DNA of 64,000 bases from Ardenticatenaceae bacterium. GTDB lineage: Bacteria; Chloroflexota; Anaerolineae; Promineifilales; Promineifilaceae. Under the pieces are notes generated by a model. That model saw nothing but the letters and a program-made list of their open reading frames with translations. It ran no database searches and was not told where the DNA came from. The DNA lies in assembly GCA_020634375.1 (NCBI GenBank), contig JACKBX010000013.1, positions 23,127-87,126 of the forward strand, given 5' to 3'. Made by a program: the position numbers and the translations under genes. Positions 1 to 64,000 of this stretch are shown in pieces. The stretch's first letter is position 1; every line of letters begins with the position of its first letter.

Positions 1-9
1 GAAGCCGCA

Positions 10-3000
10 TTGGCTGAAAAGTATTGGGAGCAAATCCAATACCTGCTCCCCTCCGATTTTCCCCGTGAGAAAGTGTGGCTGGAACTACCTGGCAATTTGA
101 CGGCGATTTATGAGACCATGCAGGCAGATTGGTTAGGAGAATTTGCCACAGCACTGGCACGCCGCACAACGGAAATTGGCTATAAAATCGCTTTTTTTGG
201 CTGGCGTAATGGAGAACCGAGCATAGAAGCGTGGGAAACCAATGGAATGCTGCGCTTGCTGCACTATTGCCAACAATTTCCAGATAATCTGGGGGTTTCG
301 CTGCATGAATTTAGCGGCAGCCTGGACACCATTTCGCCCGACACAGCAGAGAATGAGATCGGCACTTTGAGTTTGGCTCCGCCAGACGGGGAACGGAGTG
401 GCATCGGCCGTTTCCGCCAGTTAGTTCAGGTTTGTCACGAGCAGGACATTACCGTGCCGCCTATCTTCATCAGCGAGTGGGGCTGGACGCGGGAGCGCAT
501 CCCCAACCCTGGGGCGGCGATGGAACACATTGTGCAGGTGAATGAGCAACTGTACAGCAACTACCCAGAAATACGCGGCGCGGCTTTGTGGACGTTGGAC
601 CCGGATGCGGGCGCGGTGGCGGATTCGGTGGCGGATTTGGTACGGCCGTTAACCGAACTAAGCCTCTCCTACCAGTTTGAAATCCACCCCCAAAATGGGG
701 ATTGGTCGGCGAACAGCTATGGGACAGACCCGTTTGTTGAAGAGTATGACGAAGATCCCTCTTTTGAGGAAGTCTCCCAACCAATTAGAGAAGAGGACAT
801 GGGCTATACCCGGCTGCGCTCGGTGATGGCCGATTTTTTCAATGAAGAAGAACTGCGTTCGTTGTGTTTTAATCTGGGTGTCGATTACGAAAATCTTCCA
901 GCGTCGGGCAAAGAAAATAAAGTGCGCGAATTAATCTCTCTAATCCTCACCCAAAGACGCAGTGAAGAGTTAATGGCCGAGTTAATTCGGCAACGTCCAG
1001 AGATTGGTTGGCAAGAAATTGTGTCAGGGCAACTATCGCCACCCGGGTTAGACTATGGACGCATTCGCACACTACCTGCCGTCATTAATGAGAGGTTCGA
1101 TGAAGCAGAACTTCGCAGCTTATGCTTTGAATTAGACGTGGATTATGAAAATTTACCCGCAGTGGGCAAAGCGGATAAAGTGCGGGAATTGGTGTCCTAT
1201 TTTGCCCGGCGGCAGCGTATTCCAGACCTGGCTTTAGCGTTACAACGAATGCGACCAAATGGTTTTTGGGAGGAATGGCTGGAAACAGACACGGCCGTTT
1301 CCACCTCATCATCCCCTCCCCCACAAACCGACTATCTACCGCTAGAAAGCGAAACCTTGCCTGAGTTGACGACACAGCAAACGGCCGTTGCCGACTTCAT
1401 CACCCAAACAGAAGCGCCAGCCATCAAAGGCGCCTTCCCCATCCCCACCAACATGGGCGAAAGCATCGAAAGCCAGATAACAGTAACGCAAGAAGCACGG
1501 CCGTTCCGCGCCTGGCTGGCCCCTTTCTCCGGCGAAGATGATGCGGGGTTCAAAACCATGTTGGCAGAAGATGAACCTTCGTGGCAAACAAATGCAGACG
1601 CCGGAGCCGAAGACATCGTCGCCCTCTATCGTTTGGCTCCGCACAACGAACTAACACACTTGTTCACCGTACAAAGCAGACCTGATGCCGAATCGCCTTT
1701 TCGCCTGCGAAAGGCACATCCGCTTAACCGTTCACTGCCAGAGGCAGAAATCGCCACACATCCGGCCATGCAGGGCTGGAAACCGCCTACCACTGCCGAT
1801 CAGCCGTTGGACTTAACGGCCGTCAACCTCTGGCAGCCCCTGCGCAGCCTCATCGCCGCCTGGAACCCAGACCTGATCGCCGACCTGGCCGAGTGGGAAG
1901 GGTTGACGGAAGAAGATGTGTGGCAAACGGCCGTTACTATCGCCCTGCAAATACCAGACAAAAACGGCCGTCTCCACACCCTTATCTCCCTCATCCAAAA
2001 ACGCCCCAGCACCATCACCAACGACGACCTGCTCAAGCAGTTCAACCTGGAAAGCGAATGGCGTGCCCGCCGCGCTGTCTGGAACACACTCCAACGCCCC
2101 ATCCCCCCAACCATGACTTTGGACGATGCGACAGCCATTTTGCGCAAACATGGCTACACCGACGCAAAAGAACTGTTGCAAAAAATAGATACCTCGTGGG
2201 AATCCATTGAAGACCCGCAACTGCGTGCTCGCGGTCATGCACTGCTGGCGCAAACCTACGAAGGGTTAGGTGATAACAAAAAAGCCCTCACCCAATGGCG
2301 CAAAGCCGCCGAACTCGACCCCGCCAACAGCGCCACCTTTGAAGGCATCGAGCGCTGTACACCAGATAATCAATTAGATAGGTCAGCACAGTTCATCGAA
2401 AAAGTAGCTGCCAAAGCGCCCGACAGTGCCGGGCCAACGGTGGGCATGGCGGCCATCGCGCAGCGGCGCAATGAGTATGAAAAAGCGGCAGAATTGCTAG
2501 AAACGGCCGTGCATCTCACCCAAGATCATGTCGAAAAACAACGCATCGAAACCCGCCGCGAAGTGATTGTGCAATATATCCCGCAAACGGCCGTACCCCC
2601 CGAAACCGCCCTGCATCCCACCCTCGACCCTCGCGAAAAAAGCCTCATCGAATTCCTCATCCGTCACGGCGGCAAAGAAGAAATCCGCCAGTTGTGCGCC
2701 GATCTGGGCATCGACGACGAAGAACTAAGAGAAGACGGCCTTAGCCGCATGGCGCGGGAATTTGTACGCCGCGTCGGTAAAGCCGGTAGATTGGCCGAAT
2801 TAGAAACCCTGGTACGGCAAAACCACCCCCGGCAGGCATTCGTCTTTCAAGAATCCGTACAAGAATTAATTGAAAATGCACAAGCCCTCCTGCCGCACAA
2901 TCCCGCGCAAGTGATTGAGTATTTACGCCAGCAAAAACAAGAATGGGAAATCGGCACAGCGCCGGAACGTGCCGCCATTCACAGCATTTTGGCGCAAGCC

Positions 3001-5541
3001 TTTGCTGCCACCGGCAACCACCGCATGGCCTATGCCCACTGGCAAAATCAGGCCCGCTTGCAGCCCAACGCCGCCAACGCGTTCAACGGCATGGCCGCTG
3101 CCGCACAGCAGCTCGGCGCAGATATGCTAGACAAAGCAGAGACGTGGATGCAGCAATTCAAGCAGCAAAATCCCACAGCCACTGGCCCAGCTATTGGGTT
3201 GGCCGCCATTGCCCAACTGCGCGGCGATTTGACAAAGGCAGCGGAACGACTGACGAACGCCCCCGCAGCCAGCCTGGTGCAGCAAGCGCAAATGGCCCAG
3301 GCTGCCCAACAACTGCTCGCCGCTAAACAAGCACCCCCGCCTGCTGATGACGCAGCGCAAGATGATGATACGGCCGTTCCCCCACCCCCAACCTTCGACC
3401 CAACCCACCTCGCCACACAGCCCAATGGCGAACTGGTCTCCAACCGGTTGAGCCGCACACTAAACGACCTAAGCAGCACGACAACAGGACTAGACGATAA
3501 CGCTCAAGTGCAGATTTTGCGCGAGTTTGTGCAGCAAACGTTGGCGCTGCCCACGCTGTCCGCCGCGCACAAGCAGGACTTGCGCCTGCGCAGCGCCCGC
3601 GTGTTGGCCGAAGCCACGCGCACGCAGCGTGTCACGCCGGAAATGACGACTGAACTGCGCCTACCGGTACTAGATTCGCTCTTTATCACGCAGCCACAGC
3701 AGCGGCGGGCGCTCATTCGCACAGTCAGCAGCTACCGGCAATCTGCCGGGCGGCGGCTGGCGCTGTTCTTACGCGACCAGGCACGCCGTCAAATCCGCAA
3801 AGACCTCGGCGCCAAAAAGGTGGCGGTATTGGTGGATGACAGCACGGCAGAAACGGCCGTACAAGAGGAGTATGATCGCGTGAAAACGGCCGTTTTTAGC
3901 GAAGGCAGCTTCCACCTCCAAAACCAGACCCTACAAACCCTGAGTGATATATGTAAAAGCAAGGATGAGCAGCCGGTGGGAAAATGGCGCACGGCCGTTG
4001 CCAAAAAGACCCTCACCCTCACCGGCAACCTCAACCATGACGTACTCGCCCTCGATTTTAGCCGCTACGACACAGACCCGCGCCAATTTTGGCTGCTGCT
4101 GCACGCCCTACTACACAGCATCGAAGGCCACCTGGCACACCTCGATAGCTGGGAACGCTTCCGGCGCAGCCCACTCCCCGACAGCATCAGCAGCATTCTG
4201 CTGGCCGCCTTCCACCCCGAAACACACCTACCCTACAAGAAACGCCGCGCCGAACAAATGCTGCGCAATTTGGAACTAGACGACAAAGAAACGCAGCTCG
4301 ACTATCGCACTTACATGGAATTTGCCCACAACCTGCTGCACGATCCTGACCTGGGCTTTGATGACCTCGATGATGTTGGCCTCTTTTTATACCAAATGAG
4401 CGGCAACCTGCTCTCTTTCGCGCCCGACCCCGGCGCAGAAATGGATGGACGCTTCACGCTGCATCCTCCTTTAGCCCGTGAAGTTATGCTCAAACCGGCA
4501 CATATTGACACTGCTCTCACCCTGCCGGACAGTGCGTTTGACCAAATCACTTCCGCACTCAATGCGGGCAACCACATCATCCTCATTGGCCCGCCGGGAA
4601 CAGGCAAAACAACGGTCGCGCAAGACATCAGCCGCCTGGCACATGACACCAATTGCAATCGCGGCTTCATTTCTGTGACAGCTACAGCCGATTGGACAAC
4701 GTTTGACACCATTGGCGGCTACATGCCCACGACTGATAATCGCCTTGCCTTCAGTGAGGGCATTGTGCTGCGTGCTATTCGGGAGAAAAAGTGGCTGATT
4801 ATCGACGAAATCAATCGCGCCGAAATTGACAAAGCGTTTGGCGAGATGTTCACAGTGTTATCTGGACAGCCCGTGACTCTGCCCTATCGGGATGGGCATC
4901 ATCCCATCCGCATTTTGCCGCCTGGTTACCCGGCACAAAGTGAAAAGGATTACGTGATTCCGCAAACGTGGCGCGTCATTGGCACGATGAATGTCTACGA
5001 CAAAGCATCGCTGTTTGAAATGTCGTATGCTTTTATGCGGCGGTTCGCTTTTGTGGACGTGGGCATTCCTGATAAAGACACATTCCCGCAGCTTATCAGT
5101 CTATTCTTACGGCAGGTTGATTTAGCGGATGATGACGAGAACGCAATTGCACAAGCACTGCGCGATAAATTATTTCATCACCAGAGCAAAGTGATGCATC
5201 ACCGACCACTGGGACCGGCCATTGCACGAGATATGATCCGTTATATGGCCCGCCGCTGCGAGCAAACCGGCGCGGCTACACCTGACCATGTAGCTGAGGC
5301 GTTTTTGCTGTATGCAGTGCCACAGTTTGATGGACTGGAAGAGCATAAAATTGTGGATGTGGTGAATGAGTTAAAGGATATTTTTACCCCGGCAGCCAAG
5401 ACCACACAGGCTATTTTCCACCGGTTGGAAGAGTTATTCCCGCAGTATCCACTATTGAAGAAGATGAAGGAGGAGGAGGGAGAAACGGCCGTTTCCGACA
5501 CAACTTCAACAGAAAACAAACCCGACAGCGGCCAAGAATAA
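10..5541 (+). CDS. Large multidomain protein that may start upstream of the window. It has a clan GH-A-like hydrolase region, three death-like/effector-associated-domain (EAD)-like repeats, a TPR region and a C-terminal McrB/AAA_5-type NTPase.
   Basis: The frame is open from nt 1. NGEP and ISEWGW lie about 90 aa apart, like a GH-A acid/base plus nucleophile. Three ~65-aa repeats of the form F-x-EEELRSLCF-x-LGVDYENLP-x-GK-x-KVRELI lie at nt ~805-1020, ~1058-1260 and ~2630-2830. TPR-like helices are present (e.g. ALTQWRKAAELDPANS). Walker A GPPGTGKTT is at nt 4589-4615. LIIDEINRAEIDKAFGE and VIGTMNVYD..FMRRFAFV match the E. coli McrB signatures DEINRANLSKVFGE and GLMNTAD..LRRRFSF. Confidence 0.85.
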   Translation: MAEKYWEQIQYLLPSDFPREKVWLELPGNLTAIYETMQADWLGEFATALARRTTEIGYKIAFFGWRNGEPSIEAWETNGMLRLLHYCQQFPDNLGVSLHEFSGSLDTISPDTAENEIGTLSLAPPDGERSGIGRFRQLVQVCHEQDITVPPIFISEWGWTRERIPNPGAAMEHIVQVNEQLYSNYPEIRGAALWTLDPDAGAVADSVADLVRPLTELSLSYQFEIHPQNGDWSANSYGTDPFVEEYDEDPSFEEVSQPIREEDMGYTRLRSVMADFFNEEELRSLCFNLGVDYENLPASGKENKVRELISLILTQRRSEELMAELIRQRPEIGWQEIVSGQLSPPGLDYGRIRTLPAVINERFDEAELRSLCFELDVDYENLPAVGKADKVRELVSYFARRQRIPDLALALQRMRPNGFWEEWLETDTAVSTSSSPPPQTDYLPLESETLPELTTQQTAVADFITQTEAPAIKGAFPIPTNMGESIESQITVTQEARPFRAWLAPFSGEDDAGFKTMLAEDEPSWQTNADAGAEDIVALYRLAPHNELTHLFTVQSRPDAESPFRLRKAHPLNRSLPEAEIATHPAMQGWKPPTTADQPLDLTAVNLWQPLRSLIAAWNPDLIADLAEWEGLTEEDVWQTAVTIALQIPDKNGRLHTLISLIQKRPSTITNDDLLKQFNLESEWRARRAVWNTLQRPIPPTMTLDDATAILRKHGYTDAKELLQKIDTSWESIEDPQLRARGHALLAQTYEGLGDNKKALTQWRKAAELDPANSATFEGIERCTPDNQLDRSAQFIEKVAAKAPDSAGPTVGMAAIAQRRNEYEKAAELLETAVHLTQDHVEKQRIETRREVIVQYIPQTAVPPETALHPTLDPREKSLIEFLIRHGGKEEIRQLCADLGIDDEELREDGLSRMAREFVRRVGKAGRLAELETLVRQNHPRQAFVFQESVQELIENAQALLPHNPAQVIEYLRQQKQEWEIGTAPERAAIHSILAQAFAATGNHRMAYAHWQNQARLQPNAANAFNGMAAAAQQLGADMLDKAETWMQQFKQQNPTATGPAIGLAAIAQLRGDLTKAAERLTNAPAASLVQQAQMAQAAQQLLAAKQAPPPADDAAQDDDTAVPPPPTFDPTHLATQPNGELVSNRLSRTLNDLSSTTTGLDDNAQVQILREFVQQTLALPTLSAAHKQDLRLRSARVLAEATRTQRVTPEMTTELRLPVLDSLFITQPQQRRALIRTVSSYRQSAGRRLALFLRDQARRQIRKDLGAKKVAVLVDDSTAETAVQEEYDRVKTAVFSEGSFHLQNQTLQTLSDICKSKDEQPVGKWRTAVAKKTLTLTGNLNHDVLALDFSRYDTDPRQFWLLLHALLHSIEGHLAHLDSWERFRRSPLPDSISSILLAAFHPETHLPYKKRRAEQMLRNLELDDKETQLDYRTYMEFAHNLLHDPDLGFDDLDDVGLFLYQMSGNLLSFAPDPGAEMDGRFTLHPPLAREVMLKPAHIDTALTLPDSAFDQITSALNAGNHIILIGPPGTGKTTVAQDISRLAHDTNCNRGFISVTATADWTTFDTIGGYMPTTDNRLAFSEGIVLRAIREKKWLIIDEINRAEIDKAFGEMFTVLSGQPVTLPYRDGHHPIRILPPGYPAQSEKDYVIPQTWRVIGTMNVYDKASLFEMSYAFMRRFAFVDVGIPDKDTFPQLISLFLRQVDLADDDENAIAQALRDKLFHHQSKVMHHRPLGPAIARDMIRYMARRCEQTGAATPDHVAEAFLLYAVPQFDGLEEHKIVDVVNELKDIFTPAAKTTQAIFHRLEELFPQYPLLKKMKEEEGETAVSDTTSTENKPDSGQE

Positions 5542-5567
5542 AGCCATGCTAACATGCTAACAGCCTC

Positions 5568-5596
5568 TTGACTTCCATGACGCGCTGTGTTATATT
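5568..5596 (+). promoter_or_regulatory. Sigma70-like promoter for the phasin-like gene
   Basis: TTGACT (5568-5573), 17-nt spacer, TATATT (5591-5596). A second ATGACGC..GTTATAAT copy lies just downstream. Confidence 0.5.
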
Positions 5597-5660
5597 CTTT
5601 ATGACGCAACGCGTTATAATTGCAAATATAACAAGGATTTAGACCCTTTGGAGGCATAAA

Positions 5661-5942
5661 ATGGCAAAGAAACAAGAAGCGACTGTAGAAGTCGTAGTGG
5701 AAGAAGTAGCAGAAAAGAAAAATGTACTATTTGACACAGCTCACAAAGCACTCCTGATTGGCTTTGGGGTTATCGGCATGAGCCAAGACTTCATCGTGGA
5801 TGGTCGGGAAGAGATGAACAAATTGTTTGACAAACTCGTTGGTCGTGGCGAAGAAATGGAAAAAGAGAGCCGCGAATGGGTTCAAGATGTCATGAAGCGC
5901 AACAAGAAAGTCGAAGAAGAAGTTGCCGTGGAAATGGCATAA
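5661..5942 (+). CDS. Small phasin-like (PHA granule-associated family-like) protein
   Basis: GGAGG RBS before the ATG. The charged helical sequence ..ALLIGFGVIGMSQD..EEMNKLFDKLVGRGEEMEKE.. resembles the phasin_2 pattern. A terminator follows. Confidence 0.55.
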   Translation: MAKKQEATVEVVVEEVAEKKNVLFDTAHKALLIGFGVIGMSQDFIVDGREEMNKLFDKLVGRGEEMEKESREWVQDVMKRNKKVEEEVAVEMA

Positions 5943-5968
5943 GCAAACTCCTTTCATCAAGCGCAAAG

Positions 5969-5999
5969 AGGGAGATGGATCAAACCATCTCCCTTTTTG
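5969..5999 (+). terminator. Rho-independent terminator
   Basis: Stem AGGGAGATGG / CCATCTCCCT, loop ATCAAA, then a T-run. Confidence 0.65.
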
Positions 6000-6031
6000 T
6001 TTCTATGCTCTGTCACACTTCGCTTAAAAAA

Positions 6032-6415
6032 TCAGGTACTAACTGGCAAACCTAAGATTTCCACCACTTTCTCGCGCAATTCCTTAGGCATGAATGGCTT
6101 GGTCATATACGCTGTCACATCCTGCAAGTGAGCGATAACGCGATGCGTGGCACTGGTTTGGGCAGTCAGGACAATCACACTTGTAGGTTGGCGTTCCCAG
6201 GTGTGAATTTCTTTCAATACATTCCAGCCATTAATGTCTGGTAACATAATATCCAGAATCAATAAATCAGCCTGATAGTGGCGCAGTAACTCGATGGCTT
6301 CCTGGCCTGTTTTGGCGTGGCGTAGCTGAATAGGTAGACTTGCCAGCGTAAGGCGAATAATCTCAAAGAGATCTTGGTCATCTTCTACACTCACGATGCA
6401 GGGTACGTTGCTCAT
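6032..6415 (-). CDS. Single-domain response regulator (CheY-like receiver)
   Basis: VEDDQD.., LLILDIMLPDINGW, LTAQ and YMTKPF are canonical receiver motifs. Confidence 0.85.
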   Translation of the reverse strand: MSNVPCIVSVEDDQDLFEIIRLTLASLPIQLRHAKTGQEAIELLRHYQADLLILDIMLPDINGWNVLKEIHTWERQPTSVIVLTAQTSATHRVIAHLQDVTAYMTKPFMPKELREKVVEILGLPVST

Positions 6416-6620
6416 AACTATCCCTTTTAGTAGACTACGCTAAGGCGCTGATTACAAGCGTAATAGATCAAATGCGTTGCGTCAAGACAAGAGAGTTATT
6501 GCGTGGTTGTTCTTAGGAACCGCGCTCTTTCCAAGAAACACAGTCCTGCAAAAATTTAAATACTACCGCAATAAACCACCTACAATGTTATTGCATGGGG
6601 CAAGCCAAGGAGAATGATTT

Positions 6621-7562
6621 ATGGGTGAATACGCAGTTGAAGTTCATGATTTGCATAAAGATTTTGGCGAGGTCTACGCGGTCAAAGGCGTTTCCTTCAA
6701 TGTGCAGAGGGGAGAAATATTTAGCCTGTTGGGGCCGAACGGGGCGGGCAAAAGTACGACTATTTCCATGTTGGCCTGCTTACAACGGCCGTCCCAAGGG
6801 GATGCACTTGTGATGGGACATTCGGTAACGGCCGTTCCCCAACAAGCCAAAGCAGCCCTCGGCATCGTCCCCCAAGAAATCGCTCTATACGATGATTTGT
6901 CAGCCCGCGAAAACCTCGATTTTTGGGGCAAAATGTACGGCTTACGCGGCGCAGCATTGCAAAAACAGGTTGATGACGTGCTAGAACTGATTGGCCTGAC
7001 CGACCGGCAAAAAGGGCGCATCGGCAAATTCTCCGGCGGGATGAAACGGCGTGTCAACATCGGCGCGGCGCTGCTGCACAAGCCAGACATTATCATCATG
7101 GATGAGCCGACTGTGGGCATCGACCCGCAAAGCCGCCGTCACATTCTGGATGGGGTAAAAGCGTTGAACCAACAGGGGATGACCGTTTTGTACACGACCC
7201 ATTACATGGAAGAAGCGCAGGAACTTTCCGACCACATCGCCATTATGGATCAGGGCGAGATCATCGCCTTGGGCACGCACGGTGAATTGGTGCGGATTGT
7301 GGGTGAACAGGATCGGATTGATTTGCGTATCAACGCCCCCTCGGAGTTGGTGATGGCGCACTGGCAAGAAGTCCCCGGTGTTTCACAGGTCACGGCCGAT
7401 GATGGCCTGATTTCGCTTCTGGCTGATGACAGCAACGTAGTTTTGCCCCGTTTGTTTGAAGTGGCAACGGCCGTTAACGTGCGCATCACCTCAGTAGAAA
7501 TTCAGGAACCCAACCTGGAAACCGTCTTCCTGCACCTCACCGGGCGGGCCTTGCGGGATTAA
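6621..7562 (+). CDS. ABC transporter ATP-binding protein (ABC-2 exporter type)
   Basis: Walker A GPNGAGKST, signature FSGGMKRRV, Walker B IIIMDEPT. AAGGAG RBS. Confidence 0.9.
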   Translation: MGEYAVEVHDLHKDFGEVYAVKGVSFNVQRGEIFSLLGPNGAGKSTTISMLACLQRPSQGDALVMGHSVTAVPQQAKAALGIVPQEIALYDDLSARENLDFWGKMYGLRGAALQKQVDDVLELIGLTDRQKGRIGKFSGGMKRRVNIGAALLHKPDIIIMDEPTVGIDPQSRRHILDGVKALNQQGMTVLYTTHYMEEAQELSDHIAIMDQGEIIALGTHGELVRIVGEQDRIDLRINAPSELVMAHWQEVPGVSQVTADDGLISLLADDSNVVLPRLFEVATAVNVRITSVEIQEPNLETVFLHLTGRALRD

Positions 7563-7565
7563 ATC

Positions 7566-8888
7566 ATGAAACTATTCGATATTGCCTTCAAAGATATGCG
7601 CCAGTCACTGCGCAGCCTAAGCGGGATCATGTTCATGTTCGTCGTTCCGGTGCTGGTGACGGTGCTGTTCTATTTCATGTTTGGCGGGGCCAGCGCTGAC
7701 GATGAAGACAGCTTCGCCCTGCCCCGCACCGACGTACTGCTGGTTAATCTGGACGCGGGAACGCTGCCGGAGAATGCCGACCTGAGCAGTGAATTTTCGG
7801 CCGGGCAGTCGGCCGCATTGGGTAGTGTCACGTCGATGGGCGAACTGCTGGCCCAAATCTTGCAGCAAGATGCGTTTGCCGATTTGCTGGCTGTCCGGGA
7901 AGTGGATGATGCGACGGCAGCCCGCACGGCCGTTGACAACCAGGAAGCAAGCGTAGCGATCATTATCCCATCTAATTTTACCGATGCGTTGCTGATCACC
8001 CAGGAAACGGCCGTGATCGAACTGTACCAGGACCCCACCCTCACCATTGGCCCGGCCATCGTCGAATCCCTCATCAAACAGTTCGCCGACAGCTTTGTGT
8101 CCACCAAAATCGGCACCGGCGTCGTTATTGAGCAGTTAGTCAAGTCGGGTGCGGCGATAAATGGCGCGTTGGTTGAGGAAATAGTGAGGAAGTTTACGGC
8201 CGTTGCCATGGAATCCGCCCAAACCACCGGTGCTCTCATCAACGTCCAGCCTCCGCCCGGCGCGAACAGCGAAGCCGGTCTCATCGGCGAAATTCTAGGG
8301 CAGATTTTGGGCGGCATGATGACCTTCTTTGCTTTTTTCACCGGCTCGGCCATCTTGCAATCCATCCTCATCGAAGAAGAGCAGGGGACGCTGGCCCGCC
8401 TGTTCACCACACCAACCCAGATTCGCACCATCATTGGCGGCAAAGTGACGGCCACATTCCTCATGCTTTTTGTGCAGGTCACGACGCTCCTCCTGTTTGG
8501 CCGGTTGGTGTTCAAGATAAATTGGGGCACGGCACTGCCGATTATCCTGGCGGTGGGGGGTATCATTGTCATGTCTGTTGCGACCGGGCTGCTGCTGGTC
8601 TCGTTGATGAAAAACACACGCCAGGCCGGAGTGGTGTATGGCGGCGTCCTGACGTTGACCGGCATGATTGGCATGATCACAATTTTTACTGGCGGCGGAG
8701 CCAACACATCACCAATGGTGCGTACCGTATCCCTCTTTGTCCCTCAAGGCTGGGCGGTGCGCGGCCTGCAAACGGCAATGAACGGCGGCACAGCAGCCGA
8801 TATACTGCCCACACTGGCCGGACTGCTGGTCTGGGTTGTCATCTTTGCAGCCATCGGCCAATATCGTTTGCAAAGACGTTTCGCTTAA
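7566..8888 (+). CDS. ABC-2 family transporter permease
   Basis: N-terminal TM segment, large extracytoplasmic loop and a C-terminal cluster of TM helices. Starts 4 nt after the ATPase stop. Confidence 0.8.
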   Translation: MKLFDIAFKDMRQSLRSLSGIMFMFVVPVLVTVLFYFMFGGASADDEDSFALPRTDVLLVNLDAGTLPENADLSSEFSAGQSAALGSVTSMGELLAQILQQDAFADLLAVREVDDATAARTAVDNQEASVAIIIPSNFTDALLITQETAVIELYQDPTLTIGPAIVESLIKQFADSFVSTKIGTGVVIEQLVKSGAAINGALVEEIVRKFTAVAMESAQTTGALINVQPPPGANSEAGLIGEILGQILGGMMTFFAFFTGSAILQSILIEEEQGTLARLFTTPTQIRTIIGGKVTATFLMLFVQVTTLLLFGRLVFKINWGTALPIILAVGGIIVMSVATGLLLVSLMKNTRQAGVVYGGVLTLTGMIGMITIFTGGGANTSPMVRTVSLFVPQGWAVRGLQTAMNGGTAADILPTLAGLLVWVVIFAAIGQYRLQRRFA

Positions 8889-8906
8889 AAAAATAAGGAT
8901 TATTTC

Positions 8907-10136
8907 ATGCGCGTTGTGGATTTAGCAATTAAAGATTTGCGGCAGATTTTACGGGAACGGCAGTCGGCATTTTTTTTGTTGATTATGCCTGTGGTCTTTA
9001 CGCTGCTTTTTGGCTTTGCCTTTGGCGGATTTGGCGGCGGTGATGATGAAGACCCACGACTGCCGGTAGGTTTTCTCAACCAGGATGCGGGCACGGTCTC
9101 TGAGGATCTGGTCACGCTCCTGGCACAATCTGACGTAATCCGGCTGGTAACAGACACGATGGATGTGGCCGACCTGGAGACGCAAGTTAAAGATGGCGTC
9201 ACCGCTGCCGCTGTCATTGTTCCCGCCGGGTACGGCCAACACATGACGGCTGGCGAACTGGTTCCACTGACGGTGATCGTTGATTCGGGCAATGCCAGTG
9301 GGATAACGGCTCAAGAGGAAGTGACGGCGGCTGTCACCCGATTGTTGAGCGCTTTGCAAACGGCACAGGTGGGAATGGAAACGGCCGTCTCCCAAAACGT
9401 CATCTCGGAGAGCGACAAACCCGCCTATTTTGAGACCACATTAGCCCGCGCCATCACCGCCTGGGCCGCACCGCCCATACAAGTGGCAGTCTCGCAATCA
9501 GGGGCGGTGGATGAAAGTGGAACGGAAACGGCCGTTTCCAGCGACAACGCCTTCGCCCACTCCTCCCCCGGTATGATGGCTCAATTCGCCATCGCTGGTC
9601 TGATCACCGCAGCGCAAATTCTGGTATTGGAACGGAAAAGCGGCTCCCTGCGCCGCTTGTTGACGACTGATATGTCACGCGGCAGCATTTTACTGGGCCA
9701 TTACCTGGCGATGTTTGTCACGATTTTAGCCCAACTGTTCATTCTCATCTTGTTCGGGCAGTTGTTCCTCAAACTGCCCTACTTTCAGGAACCGGCGGCA
9801 ACACTGCTGCTAACCGTCGCTTCGGCGCTGTTTGCCGCCAGTTTGGGCCTGCTCATTGGCGCATTAGCGCAATCGGAGGAGCAGGCCATCATCTTCTCGC
9901 TGGTGCCGATGTTTGTGCTGGCCGGTCTAGGAGGAGCCTGGGTTCCACTGGAATTTACGCCAGAAGGGTTTCAGCGCATCGCTTTTTTTACACCTATAGC
10001 CTGGATGATGGATGGATTCAAAGATATTATTGTGCGCGGTTTGGGCTTGGAAGCGGTGTTGTTGGCAACGGCCGTTCTCATCATCTACGCCATCATCTTT
10101 TGGGGATTGGCCGCCTGGCGCTTCCGATTTGAGTAA
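8907..10136 (+). CDS. ABC-2 family transporter permease (second subunit)
   Basis: Same architecture as the preceding permease. AAGGA RBS. Confidence 0.8.
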   Translation: MRVVDLAIKDLRQILRERQSAFFLLIMPVVFTLLFGFAFGGFGGGDDEDPRLPVGFLNQDAGTVSEDLVTLLAQSDVIRLVTDTMDVADLETQVKDGVTAAAVIVPAGYGQHMTAGELVPLTVIVDSGNASGITAQEEVTAAVTRLLSALQTAQVGMETAVSQNVISESDKPAYFETTLARAITAWAAPPIQVAVSQSGAVDESGTETAVSSDNAFAHSSPGMMAQFAIAGLITAAQILVLERKSGSLRRLLTTDMSRGSILLGHYLAMFVTILAQLFILILFGQLFLKLPYFQEPAATLLLTVASALFAASLGLLIGALAQSEEQAIIFSLVPMFVLAGLGGAWVPLEFTPEGFQRIAFFTPIAWMMDGFKDIIVRGLGLEAVLLATAVLIIYAIIFWGLAAWRFRFE

Positions 10137-10163
10137 GTTGAAATTCCGTGTTTTTCAGTCAAC

Positions 10164-11348
10164 TCAATGATGAAACAGGCGGGTATGCGTCATCACCATG
10201 ACCATACCATATTCATCACACGCTTGAATGACGGCTTCGTCGCGCAGGGAACCGCCAGGCTGGGCTACATAACGCACGCCGCTTTGCCTGGCGCGATCAA
10301 TGCTGTCACGGAAGGGGAAGAAGGCGTCAGAACCGAGGGCGATGCCTGTGAATTGACTGATCCAGGCTTGTTTTTCTGCGGGGGTGAGGCGCTGGGGAAC
10401 GGCCGTAAACTTCTCCAACCACGCTGCTTCTTCTGCCGGGGTTAGTTGATCTAACAAAAACTGGTCAATGGCATTATCACGCTCCGGGCGGCTGAGGCGC
10501 GGACGGAACGGCAATGCTAATACACGCGGGTGCTGTCGTAAAAACCAGGTGTCTGCTTTACCGCCCGCCAACCGCGTGCAATGAATACGTGATTGCTGCC
10601 CTGCGCCCACGCCGATAACTTGCCCATTGTAAGCGTAGCACACAGAGTTGGATTGCGTATATTTCAAGGTGATGAGCGCGACGATCAGGTCACGGATGGC
10701 ACTTTCAGGTAAGGCCTGGTTTCGTGTCACGATGTTCTGGAAATCGGCGGGGGTGGAAACGGCCGTGTTCCGCTGCTGCGCCATCGTTACACCAAACACT
10801 TCTCGCTGTTCCAGTTCTGGCGGTTCGTAGTCAGGATCAATTTGTACAATGCGATACCCCCCACCCTTTTTTTGCCGCAAAATCTGCAACGCTTCTGGCT
10901 CGTAGCCGGGTGCAATCACGCCGTCAGACACTTCACGTTTAATAAGCTGTGCGGTAGGAGCATCAACCGGGTCGCTTAGCGCAACCCAATCACCAAAGGA
11001 GGAAATACGGTCTGCGCCGCGAGCGCGAGCATAGGCTTCGGCCAGTGGTGATAATTCCATAGTTCCCACTAAGTAGGCCTGTCGCAATGTATCATTGAGG
11101 GGAACGGAAACGGCCGTACCCGCCGGGCTTACATGCTTAAATGAAGCAGCAGCAGGCATATTCAATGTCTGCCGCAGTTCTCGCACCAACTGCCAGGAAT
11201 TCAACGCATCCAATAAATTAATAAACCCAGGCTGTCCATTCAGCACCTGAATTGGCAGCTTTCCCTGGTGCACCCAAACTCGCGCCGGTTTCTGGTGCGG
11301 ATTCATGCCATAGCGTAATTCCAATTCTTCACCCATGATTTCCTCCAT
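10164..11348 (-). CDS. purH: AICAR formyltransferase-domain protein (C-terminal half of a split PurH)
   Basis: LRYGMNPHQ near the N-terminus, and QSRIHCTRLA..GSDAFFPFRD..GV..V.QPGGS, are typical of the AICARFT domain. Its ATG directly abuts the TAA of the upstream ORF. Confidence 0.85.
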   Translation of the reverse strand: MEEIMGEELELRYGMNPHQKPARVWVHQGKLPIQVLNGQPGFINLLDALNSWQLVRELRQTLNMPAAASFKHVSPAGTAVSVPLNDTLRQAYLVGTMELSPLAEAYARARGADRISSFGDWVALSDPVDAPTAQLIKREVSDGVIAPGYEPEALQILRQKKGGGYRIVQIDPDYEPPELEQREVFGVTMAQQRNTAVSTPADFQNIVTRNQALPESAIRDLIVALITLKYTQSNSVCYAYNGQVIGVGAGQQSRIHCTRLAGGKADTWFLRQHPRVLALPFRPRLSRPERDNAIDQFLLDQLTPAEEAAWLEKFTAVPQRLTPAEKQAWISQFTGIALGSDAFFPFRDSIDRARQSGVRYVAQPGGSLRDEAVIQACDEYGMVMVMTHTRLFHH

Positions 11349-11945
11349 TTATTCTTGTGCCGCCAAATAAGCGGTAATCGCCGTGTCATAATCCCGCGTG
11401 TGCGCAAAAGCCTTCACTGCCAATTCGTGACGCAGCATTTCAGGCACGTCTCCAGTCTGCAACGCAGTTAGTACACGCGCATAATCATTTGGGTCGCAAA
11501 CAACGGTCACTCGTGCAAAATTTTTCGCTGCCGCTCGCAGCAAGGTCACGCCGCCTATGTCTATTTGTTCAATAGCATCCGCCAATGTCACGCCTGGCTG
11601 TGCAATGGTCTGGGTAAAGGGATACAGATTGCATACAACTAGATCGATGTAACGGATTGATTGAGCTGTCAGATCAGCCTGATCCGCAGCAGTATCCCGT
11701 GCCAAAATTCCACCATGCACAGCTGGGTGCAGCGTCTTAACCCGCCCGCCCAGCATTTCTGGTGCTCCGGTCACGTCAGCCACATCCAATACGGGTAGAT
11801 TTGATTCGCGCAGCAGGCGAGATGTACCGCCGCTAGCAATCAATTCCCAATCCAGATCAACCAGACCTTGAGCAAATGATATTAATTCAATTTTATCGAA
11901 TACAGAGAGGATGGCTCGTTTTTTCATGGGAAACGACTGTACCAT
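11349..11945 (-). CDS. purH: IMP cyclohydrolase / MGS-like domain protein (N-terminal half of a split PurH). The true start is possibly at 11927.
   Basis: KRAILSVFDK...ASGGTSRLL...GGRVKTLHPAVHGGILAR matches the PurH N-terminal domain. Confidence 0.85.
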   Translation of the reverse strand: MVQSFPMKKRAILSVFDKIELISFAQGLVDLDWELIASGGTSRLLRESNLPVLDVADVTGAPEMLGGRVKTLHPAVHGGILARDTAADQADLTAQSIRYIDLVVCNLYPFTQTIAQPGVTLADAIEQIDIGGVTLLRAAAKNFARVTVVCDPNDYARVLTALQTGDVPEMLRHELAVKAFAHTRDYDTAITAYLAAQE

Positions 11946-11961
11946 AAGGGGGAACGGCCGT

Positions 11962-12612
11962 CTAGCTCACCAGCTTTTCAAATTCTACTTGGATAGCCTG
12001 GTAATGCGCCAATTTTTTGTCTACGCGACAGGCCCTGGCTGCGGCCGTGAAGTAAGTATGTTCCTGCAAAAATTCCAATTGAAAATGCAGCCACTCCCTA
12101 TCCGTCATTGACTGCCCATAATTCGCCATTTCCTGTCGCAACTGCCGATTGCGAATAAGAAAATCATCCCGCCCCAACACATCCAGATCGGCATCAGCTA
12201 AAATTTCCTCCAGCAAATTGCGCGGGGACTGTGGCAATCGCGTCGCCATGATCAACCCCATCACACGTTCAATCTGCCGATCCGAAAAACCAAACTGCGG
12301 CAACGTTTGAGCGGCTTCACGAGCACTTGCAATCTCATGCCCTTCTGTTGTGTAAACAAAACCCACATCATGATACGCAGCAGCAACCCGCAATAAAATC
12401 ATATCATCTTCTGCAATACCACTAGCATCCGCCAAACGAAGTGCAGCAGGAATAACGTCGTTTTCTGTGTGCCATAAATTATGGTACGTCAGTTGAGGGT
12501 CTAGGTTGCCACGCAACTGGTTAACCGCATGTGCAACAGCTTGTTCATAATTAGGTCGAACAGTCAAAGAAAAACCTCTTTCTCTTAACCATTTGATTTT
12601 TTGCTGCCCCAT
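11962..12612 (-). CDS. HD-domain phosphohydrolase
   Basis: H..WHTE and AAAYHDVGF (HD motif). The start was chosen at MGQQKIKW. Confidence 0.75.
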   Translation of the reverse strand: MGQQKIKWLRERGFSLTVRPNYEQAVAHAVNQLRGNLDPQLTYHNLWHTENDVIPAALRLADASGIAEDDMILLRVAAAYHDVGFVYTTEGHEIASAREAAQTLPQFGFSDRQIERVMGLIMATRLPQSPRNLLEEILADADLDVLGRDDFLIRNRQLRQEMANYGQSMTDREWLHFQLEFLQEHTYFTAAARACRVDKKLAHYQAIQVEFEKLVS

Positions 12613-13045
12613 GTAACAGCAAACCAAAATAATGGCAGGGCAAAGGAATAGCTTACAAAAAATTCTTGCACGAACACTTTAACACAAGTAACAACCCCAC
12701 AAAAGTTCAATAGATTACACTAATCAACTCTGACTTTTATTTTCGCATTGGCCAGAGCATATTAGCAACCAGGTCCTATTCAAAAAAACCTCTTTTCTGC
12801 CAGACTCCAAACGGCAAAAAGTCAGGCAAAAAAGCAGCAAGGATTATCTTGAACCAATCGAGAAACCATTTTGACTTCCTTACTGTTAAATTATTAACAT
12901 TGATTCTTTTGGTAACGATCCATTATACTGAATGAGTTGTAAGTTATTTTATCATTCACTACCCTTCTTAGCTTCACCCCACAGCACCACCCCATTGCAA
13001 GCAAGACATCTCAAGTCACTGTTACGATCCGTTTGGTTGATAAGT

Positions 13046-13951
13046 ATGCTTCAAATTTCCCTATTGGGTCGCTTCCATGCTTCCTATGATGGTCAACCTG
13101 TTAAGGGCATTGACGGCCTTAAAGTTCAAGAACTATTTAGTTACTTGCTATTACATCGCAATCGGCCTCATTCTCGAAATATGTTGGCTTGCCTTCTTTG
13201 GGAAGATGGTTCTCCCGCCCAAGGTAAAAGTTACCTCCGCAAAACTTTATGGCAGTTGCAATCAGCGTTGGATAGTTTGCCCATAGGCACGACTTCTTCC
13301 CTGTTACTAGCCGATTCGAATTGGATCGAGTTAAATCCCCAGGTTGAGTTTTGGCTAGACGTCGCTATGTTTGAAGAAGCCTGCCATCATGTCAGTGCTA
13401 TTAGCACATCTAAATTGACCCGTTCTCTGGCAAATGAATTACGCCAAGCGGTTGACTTATATAGTGGCGACCTACTTGATGGTTGGTATCAGGATTGGTG
13501 TCTATTTGAGCGGGAACGTTTGCAGCATATCCATTACATGATGCTGCAAAAACTCATGGATTTCTGTGAAGAGCATAGTGAATATGAGGCTGGTATTGAG
13601 TACGGTATGCGCATCTTGCGAAGTGATCTAGCCCGTGAGCGTACCCATCGCAGCTTGATGCGACTACATTACCTGGCGGGCAATCGCACAGAAGCGCTGC
13701 GCCAATATGAACGTTGTGCGGCTGTACTACGCCAGGAATTGGACGTGGAACCCGACCAACACACGCTTACGCTTTACAAGCGGATTCAGGCGGCACTTCC
13801 ACTAGCAACAGAAGAAGAATTAGCTCTTCCCGCTTTCATCTTGGATACGCGAGTAGATAAGCTGAAGCAATTGCAATCTTTCCTTGATACGCTTTCTATA
13901 AAGGTCAAGCAAGAAATTCAAACTATTGAGACCAATAATCCCCGCGCTTAA
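13046..13951 (+). CDS. SARP/AfsR-DnrI family transcriptional regulator (winged-helix plus BTAD)
   Basis: MLQISLLGRF..YDGQPV.., R..LACLLWED..A...LRKTLWQL, and the BTAD pattern Y.GDLL.G.Y.DW...ERERL......R.HR.LMRLHYL.GNRTEALRQYERC...L..EL.VEP. The start is set at the ATG at 13046. Confidence 0.8.
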   Translation: MLQISLLGRFHASYDGQPVKGIDGLKVQELFSYLLLHRNRPHSRNMLACLLWEDGSPAQGKSYLRKTLWQLQSALDSLPIGTTSSLLLADSNWIELNPQVEFWLDVAMFEEACHHVSAISTSKLTRSLANELRQAVDLYSGDLLDGWYQDWCLFERERLQHIHYMMLQKLMDFCEEHSEYEAGIEYGMRILRSDLARERTHRSLMRLHYLAGNRTEALRQYERCAAVLRQELDVEPDQHTLTLYKRIQAALPLATEEELALPAFILDTRVDKLKQLQSFLDTLSIKVKQEIQTIETNNPRA

Positions 13952-14113
13952 ACTTCTTGTTGCTCTTTTCCTGCTTGGTTTATTCACACTTGATACGCTT
14001 CAGGGTATGCAATAACAACGCCAGCAGATACGGCCGTTTGCTACGCTACAGTCCATTCTATTCCACATAGATGCCTGCTATCAACAATCTGCTCACGGGG
14101 CTAGTGAATCAAG

Positions 14114-14320
14114 TTGACACCGCTCGAAGATACCACCCATTCCTTCATCATTCGCATATGGCCTGAAGAAACAACTGACACGGGTCAGAAGTACAAATGG
14201 CGTGGCCACATTACCCATGTTCCCAGCGGGCAGCGACGCTATTTTGAACAGGTAAATATTGTGCCTAAATTCATTGCACACTTTCTGCAAACCAACAATT
14301 TCTTGATAGAAAAACCTTAA
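14114..14320 (+). CDS. Small hypothetical protein (FIIRIW..WRGHITHVPSGQRRYF motif), TTG start
   Basis: The ORF sits directly downstream of the SARP gene. The motif resembles small conserved ORFs that I recall from actinobacteria and cyanobacteria. No RBS is evident. Confidence 0.35.
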   Translation: MTPLEDTTHSFIIRIWPEETTDTGQKYKWRGHITHVPSGQRRYFEQVNIVPKFIAHFLQTNNFLIEKP

Positions 14321-14385
14321 GTAATCCGTTTCCTCACTTCAAGAAGCTGGCGAAAGATCATTCTCACACAATCTACTTATTTTTC

Positions 14386-14414
14386 GTGACAGACTGAAAA
14401 AACTGAGGTAATAT
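14386..14414 (+). promoter_or_regulatory. Candidate sigma70-like promoter
   Basis: GTGACA, 17-nt spacer, TAATAT. Confidence 0.35.
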
Positions 14415-14420
14415 ATGTGC

Positions 14421-14629
14421 AAGTGTGATCGGGTAAGGGTCTAAGGGAAAACTCCTCCCCCCAAAAACTGGCACGAAAGAAACGCGACTGGAACAACCTG
14501 GTCACATCGAGGGTAATGTCTCCCTCTCCCTTGACCCTGACATTATCCGTTAGCTCAACGCACCTCCCTCCTGGTGCCTGGGCAACAAACAAAAACCGTT
14601 TTCCTTTTGGGAAACGGTTTTTGTCTTTT
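14421..14629 (+). ncRNA. Candidate ~210-nt structured RNA or terminator-containing 5-prime leader upstream of the 14730 membrane-protein gene
   Basis: No credible ORF on either strand. Internal hairpin GGTAATGTC..GACATTATCC. Ends in a strong intrinsic terminator about 100 nt before the next start codon. Confidence 0.3.
14591..14629 (+). terminator. Intrinsic terminator (potentially bidirectional)
   Basis: 14-bp stem AAAAACCGTTTTCC / GGGAAACGGTTTTT, loop TTTT, flanked by an A-run and a T-run. Confidence 0.6.
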
Positions 14630-14729
14630 ATATACCCATTCGCAACTTCCAATCTTGTTGCCCGTATAGACCACCAAATATACCAATTGTTAGGAAACAA
14701 TCTTCAATTGATTGCCCGGAGGTTTCATC

Positions 14730-15155
14730 ATGAACGAAGAAATTGACAGCTTGAAAGAAGCTGAAAAAGAAATTTTTGAAAACGATATAGCAACAGACAC
14801 AAAGCAAAGACCCCTACAGCGTCACCATCATTCAGATGGAAACTTAGTTGCTGGCGTGGTGCTGGTGGCGGTAGGCGGGATTTTCTTGCTCACAAACTTA
14901 ACAGGGTTGACCATTAACAATTGGTGGGCACTGTTTATTCTAATTCCAGCCTTCTCGAACTTCAAACGGGTGTGGCGGGGTTATCAGGCAAACGGCCGTC
15001 TCACCCATTCAACGCGTGGCTCTCTGACAGGCGGCTTCATTCTTACCCTGGTCGCATCTGTTTTCCTCTTTGATGTAATGACCTGGGACATCGTCTGGCC
15101 CATTTTTCTGATCATTCTCGGCATCAACGCCTTATTAGGTAGCTGGTTCGACTAG
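14730..15155 (+). CDS. Small integral membrane protein (LiaF/DUF-like multi-TM)
   Basis: GGAGG lies 7 nt before the ATG at 14730. Four predicted hydrophobic helices (VAGVVLVAVGGIFLL, WWALFILIPAF, GGFILTLVASVFLF, IVWPIFLIILGINALLG). Confidence 0.7.
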   Translation: MNEEIDSLKEAEKEIFENDIATDTKQRPLQRHHHSDGNLVAGVVLVAVGGIFLLTNLTGLTINNWWALFILIPAFSNFKRVWRGYQANGRLTHSTRGSLTGGFILTLVASVFLFDVMTWDIVWPIFLIILGINALLGSWFD

Positions 15156-15600
15156 CCTCACTATCAAAAGAATAGACAACGGCCGTAGAAGGGATGCATT
15201 CCATTTCTACGGCCGTTTTTGTTTGGGGTGGTAGGATACGGCCGTTTCCCAATTCCGCTTCGTGGGCATCCATCAACGTCAATAAATCCACCGTCTCCAC
15301 CTCATCGGCAGGAATCACAGGAACAACCCCCTCAACCAACTCTCCCTCAATGATGTCTGCACCGAAATCCGGGCGACGTATCCCATTAACCAAGACCACG
15401 CCCACCGTGGCAAATACCTTTCCCACTCGCAGCGCCTCCTTCAAGTCTAATCGTACCTGGGTATCCACAAACGTTGTATCCGTCAAAGAAAACAATACTC
15501 CATTTCCAGCTACATATCCTCCGGCAACCTTTGCCGCCAGACCATGTACAGCTAAAACCTGGTCAATGGTATTACACATCAATTCCAACTGCGTCTTCAT
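15124..15600 (-). CDS. Hypothetical protein
   Basis: Protein-like composition, whereas the opposite-strand ORF is S/T/P-rich junk. The 3-prime end runs through the terminator of the convergent gene, so its extent is uncertain. Confidence 0.5.
   Translation of the reverse strand: MKTQLELMCNTIDQVLAVHGLAAKVAGGYVAGNGVLFSLTDTTFVDTQVRLDLKEALRVGKVFATVGVVLVNGIRRPDFGADIIEGELVEGVVPVIPADEVETVDLLTLMDAHEAELGNGRILPPQTKTAVEMECIPSTAVVYSFDSEASRTSYLIRR
15179..15221 (+). terminator. Intrinsic terminator whose stem is made of two ACGGCCGT copies
   Basis: ACGGCCGTAGAA .. TTCTACGGCCGT followed by TTTTT. Confidence 0.6.
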
Positions 15601-15785
15601 TCAATCACTCATTCACTTATTTCAAGATACTTCCATTGTAGTTCCAGAGCTTCAGAGTAACCGTCCAATTTGAGAAAAGATGAAGTGAAAAAGAGGTAAA
15701 AGGGAAACAGATTGACAAAACAGAACATTTGAACCAGAATGCAATAGCATCCGAAACAAGTAAATTGCTTGAGTAAGGAGAACCC

Positions 15786-17291
15786 ATGAATGAATTATCA
15801 TCCTTAGCAATGGCCGTTTCCACCCTCGCCACCCTCACCCAATCCTTCAGCGACGCTGACATGGAACAGCCTTGGGCTTGGGGGCCACACAAAGAAGGAG
15901 TACGCTTCGCCCTCATTGGCACGTACCACGAACTACAAGAACTCGCCGTCAAATTGCACGCCGAACGCGGAGCAAACAAAACGGCCGTTCACCACCTCCT
16001 TGCCCAATACAACACCGCATATCAGGATTTGCAAGCCATCCTCATTGGCTTACCCGACGACCTCTACGAAACACAACCCGCTGCCGGGGAATGGCCTGTA
16101 CGCATCGTGTTGGGTCACATTGCCGACGCCCAGCGCAGTTTCTTCACGCTCATCCATTATGCCCTTCGCTGCCTACGCAAAAATACCAAGCTACCCCCCA
16201 CCCTACCCGATGGCGAAGTCGAACGAGTCACCGGGCCAAGAGACAAATTCTACGAATTGATAAACAAAGGCTCTATTTCCGACCTGCGAGCCGACTTTGC
16301 CGCCCTGCACCAGCGTGCCCTACACGAATTTGCAACCATCACCGATGACGAATTGCAAAATGCCCAATCCCTGTGGTGGGAAGGCACCCCCTACAACCTG
16401 TACCACCGCCTCATCCGCTGCGATGCGCACTTGCGCCAGCACACCATCCAGGCCGAGAAAACCCTCGCCGCCCTCGATCACCGCCCCAGCGAGGCCCGCC
16501 AATGGCTGCGACTGGTCTACCATGCTCTGGCAGATGTAGAGGGAGCTTGCATCGGGTTGCCAAAATTGGGGCAGGCCGTCCAAGTTGAACTGGCATCCGC
16601 CATTACAGCGCGGGCGCAAGAGGCGGCATATTTGGTGAAAGGCGCACACGAGGTGATAACGGCCGTTACCGACAACGACCTCCCCACCCTCACCCAACTC
16701 CTGCAAAACAACCCCGCCCTGGCAAATGCCCGCGCCCAATCCGGCCTATCAGCCCTGATGACCAGCATCTATTACGGCAAACACGAGGCTGTGCAAGCGC
16801 TGCGCGATGCCGGAGCGACGCTCAACATGCACGAGGCGGCAGCCATTGGTGATTTGGAACGAGCGCAAGAACTAGCAGGCAGATGGAACGGCTACATCAA
16901 TCAAGTGGCCCGCGATGGGTTTACTCCTCTTCAACTGGCCTGCTTCTTCAACTGTGAGGCCCTTGCCCTTTGGCTGATGGAGCAAGGCGCGGACATTCAT
17001 GCCGTCGCGCAAAACCCGCAGCGCATCCAACCGCTGCACGCCGTTGTCACCAACGGCAACCTGACCATTGCACAGGCCCTATTGGATCGCGGCGCAGATG
17101 TGAATGCACGGCAGGCCAATGATTTCACGCCGCTGCACACGGCCGCAGACAATGGCGATGAGGCATTGGCACAACTTTTGCTAGCGCACGGCGCAGATCG
17201 GGCCGCAGCGGATGGAAACGGCCGTACTCCCTACGACCTCGCCCAAGCTAAAGGGCACGCCGCCATTTTGCCACTGTTAGCCATCCCATAA
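15786..17291 (+). CDS. DinB-like four-helix-bundle domain fused to C-terminal ankyrin repeats
   Basis: N-terminal H..GH..D/H pattern (VLGHIADAQRSF.., CDAHLRQH). C-terminal ankyrin repeats (GFTPLQLACFF, QPLHAVVTNGNLTIAQALLDRGADVNA, FTPLHTAADNGDEALAQLLLAHGAD, GRTPYDLAQAKGH). AAGGAG RBS. Confidence 0.85.
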   Translation: MNELSSLAMAVSTLATLTQSFSDADMEQPWAWGPHKEGVRFALIGTYHELQELAVKLHAERGANKTAVHHLLAQYNTAYQDLQAILIGLPDDLYETQPAAGEWPVRIVLGHIADAQRSFFTLIHYALRCLRKNTKLPPTLPDGEVERVTGPRDKFYELINKGSISDLRADFAALHQRALHEFATITDDELQNAQSLWWEGTPYNLYHRLIRCDAHLRQHTIQAEKTLAALDHRPSEARQWLRLVYHALADVEGACIGLPKLGQAVQVELASAITARAQEAAYLVKGAHEVITAVTDNDLPTLTQLLQNNPALANARAQSGLSALMTSIYYGKHEAVQALRDAGATLNMHEAAAIGDLERAQELAGRWNGYINQVARDGFTPLQLACFFNCEALALWLMEQGADIHAVAQNPQRIQPLHAVVTNGNLTIAQALLDRGADVNARQANDFTPLHTAADNGDEALAQLLLAHGADRAAADGNGRTPYDLAQAKGHAAILPLLAIP

Positions 17292-17320
17292 GAAGCGTAA
17301 TCCTTTACCTGACATACAAA

Positions 17321-17342
17321 AACGGGGCCATGTGGCCCCGTT
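17321..17342. terminator. Bidirectional terminator between convergent genes
   Basis: AACGGGGCCA TG TGGCCCCGTT with flanking A- and T-runs. Confidence 0.6.
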
Positions 17343-17366
17343 GTCTTTTGTGCATTCCAATGATGC

Positions 17367-18092
17367 TTATGGCTGTGAAGCAAATTGCTGCAATCGTCCG
17401 GGTCGCAAGTTGGAGAACGGCCGTTGTGACCGCCAGGACAAGCGCAAAATCTGATTGGCCTGTTGTGGCGTAACCAGCTCATCAGCCAGGGCTTGCTGCA
17501 CAGCATCCACCCTGGTGTTGAAGACGGCCGTCTGCACATCAACCATTTCCACACCCAACTCATCAGCCAACTCCAGCAGCGTTGTGCCATCAGCAAGCGC
17601 TGCTTGCAGCTCCTCCACACTGATACCTAATGTATCCGCCGTCACCGCCGCAGCATCTTCAAGGTTAAAAATGTTGTAAGAAAGATGGCGCAAGTCAATG
17701 CGTGCCAGAATGCGGTCAGCCTGCTCCTGTGTAATGACACCATCAACCACAGCCTGAGCGATAGATTCTTCTACAGCTTCAGCAATAGCGTCTACCACAT
17801 CAGCCATCTCCACACCCAACTCATCGGCCAATTCTGGCAAGCGCGTCCCTTCGTCACGCGCCGCTTGCAGCTCTTCTACACTGATGCCCAATGCCTCAGC
17901 AATGGCCTGCTCGATCAGTTCACGATCCAACAATTGCCCCGGATTGGGACGCTGAATGCGAGGGGCTGATTCTTGTGGCTGGTTTGTGGTGGGCGTGTCG
18001 CTCTCGTTATTTTGGGCGAAAACGGCCGTTGCTCCCGCAATTAGCAAAATCGCAACCAATGCAATACCAACTGACTTTGTTACCTTATTCAT
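17367..18092 (-). CDS. Secreted protein with two internal ~75-aa helical repeats
   Basis: GGAGAG RBS before the ATG at 18092. Signal peptide MNKVTKSVGIALVAILLIAGATAVFAQ. Repeats LGISVEELQAA..GT.L.ELADELGVEM.DV and GVITQEQADRIL / LVTPQQANQIL. Confidence 0.75.
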   Translation of the reverse strand: MNKVTKSVGIALVAILLIAGATAVFAQNNESDTPTTNQPQESAPRIQRPNPGQLLDRELIEQAIAEALGISVEELQAARDEGTRLPELADELGVEMADVVDAIAEAVEESIAQAVVDGVITQEQADRILARIDLRHLSYNIFNLEDAAAVTADTLGISVEELQAALADGTTLLELADELGVEMVDVQTAVFNTRVDAVQQALADELVTPQQANQILRLSWRSQRPFSNLRPGRLQQFASQP

Positions 18093-18218
18093 GACATACT
18101 CTCCATTACTAAATTGATTGACCGTTGAGAAACGGCCGTCATTAACTAAACTGTTCCCAGCATAATGGAGGATGTTTTTCAATTTGTACGAAAAGTGTAA
18201 GGGATTTGTAAAATGAAG

Positions 18219-18262
18219 CGTGAAACGTGAAAAAATCACGTTTCACGTTTTACGTATCACGC
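18219..18262 (-). terminator. Heptamer-unit hairpin that terminates the BMP-type ABC operon
   Basis: CGTGAAACGTGA AAAAA TCACGTTTCACG is a perfect 12-bp stem. It is built from CGTGAAA x2 and its complement x2-4, and lies just after the stop at 18257. Confidence 0.65.
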
Positions 18263-19816
18263 CAGCTCCGCCCGCTTCTCGCCCGCCATCATCAACCCCA
18301 ACTCCTCAATCGTCACTTCATCGCTGTTCACAATGCCCATCACCTCGCCGCCAAACAGCACGACGATGCGGTCAGACAAGGCTTTCACTTCGTCCAGGTC
18401 TTCGGAAATGAGCAGCGTCGCCAACCCTTCGGCACGCTGCTTCAGCAGTTGGTTGTGAATGTACTCGGTTGCGCCAATGTCTACGCCGCGTGTGGGCTGC
18501 GCGGCAATGAGAATACGCGGCTGCCGCGCCAATTCGCGGGCCAAAATCAGTTTTTGGATGTTGCCGCCAGAAAGGTTTTTCGCCGGTGTATCGCGGCTGG
18601 GGGTCTTGACACGAAACGCCGTGATGAGTTTTTTGGCGTGTTCAGCGATGTACTTGAAGGCCAGGAAAATACCGTTGCTAAACGGCCGTCGCACATAATC
18701 TTGCAAAATCAAATTCTCGGCCACGCTAAAATCTTTGACCACACCATCGTGCATCCGTTCTTCCGGGATGTACGAGAGGCCAATCTTGAACATTTGCGCC
18801 GGACTTAGGTCGGTGATGTCGTCGTTTTCGAGATAGATACGGCCGTTCGTCACCTCATGCAGCCCCGCAATACCCCGCGCCAACGGCCGTTGCCCATTTC
18901 CAGACACGCCCGCCACACCCACAATCTCGCCACTGTGAACGTCAAAGCTCACATGTTTCAAAATGGGTACGCCATCTTCATTAATCGCGTTCACATTGTC
19001 CAGTTTCAGCCGCACCGGGCCGCGCTCGGCAGGTGGGCGATGCCGTTCTAGCAGCACATCCCGCCCCACCATCATGCTCGCCAGGTCTTGCTTGGTCGCT
19101 CCGGCAGTGGGGCGCGTACCCATCGCACGGCCGTCCCGCAGCACCGTCACCCGGTCCGTCAGCGCCAAAATCTCGCCCAACTTATGCGAGATAAAAATAA
19201 GCGCGTGCCCATCCGCCGCCATTTGCCGGAAAATGACAAACAGGTCGTCCACTTCTTGAGGCGTGAGAACGGCCGTAGGCTCATCCAACACCAACAACGC
19301 CGCCCCACGATACAACGCCTTCACAATCTCCACCCGCTGCCGCTCCCCCACCGCCAGCTTCGAGATCACCGAATTCGGGTTCACCTGCAAGCCATACTTC
19401 TCCGCCAACTTGCGGATACGCGCCGAAACCACATCCAAATCCAGACGCGGCTCCCGCGAAGAAGGCAGCCCCAACGCCACATTCTCCGCCACCGTCATAT
19501 TATCCACCAACATAAAATGCTGATGAATCATGCCAATGCCATACTTAATCGAATCCGTCGGCGAATGAATCACAATGCGCTCACCATTGAGAAAAACCTC
19601 CCCCTCATCCGGTTGATACAGCCCATAGAGAATTTTCATCAACGTACTCTTACCGGCCCCATTCTCGCCCAACAGCGCATGAATTTCGCCAGCCTTCACG
19701 TCAAAATTCACATGATCGCTCGCCAACACACCGGGGAACCGCTTCACAATGCCCCGCATCTCCAACGACTCAATACGCGGCAAACCAGATGGGAGAAGAT
19801 TGCTGCTATTCGCCAT
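18257..19816 (-). CDS. ABC transporter ATP-binding protein with two fused ATPase domains (BMP/nucleoside or simple-sugar uptake type)
   Basis: GENGAGKST plus [11 protein letters not shown] plus LLVLDEPT, then a second half with [15 protein letters not shown]. The start is set at MANSS (19816), because the upstream codons are heptamer-repeat DNA. Confidence 0.9.
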
Positions 19817-19837
19817 ATCGCCAATCCCCAACAAATA

Positions 19838-19894
19838 GTGAATGGCAAATGGCATTCACCATTCACCATTCACTATTTACAATTCATTATTCGT
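19838..19894. repeat. Heptamer tandem repeat (CATTCAC x3 plus degenerate units) preceded by its complement GTGAATGG
   Basis: Read directly: GTGAATGGCAAATGG CATTCAC CATTCAC CATTCAC TATTTAC AATTCAT TATTCGT. Confidence 0.7.
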
Positions 19895-21969
19895 CAGCTT
19901 CTCGGTTCGGGCACAATCTCAATGCTGCCATCAATAATGCCCTGCTCGGCAGCCTGAGCCGCTTCCACAGCATCCGCTGGCAAGCTGTCGCTGTAGATCA
20001 TGCGCTGGCCGCCATTTTCCAGCGTCAATTGGAACACCTGGTTGCCATAATCACCAGACTGATTTGCCTGAATCATCGCCAACAGGGTCGGCTTCCAGTC
20101 ATACAGCACCGTCGCTACAACCACATCCGGGGCCAACGGGCTTTGGTCAGCCTGCACACCCATCCAATAAACGCCGGCCTCTTTGGCAACACCAATCGCG
20201 CCTACCACCTGCTGCGCCGAGCCGGTGAGGATGTCTGCGCCAGCGGCAATTTGCGTATTCGCCGCTTCCGCTGCCAATGCCGTATCACCAAAGGAACCAG
20301 TGAAGGAGACATTCACCTGCGCATCTGGGTTGGTGTCGCGCACGCCCGCCACAAAGCCATCTACATGCAGCTTGGCATCGCCAGCGTCCACCGGGCCAAC
20401 CAACCCAATAACGCCCGATTCAGTCAAATTGGCAGCCAATACACCGCTGACATAGCCACCCTGCTCCAAACGCGGGTCATAGGCAAAGACGTTGCTTACG
20501 CCTTCGTCCGCGCCGGTGTTGGTGGTTGTGCCCCAGGCAAAGCTGGTTTCGGGATAATCGGGAGCAATCTCAAACAGGGATGTGCCATATTGTGCGCCGT
20601 GCGCAATCACCAGGTTGTAACCGCTGTCGGCATAGTCGCGGATGGCGGCTGCCGCATCGGTGACGTTGAACATATTCTCGGTGTAGGCAATCTCGAAATT
20701 ATCTTCGCCGTAGTACGCTTGCAGTTCGGCCAGCGAATCGTACATGGACTGGCTCCAGGCCAGGTCGGTGATGGTGCTGGGCATGACCAGGGCAATGCGC
20801 ACCGGTTCAATTTCGGGATATTCGGCGGCCATGTCGCCTGCATCGGCCATCATTTCGCCGCTGATCATCGCCATCACGTCAATGCTGCCATCGGAAATCA
20901 TTGCGGCGGCTTCATCTGCGGCAGCAACGGCGTCAGCATTCAGCCCATCCGCAAACTGCATGACCAACCCGCCGTTTTTCAGGGTGAGGACGTAGGCGGT
21001 TCCGCCATATTCGCCAGCCTGATTCTTTTGCAGCATGTCGGACAACACGCCTTGCCAATCGTACACTTGGGAGGCTACAACAATGTCGGGGGCCAGGGAG
21101 CTTTGGTCTGCTTGCGTGCCCATCCAGAAAACACCCTGCTCTTTGGCAACGCCGATTGCACCCACTACTTGTTGGGCGGAGCCGGTGAGGATGTCGGCGC
21201 CAGCAGCGATGTGTGTGTTGGCCGCTTCCGCAGCCAGGGCGGTGTCGCCGAAGGAGCCAGTGTAGGAAACATTGACCTGCACGTCGGGGTTGGCGTATGT
21301 TGCGCCAGCGACGAAACCGTCAATGTAGAGCTTGGCATCGCCTGCTTCTACGGGGCCAACCACGCCCAACACGCCACTTTCGCTGAGATTGGCGGCGAGG
21401 ACACCGTTGATGAAGCCGCCCTGTTCGGCGCGGGCTTCGTAAGCGAAGATGTTTTCCAGACCCTGGTCTTTGCCGGTGTCTACGGCCGTTCCCCAGGCGA
21501 AACTCGTCTCCGGGAAATCCGGGGCAATCTCGAACAGGGATGTGCCGTACTGCGTGCCGTGCGCGATAACGAGGTTGAACCCATCGGCGGCATAGTCACG
21601 AATAGCGGCGGCAGCATCGGTCACGTTGAACATATTCTCGGTGTAGGCAATTTCTACATTGTCAGGGCCGCCCGCCTCTTCTTGAATGCGTACCAGCGCA
21701 TCGTACAACGACTGGCTCCAGGCCAGGTCGGTGATGGTGCTGGGCATGACGATTGCTACACGTACGGATTCCAGTCCGGCCACATCTGCTTCGGCAGAAA
21801 CGTCAGCGACAGTTTCTTCGGCTGGTTCGGCTGTATTTTCGGTGGTATTGGGTTCGGAAACGGCCGTGTTATCTGCCATATCCTCATTCCCATTTGTATT
21901 GCCACCACCACAGCTCACCAGCAACAGTCCAAAAATCAACAACAACGTCAACATTCTACTTAGCTTCAT
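19894..21969 (-). CDS. BMP-family (PnrA/Med-like) ABC substrate-binding lipoprotein with two tandem binding domains
   Basis: AAGGAG RBS. Lipobox LLLVSCGG. Two homologous halves, VAIVMPSTITDLAWSQSLYDAL.. and IALVMPSTITDLAWSQSMYDSL.., each ending ..GSFGDTALAAEAANT.IAAGADILTGSAQQVVGAIGVAKE. Confidence 0.85.
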   Translation of the reverse strand: MKLSRMLTLLLIFGLLLVSCGGGNTNGNEDMADNTAVSEPNTTENTAEPAEETVADVSAEADVAGLESVRVAIVMPSTITDLAWSQSLYDALVRIQEEAGGPDNVEIAYTENMFNVTDAAAAIRDYAADGFNLVIAHGTQYGTSLFEIAPDFPETSFAWGTAVDTGKDQGLENIFAYEARAEQGGFINGVLAANLSESGVLGVVGPVEAGDAKLYIDGFVAGATYANPDVQVNVSYTGSFGDTALAAEAANTHIAAGADILTGSAQQVVGAIGVAKEQGVFWMGTQADQSSLAPDIVVASQVYDWQGVLSDMLQKNQAGEYGGTAYVLTLKNGGLVMQFADGLNADAVAAADEAAAMISDGSIDVMAMISGEMMADAGDMAAEYPEIEPVRIALVMPSTITDLAWSQSMYDSLAELQAYYGEDNFEIAYTENMFNVTDAAAAIRDYADSGYNLVIAHGAQYGTSLFEIAPDYPETSFAWGTTTNTGADEGVSNVFAYDPRLEQGGYVSGVLAANLTESGVIGLVGPVDAGDAKLHVDGFVAGVRDTNPDAQVNVSFTGSFGDTALAAEAANTQIAAGADILTGSAQQVVGAIGVAKEAGVYWMGVQADQSPLAPDVVVATVLYDWKPTLLAMIQANQSGDYGNQVFQLTLENGGQRMIYSDSLPADAVEAAQAAEQGIIDGSIEIVPEPRS

Positions 21970-21991
21970 GATCTTCTCCTTCTCAAAAAGA

Positions 21992-22942
21992 TTAATTTTC
22001 ACCTCGCGCAAACGGCTTAGTCAGCGCCGCAGGTTGCAAAGCACGGCGGAATGGCAGCGCCAGCGCGAGAATGGTTAATAGATAAGGCAGCATTACTGCC
22101 ACGTCGGAGGGAATATTCAAATTGAGCACCTGCACCCATAATTGCAGCGCATTCACCGTGCTGAAGAGCAATGCACCCAGCAACACGCCACCGGGCTTCC
22201 AACTGCCAAAGTAGACCAGGGCCACTGCGATAAAGCCCATACCATTGGTCATGTTTTCTTGATAGATATTCAACAGGGAAATGGAAAGCGATGCGCCTGC
22301 CAACCCGGCCAGGACACCGCCAACTGTCACAGAGGCATAGCGCACACGATTGACACTGACGCCCAATGAATCGGCCGCTTCTGGATTTTGGCCTACAGCA
22401 CGAATTTTTAGCCCCCAGGTGGTGCGGTTGAGTATCCACCAGGCCAGGGGAACCAGTGCAAATGCGCCATACGTAACCAGGCTGTGGCTAAAGAATATGT
22501 CGCCCAGCACAGGCACATCGGCCAGACAAAAGCTATCGCCAAAGCAAAAGCGCAGTTCGGAAAATCCCTTCACCCCTTCTACTGTGCCCAACATGGTCTT
22601 GAACAGCAGACTGGACATGCCCAGTCCAAACATGTAGAGGCCGATACCGCTAATGCCTTGCTCGGCCTGGTATGTAATGCTAACTACGCAAAGGATGAGA
22701 GCCATCACTGCGCCGACCAATCCGGCGGCAAGCAGCCCCAGCCAGGGATTATGGGTTTGGAAGACGGTGTAAAAACCGAAGAATGCCCCCATGAGCATGA
22801 TGCCATCTACACCTAAATTCAACACGCCGGAACGTTGTGAAAAGGTTTCGCCAATGGCAGCATACAAATAAGGGGTTGCCAAACGAATACCGGAGTGAAT
22901 GATGCCTAATAATATGGCGGCCGTGGTAAGGTCTTCGTTCAT
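21992..22942 (-). CDS. ABC transporter permease (BMP/nucleoside type)
   Basis: Polytopic membrane protein. Overlaps the upstream permease by 4 nt. Part of a minus-strand operon with the SBP and ATPase. Confidence 0.85.
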   Translation of the reverse strand: MNEDLTTAAILLGIIHSGIRLATPYLYAAIGETFSQRSGVLNLGVDGIMLMGAFFGFYTVFQTHNPWLGLLAAGLVGAVMALILCVVSITYQAEQGISGIGLYMFGLGMSSLLFKTMLGTVEGVKGFSELRFCFGDSFCLADVPVLGDIFFSHSLVTYGAFALVPLAWWILNRTTWGLKIRAVGQNPEAADSLGVSVNRVRYASVTVGGVLAGLAGASLSISLLNIYQENMTNGMGFIAVALVYFGSWKPGGVLLGALLFSTVNALQLWVQVLNLNIPSDVAVMLPYLLTILALALPFRRALQPAALTKPFARGEN

Positions 22943-24186
22943 GCCTGTGCCTCCGCAGGATTAGGTTCGGTTGGTGTTGTATCGGTCGGTTTCTCGTCGC
23001 TGTCTACAGATACGCGGCGGGTGCTGCGCTTGCGCACGAAGTAGTCTGTGCTGACAACGAACAGCACGACTAGCCCCAACACGGCGACGATGAGTACCTG
23101 CGGGATTTGCATGGCCCGCTGCATTTTGTCGCCACCGACTAACAAGCCTCCGAATAAGATGGAAGAGGGGATGATGCCAAGTGGGTGTAGTTTGCCAAAC
23201 AGGGCAGCCACAATGCCTGAGAAGCCGTAGCCTGCGGAAACGGCCGTTGGCTCAAACATCCTGTGATGCAACCCCAAAATCTCCACAGCCCCCGCCAACC
23301 CGGCAAACGCCCCGCTCAACGTCATCGAAAGCACCATTGTGCGCTTCACATTCATACCCGCATAACGCGAAGCGTGCGGATTTAGCCCGACCGCACGAAT
23401 GCGATAGCCAATCGTGGTACGCCAGAGGAAAATGTACACCAGCACAGCCATAACCACCGCAAAAATAAACCCACTGTGCAACCGCGACGGCTCCACCAGC
23501 ACACCATACACTTCCCCCAAATATCCTTGCAGCCCTAAATCCTTCGCCGATTGATCAAAACCCAGCCACTGCGCCATATCCGTAAAACGCGGCATATCAA
23601 TGACCTTTGGCAAACGAGCCGAATGCGGAATATTTGTACCCGCAGCAACCTCTGCCGGATCAATCATCACGCCACGCAACAAATAGTAGCCTATTTGAAT
23701 GGCTATTTGATTCATCATGATGGTACTGAGAATCTCATTGACGCCAAGCTGTGCTTTCAAAAAACCAGGGATTGCCCCCCATATCCCTCCCATCACCATC
23801 CCCGCAATTAAACCAATGCCAATACCTAGCATCCCGGGGAATTGCTCGCCTAACTGCACCCCAACAAATGTGGTAAGCAATGCTCCCACAATCATCTGCC
23901 CTTCTGCACCAATGTTGATCACACCGCCACGAAATGCAATGGCAATGCCTAGCCCCACCAACATCAGCGGAATGGACTTGACCAATGTATCGGCCAACCC
24001 ATTTTTGCTGCCAAAGGCACCAACAATCATTGCTTGATAAGCTTCGAGCGGGTTTACACCTTGTAAGAGGAGAATGACAGCCCCCACCGCAAACGCTGCG
24101 AGCACAGCCAAAAATGGTAACAGGGCATTGAAGAGCCGCCTAGAGAACAAACGGTTTGAGTTCATTTTCTGCACAATTTCCCTCAC
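22939..24186 (-). CDS. ABC transporter permease (BMP/nucleoside type). The start may be the internal MNSNRLF.
   Basis: Polytopic, with the IGAEGQM motif typical of this permease family. Confidence 0.85.
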   Translation of the reverse strand: MREIVQKMNSNRLFSRRLFNALLPFLAVLAAFAVGAVILLLQGVNPLEAYQAMIVGAFGSKNGLADTLVKSIPLMLVGLGIAIAFRGGVINIGAEGQMIVGALLTTFVGVQLGEQFPGMLGIGIGLIAGMVMGGIWGAIPGFLKAQLGVNEILSTIMMNQIAIQIGYYLLRGVMIDPAEVAAGTNIPHSARLPKVIDMPRFTDMAQWLGFDQSAKDLGLQGYLGEVYGVLVEPSRLHSGFIFAVVMAVLVYIFLWRTTIGYRIRAVGLNPHASRYAGMNVKRTMVLSMTLSGAFAGLAGAVEILGLHHRMFEPTAVSAGYGFSGIVAALFGKLHPLGIIPSSILFGGLLVGGDKMQRAMQIPQVLIVAVLGLVVLFVVSTDYFVRKRSTRRVSVDSDEKPTDTTPTEPNPAEAQA

Positions 24187-24599
24187 TTTGATCAGGCGTC
24201 TTACGATATTTCTACTGTTTAGTTACATTCCCGACAATTAACCAGTTCTAGGACTTTTTGACTAGTGACGAATGTCATTTGTCCATTATCGATTTGTAAT
24301 TGTTTGTGTAAAGTAGTCTTTTAAATTCACATACGCGCTAGTGATCATATCAAAAAGCAGGTCGTGATTTCAAAAAAAATCCACTTAGCAAAAACTTAAT
24401 GGGGAGAGTAAAATTGATTCACTTGCGCTGGAATAAATATACCAGTTTAAGTCAAGGAGGGCGCATTGTTTAAATTTAGATGCCTGTTAAGACAAGAACC
24501 ATGACTTTCTTCACTTTACAAGTTTTCATAAATCATTTACATTTCTAGCTGTCATGTTTTTTTATTAACAGTCTATTTTTCTTTAAGAGGAGTAATTTT

Positions 24600-25055
24600 A
24601 TGAACATTCCAAAGAGAGAAGAGGGGCAGGGTCTCGTTGAGTATGCCCTCGTCCTGGTTCTGGTCGCAGTCGCTATCATCATCATTTTGACAATCTTGGG
24701 TTCTTCGGTTGCGCTGGTGTATGTGCGTGTCGCAGGTGGTTTCAGTGGGCAGTCTATTACCGGCTCAGGCACAGAATATGTTGTATTGAATGCTGATATT
24801 TCTGTTAGCGGCGCTTTATCTTGCAACGTAACGATTAACAATGCTACTGTAGCCGTCATCGAAGATGGCAAGCTGCTGGAAGATGATAATTCTGGCAATA
24901 TCTCTGTTTCAGCGCCTGGGGGGTCTGCCTCAATGTCTGGTACAACCAACAACATTGGTTTGGCGGATGGATTGAGCACCTCGCTCAGTGGTGTTACTTG
25001 TGGCAGCAGTATGTCCATCGGTAACACGGGTTACAAAGTAAAGGTCAACCCCTAA
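24600..25055 (+). CDS. Flp/Fap-type pilin-like protein with a ~100-aa C-terminal extension
   Basis: AAGAGGAG RBS. The class-III prepilin signature EGQG/LVEYALVLVLVAVAIIII is present. Typical Flp pilins are about 50-70 aa. The extension contains two Cys. Confidence 0.7.
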   Translation: MNIPKREEGQGLVEYALVLVLVAVAIIIILTILGSSVALVYVRVAGGFSGQSITGSGTEYVVLNADISVSGALSCNVTINNATVAVIEDGKLLEDDNSGNISVSAPGGSASMSGTTNNIGLADGLSTSLSGVTCGSSMSIGNTGYKVKVNP

Positions 25056-25201
25056 CGCTCCTGCTTTGAGACTTGAATGAACACAACTGTTCCAGCCCAA
25101 AATTCTGGTGCTGTCGTTTTTTGCATATTTCTGATGGGAACGGGCTGCCCGCCCGCTCCGCCAATTTCGTTTTAACACTCGTTGTTGTAGAAAGGTGATT
25201 T

Positions 25202-28200
25202 ATGTCGCAGTCTGACTCCTCTCCTCGTTCTCGTGTTATGTCTTTTCAACGTATCGGGTATGTTAGTTTTTTGCCACTGTTGGCATTGGTGTTGCTGGCC
25301 GCTCTCATCTGGTTGATGGGAGCCAGACCCACGCAAGCCTCGCCCACCAATACGATCTTCTATGTCACCGATGCTGGTTCTGGCAGTACCTGTTCGCAGG
25401 CATTGCCGTGTGCGCTGCAAACGGCCGTTACCAACGCCGCCGCCGGTGATGAAGTCCACGTCGCGGGCGGGACTTACACCGATTCTGGCCCCGCCGTTGT
25501 CACCGTCACCACCGCCATTACCCTGACAGGCGGCTACGATGCTGCCAACTGGGGCACATCCCCCAACACACAGCTCAACCCCACAATTCTGGACGGGGAG
25601 TCAACCCGGCAAGTTGTGCGCATCGAAGGGGACATCAATCCGGTCATCGAGAACTTTGAGATTGTAAACGGCCGTACCGGCACATCCCCCTACGACAAGG
25701 GCGCGGGCATCTACAACGAAAGCGGCTCCCCCCTCATCCGCAACAACGACATCCACAACAACCAGGCCACCGCCGGTTCCGTCATTGGCGGCGGCATCTA
25801 TGATGGCGGCTCGGCAACCATCGAGTCCAATCTAATCCACAACAACAGCACGGGCAACAATGGACAAGGCGGCGGTATTTACATCGCCAACAGCGGCGGA
25901 ACAGCAACAACCGTCCGCCTGAACGAAATTGACAACAACAGCGCCGCCCTGGGCGCAGGTGTTGCCCTCCACAGCGGTGAGGCTACGCTGGAAGCCAACA
26001 CCCTGCATCACAACACCGCAGTGAATGGCAGCGTTATTGCCGGTGGTGGATTTTTCAACGACACAAGCAGCACAGCAGCCCTTTACAGCAACCTCTTTTA
26101 CGCCAACAGCGGCCCGCTAGGTGGCGGGTTGGCCCTCACTGGCGACAGCACATTATGGAACAACACTATCGCCGAAAACAGCGCCAGCAGTCAGGGCGGT
26201 GGCATTTACGTGGGTAGTGGAACCATTCAAATTAATAACACCATCATCGCCTTCAACACCGCTTCTACCAACGACGGTATTCACGTTGCTGGGGGCACAG
26301 TCAGCGGTGGCTACAACAACGTCTATGACGACAGCATTGATCCCAGCGTCACCTTCAGCAATCCCGTCAGCGGCAACCCCAACTTCGTCAGCCCCGGCTC
26401 ACCGGATTACAACTACCACCTGCCCCCTGGCAGCCCAGATGTGGATGCTGGCGACCCGGCCACACCCGCCATCGGCGTGGACATGGACGGCCAGCCGCGC
26501 CCCTACAATGGCATTTACGACGTAGGCGCAGATGAATACGGCAATCTCGTCGCCTTTACGCTGGAACCCCCGGTAATTAACAACGATTATCAGGACAGCG
26601 GCACAATCGCCACCTACCATCACACGCTGCACAACACAGGCAACGTCGCCGACACCTACACCTTCTCCTGCTCCAACGACCAGGGTTGGAATGTGACCTG
26701 CCCCAGTTCTGTTGCGCTCAGCCCATTGGCGCAGACCACACTCTCCACGCTAGTTGAGGTGACGGGTACGGCCCGTACCCGCGCCCGCACGTTGATCACG
26801 GCCGTTTCCACCACCTCTCCCACTATTTCGCATACGGCCGTTATCGAAACCATCGTCGCCCCCCACCCTGCCCTCGACTTCACACCCAACTACTCCGCCA
26901 CCGTGCTGCCCGGCGAAACATTCACCTACACCCACATGCTCACCAACACCGGCGACGCCCTGGAAACATTCAATATTGAATTGGTGGATGGAAGTTGGGC
27001 GCAAATTTTGCCCACCAACAACTTCCCCGTTGACCTGCTTCCTGGGGCCACCATGCCCATTCGCGTCGTCATTGCCGTGCCCGCCACCGCCCCGGAAGGG
27101 CTGCTCAACGAAACCATCATCCGCGCCAGTTCTGATTACGACCCGGCCATCGCCAAAGTGGTTACAGACACATTAATAGCCCGCCCCACAGTGGGCACAC
27201 GCTACGTCTCCCGCGATGGCGACGACACGGACAACAACTGTACGCAGGTAGATGAACCCTGTAACAGCGTAGGGCACGCCATCGGGCAGGCCTCCTTCGG
27301 CGATGAAATCCGCATCGCACGCGGAACCTATTTCGAGTCCGGCATTCCGGTCAATGACACCGTGTACCTGTCCGGCGGCTGGTCTACCAATTTCCGCAGC
27401 CAGGGGGAGCCGCGAGACACGATTATTGATGCCGAACTCACCGCCTTCATTTTTGATGTGGCCCCCGGCAGTACAGTGCGCCCCAGTTTCAGCAACATGG
27501 TGCTGCAAAATGGGGCCAGCGGTGGCCCCGGCGGCGCGGTATTTGTCGGCAGTTCGGCACAGCCAGCATTTGAACAGGTGATTTTCCAACACAATAGCGG
27601 CACGCGCGGTGGCGCTATCTACGCTGCCAGTTCGGCCGTCGTCACCATTCAAAAGAGCGAGTTCATTAACAATACGGCATCTGACAGCGGTGGTGCGCTG
27701 TACAGCAACAGCAGCATCATACTGGTGCAGCAAAGTGGTTTTTATACGAACACGGCCGTTTCCCACAGCGGCGCCATCTACATCAACGGCGGTCAGTTTG
27801 TCGCCGAAAACAACCTGTTTAGCGCCCACACCGCCGGAGGTAATGGCGGGGCGCTCTTCCTGGCAAGCGGGCAAACTAGCTTGTGGAACAACACCTTTGT
27901 CAACAACCAGGCCGGGGGCAACGGCGGGGCCATTTACAACAATGCCTCTACGGCCGTTCCGGTGGTCAATGCGCTGCTGGTGAGCAACACGGCCGTTTCT
28001 GGCGGCGCCATCTTCGACAACAGCGGCAACCTCACCCTCAGCTACAGCGACCTCTGGCAAAACAGCCTACCCGAAGTCAGCGGCGGCACATTGGGGGATG
28101 GCATCCTCCAAGCTGACCCGCTCTTCCGCGACGAATTTTTCCGTCTGGATCGCGGTTCCCCGGCACTGGATCATGGCGATCCCAACACCACCCTCACCAT

Positions 28201-31200
28201 AGACTTTGAAGATGACTTCCGCCCCGCCGACAGCGGCTTCGACATGGGCTGGGACGAGTTGGTTGGCTGCCGCGCCCAGCGCGATGGCATCATTTACAGC
28301 AGCATTCAAGAGGCCATTGACGCCCCTGACGCGGTGAGCGACCTGATCCGTGTCACCGGAACCTGCCGCGGCGTGCATACCATCAACGACGCCGGGGGGC
28401 AGCCCATCCAACAAACTGTCCACTTGACGCAAACGTTGACGATTCAAGGCGGCTGGAACAACGATTTCACGCGCTGGCTGAACCTGCCCACCTATGTTGA
28501 TCCGGAAGGGCTGGGACGTGGTTTCTACGTCAGCGGCGCGGTTACGCCCACGCTGGAGAGCCTGTACATCGTAAATGGCGATGCCAGCGGACTGGGCGGC
28601 GGCCCCGCCAGCGAGGATGCAGGCGGCGGTATCTACAATCTGGATAGCAGCTTGATTTTGCAGGATGTGCGTATTTTGACGAATACGGCCGTCCTCGGTG
28701 GCGGCTTTTACAATCACATGGGAACACCCGTGTTCCACTCCACCGCGCCTGCCAGCGCCCTGGAGCAGGCTGACTCGCCCTTTGCCCAAGTGGCGGCGAA
28801 CACGGCCGTTTCCGGCGGCGGCATCTACAACTACACCGGAACCCTGTACGCAGACAGTATGCGCATCTACAGCAACACCGCCAGCAGCGGCGGCGGCATT
28901 TTCAATGATGCTGGCCCTATGGTGATGAGCAACACCGTCATTTACGCCAACGAAGCAACCGGCAGCGGTGGCGGCATCTACAACCAGGCAGCCACAGCTA
29001 CTTTCTGGCATCTCACCGTATTCACGAATACAGCGGGCAGCAACGGCGGTGGTTTTTACAATGCGGCGGGCGATCCCCTGGTGCACAACACCATTTTCCA
29101 GAGCAACCGTGCCGTCAGCGGCCCCGCCTTTTATGCCGCCAGCGGCACGCCAGACCTGGACTACAACTATTATCATGATTACGCGAGCACGCCTGTCATT
29201 GGAGCCAACGCAGGTGGCAGTTCCATCACTGATAATGTCACACCTCCTGGCATAAGCGACCCGAACGGCGGCGATTTTCATCTGGAAGATACGGCCGTTG
29301 TCATTGACATTGGCGACCCGCTTTCTCCCATTCTCAAAGACTTTGAAGGCAACCCACGCCCCAACAACCAGGGGCCAGACATGGGTGCAGACGAGGCAGT
29401 TGGCTGCTATGTGATGCTGGGCGATGTGGTTTATGGCAGCATCCAGGCGGCCTTAGAAGCCGCAGAACCGGGTGAAACCCTCAATATCTCTGGCATGTGC
29501 AGTGGCGTCCATTCGTATGATACGGGCGGCGGTGGCGGTGGAAGCTGCGGCGGCGCAATTGCCGTCACCATTCACCTGACAAAGAGCGTCAATCTGGTGG
29601 GCGGCTGGGATGCAGAATTCCTCAACCAGGACGAAGTCACGACGCTGGATGCTCTGGAATTAGGGCGGGTGATGTACATTGGGCCAGGCGTAACTTCGAC
29701 CATTGAAGGCTTTGACATGGTGAATGGCCTGGTAGCGGGCAATGGCGGCGCCATTTGTATGGAAGATGCCGCGCCCACCATCAAGCACAATCAGTTTTAC
29801 AGTAATACAGCCACCAATGGCGGGGCCATTTACAGCGCAAACAGCGCGGCGCTGCTGACTGGAGGCAATCGTTTCTTCTTGAATGAGGCGACGGCGGGCG
29901 CGGCGGTGTATGCCAGTGGCAGCACGGCCGTTACCGTACAAAACAACTTCATGTACTCGAATACGGCCGTTTCCGGCGGCGCATTCTACAACGGCGACGG
30001 CGACCATAACTTCTGGCACAACACCATCTACAGCAACACGGCCACCAGCGGCGGCGCGGTGTACGTGGCCACAGACAGCCCGCTCATTCGCAGCAACATC
30101 TTCATCAGCAACACAGCGACGACGGCAGGCGCTATCTTTGCCGCTGGCGGCGCAACCCCCAGCCTGGGCTACAACGATTACCTCAACAACACGCCCGGCG
30201 ACCTCAGCGGCGTGGCGTATGGGTCAGGGTATCTCATAGAAGACCCGGCTTTCAACGACCTGATCGGATTAGACTTCACCGTGCCCTTTACCTCGCCGGT
30301 GGTGGATGTGGGCGATCCCACGCTGCCTATTACGGATGATTTCCAGACAAATATACGGCCGTCTCACAATGGTTTTGACATTGGCGCAGACGAATTTGGC
30401 GGCTGCTATGCCCGCGTTCTCAGTGCGCCTGACGTGATTTATGGCAGCGTACAGGCAGCAGTAGACGCAGCCCCTGCTGGGGACGTGGTGCAAATAGATG
30501 GCACTTGCTACGGCGTCAGCCCGCACGAATTGGTCGCTGGCGGCGTGACGGTCACACAAACGCTGTTTGTGAACAAAGACCTGATTATTGACGGCGATTG
30601 GAATTACGAAGACCCGATTACGGCCACGCTAGATGCGCTTGGGCGCGGACGCACGCTGTACGTGGGTTCCAGCGCCACGCTTACCGTTACCAACCTGATT
30701 TTGCAGGGTGGGAACGGCGCATTAGGCGGTCTACCAGCAGGCGACGGCGGTGGCATTTACGTCGATGGCACGCTCGTTTTGCGGGACAGCGAGGTCTTGC
30801 AAAATCAGGCCGTGCGCGGCGGCGGTGTGTTTAATGATGGGTACGTGACGATGATGGACACGGCCGTTCACAACAACCAGGCTACTCATGGCGCAGGCTT
30901 CTACAACAACATCACGGGGGCTGGAGCGGCCCTGCTGACGGGCGAAAATCGCCTGTTTGGCAACATAGCCACACAAAATGGCGGCGCAGTCTATCAAATG
31001 GAAGGGACCCTGGCGCTGGATGGCAACCGTTTGTTTGGAAATTATGCGGCATCGGGCGGAGCCATTTATCTGGCTGGTGGTAATGATGCCATTGATGTGT
31101 GGAACAATTTCATCTTCAACAACAGCGCAGGGCATGGCGGCGGTGTGTACAATCTGGATACGAACGGCCGTATCTGGCACAACACCATCCTCGGCAACAG

Positions 31201-34200
31201 CGGAGATGGCTTGTACAGTGGGGCCAGCGCCAACAACAACATCCACAGCAATATCTTTGACAGCAACGGGGGCGCGGGCATTCACACGCTGGCATCGTCG
31301 CCGGACATTGTGTACAACATTGTCATTAGCAACAGCACCAACTACGCGGGAACGGCCGTTGCCGCCGCTTCCGACCCCAGCAACCAGAGCGTCACTCCAG
31401 TTTATGTGGACCGCGCACACCAAGATTACCACCTGCATCAAGACTCCCCCGGCGTAGACGAAGGCGACGACGACCTGCCCATCGCCGGGATGGATCATGA
31501 CTACGATGGCGACCTGCGGCCCACCAATGCCGCCCCCGACATCGGTGCAGACGAAATCAACACCTGCTATATTCGTGTCATTGACCCGGATACAGATGAA
31601 CCTGTTTACTTTGGCAAGCTGCAAGACGCCATTGAGTTTGCCGAAGACTTCCCGAACCCCAATCCGCGCGTAGAAATTGCACGCGGCACATGCAGCGGCG
31701 TGGAGTTCCGGGACGGAACTTACCAGGTTGGCTACATTTCCGAAGATTTGCACATTATTGGGTCACTGCGTCACAGCAATTTCAGCAATCCGAACGACTA
31801 TGTAAACCCCAACATTGCCGCATTGAGTACAGCTATTGATGCACAGGGTGAAGGGCGTGTATTCAAGATTGCGGGAACGGCCGTTGTCACGCTGGAACAA
31901 GTGGCTATGGTCAACGGCAACGCCTACGTCGCTGGCGGTGGCAACAATGGTGGCGCTGTCTACTACCCCGGCCCAAGCCGTCTGGAAACAGACACCAGCG
32001 AAGCATGCCAGAACTATGCCGAAAACGGCGGCGGCTACTTCATCGGCAGCACGGCCTCAGCCTACGTCACCGGAGCCGGAACCGGTTCCTGTTGGGTAGC
32101 CCTCTTTGATGGCGACGAATTCCTGCAACAGTATGATTATTACTTCGGCAACACGGCCATGAGTGATGGCGGCGGCATCTACGTTAGCAACGGCGCAGAT
32201 GTAGACGTGGTCAATCATGGATTTGGCGGTAACACCGCAGCTGGCAACGGCGGCGGCCTCTATAATGGCGGGCAAATGCGCGTCATCAATGGCATCTTTA
32301 GCTACAACTATGCTCTCAGTGGGGACGGCGGCGGCGTCTACAACGGCGGCGGGCTGGCAATGTACCATAATACTGTGCGTCGTAATACGGCCGTCAACCT
32401 GGGCGGCGGTATATACCAGGGCGGTACCTCACTCACCCTCAACAGCAGCATCATCTACTCCAACACGGCAGCCAATGGCGGCGGGTTACACGTTGCCGGG
32501 GGCAGCAGCGCCATACGTTCCTATGATAACTTTAACGCCAACTCTCCTAACGATACCAATGACGGGAACGTGGGCACAAACCACATCTCAGGGAACCCGC
32601 TTTTTGCTTACGGCTATGCCCTCTCGCAATATTCGCCCAATATTGACCAGGCCGACCCCGCCCTGTTGTTAGACATCAGTGAAGGCGGCATATGGGCCGA
32701 TGGCATAGACTTTGATGCCGGAAACTATAAACGGCCTGACGTACACCCCACATACAACGACTTAAATACCTCGCTTTACGGCTATGCCAGCGACGTAGGC
32801 GCAGACGAGTATTGGAAAGAATTCGGCTGCGACGTGCTGCCCAACAACGATCAAAGCACCATCTTCCCCGGCGAAATCATCACGTACTCAGTAGCAGTCT
32901 TCAACGTAGGCTACCCCAACCGGCTAAGCAGCAATTATCCGCATGGTTACACGGACACCATTACAATTACATTGAGTAGTTCGCAAGGATGGGCCACCCT
33001 CAGTGGTGGAGCAGAACAAGTGGTGGAACTGGATTATTACGATGACGTGGAGCAAGACGACCGGGTATACCTAACCTTGACGGTAGCAGTCCCCATCACA
33101 TCGCCGTTTGGCGTGCAGGAGCAGTCTCTGGTAGAGTGTCGTTCAGCTTCGCTGCCCTCACGCTCTAACACCTCCAGTTTCTTGACCAATGCGGGACTGG
33201 TGAGTACGGTTTTGGTTGAGCCAGAGTACATCACACAAACGTATCCCGGCCAAGTTTTGACCTTTACTCACTACATTACCAATACAGGAAATGAACCCAA
33301 CGATTTCTACCTTATCCCCAGTGCAGGGGCGGCAGGATTGTCTACGGCCAGTGTTACACGTATTGAAGATACGGACGGCGCGGTTTACAGCAACACGTTG
33401 GGCCTGAGTGATGTGCCGATCACGATTGGCCGAGGTGAAATGATCACGGCGTTGCTGCAAGTGAACGTATTGGAAACGGCCGCTTCCGGCGAAATCGCTA
33501 CCCCCGGCCTCATTGCTCGCGCTGTAGATGATCCCTCCATTCAAGGGCAGGTGATCAACCAGATCACCATCAGCCCCACAGCGGGCACGCGCTACGTAGC
33601 CCCTGGCGGTGTAGATGAGGGCAATAACTGCCTGTTGAATGACCAGCCTTGTGCCACTGTCCAACATGCTGTAGACCAGGCGCTTGATGGTGACAGCATC
33701 CTCGTTGCCGGTGGTCTGTACACCCACCAAAGTGTAATCACGACGACGGAAACATTGGTGCAAAATGTTTACATCAACAAATCGGTGAGCATTATTGGTG
33801 GCTACAGCACGACGGACAATTTCGCTGTTTCACAGCCAATCACGAATGTGACGGCGCTGGATGGCGAGGACGGCCGTCGCGTGATCTACATCACGCCAGG
33901 CCATGACGTGACGTTGAGCGGCTTGTTTGTACAGAACGGCCACTTCCCCTCCCTCACCAATGACCAAAAAGGGAGCGGCATCTACAACGGCGGCTCTAAC
34001 CTGACCATTGAAAACACACAGGTTTTGTCGGGTACGGCCGTTTCTGGCGGTGGACTGTACCACGCAGACGGCGATCTTACCGTCCACAGCAGCGTCTTTG
34101 CCCACAACGATGGCAACGGCAGCAGTTCCGGTTCGGCATCTGGCAGCGGTATATTCGTCGTCACGGGTACAGTGCTGCTAGAAAACAACACCTTTGCCAA

Positions 34201-37200
34201 CAACATTGCGTCAATAAGTGGAGGCCGTGCCCCCAACGCCGATGACGGCTACGGCGGCGCTGTTTACCAGGAAGCGGGAACACTCTCGCTGATCAACAAC
34301 ATCTTCAGCCAAAATGAAGCAGGGGTTGACGGATTTGCCGTCTACATCAGCGCGACGCTGCCCATTGCTAATGATTACAACCTGTACTTCAATAATTCTG
34401 GCGGCGTTGGCGGCGCAGACACCAACTTCTCGCCAGGCGCTCACAGCTTTAGCGGCGACCCAACCTTTGCCGACACTTTCTTCCACATTGGGCCAACCTC
34501 GGCGGCCAAAGACACGGGCACAAACAGCATTGCCTTCCTTGCAGGAACTGACTTTGAAGGCGACCCACGCCAATTAAACGGCACAGTGGACATTGGCGCA
34601 GATGAGCGCGTGCAGCACGCCAGCTTCACCTTTGTTCCGGTGACGCAAACGGCAACGATTCTGCCAAACATCAGTCACGTATATACGCACACACTCACCA
34701 ACAACGGCGATACAGCGGACACGTACACGCTGATATTGAACAGCACGCAGCTTGGCGATCCCGCAGATTGGGATCACAACCTGACGCCCAGTAACTTCGC
34801 GCTCAATATCGGCGCATCGCAAGTTGTGACGCTGATGATCACTGGGACGGTTCCCGGTGATGTGGATACTTCGACGATTACGGCAACGCCGTTGAGCGGG
34901 CCATCTGTAGCTGTTGTGGACACAACCATTATCAGCAGTACAGCGGGTGTGGATATTGGCCCATCACGAGCCGGTTCCGGCGAACCAACAATGACGGTAC
35001 AATATCAACACACGCTGACAAATACAGGTAATGGGCTAGATTCGTTTGACCTGCACCTGTTGGCAGGCACACCTCCTGGTTGGACAGTGACGGTGGAACC
35101 GGCAGCGACGGGCATTGTGCCCACAGGCGGCACGATTCCATTTACGGTGAGTGTGACTATTCCAGCAGGAACGGCCGTCAATACCATCCACACTGCCGAA
35201 ATTGAAGCCGTTTCCCAAACAGATGGCACGGCACAGGACACGCTGGTAGATACAACCACTGTGCTGCCCGCTTATGGGCTGCAACTGCTGCCTGCGGCGC
35301 AATCGCAAAGTGTGATGGATGGGGCAACGGCCGTCTATACCCACACGCTCACCAACCTGGGCAACATCAGCGACACGGTGTCGCTGACGGTGACAGAAAG
35401 CCTGGCCTGGGGAGCGTCCATAAACCCGGCGGCCATCGCCCTGAACCCCGGCGCAAGCGCCACTGTGACGGTGACGGTTCCTGTACCACCCAACACAGGC
35501 GGGCAAGTACACGTCAGCGATGTGACGGCTGCATCGGAAGGGCCTGGGGTGACGGCAACGGCCGTTGATACCACCACCGTCCTGATTGATAACAGCGTTG
35601 CCATTGGGCCAGACCATTTACGGATAGTAGATGCAGATACACAAGTTATCTACCAATTCACCGTAACCAACACGGGCAACGTCAGCGACACCTTCAACTT
35701 TACGCAAGATGGCGGTACACAAGGCTGGGTCAGCGGCTTCAGCGGCAGCAGCGCCTTATTAGCACCAGATGACACGACAACAGTCATACTCACGGTGACA
35801 GTTCCCGCAGGAGCCACACCAGGGACAGAGGATGTCACTACCGTAAGCGCCACATCGACCAACGCCAGCAACAGCGCAACGGCGACGACCCGCGTGCGCC
35901 AGTTGCATGGCCTGGCGTTTGCGCCAAATCTCACGCGCACGGTGGATGCAGACAGCGTGGTAACGTACACACATACGCTTACCAATACTGGCAACGGCGT
36001 AGACACATTCACCTTTGCGGCGAACAGCAGCGAGGGCTGGGCCATTACCCTGCCACCAGATGTGGCGAATCTTGGCGCAGGACTGACGGCCAATGTCGTG
36101 GTGACGCTGACCGTGCCCCCCGGCCCTGGCGGCATCACAGACACGTTACGGCTGACGGCCAGTTCTGTCATCAGTCCGGCTTTCACAGCCACAGTGACGA
36201 ATACAACAGTGGTCACGCTGACGCCAGGAGCATTGGACGTCATGATTGCCCCGGACAATGAAGACAGCGGTCTGCCGGGCGAATTGATGACGTATTACCA
36301 CACAGTGACGAATACGGGCACGTTGGATGCAGATTTTGTACTGACGGCCGTTTCTAATCAAAGCTGGACGACAACTGTACAGCCCCCCACCCTCAGCCTG
36401 TTATCGGGAGCCAGCGAGATGGTGACGGTGACGGTGCAAATTCCGTCACTGGCGGGTGATGGCGTGGTGGATTTGACAACGGTGACGGTGCAGGATACGG
36501 GAATGATTGTGCAGGATACGGCCGTTAATACCACCACCGTAACCGGTGTCTATTCGGTCGTAATCGCCCCCAATCGCAGCAGCACAGGCATACCGGGTGA
36601 GACCCTTACTTACACGCATGTAGTAACAAATACGGGCGATTTTGCTGACAGCTACTCAGTTGGTGTCAGCTCCAGCCAAAGCTGGACAGTCACGGTGACG
36701 CCTGATGCGATTCCCTTACTCATTCCGGGAGAAAGTACGCCGGTCACAGTAACGGTTGCCATTCCGAGTGGGGCCGCGAACGGGCAAATCGATGTGGCAA
36801 CGGTGACGGCGCAATCGCTCAATGCTGCCGCCAATGACTCGGCTGCTGACACCAGTATTGTGCAAGTGCAAGGAGAAGGTGTACTGCTAGAACCTGATCA
36901 CAGTGATGTGGGTGCGCCGGGTGAGATGTTGGTGTATCACCACACGCTAACGAATACGGGCAGTAGTACGCTAACTTTCTTGTTGGCTACGCAGTCAAGT
37001 CAGGGTTGGGTAACGGCCGTCACGCCAGACCGGGTGGATAACCTGGCAGCGGGCGACTCGCATGAAATTACGGTGACGGTTGCCATTCCTGCTGGCGCTG
37101 TGAATGGAACCGAGGATTGGACTTCAGTGGCAGCAACGGCCGTTGGCGAGCCTACGATCACAGATTCAGCCCTTGATCACACAACGGTTGAGTTTGTACC

Positions 37201-38032
37201 TCCGGTTTATGGCGTGATGATTGCGCCGGATAACACGGGTGCGGATCTGCCGGGTGCGATGGTGACGTACCAGCATACTGTGACCAACACGGGCAATGTC
37301 ACAGAAACTTTTGCGCTGGAAAGCAGTTCGAGTCAGGGTTGGGTAACGGCCGTCACGCCAAACACGCTAGATTTGCCCCCAGGATCACACGCTGATGTGA
37401 CTGTCTCAGTCACAATCCCAGCCGGGGCCACAACGGGCACCATTGATGTGACAACGGTAACGGTTTCGACAACAACGCCAGCAACGGCCGTAACTGACAG
37501 CGCTACTGATACGACGGCCGTTAATGAAGCAGGCAGTCGGGTTCTTTACTTGCCAGTCGTTCTCAAAGCCTGCGTCCCCACTGGCATTGATTTGGTTATA
37601 ACAAACATCACGGTCACACCAAATCCGCCGACTGCCGGGCAACCGGCTACTGTGTCTGTGACCATTCAAAATCAGGGAACGGTGGATATGGATCCCAGCA
37701 ATAACTTCTTCCTTGACGCCTATGTGGATCATCAGCCAGAGCCGTACCTGCCCGGTGATGGCAATCTCCAGTGGGGTGTGCAAGCCCGTGCCCTGACGGC
37801 AGGAGCCAGTGTCACATACAATGGCACGTTCACGTTTAGTGGTGGGACTCACCAAATATGGGCACAAGTGGATACAGATCGCACTGTTGATGAATGCCCC
37901 TATGAAGACAACAACACATTCGGGCCAATTATCTTGACACCCAGTGGACATAGTGGCAGCGAGACATTGCCGCCCATACACGACATTGCTGCACCACGCA
38001 GCACCCCCACACCCGTTCCATCACCGAATTAA
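25202..38032 (+). CDS. Giant (4276-aa) secreted or surface protein with seven right-handed beta-helix modules, at least 12 DUF11/Ig-like repeats and a C-terminal CARDB-like domain
   Basis: N-terminal TM/signal FLPLLALVLLAALIWL. Many GGAIY-N..N-TA beta-helix rungs. Each module closes with D..G..RP....D[IVM]G[AW]DE at nt ~26522, 28244, 29381, 30379, 31541, 32796 and 34592. Repeats of Y-x-H-T-L-T-N-T-G-N-x-x-D-T-F occur. C-terminus reads DLVITNITVTPNPPTAGQPATVSVTIQNQG. Confidence 0.9.
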   Translation: MSQSDSSPRSRVMSFQRIGYVSFLPLLALVLLAALIWLMGARPTQASPTNTIFYVTDAGSGSTCSQALPCALQTAVTNAAAGDEVHVAGGTYTDSGPAVVTVTTAITLTGGYDAANWGTSPNTQLNPTILDGESTRQVVRIEGDINPVIENFEIVNGRTGTSPYDKGAGIYNESGSPLIRNNDIHNNQATAGSVIGGGIYDGGSATIESNLIHNNSTGNNGQGGGIYIANSGGTATTVRLNEIDNNSAALGAGVALHSGEATLEANTLHHNTAVNGSVIAGGGFFNDTSSTAALYSNLFYANSGPLGGGLALTGDSTLWNNTIAENSASSQGGGIYVGSGTIQINNTIIAFNTASTNDGIHVAGGTVSGGYNNVYDDSIDPSVTFSNPVSGNPNFVSPGSPDYNYHLPPGSPDVDAGDPATPAIGVDMDGQPRPYNGIYDVGADEYGNLVAFTLEPPVINNDYQDSGTIATYHHTLHNTGNVADTYTFSCSNDQGWNVTCPSSVALSPLAQTTLSTLVEVTGTARTRARTLITAVSTTSPTISHTAVIETIVAPHPALDFTPNYSATVLPGETFTYTHMLTNTGDALETFNIELVDGSWAQILPTNNFPVDLLPGATMPIRVVIAVPATAPEGLLNETIIRASSDYDPAIAKVVTDTLIARPTVGTRYVSRDGDDTDNNCTQVDEPCNSVGHAIGQASFGDEIRIARGTYFESGIPVNDTVYLSGGWSTNFRSQGEPRDTIIDAELTAFIFDVAPGSTVRPSFSNMVLQNGASGGPGGAVFVGSSAQPAFEQVIFQHNSGTRGGAIYAASSAVVTIQKSEFINNTASDSGGALYSNSSIILVQQSGFYTNTAVSHSGAIYINGGQFVAENNLFSAHTAGGNGGALFLASGQTSLWNNTFVNNQAGGNGGAIYNNASTAVPVVNALLVSNTAVSGGAIFDNSGNLTLSYSDLWQNSLPEVSGGTLGDGILQADPLFRDEFFRLDRGSPALDHGDPNTTLTIDFEDDFRPADSGFDMGWDELVGCRAQRDGIIYSSIQEAIDAPDAVSDLIRVTGTCRGVHTINDAGGQPIQQTVHLTQTLTIQGGWNNDFTRWLNLPTYVDPEGLGRGFYVSGAVTPTLESLYIVNGDASGLGGGPASEDAGGGIYNLDSSLILQDVRILTNTAVLGGGFYNHMGTPVFHSTAPASALEQADSPFAQVAANTAVSGGGIYNYTGTLYADSMRIYSNTASSGGGIFNDAGPMVMSNTVIYANEATGSGGGIYNQAATATFWHLTVFTNTAGSNGGGFYNAAGDPLVHNTIFQSNRAVSGPAFYAASGTPDLDYNYYHDYASTPVIGANAGGSSITDNVTPPGISDPNGGDFHLEDTAVVIDIGDPLSPILKDFEGNPRPNNQGPDMGADEAVGCYVMLGDVVYGSIQAALEAAEPGETLNISGMCSGVHSYDTGGGGGGSCGGAIAVTIHLTKSVNLVGGWDAEFLNQDEVTTLDALELGRVMYIGPGVTSTIEGFDMVNGLVAGNGGAICMEDAAPTIKHNQFYSNTATNGGAIYSANSAALLTGGNRFFLNEATAGAAVYASGSTAVTVQNNFMYSNTAVSGGAFYNGDGDHNFWHNTIYSNTATSGGAVYVATDSPLIRSNIFISNTATTAGAIFAAGGATPSLGYNDYLNNTPGDLSGVAYGSGYLIEDPAFNDLIGLDFTVPFTSPVVDVGDPTLPITDDFQTNIRPSHNGFDIGADEFGGCYARVLSAPDVIYGSVQAAVDAAPAGDVVQIDGTCYGVSPHELVAGGVTVTQTLFVNKDLIIDGDWNYEDPITATLDALGRGRTLYVGSSATLTVTNLILQGGNGALGGLPAGDGGGIYVDGTLVLRDSEVLQNQAVRGGGVFNDGYVTMMDTAVHNNQATHGAGFYNNITGAGAALLTGENRLFGNIATQNGGAVYQMEGTLALDGNRLFGNYAASGGAIYLAGGNDAIDVWNNFIFNNSAGHGGGVYNLDTNGRIWHNTILGNSGDGLYSGASANNNIHSNIFDSNGGAGIHTLASSPDIVYNIVISNSTNYAGTAVAAASDPSNQSVTPVYVDRAHQDYHLHQDSPGVDEGDDDLPIAGMDHDYDGDLRPTNAAPDIGADEINTCYIRVIDPDTDEPVYFGKLQDAIEFAEDFPNPNPRVEIARGTCSGVEFRDGTYQVGYISEDLHIIGSLRHSNFSNPNDYVNPNIAALSTAIDAQGEGRVFKIAGTAVVTLEQVAMVNGNAYVAGGGNNGGAVYYPGPSRLETDTSEACQNYAENGGGYFIGSTASAYVTGAGTGSCWVALFDGDEFLQQYDYYFGNTAMSDGGGIYVSNGADVDVVNHGFGGNTAAGNGGGLYNGGQMRVINGIFSYNYALSGDGGGVYNGGGLAMYHNTVRRNTAVNLGGGIYQGGTSLTLNSSIIYSNTAANGGGLHVAGGSSAIRSYDNFNANSPNDTNDGNVGTNHISGNPLFAYGYALSQYSPNIDQADPALLLDISEGGIWADGIDFDAGNYKRPDVHPTYNDLNTSLYGYASDVGADEYWKEFGCDVLPNNDQSTIFPGEIITYSVAVFNVGYPNRLSSNYPHGYTDTITITLSSSQGWATLSGGAEQVVELDYYDDVEQDDRVYLTLTVAVPITSPFGVQEQSLVECRSASLPSRSNTSSFLTNAGLVSTVLVEPEYITQTYPGQVLTFTHYITNTGNEPNDFYLIPSAGAAGLSTASVTRIEDTDGAVYSNTLGLSDVPITIGRGEMITALLQVNVLETAASGEIATPGLIARAVDDPSIQGQVINQITISPTAGTRYVAPGGVDEGNNCLLNDQPCATVQHAVDQALDGDSILVAGGLYTHQSVITTTETLVQNVYINKSVSIIGGYSTTDNFAVSQPITNVTALDGEDGRRVIYITPGHDVTLSGLFVQNGHFPSLTNDQKGSGIYNGGSNLTIENTQVLSGTAVSGGGLYHADGDLTVHSSVFAHNDGNGSSSGSASGSGIFVVTGTVLLENNTFANNIASISGGRAPNADDGYGGAVYQEAGTLSLINNIFSQNEAGVDGFAVYISATLPIANDYNLYFNNSGGVGGADTNFSPGAHSFSGDPTFADTFFHIGPTSAAKDTGTNSIAFLAGTDFEGDPRQLNGTVDIGADERVQHASFTFVPVTQTATILPNISHVYTHTLTNNGDTADTYTLILNSTQLGDPADWDHNLTPSNFALNIGASQVVTLMITGTVPGDVDTSTITATPLSGPSVAVVDTTIISSTAGVDIGPSRAGSGEPTMTVQYQHTLTNTGNGLDSFDLHLLAGTPPGWTVTVEPAATGIVPTGGTIPFTVSVTIPAGTAVNTIHTAEIEAVSQTDGTAQDTLVDTTTVLPAYGLQLLPAAQSQSVMDGATAVYTHTLTNLGNISDTVSLTVTESLAWGASINPAAIALNPGASATVTVTVPVPPNTGGQVHVSDVTAASEGPGVTATAVDTTTVLIDNSVAIGPDHLRIVDADTQVIYQFTVTNTGNVSDTFNFTQDGGTQGWVSGFSGSSALLAPDDTTTVILTVTVPAGATPGTEDVTTVSATSTNASNSATATTRVRQLHGLAFAPNLTRTVDADSVVTYTHTLTNTGNGVDTFTFAANSSEGWAITLPPDVANLGAGLTANVVVTLTVPPGPGGITDTLRLTASSVISPAFTATVTNTTVVTLTPGALDVMIAPDNEDSGLPGELMTYYHTVTNTGTLDADFVLTAVSNQSWTTTVQPPTLSLLSGASEMVTVTVQIPSLAGDGVVDLTTVTVQDTGMIVQDTAVNTTTVTGVYSVVIAPNRSSTGIPGETLTYTHVVTNTGDFADSYSVGVSSSQSWTVTVTPDAIPLLIPGESTPVTVTVAIPSGAANGQIDVATVTAQSLNAAANDSAADTSIVQVQGEGVLLEPDHSDVGAPGEMLVYHHTLTNTGSSTLTFLLATQSSQGWVTAVTPDRVDNLAAGDSHEITVTVAIPAGAVNGTEDWTSVAATAVGEPTITDSALDHTTVEFVPPVYGVMIAPDNTGADLPGAMVTYQHTVTNTGNVTETFALESSSSQGWVTAVTPNTLDLPPGSHADVTVSVTIPAGATTGTIDVTTVTVSTTTPATAVTDSATDTTAVNEAGSRVLYLPVVLKACVPTGIDLVITNITVTPNPPTAGQPATVSVTIQNQGTVDMDPSNNFFLDAYVDHQPEPYLPGDGNLQWGVQARALTAGASVTYNGTFTFSGGTHQIWAQVDTDRTVDECPYEDNNTFGPIILTPSGHSGSETLPPIHDIAAPRSTPTPVPSPN

Positions 38033-38040
38033 AACGCAAA

Positions 38041-38074
38041 GAGGCTGGTAGGATTATCACAATCCTACCAGCCT
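38041..38074. terminator. Bidirectional terminator between convergent genes
   Basis: GAGGCTGGTAGGATT ATCACA ATCCTACCAGCCTC. Confidence 0.65.
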
Positions 38075-38113
38075 CGCGTTAATCTACTTGTGATGTCCGA
38101 TTGGGCTAAGCGG

Positions 38114-38764
38114 TTAAGCGTTTTTCTGGCGAATTTCGAAGCTTATCCCAACAAAAATTAGCAAGAACCCAACGAGCAAAAAGATAAAGAGGAGAACGCC
38201 TGTGCCTGCCCCACCAGAAACGGGTAATAAAACGCGGGCCGAGCTAGCTTTTTGCACGCAGAAATTTACATCGGTAACGACCAGGCTATCCTCATAAACA
38301 GGCGCGTATTGTGTCTCCTCTGAGGTAACAACCCACTCTGAGCCGGGGCGAGCCGTCACAGCCCAATAACTAAGGCCAGCGGCAACCAACCCATATCCAC
38401 CATCCGGGCCAGAGCTTAAGTTGATAACAGTCTGTTCGTCGCTGCTGACAAATTCGATGGGGATATTGGCAACTGGGTTTTCGCCAGAGATATTGGTGTT
38501 GATGCAACGGCCGTCACCATCTACATCTTCGTAAACCATGCCGCGAATCGTGCCGCGTGGTTCAGCCGCACTTGCATGATTTTGGAGTTCTGGTGTAGCT
38601 GTTGGTGGAACGGGGGTTTCTGTTGGTCGGGTAGGCGTATCTTGGGCAATAGGGGCCATTGTAGGCGTAGGGCGCGGCTCCTGAGCAAAAACTGGGGCCA
38701 TTCCCATAAACAAAATAAGTAAAACACCTGAAAAAACTAGTGGGTTTTTGATCTTCTGGAACAT
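38114..38764 (-). CDS. Secreted SdrD-B/Cna-B-like domain protein with an LPxSG-type C-terminal sorting-signal-like anchor
   Basis: Signal peptide ..LILFMGMAPVFAQE, P/T-rich linker, GMVYEDVDGDGRC motif. The C-terminus is LPVSGGAG plus a hydrophobic helix plus RQKNA. Confidence 0.75.
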   Translation of the reverse strand: MFQKIKNPLVFSGVLLILFMGMAPVFAQEPRPTPTMAPIAQDTPTRPTETPVPPTATPELQNHASAAEPRGTIRGMVYEDVDGDGRCINTNISGENPVANIPIEFVSSDEQTVINLSSGPDGGYGLVAAGLSYWAVTARPGSEWVVTSEETQYAPVYEDSLVVTDVNFCVQKASSARVLLPVSGGAGTGVLLFIFLLVGFLLIFVGISFEIRQKNA

Positions 38765-38877
38765 GGTTAACCTCTTGATTTATTATCTGGACACTATATT
38801 ATCAAACATAACATAATATGTCTGATAGTGTACAATTATTTGCCACACGATTCAAGTGATTTGACCAAAAGTACCAG

Positions 38878-40179
38878 TTAGATGGCTATACCTCCCTGTT
38901 CCTCCAGTTGTTTAGCTTGCTTCGAGTGAAAACCCATGAAAATCAACCAAAGTGCGCTCATAACGAGGCCAGTAATGCCAAAAATGGCCGTGGTTTGCCG
39001 CACGCTCAATCCCAAGTTATCTTGGAAAAAACCTGCAAGATAAGTCGAAATTGACTGAGTCAAAGTCAGGACAGCAAATTCAAAAGCAAAAACCCGCCCT
39101 CGAAGAGAATCCGGCACCAACATTTGCAGCAACGCGGCAGAAAACACCCACACCACTCCTGAGCCAACCGTTCTCACCAACGTGGCAAAAGAAAAAATGC
39201 CCAAACTCGGAGAAATACTCAAGCCGAGAATCCCCCCAGAAAGTAAAACAAACCCGACCGCCACCGCCCACAACATACGATGATAAGCATCCCCAAAAAT
39301 CCGTCGGAGAAAAATCGGGCCAATTCCCGTACCCAAGCCACTGATCACGTAAACAATACCCAACGTAACCGAAGCACCCGATTCGATATGCAATCGGTCA
39401 AACCATTTCAGGTCGTTTATGGGGAAAATTTTGTCAGCATAATTGATTTCTAAAACATTAATTGCACCCCAAACCAATGAGCCCGCTCCCTTTGCTAAAC
39501 TAACCCCCATAACAAATGGAACCCCTAACAGATATCGAAACCCGCCGACAAAAGTTAGCCACCCTCGTTCCTGCGCTGGAGCTTCAGTCTCTCGCTGGTA
39601 CTCTAATACAACAATTCGACTAATGCACCAGGCTGAAAAGACAAAAGTGAATGCATCCATTACAAAAGCGGCTGCAATACCCAAAACAGCAGCAACAATC
39701 CCCCCAAGAAAGGCACCCAAAGCCAGCATCGTGCTCCACGTTAAACTATCCAGTGCATTAGCCGTTACCAAATCTTGTCTCTCTACAACATTTGAGAGAA
39801 CGGCCGTGCGTGCAGGAGTAAATAACGCACTCAACGAAAATTGCGTAATAGTCAACAAATAAAGCAACCAGATCCGAGAAGGGGAATTGATTAGCAACAG
39901 CGAAAGAACGGTGCCCGCCCGCAATAAATCAGTAAAAATCATAATATGGCGACGATTAAAACGGTCAGCCAAGACACCCGCAACTGGACTAAAAACAAAC
40001 AACGGCACAAAACGCGCCAAAAACAAATAGCTTACAGCAATACCAGAACCAGAAAGACCAGTAATCAACTGCGCAGAAGCAAGTAAATTAAACCAATCCC
40101 CCAGTTGAGTAATCACACTACCGAGCCATAAAAACCGATAATTCCGATTACTCCGCAATAAGACAATATATTGTTTCAT
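38878..40179 (-). CDS. MFS transporter (EntS/MFS_3-like)
   Basis: About 12 TM helices. N-terminal YRFLWLGSVITQLGDWF and ADRFNRR motifs. Confidence 0.85.
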   Translation of the reverse strand: MKQYIVLLRSNRNYRFLWLGSVITQLGDWFNLLASAQLITGLSGSGIAVSYLFLARFVPLFVFSPVAGVLADRFNRRHIMIFTDLLRAGTVLSLLLINSPSRIWLLYLLTITQFSLSALFTPARTAVLSNVVERQDLVTANALDSLTWSTMLALGAFLGGIVAAVLGIAAAFVMDAFTFVFSAWCISRIVVLEYQRETEAPAQERGWLTFVGGFRYLLGVPFVMGVSLAKGAGSLVWGAINVLEINYADKIFPINDLKWFDRLHIESGASVTLGIVYVISGLGTGIGPIFLRRIFGDAYHRMLWAVAVGFVLLSGGILGLSISPSLGIFSFATLVRTVGSGVVWVFSAALLQMLVPDSLRGRVFAFEFAVLTLTQSISTYLAGFFQDNLGLSVRQTTAIFGITGLVMSALWLIFMGFHSKQAKQLEEQGGIAI

Positions 40180-40216
40180 AAAACTCAGTGGAAGATCCCC
40201 AAAAATAAAAAAAGGC

Positions 40217-40335
40217 CTCTTGGCAATGACCTACTCTCCCAGGGGGTCGCCCCCCAAGTACCATCGGCGCTGACGAGCTTAACTACCGGGTTCGGGATGG
40301 TACCGGGTGTACCCTCGTCGCTCAAATCACCAAGA
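40217..40335 (-). rRNA. rrf: 5S rRNA
   Basis: The reverse complement reads TCTTGGTGATTTGAGCGACGAGGGTACACCCGGTACCATCCCGAACCCGGTAGTTAAGC..GGGAGAGTAGGTCATTGCCAAGAG. A T-run follows. Confidence 0.85.
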
Positions 40336-40417
40336 GACCTTCTCTTAAATCACTATTTGTTAATTTACTATAATAACCAACTACAACCAACTGCCAGAAT
40401 ACCGAGTTCTCCGTACC

Positions 40418-43358
<2,941 letters not shown>

Positions 43359-43545
43359 ACACATGATACGGAGAATTCGATATTCTCGCTTTCTACGTGT
43401 TCTTCAACTTGTGTTCTTTACTATTGGTTGTGTTATTTGGTTATTAAAGTACTTTCAGCAGCTTCTATTGTGTAAGATGCTGATGAGTGCCACATATTCT
43501 TGTAGCACTCATCAATGCCCTACATCCAAATTCTAATCAAGCAAA

Positions 43546-43618
43546 TGGAGATGAGGAGACTCGAACTCCTGACCTCCGCCGTGCAAAGGCGGCGCTCTCC
43601 CAACTGAGCTACATCCCC
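43546..43618 (-). tRNA. tRNA-Ala (anticodon UGC), CCA not encoded
   Basis: Reverse complement: GGGGATGTAGCTCAGTTGGGAGAGCGCCGCCTTTGCACGGCGGAGGTCAGGAGTTCGAGTCTCCTCATCTCCA. Confidence 0.9.
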
Positions 43619-43682
43619 GGAGTTAGAAACAAAGGGTATTGATGCAACCCTCTCCTCTTTTGCCCACTCTAAGCTGTAAACA

Positions 43683-43756
43683 TGGGCCTGGTTGGACTCG
43701 AACCAACGACCTCTCCCTTATCAGAGGAACGCTCTAACCGGCTGAGCTACAGGCCC
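43683..43756 (-). tRNA. tRNA-Ile (anticodon GAU)
   Basis: Reverse complement: GGGCCTGTAGCTCAGCCGGTTAGAGCGTTCCTCTGATAAGGGAGAGGTCGTTGGTTCGAGTCCAACCAGGCCCA. Confidence 0.9.
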
Positions 43757-43867
43757 TCCTTCATACCTTTAAAAACTGAAGAGTGACAGGAAATGCATTA
43801 CCCTATCATCCTATTCGGATGATTGACCTGGGAGTTTGTATTATCTCTCGATAATACGGTACTCCAT

Positions 43868-45372
<1,505 letters not shown>

Positions 45373-45611
45373 GAAAGTTTTTTTCCGTTTGCTAACGGAA
45401 CTACTTTTATCTCTTAATCTTACAGGGTTCCGCTTCCCTGTCACTCTTCAGTTGTTAAAGGTCAATCTATCAAAGTTGCGCTGTCAAATAGGGCACAAAA
45501 AAGAACGGCCCCTTTTACTCGGAGTTACCGCTCTTTGCGATTTGCGCTACTATTATTTTGTAATGATGCCTCGCACTTGTGCGTTCGCATCTTTATCAGC
45601 GACAAGGATTT

Positions 45612-45639
45612 ATTATATCAGGCTCTTTTATATTGTCAA
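45612..45639 (-). promoter_or_regulatory. Candidate rrn promoter
   Basis: On the minus strand: TTGACA (45639-45634), 16-nt spacer, TATAAT (45617-45612). It lies about 235 nt upstream of the 16S 5-prime end. Confidence 0.5.
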
Positions 45640-45902
45640 GAGGAATTTCGCATTTTCGCAAAACTCGTTTTTTTATTTAAGAGCTTCCTTGTGGCTTGTT
45701 TTTAAGCAACAGTGGAGGATTCTAGCATACTCTTCTGTTGTGTCAAGGGCTTTTTTGATTTTGGTCAAAATCAGTTCTGGGGGACTTGATTTTAGGTATA
45801 CTAAATGTCCAATGCACACCTCTAATAAAAGTGTTCTGATATAATGTAGAGGCTCACTTTGTTTGGGGTGTCTCTCAAGGTAAAAAGCGAGTATGACATT
45901 AT

Positions 45903-46256
45903 ATGGAGTTGGTAATGGAGATAGTAATTGAATCTCTGAAAGATATACGGATCGCTTCGATAACTGGTGAAATAAATAGCCGTACTACATCTCAAATTGA
46001 GGCTGATATTCTTCCGCTCATAACACCGAATTGTAAACTTTTGTTGAATATGCGTCATGTGACATATATGTCGAGTGCTGGTTTAAGGATTTTATTGCTG
46101 CTATATAGGCAGATCAACGATCAATCCGGGCAGGTTGTGTTAGTTGGGTTGCAAGATATGATTCGAGATACGATGGCAATTACCGGCTTTTTGGATTTTT
46201 TTCAGGATTATCAAACGATTGAAGAAGGATTGGGAGCATTAGCCAATTGGTCATGA
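45903..46256 (+). CDS. STAS-domain anti-sigma-factor antagonist (SpoIIAA/RsbV-like)
   Basis: ..LLLNMRHVTYMSSAGLRILLLL..GQVVLVGL....R....ITGF has the conserved phosphorylatable Ser context (MSSAGL). Confidence 0.8.
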   Translation: MELVMEIVIESLKDIRIASITGEINSRTTSQIEADILPLITPNCKLLLNMRHVTYMSSAGLRILLLLYRQINDQSGQVVLVGLQDMIRDTMAITGFLDFFQDYQTIEEGLGALANWS

Positions 46257-48364
46257 AACGAGTTGATTTTTATCCTACACATAGACACGGTGATTTTTTA
46301 CTGCGTGCAGGACGGCCGTATCCGTTCGGCGCGTCTTTTGTTCCGGGGGGTGTGAATTTTGCTATTTTCTCGCGTTACGCATCAGTTTGTGCCCTTGTGC
46401 TTTTCGAGAAAGGTGAACTTCAGCCACTGGTAGAAATCCCTTTCCCTACTGAGTTTCAGATTGGGCATGTCTTTGCCATGATTGTTTTCGATCTAGATTA
46501 CGAAAACATCGAATATGGCTACCGTATGGATGGCTTATATCGCCCTCATGAAGGACACCATTTTAACCAGGAAACGATTTTATTAGACCCATATGCGCGT
46601 GCGGTGAACGGCCGTTCCCAATGGGCCGCACAACCAACACCAAACAACCCCTACCCCCACCGTGCATTATTACCATACGATGATTTTGATTGGGTCGATG
46701 ACCATCCCCTCGAAAAACCTCCTGAAGACCTAATTGTCTACGAGATGCATGTGCGTGGGTTCACGCGCCATCCTTCAAGCGGAGCGAAGTACGCGGGTAC
46801 CTTTGCTGCTATTCGGGAAAAGATCCCTTATTTGAAGGACTTGGGTGTTAACTGCATTGAACTCATGCCGATTTTTGAATTCGACGAACTTGAAAATAAA
46901 TTCATTAGCCCACTCACTGGCGCTCCTCTTGTGCAGTATTGGGGGTATGACTCCATCAACTTTTTTGCACCCAAAGCCGGATATGCAGCCACAGGCCGTT
47001 ATGGTATGCAAATGGATGAATTCAAAGCCCTGGTGAAGGAACTGCATAAGCATGATATTGAGGTGTTTCTGGATGTGGCCTTCAATCACACAGGAGAAGG
47101 TGGGGAAGACGGCCGTACCATTTCCTATCGTGGCATAGACAACAAAACTTACTACATGTTGCGCCCCGATGGCAGCTACCAAAACTTTAGCGGCTGTGGT
47201 AACACTATGAACTGTAATAACCCTGTTGTCCGCAATATGGTTTTGGACTGTTTGCGTTATTGGGTGGCAGAATATCACATTGATGGCTTTCGCTTTGACC
47301 TCGCCTCCATTTTGGGGCGCGACAGCGCGGGACGACCTCTTGCTAACCCTCCCCTATTAGAAGCGATGGCCCACGATCCCGTCTTGGGCAAAACTAAACT
47401 TATTGCCGAAGCCTGGGATGCTGCTGGCCTTTATCAAGTTGGCAGTTTTCCCGCATACGGCCGTTGGGGAGAGTGGAATGGCAAATACCGCGACTGCTTG
47501 CGGCGATTCCTAAAAGGAGACGAAGGGCAGGTAGCGGAAATCGCTCAACGCATACAAGGCTCACCTGACCTATATACGGGGCGCGGCACAACCGCTTCCA
47601 TCAATTTCGTTACAGCTCACGACGGCTTCACATTGGCCGACCTATTCTCCTACAACGAAAAGCATAATCTTGCCAATGGTGAAGACAACCACGACGGGCA
47701 AAACGACAATTACAGTTGGAACTGCGGTTGGGAAGGCTCGACCGATAACCCAGAAATTAATGCCTTGCGGCAGCGCATGATCAAAAATGCCATCGCCATT
47801 TTGCTGGTTAGCCAGGGCGTGCCCATGATTCTCATGGGGGATGAAGTCGGTCACACAAAAAACGGCAACAACAACACCTACGGTCACGATAACGAACTCA
47901 ACTGGTTTGATTGGACACGCTTAGAAAGCAATGCCGAGTTATACCGCTTCTTTAGAAATTGCATAACCTTCCGCAAGGTTCACACTGCCTTGCGAAATCA
48001 GGCTCATTTTCGTCATGAGGATTATGTAGGCAGTGGCTACCCAGATATTTCCTTTCACGGTGTAGAGGCATGGCAACCCGATTGGGCTTATCACAGCCAC
48101 ACACTTGCTTTTATGTTAGATGGCGAACATGCTCGGGGTGGGCTTGAACCGGATGATACAATATATGTAGCGATGAACATGCATTGGGAAGATCATCAGT
48201 TCTCGTTACCACGTCTGCCCGTGCATCAGAAGTGGCACACGTTTGTCAACACGAGCGTGCCCCATCCAAATGATATTTGCACACCAGACAAAGAACCTGT
48301 ACTGGCTAATCAGAAACATCTACTCATTGCTGCGCGATCTGTGGTTATCCTCGTAGGCCGGTAA
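46253..48364 (+). CDS. glgX: Glycogen debranching enzyme GlgX (isoamylase-type GH13)
   Basis: YPFGASF..GGVNFAIFS, YEMHVRGFT, YWGYD, DVAFNHTGEG, GFRFDLASILGR, IAEAWDA, FVTAHDGFTL and MGDEVGHTKNGNNNTY. Its ATG overlaps the STAS stop (ATGA at 46253-46256). Confidence 0.9.
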   Translation: MKRVDFYPTHRHGDFLLRAGRPYPFGASFVPGGVNFAIFSRYASVCALVLFEKGELQPLVEIPFPTEFQIGHVFAMIVFDLDYENIEYGYRMDGLYRPHEGHHFNQETILLDPYARAVNGRSQWAAQPTPNNPYPHRALLPYDDFDWVDDHPLEKPPEDLIVYEMHVRGFTRHPSSGAKYAGTFAAIREKIPYLKDLGVNCIELMPIFEFDELENKFISPLTGAPLVQYWGYDSINFFAPKAGYAATGRYGMQMDEFKALVKELHKHDIEVFLDVAFNHTGEGGEDGRTISYRGIDNKTYYMLRPDGSYQNFSGCGNTMNCNNPVVRNMVLDCLRYWVAEYHIDGFRFDLASILGRDSAGRPLANPPLLEAMAHDPVLGKTKLIAEAWDAAGLYQVGSFPAYGRWGEWNGKYRDCLRRFLKGDEGQVAEIAQRIQGSPDLYTGRGTTASINFVTAHDGFTLADLFSYNEKHNLANGEDNHDGQNDNYSWNCGWEGSTDNPEINALRQRMIKNAIAILLVSQGVPMILMGDEVGHTKNGNNNTYGHDNELNWFDWTRLESNAELYRFFRNCITFRKVHTALRNQAHFRHEDYVGSGYPDISFHGVEAWQPDWAYHSHTLAFMLDGEHARGGLEPDDTIYVAMNMHWEDHQFSLPRLPVHQKWHTFVNTSVPHPNDICTPDKEPVLANQKHLLIAARSVVILVGR

Positions 48365-48385
48365 ATGAGAAGGAAGGATTGCAAG

Positions 48386-48811
48386 ATGAAACCGTTAACG
48401 ATTCCCGGTAAATTGGAATCGCTGGATTCGGTAACAAGTTATGTACTGCAAGCTGCGACACGTGCCGGTTTGGACTATCGGGCCAGTTATCGTCTGCGCC
48501 TGGCAGTGGATGAAATTACAACAAATATCATTTTGCATGGATTAGACGATGAGCAAGCGGCTGGAACGATTACGATGTCGGCCGAAATGGATGAAGCCTA
48601 TCTGACCATTCACATTGAAGATACGGGTACAGGGTATAACCCTTATGAAGCTCTGCCCCCAGATAAGATGTGGGGACCAATAGAAACACGAAGATTGGGA
48701 GGATGGGGCATTTATTTAGCCATGTGGGGGGTTGATCAATATCATTATTCGCGGATACGGGAATGTAACCGCAGCACACTTAAGGTGCAACGGCCGTGTA
48801 AGTATCATTGA
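48386..48811 (+). CDS. Anti-sigma regulatory factor / Ser-Thr protein kinase (RsbW/SpoIIAB-like HATPase). An alternative start at 48365 abuts the glgX stop.
   Basis: N-box VDEITTNIILHG, G1 EDTGTGYNP, G2 GGWGIYL. GAAGGAAGGA RBS before 48386. Confidence 0.8.
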   Translation: MKPLTIPGKLESLDSVTSYVLQAATRAGLDYRASYRLRLAVDEITTNIILHGLDDEQAAGTITMSAEMDEAYLTIHIEDTGTGYNPYEALPPDKMWGPIETRRLGGWGIYLAMWGVDQYHYSRIRECNRSTLKVQRPCKYH

Positions 48812-48851
48812 AAGCGAGTCCTCATACCTTCTTTGAAAAGGTGTTTTAAGA

Positions 48852-50654
48852 ATGACAATGCACACAACCCACCTATTCGTTGTTGATCCCGATGAGGAGC
48901 GACTTACTAAACTGATAAAGTTGTTAGATGAATGCGGCTATACAGCACAAACAACGGCCGTTCCTGAACACATCCTCTCCCTGCCAGAACCAAACACAAT
49001 AGACATCGTTTTTCTCCACATCACAGAAGCAGCAGAAAATAATTTTGCACTACTGCGGCAATTCCAGGCTCATGCCGAGCTGCGCCACCTGCCCATCATC
49101 ATTTACGGAATCAAAGATGACCTGATCGACATGGACCATGCCATTGCAGCCGGGGCGACAGATTATCTGACCTTACCCACAACGGCCGTTCTCCTCAAAA
49201 CCCGCGTTCGTACCAGCTTAGAAAAGCGCCTCTTCGCCGAACAAGCCACCTGGTATCTGCGCGAATTCAACGAAATGGAAAAGCTGGCCGATGATCTGCG
49301 GCTAAAAATCTTACCGTTAGGCATTGCCCTTTCTACCGAGAAAAATTTCGATCATCTACTAGAACAAATCGTGATCGAAGCCATGACCATCTGCAATGCC
49401 GACATGGGCGCATTATATTTGCGCACAGAAGATGACTATCTGCGTTCCGCCATCATGCGCACAAACTCGTTAAATTTATTCTACGGTGGCAGCACAGGCA
49501 CAGAAGTCCCTGCCCTCCCCCTTCCCCTTTACAACCAGGACGGTCAACCCAATCACAGCGACGCGATGACCTACGCCATTCTGGCCCATGAAACCGTCAA
49601 CATTGCCAATATATATAATGTAGGGCGCTTCAATTTTTCCAACACAAAAAAGTTTGATCAAACACACCAATATCGCACCGTATCTTGCCTCACCGTCCCC
49701 TTGTTGAATCACAGAGCAATTGGCGTATTACAACTATGCAACACCCGTGACGAACAAGGCAGTTACGTGCCATTTCAAGCGTATCATCAACTTGTAGCTG
49801 AATCCCTGGCATCGCAGGCAACCGTCGTGCTGCACAACCACATCCTCTCAAAACGACATGAGGAATTGCTGGGGTATCAACGAGAATTAGAAATTGCTCG
49901 CCGGTTGCAAGAAGGATTCTTGCCTAAAGAACTCCCTCAATTGCCCAATTGGGAATTGGCGGCACGACTGCAACCGGCACGCATTGTATCCGGTGATTTT
50001 TATGATGTCCTGACGCTGCCAGACGGCCGTATTGCCCTTGTGATAGCAGACGTATGTGACAAAGGAGTAGTAGCCGCCCTGTTCATGGCTCTGATACGCA
50101 GCCTACTGCGTGCCTATTTGCAGCAGTATTACTTCTTGCTAGAGCAATCCACGATAGGCTCCCCCCAACCCTTTCCAAACCCCGCCGCGGCACTCACCAA
50201 TACAACCAGTTTAACGAACAGCTACATTGCACAGCAGCATAGTCAAAATCATATGTTTGCCACCCTGTTTTTTGGCATTCTTGATTTAGACAGCAGTTCA
50301 TTAACCTATGTCAATGCCGGACACAACCCCCCCCTCCTCTTAAAATCAGACGGCCGTATCCTAACACTTGGTTCAACAGGCCCAGCCGTTGGGCTGCAAG
50401 CCGAAGCTCTCTACCACGCAAAAGCCCTGACTTTGGAGCCGGGTGATTTACTTTTTGCCTATACAGACGGCATCATTGATGCCCGCGACCCGGAAAAACG
50501 CTTTTTCACCCTGGAACGATTAAAAGGGCTGCTCAAAAATAATGGGGAACCTGTAGACGTGCTGCTCAACAACATCGAAACGGCCGTCCACAACTACATC
50601 GACGGCACAGGCCAATTTGATGACATCACCATGCTCGCCCTCAAACGCCAATAA
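48852..50654 (+). CDS. Receiver-like domain, GAF and PP2C (SpoIIE/RsbU-type) phosphatase
   Basis: N-terminal CheY-like fold, a central GAF-like region (MGALYLRT..), and the C-terminal PPM motifs SGDFYDV, ADVCDKGVVAALFMA, NAGHNPP, YTDGIIDA and DDITMLAL. Confidence 0.85.
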   Translation: MTMHTTHLFVVDPDEERLTKLIKLLDECGYTAQTTAVPEHILSLPEPNTIDIVFLHITEAAENNFALLRQFQAHAELRHLPIIIYGIKDDLIDMDHAIAAGATDYLTLPTTAVLLKTRVRTSLEKRLFAEQATWYLREFNEMEKLADDLRLKILPLGIALSTEKNFDHLLEQIVIEAMTICNADMGALYLRTEDDYLRSAIMRTNSLNLFYGGSTGTEVPALPLPLYNQDGQPNHSDAMTYAILAHETVNIANIYNVGRFNFSNTKKFDQTHQYRTVSCLTVPLLNHRAIGVLQLCNTRDEQGSYVPFQAYHQLVAESLASQATVVLHNHILSKRHEELLGYQRELEIARRLQEGFLPKELPQLPNWELAARLQPARIVSGDFYDVLTLPDGRIALVIADVCDKGVVAALFMALIRSLLRAYLQQYYFLLEQSTIGSPQPFPNPAAALTNTTSLTNSYIAQQHSQNHMFATLFFGILDLDSSSLTYVNAGHNPPLLLKSDGRILTLGSTGPAVGLQAEALYHAKALTLEPGDLLFAYTDGIIDARDPEKRFFTLERLKGLLKNNGEPVDVLLNNIETAVHNYIDGTGQFDDITMLALKRQ

Positions 50655-50667
50655 CCAGCTCCCCATC

Positions 50668-51186
50668 TCAAATCGGAAAAATCAAACAAGTCGTCGTGCC
50701 GTGTGCGGCTAATTTCCCATCGCCATCGATTAAATACCCTTCTGCCGTTGCCACACGCCGCCCTACGCTGATCACCTTCCCCTCTGCCCGCACCAACCCG
50801 GACTTTTCGGTTAACGGCCGTACAAAATTCACCTTAATCTCCACCGACGTATACCCCAGCCCTGCCGCCAGCGTCGTATGCACGGCGCAGGCCATCGCCG
50901 AATCCAACAACGTAGCGATATACCCCCCATGCACCGTGCCCAACGGATTGTAATGGCGCAAATCCGGCGTACCTGCAAACACCACCCGCCCTTCTTCCAC
51001 CTCCACCAGGCTAAAATCCAGCGTTTGCGCAATGGGCGCTGGCGGGAAACGGCCGTCCAACAACCGCCGAAACACCTCAATCCCCGATAGCTCCCGCATC
51101 TCCGCCAACGGTATCAACTGAAAACCCTCTGCCATTTTCACTGCAACCTCCATCAAATTTCTCCCCACCATACCCCACCAATTCAC
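50668..51186 (-). CDS. PaaI/hotdog-fold thioesterase. The true start is probably internal, near 51135-51153.
   Basis: ..PLGTVHGGYIATLLDSAMACAV.. and ..EGKVISVGRRVATAEG.L.. are typical PaaI-family motifs. Confidence 0.75.
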   Translation of the reverse strand: MNWWGMVGRNLMEVAVKMAEGFQLIPLAEMRELSGIEVFRRLLDGRFPPAPIAQTLDFSLVEVEEGRVVFAGTPDLRHYNPLGTVHGGYIATLLDSAMACAVHTTLAAGLGYTSVEIKVNFVRPLTEKSGLVRAEGKVISVGRRVATAEGYLIDGDGKLAAHGTTTCLIFPI

Positions 51187-51229
51187 AATTTACAATTGAC
51201 AATTAACAATTGACCATTGACAATTCCCC
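51181..51229. repeat. Heptamer tandem repeat (ATTNACA x7)
   Basis: ATTCACA ATTTACA ATTGACA ATTAACA ATTGACC ATTGACA ATTCCCC, in the divergent intergenic region. Confidence 0.7.
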
Positions 51230-51230
51230 C

Positions 51231-52127
51231 ATGTTTTTCCGCTTCAACCATCAAACCCGCCTCAAACTACTTCTATTGCCTTACCTGCTTGGCATCCTCA
51301 TCCTCGTCATCATTCCCGCCATTCTCTCCTTCTCACTCGCCTTCTTCCGCTACGATGCGCTCTCTCCTCCCCAATACATCGGCAATCTGAACTTTATCCT
51401 TGCCTACACCGACGAGCTTTTTGCCCTCAGCGTGCAGAATGCTGTTGCCCTGGTGCTGTTACCCGTGCCCCTGCGCGTGATGGGGGCGTTTTTATTGGCG
51501 AGATTGTTGCAGCGACACGGCCGTTTCCTCAACACATTCCGCGCCGCCATCTACCTGCCCAGCATCATCCCCACCGCCGCCTACGCCCTCGCCTGGCTGT
51601 GGATTCTCAACCCCCTTTTCGGCCCCGTCAACCTCATCCTCAAAGCTGTTGGCCTCAATGCCCCCGCCTGGTTCAGCGATCCCCAATGGGCTAAACCCGG
51701 CCTCATCCTCATGTCCCTCTGGCAAATCGGTGAGGGCTTCCTCGTCAGCCTCGCCGCTTTACAGGACATTCCCGCCAACCTGGAAGATGCCGCCGCGCTG
51801 GATGGCGCAACCCCGGCACAATTTCTACGCCACGTCACCTTACCCATCATGGCCCCCATTCTGCTCCTCCTTAGCTTCCGCGACGCCGTCATCACCCTGC
51901 AAGATTCTTTTACCACCATCCTCATCACCACTGGCGGCGGCCCCTACTACACGACCTATACTTTGCCCCTTTTCATCTACGAACAGGGCTTCGACCTCCT
52001 CTCCTTTGGCACGGCCAGCGCGGCCCTGTGGGTGATGTACGCCCTCACCGGCCTCATCGTCCTCTTCCTCTACATCATCGCCCGCCAATGGAACATAGGA
52101 ACCACCGATGAAACCTTCGTCATTTAA
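51231..52127 (+). CDS. Carbohydrate ABC transporter permease (MalF/CUT1-like)
   Basis: Six TM helices and an EAA-like loop (DAAALDGATPAQFLRHVTLP). The start is set at the ATG after the heptamer repeat. Confidence 0.85.
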   Translation: MFFRFNHQTRLKLLLLPYLLGILILVIIPAILSFSLAFFRYDALSPPQYIGNLNFILAYTDELFALSVQNAVALVLLPVPLRVMGAFLLARLLQRHGRFLNTFRAAIYLPSIIPTAAYALAWLWILNPLFGPVNLILKAVGLNAPAWFSDPQWAKPGLILMSLWQIGEGFLVSLAALQDIPANLEDAAALDGATPAQFLRHVTLPIMAPILLLLSFRDAVITLQDSFTTILITTGGGPYYTTYTLPLFIYEQGFDLLSFGTASAALWVMYALTGLIVLFLYIIARQWNIGTTDETFVI

Positions 52128-52977
52128 TCAACCGCAAAGAACGCGAAGAGCGCAAAGAAAAAATGCCTCTTCCTTTACGCTCTTTGCGCCCTTTGCGGTT
52201 AAATCCCTCCGCCTCTTCACCGCCATCCTCTTTTTGCTGCCCGTCTTTTGGATGATCGCCGCCTCGCTGCACCCGCGTGGCGTGCCCCTGCCGCAAACCC
52301 TGCAATTACTGCCGCAGCAGCCAACTCTGGAAAATTACGGCCGTATCTTCCACCTCATCCCCATCACCCGCTTCACCCTCAACTCGCTGATTGTGGTGGC
52401 AACGGCCGTTCCCCTCACCCTCATCACCAGCTCCTGGGCCGGATACAGCATGTCCCAACTACCGCGCCCCAGCCAGCGCCGCCTCATCCTCCTCTCCCTG
52501 GCCATCCTCATGGTTCCCGGCATCGCCCTTTGGTCAACCCGCTTCCTCATCTACAAACAACTCGGCTGGACAGGCTCCCTCATCGCCCTCATCGCCCCCG
52601 CCTTCATGGGCAGCAGCCCCTTCTACGTCCTCATGTTCTACCGCGCCTTCCGCCGCATCCCCCACGCCATCTACGACGCCGCCCGCCTCGACGGCGCAGG
52701 CGTGCTGCAAACCTGGGCCGCCATCGCCCTGCCCATCGCCCGGCCAACGGCCGTTGGCGTCGCCCTCCTCTCCTTCATCCTCTACTGGGGCGACTTCACC
52801 AGCCCCCTCCTCTACCTCAGCTCCGAAAAATGGTACACCCTACCCATCGCCCTCCAGCTTTTACAGCAAATGGGGCGTTCCGACTGGCCCCTACTCATGG
52901 CCGCCGCAGTGATAGCAACGGCCGTGCCCACCCTCCTCTTCCTCCTCCTCCAACCCTACTTCCACAAACCGCAGTAA
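52108..52977 (+). CDS. Carbohydrate ABC transporter permease (MalG/CUT1-like)
   Basis: EAA-like loop YDAARLDGAGVLQTWAAIALP. Overlaps the upstream permease by 20 nt. Confidence 0.8.
   Translation: MKPSSFNQPQRTRRAQRKNASSFTLFAPFAVKSLRLFTAILFLLPVFWMIAASLHPRGVPLPQTLQLLPQQPTLENYGRIFHLIPITRFTLNSLIVVATAVPLTLITSSWAGYSMSQLPRPSQRRLILLSLAILMVPGIALWSTRFLIYKQLGWTGSLIALIAPAFMGSSPFYVLMFYRAFRRIPHAIYDAARLDGAGVLQTWAAIALPIARPTAVGVALLSFILYWGDFTSPLLYLSSEKWYTLPIALQLLQQMGRSDWPLLMAAAVIATAVPTLLFLLLQPYFHKPQ
52130..52200. repeat. Long imperfect hairpin of the repeat-unit hairpin design, embedded in the first ~30 codons of the permease gene
   Basis: AACCGCAAAG..GCGCAAAGA AAAAA.. TCTTTGCGC C CTTTGCGGTT (10-bp plus 9-bp stems). 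Confidence 0.6.
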
Positions 52978-52994
52978 CCCATGCCCAGAAGCCT

Positions 52995-53225
52995 CATCCA
53001 CCTGGACAACAGCTTCATCCACCCGGATGAATAGCCCGTCCTTATAGATAAAGCCACAATCCATATAGACAAACTATTCATCCACCTGGATAAACACCCC
53101 ATCCATCTGGCTGAAAAGTTTATCCTTATAGACCAATCCGCCGTCCATATAGATAACCTATTCATCCACATAGCCCGGCATTCCGTCCACCTGGATGAGC
53201 GCTCCCTCCACACGACCAAACCAAC
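52995..53225. repeat. Eleven tandem units with exact 21-bp phasing, organised as an 84-bp higher-order repeat
   Basis: The (C/T)(A/G/C)TCC(A/T) cores start at 52995, 53016, 53037, 53058, 53079, 53100, 53121, 53142, 53163, 53184 and 53205. Unit classes are CATCCACCTGGAY and GTCCWTATAGAYA, in the pattern I-I-II-II. Confidence 0.8.
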
Positions 53226-53286
53226 AACGCAAACCCGGCAGGGGCGTGTATACTTGCCCCACTCGAATCAATCAAAAGGAGAGCTT

Positions 53287-54570
53287 ATGCACCGTCTCAA
53301 ATTCATAATATTGCTCCCATTCCTCAGCATCCTGGCCGCCTGCAACAATCCAAAATCACAAACCATTTCCTTCATGATTTCCGGCGATCCTGCCGAACGA
53401 CAAGCCTACCTCGATCTCGTCACTGCCTTTGAAGAAAGCCACCCCGACATTCACATCGACGTCACCCACATCCCCTCTGCCAGCGATTACCGCACCAAAC
53501 TTGCCACCGACTTCGCCGCCGGAACACCCGCCGATGTCACCCTCATGAACTACCGCCGCTTCGCCGCCTTCGCCGCTAACAATTTATTGCAGCCCATCGA
53601 CCCCTATCTCCAAGACAGCAGCCTCATTCAGCCCGAAGACTTCTACCCCATCAGCATCGAAGCCTTCACCTGGCAAGGCGAGATTATGTGCCTGCCACAA
53701 AACATCTCCAGCCTGGTGGTCTATTACAACCAGGATTTATTTAACGCCGCCGGCCTGCCCTATCCGCCCGACCAATGGACTTGGGACAACTTTGTTGCTA
53801 CAGCCAAAGCCCTCACCCAAGATACCAATGGCGATGGCACAATTGACCAATACGGCCTCGGCGTTGACCCCTCGCTCTATCGCCTATCCGCCTTCATCTG
53901 GCAAAACGACGCCCCGATGGTGGATGATCCGCAAGACCCCACACGCCTCACTCTCACCCGCGTGCCCACCCTGGAAGCACTGCAATGGTTTGTGGACTTG
54001 CGGCAGGTACACGGCGTCGTGCCTGATCGTGTAGAAGAGGCCGCGCAGGACAGCGAAAGCCGCTTTGTCGCGGGCACAACGGCCATGTTTTTGGACAGCC
54101 GTCGCGGCACACCCACATACCGCGAAATTGAGAGCTTTGCCTGGGATGTGGCCCCGCTGCCGCAAGGCAAAGTGGCGGCGGGCATCCTGCACAGCGACGC
54201 TTACTGCCTCTCTGCGACCACCGAAAACAAAGAGGCGGCGTGGGCGTTTATTGAGTTCGCCAATTCGGTAGAAGGGCAGACGCTCATTGCCCAAAGCGGG
54301 CGCACCGTCCCCTCCCTGATCGCGGTGGCCGAATCCAACGTCTTTTTGGACCCCACAAAGCCTCCTAGCCGCAGCCAGGTTTGGCTGGATACGGCCGTTA
54401 CCTTACGTGCCGTCCCCGTCATCAGCACTTGGGAGGAGATTGAAAAGACCGCCAGCGCAGAAATCGAGCGGGCCTTCTACGGCGACATCACCGCTGCCGA
54501 GGCAGCGCAATTGGCCGACCAGCGTACAGAGGAGTATTTCTTGCTGGGTGTGAACGCAGCACGGCCGTAA
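53287..54570 (+). CDS. Carbohydrate ABC transporter substrate-binding lipoprotein (CUT1)
   Basis: AAAGGAGAG RBS. Lipobox LSILAACNN. Family-1 SBP features are present. Confidence 0.85.
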
Positions 54571-54574
54571 CCTA

Positions 54575-54632
54575 TGCTATAATGTCCCCAAACATCATGC
54601 AGATTGGTTCAATCTTTCAGATTGAACCAATC
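54575..54632 (+). promoter_or_regulatory. Extended -10 promoter (TGCTATAAT) followed by a perfect 14-bp inverted repeat (operator or 5-prime UTR hairpin) upstream of ppk2
   Basis: TGC-TATAAT at 54575-54583. GATTGGTTCAATCT TTC AGATTGAACCAATC at 54602-54632. Confidence 0.4.
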
Positions 54633-54651
54633 ATCTCAGCGGAGGGACACT

Positions 54652-55680
54652 ATGAGCAATCACGATCACGATCCAGACGATACGGCCGTTGACACAACGG
54701 CTGCCGAGCCAATGGTCGAAGCGCCATCGGCTGCTGAGAAAGAGGTGGAAGGGAAACGGCCGTTCTCCGACCTCAAACCCATCATCACCGTCGGCCCAGA
54801 AAGCGAAGACAGGCGCATCGAACTCAACCGCGACATCCTCAGCGACATCAGCTCCATCCCCGAACACCTGCGCCCCGCGCAGCCCCCCAAATACACCAAA
54901 AAAGGCAAACTCGACAACCAATATTACGAACACGAACTGGCCCGTCTACAAGAAGAGCTGGTCAAGCTGCAATATTGGGTCAAAGAAGCCGGTCTGCGCG
55001 TCGTCATCGTCTTTGAAGGGCGCAGCGGTGCGGGCAAAGGCGGCGTGATCAAACGCATTTTAGAGCGCACTAACTCACGCATCATGCGCGTCATCGCCCT
55101 GCCCGTGCCCAGCGACCGCGAACGCACGCAGTGGTGGTTCCAAAAATACGTGGCGCACCTGCCCGCCGCCGGTGAAATCGTGCTGTTAGACCGCAGTTGG
55201 TACAACCGCGCCCTCGTTGAGCCGGTGATGGGCTTCTGCACCGAAGAGCAGTACCGCGAATTCCTGCGCTCCTGCCCCCAATTTGAGCGCATGTTGGTAC
55301 GCTCCGGCATCATTTTGCTCAAATATTGGTTCTCCGTCAGCAACGAAGAACAGGAGCGCCGATTCCAGGCCCGCATCTTCACGCCGACCAAACGCTGGAA
55401 GCTCAGCCCAATGGATTTGGAAGACCGGCGGCGCTGGGTAGAATACTCGAAAGCCAAAGACACCATGTTTGCCTACACCGACATCAAACAAGCGCCCTGG
55501 TACGTGGTCAACGCCGACGACAAAAAACGCGCCCGCCTCAACTGCATCACGCACATCCTCAGCCAAATCCCCTACGAAGACATCACCCCCGAACCAGTGC
55601 AGTTACCTCCCCGCGAAGGCGACAAAGGCTACATCCGCCCGCCCATTCACGAACAAACCTTCGTCCCCGAAGTGTATTAA
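54652..55680 (+). CDS. ppk2: Polyphosphate kinase 2
   Basis: VIVFEGRSGAGKGGVIKRI (Walker A), DRSWYNRA, the lid region ..W.LSPMDLE.R..W..Y. GGAGGG RBS. Confidence 0.9.
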   Translation: MSNHDHDPDDTAVDTTAAEPMVEAPSAAEKEVEGKRPFSDLKPIITVGPESEDRRIELNRDILSDISSIPEHLRPAQPPKYTKKGKLDNQYYEHELARLQEELVKLQYWVKEAGLRVVIVFEGRSGAGKGGVIKRILERTNSRIMRVIALPVPSDRERTQWWFQKYVAHLPAAGEIVLLDRSWYNRALVEPVMGFCTEEQYREFLRSCPQFERMLVRSGIILLKYWFSVSNEEQERRFQARIFTPTKRWKLSPMDLEDRRRWVEYSKAKDTMFAYTDIKQAPWYVVNADDKKRARLNCITHILSQIPYEDITPEPVQLPPREGDKGYIRPPIHEQTFVPEVY

Positions 55681-55740
55681 AGAGATTAGAGATTAGAGAT
55701 TGGCAACCGCCCCGTCTCTAATCTTCAATCTCTAATCTCC
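55681..55740 (+). terminator. Heptamer-unit hairpin (AGAGATT x3 and its complement)
   Basis: AGAGATTAGAGATTAGAGATTGG..loop..TCTCTAATCTTCAATCTCTAATCTC. It starts immediately after the ppk2 stop. Confidence 0.6.
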
Positions 55741-55744
55741 CCCT

Positions 55745-56905
55745 ATGTCTAAAAAACGCATCACCTTCATCGTGTTCTTTCTGCTTTGCGGCGTGTTGGT
55801 CACGGCCGTTTACCTCTACCGCCGCCTCAATCCCCCCGTCAATTTGGTGGGGTCACTGGGCGGTGGCGATATCGCCAGCCTGACGCTGCCCCCCGGTTTT
55901 GAGGCCAATGTCTTTGCCAGCGGCCTCAGCGGGCCGCGCTTCATTGCCTTTGGGCCAGACGGCGCGTTGTATGTGGCGGACAGGGGCAACGGCCGTATCG
56001 CCACCCTCCCCGACACCAACCAAGACGGCGTGGCCGACGCTATCCACACCTTTGCCGACGGCCTGACACAGCCGCACAGCCTGACATACCACGAAGGGGC
56101 GTGGTACGTGGGCGTGCCCACCGGCGTCATTCGTTTGGTCGATGAAAATGGTGATGGCACAGCCGATTCTCGTGAAACGCTAATTGACGACTACCCCACA
56201 AACGGGCACAGTACGCGCACGGTCTTGTTTTTGACGGACGGCCGTATGGTCGTCTCCGTCGGTTCAAGCTGCAACGTCTGCGAAGAGGACGATCCGCGCC
56301 GTGCCGCCGTTCTCGTCTACGATGACGGCAATGCGACCAACGAGCAGATTTTTGCCAGCGGGCTGCGTAATGCGGTGGGGCTGGCCCTGCATCCGCAAAC
56401 CGGCGAATTGTGGGCCACGAATAACGGCCGTGACATGCTCGGCGACAACACCCCACCCGAAACGGTGTACATTGTACGCGAAGGGGAAGCCTACGGCTGG
56501 CCTGTTTGCCACAGCGGCGACATCATTGACCCCGACTTGGGCCACGCTGGGGACTGCGACGGCGTGACTGCGCCCATCGTGGAAATGCAAGCACATTCCG
56601 CACCATTGGGGCTAGCCTTTTACACCGGCACTCAATTCCCGGCAGAGTACCAGGGGGATTTGTTCGTCGCCTTTCACGGCTCATGGAACCGCCGCGAACC
56701 GACCGGCTACAAAGTGGTGCGCATCCCGCTAAATGGCAGCACGCCCACCGGCGCAGTCGAGGATTTTGCAACGGGCTGGCTGTCTCTGGAGGAGAATGTG
56801 GTGTACGGCCGTCCCGTTGGTCTCGCCGTTGGCCCCGATGGGGCGCTGTACGTCAGCGATGATAAAGGCGGATACATTTACCGCATCAGTTACCGGGGTT
56901 CTTGA
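55745..56905 (+). CDS. PQQ-dependent sugar (glucose/sorbosone) dehydrogenase-like beta-propeller
   Basis: N-terminal TM anchor. GPDGALYVADRGNGRI, ..GLRN.VGLA.HP.TGELWATNNGRD, HSAPLGLAFY and GPDGALYVSDD. Confidence 0.8.
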   Translation: MSKKRITFIVFFLLCGVLVTAVYLYRRLNPPVNLVGSLGGGDIASLTLPPGFEANVFASGLSGPRFIAFGPDGALYVADRGNGRIATLPDTNQDGVADAIHTFADGLTQPHSLTYHEGAWYVGVPTGVIRLVDENGDGTADSRETLIDDYPTNGHSTRTVLFLTDGRMVVSVGSSCNVCEEDDPRRAAVLVYDDGNATNEQIFASGLRNAVGLALHPQTGELWATNNGRDMLGDNTPPETVYIVREGEAYGWPVCHSGDIIDPDLGHAGDCDGVTAPIVEMQAHSAPLGLAFYTGTQFPAEYQGDLFVAFHGSWNRREPTGYKVVRIPLNGSTPTGAVEDFATGWLSLEENVVYGRPVGLAVGPDGALYVSDDKGGYIYRISYRGS

Positions 56906-57215
56906 GCATTATCAACAGCATCGTCACCGGCGAATGGGCCAAAATGCTGTGCGGGAGATGGGGGCGCATGGTAACAAAGGTGTGAGGAACGGCCGTCATC
57001 CGTTCCTCACCCAGCATCAACTCCGCTTCACCAGCCACAAAATAAAGCATTGCCGGGCGTGCTGATGTATGCTCACTCAGCTCTTGCCCCGCCGCAAAAC
57101 CAAACAAAATCACATCCACGTACTCATTCTTCAACAAATGCCGACTCACAATCGAGTCCGGTGAAACCTCCGGCATTTCCTGTACCAAATCAGCAAAAAA
57201 GGTGTAATCGTCCAT
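56886..57215 (-). CDS. Cupin-domain protein
   Basis: G.ELSEHTS...MLYFV.GE.E pattern. Confidence 0.7.
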   Translation of the reverse strand: MDDYTFFADLVQEMPEVSPDSIVSRHLLKNEYVDVILFGFAAGQELSEHTSARPAMLYFVAGEAELMLGEERMTAVPHTFVTMRPHLPHSILAHSPVTMLLIMLKNPGN

Positions 57216-57240
57216 TATTTCTCCAGAAGCTAACGAATGG

Positions 57241-57330
57241 AGAGAGAGCTAGAGCTAGAGGAAGATACACCTTTCTAACTCTAGCTCTGTCCCTTGTTAA
57301 TTGTTCATTGCTAATTGTTCATTGTCCACT
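57241..57330. repeat. AGCTAGAG-based hairpin followed by the heptamer tandem GTTAATT GTTCATT GCTAATT GTTCATT
   Basis: Read directly. The heptamers also encode the last ~10 codons and the stop of the 57297..58502 ORF. Confidence 0.6.
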
Positions 57331-58502
57331 GCCAGGTGTGCGTTCACAATGCGGCCCAATTCGATGGCGATTGGAATCAACGACACTACCCAGAACCCAT
57401 AAGCAATGCCTTGCAGCACACCACGCACCGATACAATAAAGATACTCAACCAAAGAAACAGCCCGCCCAAATGACTGGTCGCCAGACTCAGCCAATTGCC
57501 GCCCAGCGTCGCTTCAGCTTGCGGCTCTAAAATGCGGCGGAAAAAGTAGGGCAATATGGCATACCCCACTTGCAGCAGCCAGCCATAAATTAAGGCCTGC
57601 GGCGCGTTGCTCTCAATGGCTGGGCCGGGCAAATTGCCAATGCCCAAAATGAGGAACGGCGCCACCAACACAGGAACCAAAATCCACACGTAGGCGCTTA
57701 TCAAATGCCACACGCCAGGAGTCCAAGCGGCGCGGTCGCCCCGCAGAGGTTTGATCACGTTGTATAGCAGCCAAAAGGTGGAACCCAGGTGCAGCACCAG
57801 CCCCGGCACGGTGAAAACCAGCGAGTCAAACCAGGGGCCAAGCACCAACCCCAACGCGCCCAGAGTCATCATCCAAAAGATGGGGGTAATAGAGTGCGGC
57901 ATGGCGAGTTGGCGTTTTGTCCAGCGTGGGTAAAGGTCTACCATTAGCCCGGCAAAAGTCAGAGACATGAAGCCCCAGTTATTGGCGTGGATGTGAGTCT
58001 CCAGAGGGATGGCAATATGCAGCCAGTTAGGCCAATTGAACCACAACCCAGTACCAATGATAATGCCAAGCAGGAAGTAGGCGAGACCCACAAGGTAGAA
58101 TTTGCGAGCAGGGGAAACGGCCGTGCCCTCCCCACCACCTCGCAATCCCCACAACTGCCCCATCAACAACACCGTTGCCACAAACACCAACGTACCACCG
58201 GCATAAATGGGCACTGCATTCACCAATGGAATCCCCACCAGCAGAGACAAAATGCCGCTGTTGAGCGCCAACCAAATATCCCAACGGAATTGGGGGCGCG
58301 GCAAATTATTCTTTTGCGCCACCAACCAGGGCAGCACACCAAACAACACCTCCGTCAGCGCCCCCAGCGTGATAAAGTGGACGCGCAGCCAGCGCATACC
58401 ATTAAACCAGGGCAAAATACCCAATCCCACCAACGAGGCATCCAGTGCTTGCAAGACAGCCAGCGCTACAAACAGCAGCGCCATCAAAAAATACAGACCC
58501 AT
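57297..58502 (-). CDS. Polytopic (~12 TM) membrane protein with conserved-looking His residues. Function unknown, possibly NnrS-like or heme-copper-like.
   Basis: Hydrophobic helices occur throughout. Motifs HFITLG, THIHANNWGF and VWHLISAY. Sits in an operon context with a ferredoxin and a Crp/Fnr regulator. Confidence 0.65.
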   Translation of the reverse strand: MGLYFLMALLFVALAVLQALDASLVGLGILPWFNGMRWLRVHFITLGALTEVLFGVLPWLVAQKNNLPRPQFRWDIWLALNSGILSLLVGIPLVNAVPIYAGGTLVFVATVLLMGQLWGLRGGGEGTAVSPARKFYLVGLAYFLLGIIIGTGLWFNWPNWLHIAIPLETHIHANNWGFMSLTFAGLMVDLYPRWTKRQLAMPHSITPIFWMMTLGALGLVLGPWFDSLVFTVPGLVLHLGSTFWLLYNVIKPLRGDRAAWTPGVWHLISAYVWILVPVLVAPFLILGIGNLPGPAIESNAPQALIYGWLLQVGYAILPYFFRRILEPQAEATLGGNWLSLATSHLGGLFLWLSIFIVSVRGVLQGIAYGFWVVSLIPIAIELGRIVNAHLAVDNEQLAMNN

Positions 58503-58521
58503 GATTCATTCTCCTTTGTCA

Positions 58522-58746
58522 TCATCGTTTATCACTTTCTTCCACAATGAGGCAAAAACGGCGGGTGATGGCATCTGACGGACAGACTTGTACACACTGT
58601 CCGTCGTATTGACAGGCAGCGGGATGCACCACAACGGCCCGTCCATTTTCCAGGGCCAGGGCATGGTGCGGGCAGGCAAGCACGCACAAACCACAGCCAT
58701 TGCAGAGCCGAGCATCTATCTGCGGCACGGGCCAATCAACGTCCAC
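58522..58746 (-). CDS. 4Fe-4S ferredoxin-domain protein
   Basis: CNGCGLCVLACP and CQYDGQCVQVCP. Confidence 0.7.
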   Translation of the reverse strand: MDVDWPVPQIDARLCNGCGLCVLACPHHALALENGRAVVVHPAACQYDGQCVQVCPSDAITRRFCLIVEESDKR

Positions 58747-58823
58747 TTAGACCTCCATTTTGCAACATGTTGTCAGGATATAAGGGTTTGGGAATGGCGT
58801 CGCCGACTTTTGTCGGATGGGGA

Positions 58824-59543
58824 TTATTTTTCGGCGATTTTTTCTAGCGCGGCACGGTCGTGAACGTGGATGCGGTGACGCTCCACCTCAATGACGCCAT
58901 CGGCGGCCAGGCTGCGCAGGGCACGCTGAATGACATCGGGAACTGTGCCTAAGCGAGCGGCAAGTTCGGCCTGGGTGTACCATTGGGGACGGTGGAATTG
59001 ATTGCCGGTGGTATCTTCGAGGATCAGGCGGGCCAGCCGCCCTTTGACGGTGCGCAGGGAGAGGTCGGTAACAAGTTCAACGAGGTGCTGCACGCGCCCA
59101 GCGAGGTTTTCGATGAGGTATTGGGCGAAGGACGGCCGTGTTTGCAACAATCCCCAAACCGTTTCGCGGCGAATGAGCCACACGCCAGAAGGTTCCAGGG
59201 CAACGGCCGTTGCTGGATTCTGCAAATTAGCCAACGCCCCGATTTCATTAAAAAGCTCTCCCGCCCCCAAAAATTTAATCACCTGCTCCCGCCCGGATGG
59301 GGCGCTCTTAACCACTTTCAGCCAGCCTGATTGCAAATAATAGAGGCCCTGCGCGGGTTCACCCTCCCAAAACACAGCCTCACCTTCGGCATAAAAAGCC
59401 CAATGCGCCCCGGCAGCCAGATCATGCAAAATGGCTTCTTCCAATGCCGCAAACAGGGGAATAGTAGCAAGCTGCTGCGCGAGTTGGGTGGGTGACGGCC
59501 GTTCCTGCATCCTCGCATTATACGACTCCCGGCTCATTTGCAA
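58824..59543 (-). CDS. Crp/Fnr-family transcriptional regulator
   Basis: cNMP-binding fold (..GEA.FWEGEPA.GLYYLQSGWLKV..) and a C-terminal HTH (TQAELAARLGTVPDVIQRALRSL). Confidence 0.85.
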   Translation of the reverse strand: MQMSRESYNARMQERPSPTQLAQQLATIPLFAALEEAILHDLAAGAHWAFYAEGEAVFWEGEPAQGLYYLQSGWLKVVKSAPSGREQVIKFLGAGELFNEIGALANLQNPATAVALEPSGVWLIRRETVWGLLQTRPSFAQYLIENLAGRVQHLVELVTDLSLRTVKGRLARLILEDTTGNQFHRPQWYTQAELAARLGTVPDVIQRALRSLAADGVIEVERHRIHVHDRAALEKIAEK

Positions 59544-59605
59544 AGAAAAAGGGCATGATACCTATTTGTATCATGCCCCGTAGCAAGAAATAGGGGGAAT
59601 GTTGT

Positions 59606-59824
59606 CTAAGAGGGTAAAGCCTTCACATATAGCTGCGTCCACATAAGATTGCGAATATCTTTATCGCGGGTCAGCAGACTTGCTACAGTAGAAATGGCTT
59701 GTGCCTCGGAGCGAGCATTGACAACATCATCAACATAGAACTCTTCAACCTTCTTACCCTGCGGGTATTCTACCTCACAGATTCCGTTGATATGATATTG
59801 TGTAGCCATAACCCCACTATACAC
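59606..59824 (-). CDS. Small hypothetical protein (weak call)
   Basis: ORF only, with no recognisable motif. Confidence 0.3.
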   Translation of the reverse strand: MYSGVMATQYHINGICEVEYPQGKKVEEFYVDDVVNARSEAQAISTVASLLTRDKDIRNLMWTQLYVKALPS

Positions 59825-59941
59825 TCAAATAGCTTACCGTAGACCTTTCGTCGGCAAAAAGTAGACCAAGGTACTATTCTAGAGACTGATTTTCTTCACT
59901 GCCTCTCAGACTTCTTTGGGCACTGTCCGGGTCTTGTTGCA

Positions 59942-59997
59942 GTTACAGGTTACAAAATACAACTTGTAACCTGTATCCTGTAACCTGTAACTTGTTA
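59942..59997 (-). terminator. Heptamer-unit hairpin (GTTACAG and its complement CCTGTAA)
   Basis: GTTACAG GTTACAA AATACAA CTTGTAA CCTGTAT CCTGTAA CCTGTAA CTTGTTA. Stem ACAGGTTACAA / TTGTAACCTGT. The last unit contains the stop codon of the dehydrogenase gene. Confidence 0.6.
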
Positions 59998-60882
59998 CCC
60001 AATCTCAAAACCCGCTAAATGCTCCAACGCTTTCACCAGGGCATGGTTCCCATCGCCGCCCAGCCCTTGCTGCTGCAAGGTGCGATAAAATTGGAAGACG
60101 AGCGCCACACCAGGCAACGGCACGCCCAGTTGATCGGCTGCTTCCAACACCAGGCGCAAATCTTTTTGCTGCAAATCAATGGTAAAGCCAGGCCGCCAGT
60201 CGCGTTCGATGACCTGCGGGCCGCGATTGCTGAGCATCCAACTGCCTGCTGCGCCGCCAGCAACGGCCGTCAGCGTCTTCTCCAAATCCAACTCCCCAGC
60301 CTGTGCAAACAACAAGGCCTCACCCACCGCCTGCATCGTCACCACCACCAGGATTTGATTCACCAACTTCACCATTTGCCCAGCGCCATTTGGGCCAACA
60401 TGCGTGATTGTCTTGCCCATTGCCTGGAATGCGGGCATGGCACGGTCAAACTGCGCCGCTTCACCGCCAACCATAATGCTCAACGTGCCCCTCGCCGCCC
60501 CTTCGCTGCCGCCACTGATGGGCGCATCCAGCATATGCACCCCTTGCTCCGCCAGCTTTGCCGCCATCTCCTTGGTGGCGATGGGGCTAATCGTGCTGTG
60601 ATCGACTACCAACGAGCCAGGCTTTGCGCCATGAATAACGCCATCCTCGCCCAGCACCACTGCCTGCACATCCGGCGTATCGCTGACGCAAATCAGGGTG
60701 ATGTCGCTGTGTGCGGCCACATCCGCAGGACTGCTGGCAGCCTCTGCGCCTTCTGCCACCAGCGCTTCAATGCGGCTGGCGGTGCGGTTCCACACGCGCA
60801 CGGCAAATCCAGCCTTCAATAAGTTGCGGGCCATACCCTGACCCATAATTCCCAGACCAATAAAACCAATTTGTTCGTTCAT
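59995..60882 (-). CDS. NAD(P)-dependent 3-hydroxyisobutyrate / 2-hydroxy-3-oxopropionate reductase-family dehydrogenase
   Basis: IGFIGLGIMGQGMARNL Rossmann motif and ..DAPISGG...A..GTLSIMVGG.. The start is at the ATG at 60882, preceded by GGAG. Confidence 0.85.
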   Translation of the reverse strand: MNEQIGFIGLGIMGQGMARNLLKAGFAVRVWNRTASRIEALVAEGAEAASSPADVAAHSDITLICVSDTPDVQAVVLGEDGVIHGAKPGSLVVDHSTISPIATKEMAAKLAEQGVHMLDAPISGGSEGAARGTLSIMVGGEAAQFDRAMPAFQAMGKTITHVGPNGAGQMVKLVNQILVVVTMQAVGEALLFAQAGELDLEKTLTAVAGGAAGSWMLSNRGPQVIERDWRPGFTIDLQQKDLRLVLEAADQLGVPLPGVALVFQFYRTLQQQGLGGDGNHALVKALEHLAGFEIG

Positions 60883-61021
60883 GTCTGCTCCAAGATTAAA
60901 GATTGAGGGATAGCCCATTATGGGCAGCAATGACCCTGGCGTCAACTACAAGTAAAAGGGAATGAAGGCTAAGAATCACAGCTTACGCAGTCACAAAATG
61001 CGTCCTCTGCCTGATCTTATT

Positions 61022-61186
61022 ATTCACTCACTGAGTGAATGGCATTATGACACTGTCATAAATAATTATGACAGTGTGAAAATAATTTTTGACAGTGTCA
61101 TAATTATTTTTGACACTGTCAAAACCAAATTATACACTGTGAAATATAGACCTTCTCAGTGAGTACCATAAAGCATCTCACTGAGA
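61022..61186. promoter_or_regulatory. Array of five TGACA-N-TGTCA palindromes phased at exactly 21 bp, flanked by CTCA-N-TGAG palindromes (operator or iteron-like)
   Basis: Palindrome centres lie at 61053, 61074, 61095, 61116 and 61137. ATTCACTCA-C-TGAGTGAAT is at 61022-61040 and TCTCA-C-TGAGA at 61176-61186. AT-rich spacers. Confidence 0.6.
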
Positions 61187-61262
61187 CAATATTGTCTTTA
61201 GCCTAATAAACGCTTTCTGGTAAACTGGCAGCGGTAAACAACTTGACTACGGAGGCATCAAG

Positions 61263-62249
61263 ATGCACAAAGTTCGTTGGGGTCTGCTTTCTACTGCGAA
61301 TATCAACCGGCGTCTGATTCCGGCTATTCAGATGAGCGCACGCGGGGAGTTAACGGCCGTTGCCAGCCGCACCCTCCCCGCCGCCCAAACCTACGCTGCC
61401 CAATGGGGAATCCCCCGTGCCTTTGGCAGCTACGAAGCCATGCTGAACTCAGACGAAATTGACGCCGTGTACATCAGCCTGCCCAACCATCTGCACGCCG
61501 AATGGAGCGTTTACGCCCTGCGGCATGGCAAGCATGTCCTTTGCGAAAAACCCTTTGCGCTCACGCTGGATGAGGTAGACGCAATGACCGAGGCGGCGCA
61601 AGAAACTGGCAATATCCTTGCCGAGGCCTTCATGTACCGCCACCACCCGCAAACTAAAATCGCTAAAGCGTGGGTGGATGACGGCCGTCTAGGCGACATA
61701 ACCCTGCTGCGTGGTGCATTCAACTTTGCCTTTCGCAGCCGCGAGAACGTGCGCCTGGTTCCCGAATATGGCGGCGGCTGTTTGTGGGATGTAGGCATCT
61801 ACCCCCTCAGTCTGGCCCAATTCATCATGGGCGGGCCACCGCAGTGGGTGATGGGCAGCCAATGGATTGGCGACACAGGTGTGGATGAGTTTTTTGCCGG
61901 GCAGATGGGATATGGGAACGGCCGTATCGCCCAAATCACCGCCTCCTTCAACACCCCCTTTTACACCTTCGCCGAAATCATCGGCACACAGGGGCGGCTG
62001 ACGATGAATCGGCCGTTTGTCGGCCACAATGACGGCCAGCGCCAAATGCTTTTCCATCCTGCAAACGGCGAACCGCAAGAAATCCCCGTCCCCCAAAAAG
62101 AACTTTACCTCGGCGAAGTGGAGGACATGCACGCCGCCATTTTAGATGGCGCACCCAATTACCTCACCCTCACCGAAACGCGCAACCACATCAAAACCGC
62201 CCTCACCCTCTACGAATCCGCCCGCACCGGGCAGAAGTGTAGAGTATAG
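61263..62249 (+). CDS. Gfo/Idh/MocA-family oxidoreductase
   Basis: VRWGLLSTANI..R.IPA N-terminal Rossmann motif and the EKP motif (LCEKPFALT). GGAGG RBS. Confidence 0.85.
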   Translation: MHKVRWGLLSTANINRRLIPAIQMSARGELTAVASRTLPAAQTYAAQWGIPRAFGSYEAMLNSDEIDAVYISLPNHLHAEWSVYALRHGKHVLCEKPFALTLDEVDAMTEAAQETGNILAEAFMYRHHPQTKIAKAWVDDGRLGDITLLRGAFNFAFRSRENVRLVPEYGGGCLWDVGIYPLSLAQFIMGGPPQWVMGSQWIGDTGVDEFFAGQMGYGNGRIAQITASFNTPFYTFAEIIGTQGRLTMNRPFVGHNDGQRQMLFHPANGEPQEIPVPQKELYLGEVEDMHAAILDGAPNYLTLTETRNHIKTALTLYESARTGQKCRV

Positions 62250-62274
62250 AGATAGAGAACGCCGCTATACTCTT

Positions 62275-62457
62275 GTGATTTAGGTTTGGCGTTGCAGTGG
62301 ATGAGGTTTGTCTTTGCAGTAGCGAGGTTTAGCGTTGCAGTGGCGTGGTTTAGCGTTTAGCGTTGCAGTCGTGAGGTTTGTCTTTGCAGTAGTGAGGTTT
62401 CACGTTGCAGTGGCAAAAACAACCCTTTTTACTACGCCACTGCAAAATAACACCTCA
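62275..62457. repeat. Six tandem 21-22-bp units (GAGGTTTnnCnTTGCAGTR) plus one inverted unit
   Basis: TTGCAGT starts at 62292, 62314, 62335, 62363 (after a 7-nt TAGCGTT duplication), 62384 and 62405. The inverted copy CCACTGCAAAATAACACCTCAT is at 62436-62457. Confidence 0.7.
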
Positions 62458-62510
62458 TTTTTTTGCATTTCAGCTTTCTCCTACTTAAGTTGGACAAATC
62501 CTGAACAACT

Positions 62511-62839
62511 GTCATAAATCCAATCTGGAATTTTGTCTTTATTACGCGGTGCGGGCGGATTCGTAAAGTGCGAGGGCGGTTTTGCTTCAAATCCAATCTG
62601 GAATTTTGTCTTTGTTACACCCATGCAAAGACAAGCCTCATCTACTGTGCAATGCTAGCTTCAAATCCACTCTGGAATTTTGTCTTTGTTACACCATCCC
62701 TTCCGGGTAATCAAGCCCTTGTATCACTGGCTTCAAATCCAATCTGGAATTTTGTCTTTGTTACACATATATAGAGACACAGACAAAAAGGGGACTTTTC
62801 ATGCTTCAAATCCAATCTGGAATTTTGTCTTTGTTACAC
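62511..62839 (-). CRISPR. CRISPR array with five 37-nt repeats (the leftmost degenerate) and four spacers of 35-37 nt. No cas genes in the window.
   Basis: Repeat GCTTCAAATCCAATCTGGAATTTTGTCTTTGTTACAC at 62584, 62658 (1 mismatch), 62730 and 62803. A degenerate copy is at 62511. The orientation is inferred from the degenerate terminal repeat and from the minus-strand repeat ending ..GGATTTGAAGC. Confidence 0.85.
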
Positions 62840-63077
62840 GCCGATATTACTCCGTAACCAAATGCACCCTAAATTACTATAGATTGATGTGAATATTCAT
62901 GGCATTGTGCCATTTACATCCTATGAGAACATATATTCAGCACATTTTGCCCCACAAAAATTCGAGATCGAGCGGGAGCATCAATTCTATTATTTAGCAT
63001 CAAATCATTGTATAAGGACTAGTGGGGGCATTTGAACAGAATGTTACGGTTTCAACCGATGGGGTGTGACCATAATA

Positions 63078-63710
63078 TTACGATTTATTGGCTTTTTTGC
63101 GTAATTCCCGTGTCCGAATATAGTAACTGAGACTTTTGGGCGTGCCATACCCCAAATGACCTTCAACAATCCGGGTTTGCGGGATGCCTAACAAAAGCAG
63201 TTCTTGAATCCGCTCCCTATCCTTATCGTACATACTCGATTGAATTGTACCTTTGGGCTTCCCCAAGGTAACACCTTGCGCTTTTCTCGTTGCCAATGCC
63301 TCTTTCGTCCGGATCGAAATAAAGTCTCGCTCAATTTCTGCAAACAGCGCCAAAAAAGTAACCATAATTTTTGAGGTCATGTCCTGTAAGTCTTCACCCA
63401 AACGCAGTTTTTGTTTAATGATGAACACGGTAACGCCATAAGCAATGAGTTGGTTAATAAGGAGAATGACTTCACCTGTACTACGACCCAACCGACTGAG
63501 TTCGGTGACAAGTAGTCTGTCCCCAAGTTGCAGTTGCTCCTGCAATTCTTCAATGCGGCGTTGACGGCTACTTTGCCTGGAGGAACTTGTAACCTCAATA
63601 AAAGCATCAATTTTGATTCCCTCACGATGTGCAAATTCTAAAATCTCATGACGCTGATTTTTGACGTCCTGAGCCATTGTAGAGGCGCGGATGTAGGCGA
63701 TGGTTTTCAT
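63078..63710 (-). CDS. tnpR: Serine recombinase (resolvase/invertase)
   Basis: IAYIRASTMAQ (catalytic Ser context), VTELSRLGRS, FAEIERDFISIRTKEAL and a C-terminal HTH. Confidence 0.85.
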   Translation of the reverse strand: MKTIAYIRASTMAQDVKNQRHEILEFAHREGIKIDAFIEVTSSSRQSSRQRRIEELQEQLQLGDRLLVTELSRLGRSTGEVILLINQLIAYGVTVFIIKQKLRLGEDLQDMTSKIMVTFLALFAEIERDFISIRTKEALATRKAQGVTLGKPKGTIQSSMYDKDRERIQELLLLGIPQTRIVEGHLGYGTPKSLSYYIRTRELRKKANKS

Positions 63711-63785
63711 AATCTCAAGATAACCTCATTTTCCCCGTAATTGGTGCATAATCGGGATGACGATATGATAGGTTATCATGAGATT
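63711..63785. promoter_or_regulatory. res-like region between tnpR and tnpA
   Basis: Inverted repeat AATCTCAAGATAACC (63711-63725) / GGTTATCATGAGATT (63771-63785), and palindrome ATGATA-N3-TATCAT. Confidence 0.35.
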
Positions 63786-63846
63786 CTCGCGACATCAATA
63801 ATGATCGTTATCTATGCCTGCACTTCGGGCCAACCTGGTTATTTCT

Positions 63847-64000
63847 ATGACAGCCAAAGAGAAGTTCCTGTCCAACAAAAAACGCTACCAACCAATCACC
63901 CTTCCAGAAGAATTTTCTGATGAGGAAATGGTCCGAGACTGGACATTATCAGCCGATGATCTGCAGGAAATCATACAACGCCGCAAATATCGGACAGCAT
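63847..64000 (+). CDS. tnpA: Tn3-family transposase, N-terminal fragment (DUF4158-like), truncated by the window end
   Basis: My translation is MTAKEKFLSNKKRYQPITLPEEFSDEEMVRDWTLSADDLQEIIQRRKYRTA. The pattern F.DEE....WTLS.DD...I..RR is typical of Tn3 TnpA N-termini. Confidence 0.5.
   Translation, partial: MTAKEKFLSNKKRYQPITLPEEFSDEEMVRDWTLSADDLQEIIQRRKYRTA

Follow-up and report, generated by a model that had tools for sequence, protein, structure and literature searches.

The window (the whole 64-kb stretch of DNA that was analysed) carries an ABC-2 permease gene, purH-C, an rRNA operon, a CRISPR-like array and a serine recombinase, and within it recurs a single 8-bp palindrome, ACGGCCGT, which a preliminary description of this DNA had likened to the HIP elements of other genomes. 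An exact recount yielded 114 copies (~1780 per Mb, 1.8 per kb), the outermost ones at 642-649 and 61918-61925, which is the number (about 114, at 642-61925) that had earlier been obtained by hand. The features referred to below are as follows.

642..61925, no strand assigned: dispersed copies of ACGGCCGT (n = 114; 107 coding, 7 intergenic; exact count)
Starts of the copies, part 1: 642, 1291, 1381, 1497, 1816, 1927, 1964, 2503, 2587, 3370, 3853, 3886, 3991, 5485, 6785, 6828, 7467, 7926, 8007, 8196, 9381, 9528, 10068, 10399, 10759, 11110, 11954, 14030, 14992, 15179, 15209, 15238, 15981, 16659, 17218, 17417, 17524, 18022, 18132, 18682, 18839, 18883, 19127, 19269
Starts of the copies, part 2: 21482, 21860, 23240, 25421, 25668, 26798, 26834, 27752, 27950, 27989, 28685, 28802, 29291, 29924, 29963, 30355, 30860, 31164, 31352, 31877, 32387, 33870, 34034, 35171, 35327, 35558, 36344, 36518, 37013, 37136, 37346, 37484, 37514, 38507, 39800
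Starts of the copies, part 3: 46312, 46608, 47109, 47457, 48790, 48954, 49182, 50023, 50350, 50580, 50814, 51049, 51517, 52337, 52402, 52747, 52918, 54391, 54561, 54682, 54756, 55802, 55989, 56238, 56424, 56805, 56989, 58117, 59132, 59203, 59495, 60263, 61353, 61681, 61918
9524..9539, no strand assigned: the sole perfect 16-bp extension, GGAAACGGCCGTTTCC, within the ABC-2 permease gene
10164..11348, minus strand: purH-C (AICAR formyltransferase) with three ACGGCCGT sites (10399, 10759, 11110), used for the orthologue alignment
11962..14991, no strand assigned: AT-rich (GC 0.45) segment that contains HD-domain and SARP-like genes and one copy of the motif, 1 against 6.4 expected, P = 0.013
15179..15225, plus strand: two copies as arms of a predicted intrinsic-terminator-like hairpin (ACGGCCGTAGAA ... 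TTCTACGGCCGT), then TTTTTGTTT, downstream of ORF 14712-15155
40218..45374, minus strand: motif-free rRNA operon (5S, 23S, two tRNAs, 16S), 0 observed against 10.8 expected, P = 2e-5
61926..64000, no strand assigned: motif-free tail, 0 observed against 4.4 expected, P = 0.013
62511-62852: CRISPR-like array in the motif-free tail
63078-63710: serine recombinase in the motif-free tail

Dinucleotide-preserving shuffles (n = 100) contained ACGGCCGT 1.02 times on average and four times at most, in line with the estimate of about one copy per 64 kb made beforehand. Markov models predicted 1.2 (order 0), 1.8 (order 2), 3.8 (order 3) and 12.4 (order 4) copies, corresponding to O/E values of 93-112 at orders 0-1, 62 at order 2 and 30 at order 3; the comparison of octamers with Markov expectation that the preliminary description had proposed thus places the word far above expectation in the window at orders 0-4, and the count lies well clear of the 20 copies below which that description would have been abandoned. 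The 8-mer table of the window is headed by ACGGCCGT and its overlapping words. An A..T flank is found on 114 of 128 CGGCCG cores, the 24 words one mismatch away from ACGGCCGT amount to 23 copies between them, and CGATCG is absent from the window. Spacing is approximately exponential (CV 0.96) and shows no regularity there; the CV of 0.70-0.75 in the related genome L007 and the phage L198 denotes marginal under-dispersion only.

The near-neighbours reveal how sharply the word is drawn. Among pooled one-nucleotide deviations, 161 of 220 fall at positions 1 or 8, where the G and T variants occur at 3-5 times the rate seen in HIP-negative relatives; for inner positions the rate is 0.2-0.8 times that of the same relatives. 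The specificity has two layers, in which a near-invariant CGGCCG core is surrounded by a softer outer A..T pair. A Vsr-type signature was looked for and rejected: the cytosine positions show no special depletion of T-for-C variants, and an apparent excess of C2>T deviations was not significant when compared with HIP-negative genomes. Since T-for-C variants are not depleted, a simple Vsr-type T:G-to-C:G drive would be insufficient.

Of the coding sites, 70 are read as T-A-V, 23 as [N/D/Y/H]-G-R and 14 as x-R-P-x, and the other 7 copies are non-coding, in keeping with the readings and the genic and intergenic placement recognized earlier. The consequences for the proteins of the window are pronounced, with 70 of the 71 Thr-Ala-Val tripeptides and 23 of the 25 [NDYH]GR tripeptides encoded by ACGGCCGT; codon usage predicts that the motif would encode about 12% of TAV, against the 99% seen. 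The O/E of the peptide itself is 7.8 for TAV, 0.99 for the reverse peptide VAT and 0.14 for the one-step neighbour SAV. The sequences around the copies are unrelated: any two sites agree in no more than 12-18 of their 20 flank bases. The copies have only 8-10 bp in common, and 94% of them are intragenic. ACGGCCGT is a word at the level of DNA, and neither a mobile repeat nor a peptide or codon effect.

Tabulation of the flanking consensus together with codon phase, another check that had been suggested, revealed a preference for A immediately before and T immediately after the palindrome. This preference is real at the DNA level, as evidenced by the Val codon within the motif, which is GTT in 53 of 70 cases (76%) against 20% elsewhere; the outer GG..CC preference varies with codon phase. 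The statement that copies are often extended towards GGAAACGGCCGTTTCC holds in part only: perfect extensions comprise 27 10-mers, three 12-mers, two 14-mers and one 16-mer, the last being the GGAAACGGCCGTTTCC copy reported at 9524-9539. The terminator stem formed by two copies was also recovered, as a predicted hairpin from the copies at 15179 and 15209 (RNA fold -29.1 kcal/mol, z = -6.4; none of 200 shuffles folded as well), which is followed by UUUUUGUUU and lies just past the ORF ending at 15155. Single sites would need no gene-level function, and pairs may sometimes be co-opted as terminator stems.

The three gaps in the distribution that had been pointed out, namely the rRNA operon, the last 2 kb and the AT-rich segment, were all confirmed (see the feature lines above). 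The rRNA operons of the relatives L085 and L206 were examined and contain no ACGGCCGT either. A tblastn search with the genes of 11962..14991 against the nearest syntenic relative, L008, gave no match, and this segment was probably acquired recently or is under a different composition. Foreign-looking AT-rich DNA is poor in ACGGCCGT, and rRNA genes are without it.

Alignment of purH orthologues offered a view of how individual sites came about. At column 249 the outgroups carry GCGGCGGT (AAV), some clade members carry GCGGCCGT, and the window, L008, L004 and L009 carry ACGGCCGT (TAV); at column 618, T-A-V in seven clade members stands against D-A-L/I in other genomes. The columns form substitution series with zero indels and show that sites arise in place via point substitutions, some of them non-synonymous. 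Conservation of individual sites in related genomes, also put forward earlier as a check, was well above that of control octamers: at 79% nucleotide identity 12 of 12 window sites were retained against 15-34% of phase-matched control 8-mers, and at 69% identity 43-57% of sites (about 50%) against 6-23% of controls. A large number of sites were gained or lost in particular lineages. Once formed, ACGGCCGT persists far longer than the surrounding sequence. Three assemblies of a close relative (L082-L084) differed at one variable site in 6.2 kb, hence the polarity of change could not be read from polymorphism.

Outside the window, 376 sites were counted in 276 kb of the clade against 4 in 403 kb of sister lineages, and in 14 related loci of the clade no other palindromic 8-mer is as common as ACGGCCGT. 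In a PurH tree (a single gene, neighbour-joining, without support values) the motif-bearing genomes form one clade, with the genome L007, which bears TCGGCCGA, nested inside it; the trait defines one clade of Ardenticatenaceae/Promineifilaceae-like genomes. L007 has no copy of ACGGCCGT in 15.4 kb, 15 of its 17 SA[E/D] tripeptides are encoded by TCGGCCGA, and its TAV is at background again. This nested lineage has swapped the outer pair from A..T to T..A with the old word wholly lost. An attempt to read HIP status from TAV counts in 120 GlgX homologue proteins was uninformative, because the motif sites of GlgX are not in the TAV phase. Another palindrome that looked iterated, GTGCGCAC in L209, proved to be a tandem array with a 51-bp period that lies within a single intergenic region.

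Mobile DNA carries the word as well. The tailed phage L198/L330 (terminase, portal, major capsid) has ~2 copies per kb, and three plasmid-like or phage-accessory contigs (L102, L147, L086) have 3-3.7 per kb, though these motif-rich contigs were chosen with a pattern favouring high density; TAV saturation in all of them is the same as in the window. Chromosomal genes and the resident phages and plasmid-like elements are thus affected alike. A terminase search for diverged relatives of phage L198 returned only contigs 97-100% identical to it. A viral scan for TCGGCCGA gave, among the matches listed, one apparent match (L318), whose 11 copies are a 33-nt tandem repeat within one ORF.

Every hallmark of a HIP that could be tested in this material (palindrome, abundance, dispersal, conservation, variants at positions 1 and 8, clade) was found, which upholds the HIP-like reading with which the work began. 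ACGGCCGT is a GC-rich palindromic octamer and the top 8-mer (window; clade loci), its hyper-abundance (O/E 30-112 at orders 0-3) was measured on the 64-kb window plus ~210 kb from relatives, and it occupies all frames and non-coding DNA as part of no longer repeat. Its sites are conserved above control octamers, one-nucleotide deviations are concentrated at positions 1 and 8, and it is lineage-wide, with a derivative word that keeps the 6-bp core (single-gene tree). It is not HIP1 proper, as both word and phylum differ from GCGATCGC in cyanobacteria. Nor does it belong to the DUS/USS, which are asymmetric 9-12-mers scarce in mobile DNA, being a palindrome present at ~2 per kb in phage genes and 3-3.7 per kb in plasmid-like DNA; nor REP/MITE elements, extragenic units of at least 20 nt conserved beyond the core, with 94% of its copies intragenic and 8-10 bp shared. 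In full-text searches of the literature neither ACGGCCGT nor any other Chloroflexota HIP was found to have been described, in keeping with the preliminary description. ACGGCCGT is a counterpart, outside cyanobacteria, of the HIP1 palindrome, ~100 times more frequent than chance in the genome, its relatives and their phages.

As to what keeps the word in place, we infer tentatively, and with slightly less than even confidence, that ACGGCCGT, a HIP of an Ardenticatenaceae-like clade, is maintained by a methyltransferase-coupled, site-autonomous correction bias. The driving force would be a sequence-specific bias, autonomous at each site, on any DNA resident in the cell, most likely in the form of a CGGCCG-family DNA methyltransferase plus a mismatch-correction bias. 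The outer base pair may be read by the methyltransferase or by a partner, and the bias would both restore damaged sites and turn near-cognate words into the cognate one. This model for ACGGCCGT follows Elhai's proposal for HIP1. Purifying selection on proteins would filter where sites settle, which would explain the predominance of the tolerant T-A-V reading. The CGGCCG/GGCC-specific methyltransferases and Vsr-like endonucleases that had been suggested beforehand, or any other candidate gene, did not turn up in the window, in ~300 kb of clade DNA or in the mobile-element parts examined, which amount to a small fraction of each genome; a regex and Pfam search for C5 and N4/N6 methyltransferases and Vsr returned only an unrelated type IIG-like N6-adenine enzyme, in L013, and none in the phage L330. 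To our knowledge, a repair bias strong enough to force non-synonymous changes into conserved enzymes has never been demonstrated experimentally. The same kind of HIP1 conservation was taken by Xu et al. (PMC5861425) as selection, not replenishment, and mobile elements denser than their host fit selection at least as well, these contigs having been picked by a density-favouring pattern.

A bolder version, which we consider possible and rather doubtful, is that ACGGCCGT is the footprint of a dedicated writer/reader/repair system that homogenises one 8-bp word across chromosome, plasmids and phages. Such a system would be gene-drive-like at the level of sequence, its specificity could flip from A..T to T..A, and it would be independent of, or exchanged with, the cyanobacterial HIP1 system. 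Were it real, phyletic profiling across phyla with and without HIP would find the machinery and settle a HIP question of ~30 years' standing.

We regard it as unlikely that a host protein reads the word as a selected 'self' signal, be it for Chi-like recombination, anti-degradation or as a defence-sparing mark. With thousands of copies per genome the benefit per copy would be far too small to bring 70 of 71 TAV into one encoding, or to impose Ala-to-Thr and D-A-L-to-T-A-V changes on PurH; moreover, the palindrome lacks orientation, unlike known Chi sites, its spacing is random, and no reader protein is known. Nevertheless, because each copy would add a small benefit, chromosome and resident mobilome would both be selected for many copies, and this agrees with the host-like or higher densities in the tailed phage and plasmid-like contigs, the conservation of positions above controls, the disappearance of the old word where the outer pair was switched, and the motif-poor state of foreign-looking DNA. 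Methylated HIP1 in Synechococcus PCC 7002 raised transformation and recombination efficiency, a Chi-like effect that speaks for the same idea (bioRxiv 10.1101/2024.09.10.611283).

A drive of the DNA-uptake-sequence kind, in which the competence machinery favours the word (possibly methylated) and homologous recombination spreads the alleles, as with DUS/USS in Neisseriaceae and Pasteurellaceae, is in our estimation somewhat less probable still. It would account for a density of ~1-2 per kb, a distorted proteome, the predicted use of an inverted pair as a terminator and the depletion of the motif in foreign-looking DNA, but phage terminase, portal and capsid genes and plasmid-like elements, which uptake and recombination should not readily reach, are equally saturated, and the uptake sequences known so far lack symmetry. 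In prophages and islands DUS/USS are under-represented. The enrichment in phage constrains the models and is hard to square with pure uptake-sequence drive. The logic of such a drive has been set out (PMC1939737), and a preprint reporting that HIP1 abundance correlates with DNA-uptake genes (10.64898/2026.06.24.733823) would favour it.

There is little to recommend a binding site for a nucleoid-organising protein under chromosome-architecture selection, as Xu, Lawrence and Durand proposed for HIP1: positions in coding DNA are conserved above controls, mirroring PMC5861425, but the near-complete saturation of every compatible peptide exceeds architectural need, spacing within the window is random, and the phage capsid module is equally dense. 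Hardly credible at all is a reading as a REP/MITE-like miniature mobile element or as a side effect of T-A-V peptide selection or codon usage, which the many repeats and their majority T-A-V reading might suggest and which is already contradicted by the phase, peptide, purH and flank data, given that only 8-10 bp are shared between unrelated flanks, 94% of copies lie in frame within genes, the purH columns examined show substitutions only, all three phases and intergenic DNA are occupied, VAT is at expectation, codon usage yields ~12% and not 99%, and the word is a perfect palindrome.

About three decades after HIP1 became known, its mechanism and function are not agreed, and comparative work on HIPs has so far dealt with a single phylum. 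Chloroflexota provide a natural replicate, a second and independent HIP with another core, a clean switch of the outer base in a nested lineage, and enrichment in phage and plasmid-like DNA, and genes that co-occur with HIP in both phyla and differ between ACGGCCGT and TCGGCCGA lineages would be strong candidates for the machinery. The word is also a sharp compositional marker for binning, for assigning phages and plasmids to hosts in the clade and for spotting recently acquired DNA. By raising TAV ~8-fold it reshapes proteins, a distortion of consequence for modelling how the proteins of these genomes evolve.

In comparison with known systems, ACGGCCGT shares with REP/MITE elements a palindromic, highly repeated nature, whereas REPs lie outside genes, measure 20-40 nt and have conserved flanks, and the present word is 8-10 bp long, 94% intragenic and set in unrelated flanks. 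Dcm/Vsr very-short-patch repair at CCWGG in E. coli is a case in which a methyltransferase target is raised by a sequence-specific mismatch-repair bias; its effect is modest (well under 10-fold) and concerns only T:G mismatches at the methylated cytosine. Unlike there, all eight positions of ACGGCCGT are sharpened ~100-fold, and T-for-C neighbours are not specially depleted. The DUS of Neisseria and the USS of Pasteurellaceae are similar in their density of ~1 per kb, construction by substitution, distortion of the proteome, inverted-pair terminators and scarcity in foreign DNA, and molecular drive has been proposed to explain them (PMC1939737); they differ as asymmetric 9-12-mers with a competence receptor, in contrast to a palindrome that saturates phage structural genes.

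The closest relative in kind is HIP1 (GCGATCGC), which is likewise a GC-rich palindromic octamer of the form N-[6-bp palindromic core]-N', frequently part of a 10-mer (PMC4390886), placed in all reading frames and intergenic DNA, conserved in position and biased to positions 1 and 8 in its one-nucleotide deviations. It reaches hundreds to ~2700 copies per Mb with O/E of 55-228 (PMC4390886), to which the ~1780 per Mb and O/E of ~30-110 of ACGGCCGT compare well. The methyltransferase core of HIP1 lies inside the 8-mer, variants of the word depart from it preferentially at positions 1 and 8, and the core persists in derivatives such as TCGATCGA (PMC4390886); HIP1 positions are conserved above controls (PMC5861425), and its distribution was described as periodic, with a period of 10-90 kb (Xu et al. 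2018). The two differ in core, CGATCG in HIP1 and CGGCCG here, and in phylum, Cyanobacteria and Chloroflexota. Since CGGCCG has no internal GATC, there would be no role for a Dam-like DmtA, and because the base before the first cytosine of the core is A (T in L007) and not G, the word departs from Elhai's 'G-meC' rule. For ACGGCCGT, enrichment in phage and plasmid-like elements is documented here. With the alternate cyanobacterial HIPs (TCGATCGA, GGGATCCC, CAGGCCTG) the present system has in common that the word gives way to a derivative in a lineage nested within a HIP-bearing group; GCGATCGC and TCGATCGA differ at positions 1 and 8 only (PMC4390886, PMC5861425), as do ACGGCCGT and TCGGCCGA, and CAGGCCTG has the same GGCC centre. 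Two words coexist in some cyanobacteria, whereas L007 is without the old one (0 in 15.4 kb).

The preliminary description had reported a hyper-abundant palindrome, and an exact search located 114 copies of ACGGCCGT between positions 642 and 61925. When the window was shuffled with its dinucleotides preserved, the mean was 1.02 copies and the maximum 4. Markov models predicted 1.2 (order 0), 1.8 (order 2), 3.8 (order 3) and 12.4 (order 4) copies, and the expectation approached 114 solely once the model included the word's own 6- and 7-mers. The A..T flank was present on 114 of the 128 CGGCCG hexamers in the window, while all 24 one-mismatch neighbours summed to 23 occurrences; the unit is sharply bounded at 8 bp. 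Spacing between copies was close to exponential (CV 0.96). The proposal that the word is often extended held in part: A is truly preferred at −1, as is T at +1, at the DNA level, since GTT makes up 53 of the 70 Val codons inside the motif and 20% of those elsewhere, whereas perfect longer palindromes are few (27 perfect 10-mers and three perfect 12-mers among the 114 sites). The outer GG..CC preference varied with codon phase. A perfect 16-mer is indeed present at 9524–9539, and two copies do form a terminator-like hairpin at 15179–15216 (−29.1 kcal/mol, z = −6.4), followed by a U-run. Other GC-rich 6-bp palindromes were strongly avoided in the window, including GCCGGC (2 vs. 29 expected), GGGCCC (0 vs. 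13.5), CCGCGG (3 vs. 23), TGGCCA (4 vs. 30) and GGCGCC (8 vs. 35); CGATCG was absent (6.6 expected) and GATC had an observed/expected ratio of 0.54. This avoidance suggests heavy restriction-modification pressure, and it makes the single hyper-abundant palindrome more conspicuous.

The 107 coding sites were read as T-A-V (70), [N/D/Y/H]-G-R (23) or x-R-P-x (14), in agreement with the codon readings originally proposed, and seven further sites were intergenic. ACG-GCC-GTn encoded 70 of the 71 TAV tripeptides, for which codon usage predicts approximately 12%, and the motif accounted for 23 of the 25 [NDYH]GR tripeptides in the window. TAV was in 7.8-fold excess in the window proteins, as compared with 0.99 for the reverse peptide VAT and 0.14 for the one-step neighbour SAV. 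The flanks of individual copies are unrelated. ACGGCCGT is a word at the level of DNA, neither a repeat element nor a peptide effect.

The window carries ordinary housekeeping and transport genes together with two giant ORFs, both with approximately 2.4 copies of ACGGCCGT per kb; the first resembles a conflict-system protein. The features relevant here are as follows.

10–5541: giant ORF; protein (>1843 aa) containing three EAD7 effector-associated domains plus an AAA_5 ATPase
10164–11348: AICAR formyltransferase part of purH, a gene of its own
11349–11945: IMP cyclohydrolase part of purH, the adjacent gene
25202–38032: giant ORF; 4276-aa beta-helix/Ig-like surface protein
62302–62414: zone of short 21/28-nt repeats, before the CRISPR-like array
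62511–62852: CRISPR-like array; five repeats of ~37 nt with a period of 73 nt
63078–63710: serine recombinase/invertase gene, after the array

Three regions described as poor in the motif proved to be so: the rrn operon (0 vs. 10.8 expected, P = 2e-5), the AT-rich segment 11962–14991 (1 vs. 6.4) and the last 2 kb (0 vs. 4.4). Neither cas genes nor a Tn3 transposase were detected within the window. The window belongs to an Ardenticatenaceae MAG (Chloroflexota), its GlgX matching at 100% identity an NCBI protein that bears this name. An 11.6-kb identical stretch was found in contig JAGQFY010000221 of GCA_020432585.1. The otherwise identical contig of this assembly (L081, positions 1–1072) has a DDE transposase in place of the rRNA operon (window 40218–45374), which could stem from strain variation or from a break in the assembly. 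In the window, the 23S rRNA gene (40423–43360) is uninterrupted; that of L206 (1284–6895; GCA_053489695.1, labelled Thermoflexus hugenholtzii), a relative reached via GlgX, is fragmented, its parts separated by four LAGLIDADG homing-endonuclease ORFs, pointing to introns.

The distribution of the word was assessed in 80 purH loci from species-representative genomes, retrieved with the separate formyltransferase protein and covering at most ~22 kb per relative. ACGGCCGT was the commonest palindromic 8-mer in 14 of these loci, at 0.7–1.9 per kb; one more (L033) was moderately raised, at 0.49 per kb, and the rest had essentially none. Pooled counts came to 376 copies in 276 kb versus 4 in 403 kb of relatives of similar GC content. 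The motif-positive genomes formed one clade in a neighbour-joining tree of a single protein, PurH, computed without support values. Several MAGs of this clade (L002, L003 and L056) bear MFD isolate names and may represent long-read assemblies. Relatives found via GlgX also bore the motif (L207–L209, 0.8–1.8 per kb; L206, approximately 1.4 per kb in its coding part). A second iterated palindrome in L209, GTGCGCAC, was ruled out, as its 14 copies lie within the 51-bp-period units of a tandem array in intergenic DNA (4421–5214). In the pooled data, one-off variants at positions 1 and 8 occurred at 3–5 times the rate of motif-free relatives, while those at inner positions were reduced to 0.2–0.8 times that rate. 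The specificity of the word-forming process is thus two-layered. Nested in the motif-bearing clade is L007 (1–15453 of JAMLHW010000001.1, Anaerolineae MAG ACE_NR_CHLO5), which has no ACGGCCGT and 31 dispersed copies (2.0 per kb) of TCGGCCGA, with T..A as the outer pair. Here TCGGCCGA encodes 15 of 17 SA[E/D] tripeptides; SAE and SAD are enriched 4- to 6-fold in the proteome, and TAV is back at background. These data point to an exchange of the outer base pair as the derived state, with complete decay of the old word thereafter. The specificity is heritable and switchable.

Alignment of the formyltransferase part of PurH revealed how individual sites arise. At column 249 the outgroups have GCGGCGGT (A-A-V), whereas within the clade GCGGCCGT occurs in some members and ACGGCCGT (T-A-V) in four, the window among them; at column 618, T-A-V in seven clade members corresponds to D-A-L/I in other genomes. 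Because these columns change without indels, the sites arise in place through substitution, some of it non-synonymous, in a conserved enzyme. Retention was examined with a test patterned on Xu et al. (PMC5861425), using phase-matched 8-mers as controls. All 12 window sites were kept in the relative L082 (79% nucleotide identity), versus 15–22% of control 8-mers, or 22–34% where the amino acids are identical. With the relative L085 (69% identity), 12/28 and 12/21 sites were in common (controls, 6–23%), and numerous sites were lineage-specific. The process is site-autonomous and directional, and where its sites settle is filtered via protein-level constraint.

A pattern scan of IMG/VR returned, among the matches listed, contigs with 2–4 copies per kb; since the pattern favours high density, little should be made of these elements exceeding the host in density. 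One tailed phage (L198/L330; IMGVR_UViG_3300020036_009192 and relatives) encodes large terminase, portal, head-morphogenesis and major capsid proteins and carries 31–34 dispersed copies (~2 per kb), some within those structural genes. Plasmid-like or phage-accessory contigs (L102/L164, L147 and L086) with ParA, FtsK-like, Ant, PAPS-reductase and DnaC-like genes had 3–3.7 copies per kb. In all of these contigs TAV was in 8- to 15-fold excess and 94–100% motif-encoded. The process reaches all long-resident DNA of these cells. Upstream of the phage terminase lie genes for WbqC-like, PIG-L deacetylase-like and glucosyltransferase-like proteins and a sub-threshold match to Lar (restriction alleviation); they might serve DNA modification or anti-restriction functions.

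Specificity switches at flanking bases are typical of methyltransferase recognition domains. It is partly for this reason that we favour, as the agent, a CGGCCG-directed modification enzyme; the near-total saturation of compatible peptides and the non-synonymous gains would also be hard to achieve through per-site selection on thousands of copies. Such an enzyme would be coupled with a correction bias, as in Elhai's model of HIP1 (PMC4390886). T-for-C neighbours of ACGGCCGT showed no special depletion, which counts against this model, and no CGGCCG modification gene was located in the window, clade loci or mobile elements examined (partial genomes; 64 kb of the source). A motif-bearing genome does encode, at L013:13140–16442, an ORF of ~1100 aa resembling a type IIG restriction/N6-adenine methyltransferase (NPPY motif), which is likely unconnected with the palindrome. 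That the word is instead a selected self or recombination signal draws support from HIP1 transformation data and from the motif densities of mobile elements, and we regard it as unlikely given the same difficulty with per-site selection. Spread by a DNA-uptake drive is likewise unlikely; the affected phage structural genes argue against its pure transformation form, a further point for the modification model.

No description of ACGGCCGT, of HIPs in Chloroflexi, Anaerolineae or Ardenticatena, or of a matching methylation motif was found in the full-text literature searched; most subscription journals lie outside it, so the word is only provisionally undescribed. The likeness to highly iterated palindromes suggested initially was supported, as ACGGCCGT displays every HIP hallmark testable here. 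It differs from HIP1 in word, core and phylum, and lacks the internal GATC. The pair ACGGCCGT/TCGGCCGA parallels the cyanobacterial pair GCGATCGC/TCGATCGA.

Follow-up and report, generated by a model that had tools for sequence, protein, structure and literature searches.

A glycogen debranching enzyme gene within a one-STAS, icfG-like partner-switching cassette of a Chloroflexota bacterium

Why should the gene of a glycogen debranching enzyme lie inside a partner-switching module that has no sigma factor gene at its side? We addressed this question in a 64,000-nucleotide stretch of DNA (the window) from an Ardenticatenaceae bacterium (Chloroflexota). Four close-packed plus-strand genes at 45903-50654 encode, in this order, a STAS antagonist, the debranching enzyme GlgX, an RsbW/SpoIIAB-like serine kinase and a phosphatase. 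The features of this cassette, with their evidence, are as follows.

45837..45845, plus strand: candidate extended -10 promoter element TGaTATAAT, putative, read by eye
45915..46256, plus strand: STAS1, single-domain STAS protein of the anti-sigma-factor-antagonist type, 113 aa (Pfam, identical annotated protein)
46074..46076, plus strand: codon of the predicted phospho-acceptor Ser in Y-M-S-S-A-G-L-R (alignment to SpoIIAA)
46253..48364, plus strand: glgX, isoamylase-type alpha-1,6-glucan debranching enzyme, 703 aa (Pfam, PDB relatives)
46259..46282, plus strand: GlgX N-terminal motif R-V-D-F-Y-P-T-H, residues 3-10 (co-occurrence with STAS1)
48386..48811, plus strand: RsbW/SpoIIAB-like GHKL serine kinase, 141 aa (Pfam, identical annotated protein, fold)
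48852..50654, plus strand: sensor phosphatase, 600 aa (Pfam, PDB alignment)
about 48873-49226, plus strand: phosphatase pseudo-receiver (Response_reg-like match)
about 49341-49835, plus strand: phosphatase GAF domain (Pfam, 9e-11)
about 50019-50648, plus strand: phosphatase PP2C/SpoIIE domain (Pfam PF07228, E=2e-43)

The initial annotation had described four packed, co-oriented genes forming a STAS, RsbW-like kinase and PP2C module with glgX inside. All four ORFs were confirmed on the plus strand, and the Pfam domains bore out the module. The junctions it had reported could also be read in the sequence. The TGA that ends the STAS gene shares bases with the ATG of glgX (ATGA at 46253-46256), the glgX stop TAA (48362-48364) abuts an ATG at 48365, the ATG at 48386 is preceded by a Shine-Dalgarno stretch (AGAAGGAAGGA), and 40 nt separate the kinase stop (48811) from the phosphatase ATG (48852). 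Such packing is predicted to be close enough for co-transcription and translational coupling. The upstream neighbour of the cassette is an rRNA operon in divergent orientation (40218-45374, minus strand); on the downstream side, a thioesterase gene converges on it (50668-51186; Pfam). The candidate -10 element lies approximately 55-70 nt 5' of the STAS start codons; it was not listed by a consensus promoter scan because it has no good -35 hexamer. The same gene order was found again in dozens of species-level genomes, and the arrangement is far beyond chance. We conclude that 45903-50654 is a genuine four-gene operon.

Judged by motifs and alignments, each of the four proteins has retained the residues that its activity requires. 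The STAS ORF (45903-46256) matched Pfam STAS (PF01740, E=3e-19). Its most likely start is the ATG at 45915, which has a GGAG 7 nt upstream, while the upstream ATG at 45903 would give 117 aa; an annotated 113-aa protein of an Ardenticatenaceae MAG (P0001) is 100% identical. The closest solved structure is 4HYL (E=1e-24), and SpoIIAA (1TH8) also aligns. The predicted phospho-acceptor, Ser58 in the 117-aa and Ser54 in the 113-aa numbering, aligns with the serine of SpoIIAA 'FMDSSGL' that is changed to Ala in the 1TID variant and that we take to be the phosphorylated one.

GlgX contains CBM_48, Alpha-amylase and isoamylase C-terminal (ISOA1-3_C) domains, and its PDB relatives include plant ISA1 (9xvi, 5e-194), TreX (2vnc, 3e-158) and GlgX (7u39, 7e-145). 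It shares its CBM48, (beta/alpha)8 catalytic and C-terminal domains with GH13 subfamily 11 (E. coli GlgX, Sulfolobus TreX, plant ISA1); the four conserved regions are all present, as is the Asp/Glu/Asp catalytic triad. Among 81 homologues, the catalytic-region motifs DVxFNH, GFRFDLA, AEAWD and HDGF are conserved to 95% or more. Beyond these shared features, the clade of the window GlgX has a STAS partner gene dedicated to it and an additional conserved N-terminal segment, R-I-D-x-Y-P-T-H.

The kinase ORF (48365-48811) matched HATPase_c_2 (PF13581, E=2e-17). The ATG at 48386 is its most likely start, with the ATG at 48365 giving 148 aa; an annotated 141-aa protein (P0174) is 100% identical. Its ATP-binding boxes are conserved (N-box E..N, D.G, GG.G), and the top Foldseek matches of its AF2 model (pLDDT 85.6, pTM 0.81) were SpoIIAB (1TIL, 1L0O), RsbW (6M37) and UsfX (8IH8), with TM 0.7-0.78. 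The closest PDB relative of the phosphatase is the REC-PP2C protein 3EQ2 (6e-17), presumably RssB of P. aeruginosa, with which it aligns in the motifs SGDFYD, ADVCDKG and TDGIID; the metal-binding aspartate motifs of PP2C are kept. Its Response_reg match (29.8 bits) falls slightly below the Pfam cut-off, and the receiver is degenerate at D57 (H instead), T87 (G) and K109 (L); K109 was retained in none of 20 phosphatase orthologues (19 plus the window protein).

The cassette resembles the Bacillus switches RsbV-RsbW-RsbU/P-SigB and SpoIIAA-SpoIIAB-SpoIIE-SigF in its STAS protein with a conserved phospho-Ser, its GHKL kinase of the SpoIIAB/RsbW fold and its PP2C phosphatase, whose sensor at the N-terminus is variable. 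In contrast to these switches, its operon has no sigma gene and embeds a metabolic enzyme gene predicted to be translationally coupled to the STAS gene, and its kinase is only ~17-19% identical to the Bacillus kinases. The initial annotation had noted that no sigma gene was linked to the cassette, and our searches agree. With FliA, RpoS and RpoE of E. coli as phmmer queries, we detected no sigma-70-family ORF within the 64 kb, and Pfam scans of most other long ORFs (at least 110 aa) gave no sigma-70-family match. Among 86 related loci, inspected over 5-8 kb per side where the contig allows, only two were flanked by a sigma-like ORF.

The arrangement has a precedent. In its layout it is homologous to a cluster that has been known in Synechocystis since the 1990s, the icfG cluster, which includes slr1856 (STAS), slr1857 (isoamylase GlgX2), slr1859 (STAS), slr1860 (IcfG, PP2C) and slr1861 (kinase) (PMC12329169, PMC8670252, PMC11619594). 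In both clusters a STAS gene lies directly 5' of an isoamylase-type GlgX with an M-x-R-I-D N-terminus (MERIDI in Slr1857, read from a primer sequence; PMC4911114), and an RsbW-like kinase and a PP2C are co-oriented with no sigma gene. By layout and published descriptions, STAS1, the kinase and the phosphatase match the biochemically tested Slr1856, Slr1861 and IcfG; Slr1856 is phosphorylated by Slr1861 and dephosphorylated by IcfG (PMC12329169, PMC11619594). The window differs in having one STAS, with the Slr1859-type STAS2 missing, and in placing the kinase before the phosphatase, where the icfG cluster has the reverse. It also differs in the pseudo-receiver and GAF at the phosphatase N-terminus, in the divergent rRNA operon upstream instead of an Slr1855-like epimerase, and in its host, a non-photosynthetic-type Chloroflexota lineage. 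On these comparisons the cassette appears to be a reduced, one-STAS variant of the icfG-type cluster.

Lack of a sigma gene in cis would not by itself exclude a sigma output. Such an output in trans is conceivable because Slr1861 is an anti-SigC factor, as well as the kinase of an orphan STAS protein, while sigC is encoded elsewhere (PMC12329169). Since the Synechocystis kinase has this proven sigma target, a purely transcriptional output would suffice: the module could be a classical partner switch acting on a distant SigC-like sigma factor, with GlgX as an operon passenger whose synthesis is coupled but which does not contact STAS1. Consistent with this, the whole slr1852-1862 operon is co-regulated (PMC12329169, PMC8670252), and a homologous STAS-PP2C-kinase module without GlgX is present in a Spirulina MAG. 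We nevertheless consider this explanation unlikely, as it leaves three observations unexplained.

The first is the constancy of the STAS1-GlgX pair. A synteny survey of related genomes, proposed in the initial annotation, was strongly positive: among 76 related GlgX loci, 45 have STAS1 immediately upstream, no more than 400 nt away (median gap 13 nt; 30 nt or less in 34 loci). These loci span at least seven phylum-level labels, which include Chloroflexota, Cyanobacteriota, Bacteroidota (isolates Spirosoma terrae and Larkinella arboricola), Planctomycetota and Deinococcota. STAS1 proteins of cyanobacterial loci with an Slr1855-like epimerase upstream are 48-50% identical to that of the window, and all three distant STAS1 homologues examined sit directly 5' of a GlgX gene. 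GlgX had been described as inserted in a canonical module, but the widespread form is STAS1-GlgX-(STAS2)-kinase-PP2C. In most lineages GlgX and the kinase are separated by STAS2, which the lineage of the window has lost; the STAS protein of the window is of the first type (154.6 bits against the STAS1 HMM and 57.0 against the STAS2 HMM). The SAGLR serine is kept in 44 of 45 GlgX-linked STAS1 proteins and in all 26 STAS2 proteins. It is STAS1, and not the kinase or STAS2, that stays beside GlgX across phyla, and several loci consist of the pair alone with no kinase within 6 kb.

The second is that the N-terminal motif of GlgX has been lost together with STAS1. The M-x-R-I-D-x-Y-P-T-H motif tracks the presence of STAS1: it occurs in 45 of 46 STAS1-linked GlgX proteins (one lacks it), and of 30 unlinked ones four keep it while 26 lack it or carry a decayed form, a correlation that shared ancestry inflates. 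The decay is seen in several lineages without STAS1. The motif is a candidate for a STAS1-linked docking site or regulatory element.

The third is the recurrence of STAS1=GlgX fusions in several lineages. A Thermoguttaceae chromosome encodes STAS, CBM48, catalytic and C-terminal domains in a single 830-aa ORF, and at least 10 further protein clusters join STAS with CBM_48. The fused domains are of the STAS1 type (43-79 bits against the STAS1 HMM, 12-29 against the STAS2 HMM), and the GlgX motif is kept after the linker. One fusion gene is flanked by phosphofructokinase and glycogen phosphorylase, and another lies within a pentose-phosphate gene cluster. In principle the fusions share the architecture of All4160 of Anabaena PCC 7120, a STAS-domain glycosyltransferase switched by the PP2C HenR and RsbW-like kinases (PMC13555669). 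All4160 is a precedent for the concept proposed here: a carbohydrate-active enzyme is under the direct control of a STAS domain, on which a partner-switching-like kinase/phosphatase pair (HenR and Alr3423) acts in turn (PMC13555669). All4160 differs in being an envelope-polysaccharide glycosyltransferase rather than a GH13 debranching enzyme, and its STAS is fused, whereas STAS1 and GlgX of the window are separate proteins for which regulation is inferred. Fusions are a small minority (of the top 150 cluster representatives, only ~5 gave matches that align with the STAS portion), and adjacent genes fuse easily, both of which weigh against direct action of STAS1 on GlgX. AF2 modelled a natural fusion, in truncated form, poorly (pLDDT 61, pTM 0.35, disordered linker), which gave no support for a STAS1-GlgX interaction, in line with co-expression only. 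Phospho-control of the pair is not universal, since about half of the fused STAS domains carry Gly at the phospho-Ser position, with no kinase nearby.

The linkage, motif and fusions would count equally if GlgX were an input. As a glucan-status sensor, its hold on STAS1 would be altered by glycogen or limit dextrin, changing the free STAS1 that traps the kinase and hence distant sigma activity. Recombinant Synechocystis GlgX2 (Slr1857), the closest characterised member of this GlgX clade, had no debranching activity in vitro, and no phenotype has been reported after deletion of glgX2, as such a role would allow. These two results, and the lack of a reported phenotype on deletion of slr1856, also speak against direct control of GlgX by STAS1. 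However, in the STAS-linked clade every catalytic residue is conserved to 95% or more, which argues for a working enzyme, and fusions occur in glycogen-catabolic operons, adjacent to glycogen phosphorylase and with neither a kinase nor a phosphatase close by, making the input reading improbable. That GlgX takes the place of sigma as kinase partner, being bound and inhibited, or phosphorylated, by the kinase until unphosphorylated STAS1 competes the kinase away, would suit the scarcity of sigma genes and the kinase directly 3' of GlgX in the window lineage, but is highly improbable given that the invariant neighbour of GlgX is STAS1, that STAS2 mostly separates GlgX from the kinase, that pairs and fusions exist without a nearby kinase and that, to our knowledge, STAS folds are the only phosphorylation targets of RsbW-type kinases.

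The cross-phylum comparison suggests instead that a small switch protein acts directly on a debranching enzyme. Of the two ways in which GlgX had been proposed as a direct target, binding gains indirect support from the fusions and the co-varying motif, while nothing suggests its phosphorylation. We give an even chance to a mechanism in which the kinase would phosphorylate STAS1 at Ser58, the phosphatase would remove the phosphate and STAS1 would act directly on GlgX. With a receiver that cannot be phosphorylated, the phosphatase would probably sense a metabolite through its GAF domain. STAS1 would be the dedicated partner of the GlgX encoded just downstream, probably through the N-terminal R-I/V-D-x-Y-P-T-H, and its phosphorylation state would therefore switch glycogen/alpha-glucan debranching on or off by carbon status. 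As in V. fischeri SypA/SypE and Bordetella BtrV/BtrW, the output would be the STAS phosphorylation state with a non-sigma or unknown target (reviewed in PMC8256260); the targets there are unknown or regulatory, whereas synteny and fusion here indicate one enzyme candidate.

The layout itself was already known; what is new is the cross-phylum STAS1-GlgX linkage, the STAS1=GlgX fusions and the motif that tracks STAS1. The function of Synechocystis GlgX2 has been called "elusive" because of its missing activity and deletion phenotype, and direct control of GlgX by STAS1 would offer a testable explanation for this reportedly inactive enzyme. In addition, a sigma factor from a distant locus may be sequestered by the kinase, as SigC is by Slr1861, in which case an enzymatic output would be coupled to a transcriptional one.

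The partner-switching cassette proposed in the initial annotation, four genes with GlgX inside, was confirmed by the Pfam domains of all four ORFs.

The cassette and its immediate surroundings
40218-45374, - strand: complete rRNA operon (16S, tRNA-Ile-GAT, tRNA-Ala-TGC, 23S, 5S), divergent from the cassette
45903-46256, + strand: STAS gene (Pfam STAS, 3e-19)
46253-48364, + strand: GlgX gene (Pfam CBM_48, Alpha-amylase and isoamylase C-terminal domain)
48365-48811, + strand: kinase gene (Pfam HATPase_c_2, 2e-17)
48852-50654, + strand: phosphatase gene (Pfam Response_reg-like, GAF and SpoIIE/PP2C, 2e-43)
50668-51186, convergent with the cassette, which it bounds downstream: 4HBT thioesterase gene

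The gene junctions, as first described, matched the sequence exactly. The STAS and glgX genes are separate but overlap in an ATGA at 46253-46256, the glgX stop codon TAA is directly followed by an ATG (48362-48367), a further ATG at 48386 is preceded by a Shine-Dalgarno sequence, and 40 nt separate the kinase and phosphatase genes. The likelier start codons are 45915 for the STAS gene and 48386 for the kinase gene, because identical proteins are annotated with those starts in an Ardenticatenaceae MAG (113 aa, P0001, and 141 aa, P0174, respectively). The glgX-to-kinase spacing is 21 nt. Consensus scans found no strong + strand promoter ahead of the cassette and no convincing terminator inside it; a candidate extended -10 element before the cassette was spotted by eye only. 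Upstream of the 16S gene, at 45612-45746 (-), two sequences match the sigma-70 promoter almost perfectly and have TG-extended -10 elements (TTGACA-16-TATAAT and TTGACA-16-TAGAAT); they are probably rRNA P1 and P2. A 151-aa ORF at 45389-45844 (+) sits over the rRNA leader and these promoters and was rejected as a gene. The cassette has a G+C content of 47.9% (GC3 36-53%), and the downstream genes at 50668-56905 one of 57.9% (GC3 65-79%). STAS, kinase, PP2C and GlgX genes were each found only once in the 64-kb window.

Beyond the convergent thioesterase gene lie genes for a sugar-type ABC transporter, comprising two BPD_transp_1 permeases and an SBP_bac_1 binding protein, and after them one for polyphosphate kinase 2 (51210-55680, +). 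The purH gene (10164-11945, -) is split by an in-frame TAA with an ATG right behind it and another ATG preceded by GGAGG; MGS and the start of AICARFT lie in the upstream ORF, and the remaining AICARFT in the downstream one. The gene may be genuinely split, with translation of its two parts coupled, or it may be a pseudogene or owe the split to an assembly error. A giant ORF of 4276 aa (25202-38032, +) probably encodes an adhesin-like surface or secreted protein; it contains right-handed beta-helix/NosD repeats as well as numerous Ig-like domains (NPCBM_assoc, CARDB, fn3_6). At 10-5541 (+), an 1843-aa ORF whose start may lie upstream of the window combines three EAD7 effector-associated domains with a dynein-type AAA_5 ATPase domain, and resembles parts of conflict or signalling systems built on NTPases. 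At the window edge, in a 44% G+C stretch (62001-64000), a gene for a serine recombinase of the resolvase kind (63078-63710, -) may mark a mobile-element border.

The window STAS is a single-domain protein with a phosphorylatable serine. Ser58, in the motif Y-M-S-S-A-G-L-R, aligns with the serine of SpoIIAA 'FMDSSGL' (Ala in the 1TID variant), which we take to be the phosphorylated residue; 44 of the 45 orthologues share Ser58. Two STAS types were distinguished in related loci: STAS1, upstream of GlgX, and STAS2, a distinct Slr1859-type STAS encoded between the GlgX and kinase genes. The window protein is of the STAS1 type, scoring 154.6 bits against the STAS1 HMM versus 57.0 bits against the STAS2 HMM. 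Among solved structures, PDB 4HYL (117 aa, named 'Stage II sporulation protein') is closely related to the STAS1 of the window (E=1e-24) and has the same YMSSAGLR motif; given this closeness, a STAS1-family crystal structure may already exist.

The kinase has the N, G1 and G2 boxes of GHKL serine kinases/anti-sigma factors, retaining E..N in the N-box as well as the D.G and GG.G boxes. A phmmer search of PDB sequences with the kinase returned no match, and its fold was resolved by structure prediction and Foldseek: the AF2 model (pLDDT 85.6, pTM 0.81) had SpoIIAB, RsbW and UsfX as its top matches (TM 0.7-0.78). In the phosphatase, a PPM/PP2C enzyme with metal-binding aspartate motifs, SGDFYD, ADVCDKG and TDGIID align with the closest structure, the REC-PP2C protein 3EQ2 (presumably P. 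aeruginosa RssB), and DDIT is also present. Alignment of its N-terminal receiver with CheY placed His at D57, Gly at T87 and Leu at K109, the last of which is kept in none of 20 aligned receivers (19 orthologues and the window protein). This domain is thus a predicted pseudo-receiver, and a two-component output was rejected since the phospho-acceptor Asp, Thr87 and Lys109 are all missing. Because the receiver is degenerate, signal input more likely occurs via the GAF domain or protein contacts.

No cognate sigma factor gene was found with the module in the window. A phmmer search with FliA, RpoS and RpoE found no sigma-70-family ORF in the 64 kb, and neither did Pfam scans covering most other long window ORFs, which bears out the initial remark that no sigma factor is encoded here.

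The window GlgX has the GH13_11 architecture of CBM48, catalytic barrel and C-terminal domain in Pfam. Its PDB relatives include plant ISA1 (5e-194), TreX (3e-158) and bacterial GlgX structures. The GH13 conserved regions I-IV and the Asp/Glu/Asp triad are intact in the window protein and in at least 95% of 81 homologues. We therefore rejected a catalytically dead GlgX and, judging by these residues and domains, identify the protein as an isoamylase-type, predicted alpha-1,6-glucosidic debranching enzyme. The closest studied relative, Slr1857 (GlgX2), was inactive in vitro as a recombinant protein in a coupled assay, and a 2025 preprint still called the function of Synechocystis GlgX2 elusive.

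A GlgX inside a sigma-less partner-switching cassette is a decades-old idea, because the icfG cluster of Synechocystis sp. PCC 6803 (slr1856-slr1861) is already known. This cluster has reportedly been tied to carbon metabolism since 1994, and to our knowledge the role of its embedded GlgX2 has never been explained. It encodes a STAS protein (Slr1856), the isoamylase GlgX2 (Slr1857), a further STAS protein (Slr1859), the PP2C phosphatase IcfG (Slr1860) and an RsbW-like kinase (Slr1861) (PMC12329169, PMC11619594), and lies within the co-regulated slr1852-1862 operon, which includes the GlcNAc-2-epimerase-like Slr1855 (PMC8670252). In Synechocystis, Slr1861 phosphorylates both Slr1856 and Slr1859, and IcfG dephosphorylates Slr1856 and not Slr1859 (PMC12329169, PMC11619594). 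Slr1861 is also an anti-SigC factor with the orphan STAS Ssr1600 as another substrate, and sigC lies elsewhere in the genome (PMC12329169, PMC11619594). The Synechocystis homologues Slr1861, Slr1856 and Ssr1600 are the only ones for which phosphorylation-dependent partner exchange has been demonstrated (PMC12329169). Deletion of slr1856 or glgX2 in Synechocystis has no reported phenotype.

Like icfG, the window has a STAS gene immediately upstream of an isoamylase-type glgX, here with the ATGA overlap, and an RsbW-like kinase and a PP2C phosphatase within the same cluster. Its STAS1, kinase and PP2C triad maps onto Slr1856, Slr1861 and IcfG, which are biochemically validated in Synechocystis. 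The two differ in that the kinase precedes the PP2C gene in the window, whereas the slr numbering implies the reverse order in icfG, and in that icfG has two STAS phosphoproteins but the window only one, with no STAS2 between glgX and kinase. Within this known type of cluster, the window cassette represents a new Chloroflexota version with a single STAS. Two cyanobacterial loci with an Slr1855-like epimerase gene upstream (L081 and L083) served as proxies for the Synechocystis proteins; they have the same gene order and STAS1 proteins 48-50% identical to that of the window.

We surveyed the synteny of the cassette by using the GlgX of the window as query against a set with one genome for each GTDB species, which gave 80 loci (55-82% identity), 76 of them with enough upstream DNA. 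Six-frame ORFs of these loci were searched with the four window proteins. The STAS-glgX adjacency recurred: a STAS1-type gene lay at most 400 nt upstream of GlgX in 45 of the 76 loci, and one more locus was a fusion. The median gap was 13 nt, with 34 gaps of at most 30 nt and seven overlapping or abutting pairs. The kinase was found in 43 loci, and STAS2 between GlgX and kinase in 26. By record labels, the STAS1-linked loci included 28 from Chloroflexota, six from Cyanobacteriota and three from Bacteroidota, among the latter the isolates Spirosoma terrae and Larkinella arboricola; further labels were Planctomycetota, Deinococcota, Vecturithrix and a few MAGs of uncertain placement. In a reverse search, three of three distant STAS1 homologues lay directly upstream of a GlgX gene, and a 44% identical kinase homologue belonged to an epimerase-STAS1-GlgX-STAS2-kinase cluster. 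A Synechocystis-like neighbourhood of DJ-1/PfpI, epimerase-like, STAS1, GlgX, STAS2 and kinase genes recurred in Spirosoma.

In cyanobacteria and Spirosoma (Bacteroidota), the gene directly upstream of STAS1 encodes a GlcNAc-2-epimerase-like protein of 600-670 aa (PF07221, Slr1855 type; L029 3569-5578, L081 5157-6977, L083 4496-6313), often with a DJ-1/PfpI gene. The conserved unit thus extends beyond the partner-switch genes; the epimerase is absent from the window. A Spirulina MAG (L090 5460-7731) carries an operon of STAS, GAF-PP2C and kinase (49% identical to the window kinase) without GlgX, so the module can stand uncoupled from GlgX in filamentous cyanobacteria.

In a neighbor-joining tree of GlgX, the STAS-linked genes formed a single large clade in which phyla were mixed. 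Outside it fell a clade of unlinked Chloroflexota genes, and a nested clade of filamentous cyanobacteria had lost the STAS link. The window belonged to an Ardenticatenales/Promineifilales sub-clade that had lost STAS2, which is absent from its closest relatives (L001-L010) and present in 26 related loci. The low G+C of the cassette and the phylum-mixing tree together suggest that the cassette may spread horizontally as a unit.

STAS1 and GlgX were the most constant pair, persisting in seven loci (L020, L024, L025, L030, L032, L034 and L066) without a kinase or PP2C gene within 6 kb. On a Thermoguttaceae chromosome, a single 830-aa ORF contained STAS_2 (35.7 bits), CBM_48, catalytic and C-terminal domains. 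At least ten further protein clusters with STAS and CBM_48 domains were 45-63% identical to it, including some from Gemmataceae and Methylomirabilis MAGs (fusions in relatives: locus L063 and proteins P0121-P0124, P0126-P0129, P0131 and P0150). The fused domains were of the STAS1 type when compared with the STAS1 and STAS2 HMMs, and about half carried Gly in place of the phospho-Ser and lacked a kinase gene in their vicinity. One fusion gene sits between phosphofructokinase and glycogen phosphorylase and another among pentose-phosphate genes, which places GlgX in glycogen catabolism. An HMMER search with the fusion against 1.84 billion cluster representatives gave nearly all plain GlgX among the best 150, of which about five aligned to the STAS part (P0288, P0124, P0306, P0307 and P0132). 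The fusions are real but rare, and their weight is limited by this rarity and by the ease with which neighbouring genes fuse. AF2 modelling of a natural fusion (P0128, truncated, 499 aa; 56-row alignment) gave a pLDDT of 61, a pTM of 0.35 and a disordered linker, and was uninformative on the interface. Among three other loci (L093 8001-13046, L091 8001-10436 and L064 8178-9869), a DDE transposase breaks up one fusion gene, a second fusion is annotated as two genes (499 and 304 aa), and a Geminocystis locus has a duplicated GlgX C-terminal fragment plus STAS2.

GlgX proteins linked to STAS1 shared the N-terminal motif M-x-R-I/V-D-x-Y-P-T-H (45 of 46). Raw counts, which ignore kinship, were 45 linked with the motif, one linked without, four unlinked with and 26 unlinked without. 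The fusions retained the motif after the linker, and it had decayed where STAS1 was missing (filamentous cyanobacteria, L011, L016 and L053). The N-terminus of Slr1857, read off a published primer, is MERIDI (PMC4911114). From linkage, fusions and motif we infer that STAS1 and GlgX may cooperate physically. These data lend indirect support to the part of the initial interpretation that made GlgX a direct binding target of the module; the arrangement itself was already known from icfG. The papers covered by a literature search included none on a STAS-GlgX link, which is not proof of absence.

We tentatively propose, giving the idea somewhat less than an even chance, that GlgX2-type debranching enzymes, from those of cyanobacteria to those of Chloroflexota, Bacteroidota, Planctomycetota and Deinococcota, have STAS1 as a conserved regulatory subunit under the control of phosphorylation. 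The partner switch would then have a glycogen-catabolic enzyme as its direct output, either in place of a sigma factor or alongside one. In the mechanism that we consider most likely, the kinase would, by homology with the Synechocystis biochemistry, phosphorylate STAS1 at Ser58, and the pseudo-receiver-GAF-PP2C protein would reverse this on a metabolic cue. In one of its two states STAS1 would bind GlgX near the N-terminus and so control debranching; both this contact and the direction of its effect are conjectural. The kinase may additionally hold a distant sigma factor encoded elsewhere. STAS-mediated enzyme control has an analogous precedent, in principle, in Anabaena, where HenR, a PP2C phosphatase, and RsbW-like kinases switch the STAS-domain glycosyltransferase All4160 (PMC13555669). 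There the STAS domain is fused to the enzyme, whereas the window STAS and GlgX are separate overlapping genes.

The likeliest of three alternatives is pure co-expression with a remote sigma output, as a genuine sigma factor is a target of the kinase in Synechocystis (PMC12329169) and a homologous STAS-PP2C-kinase module occurs without GlgX; beside these stand the linkage, fusions and motif that favour GlgX as a partner of the module. Less likely, GlgX would be a glucan sensor feeding the switch, and least likely of all it would be the binding partner of the kinase, the pair found most constantly being STAS1 and GlgX.

Bacterial glycogen breakdown is usually seen as controlled through gene expression and through the phosphorylase; a Ser-phosphorylation switch devoted to the debranching enzyme would add a new level of regulation. 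If STAS1 is indeed a GlgX subunit, recombinant GlgX2 would be inactive alone because its partner Slr1856 is missing. The cross-phylum conservation, the STAS1=GlgX fusions and the co-varying N-terminal motif make the GlgX2 question experimentally simple, and indicate that the system reaches beyond cyanobacteria. The comparative data thus offer a concrete, testable answer to the purpose of the embedded GlgX2.
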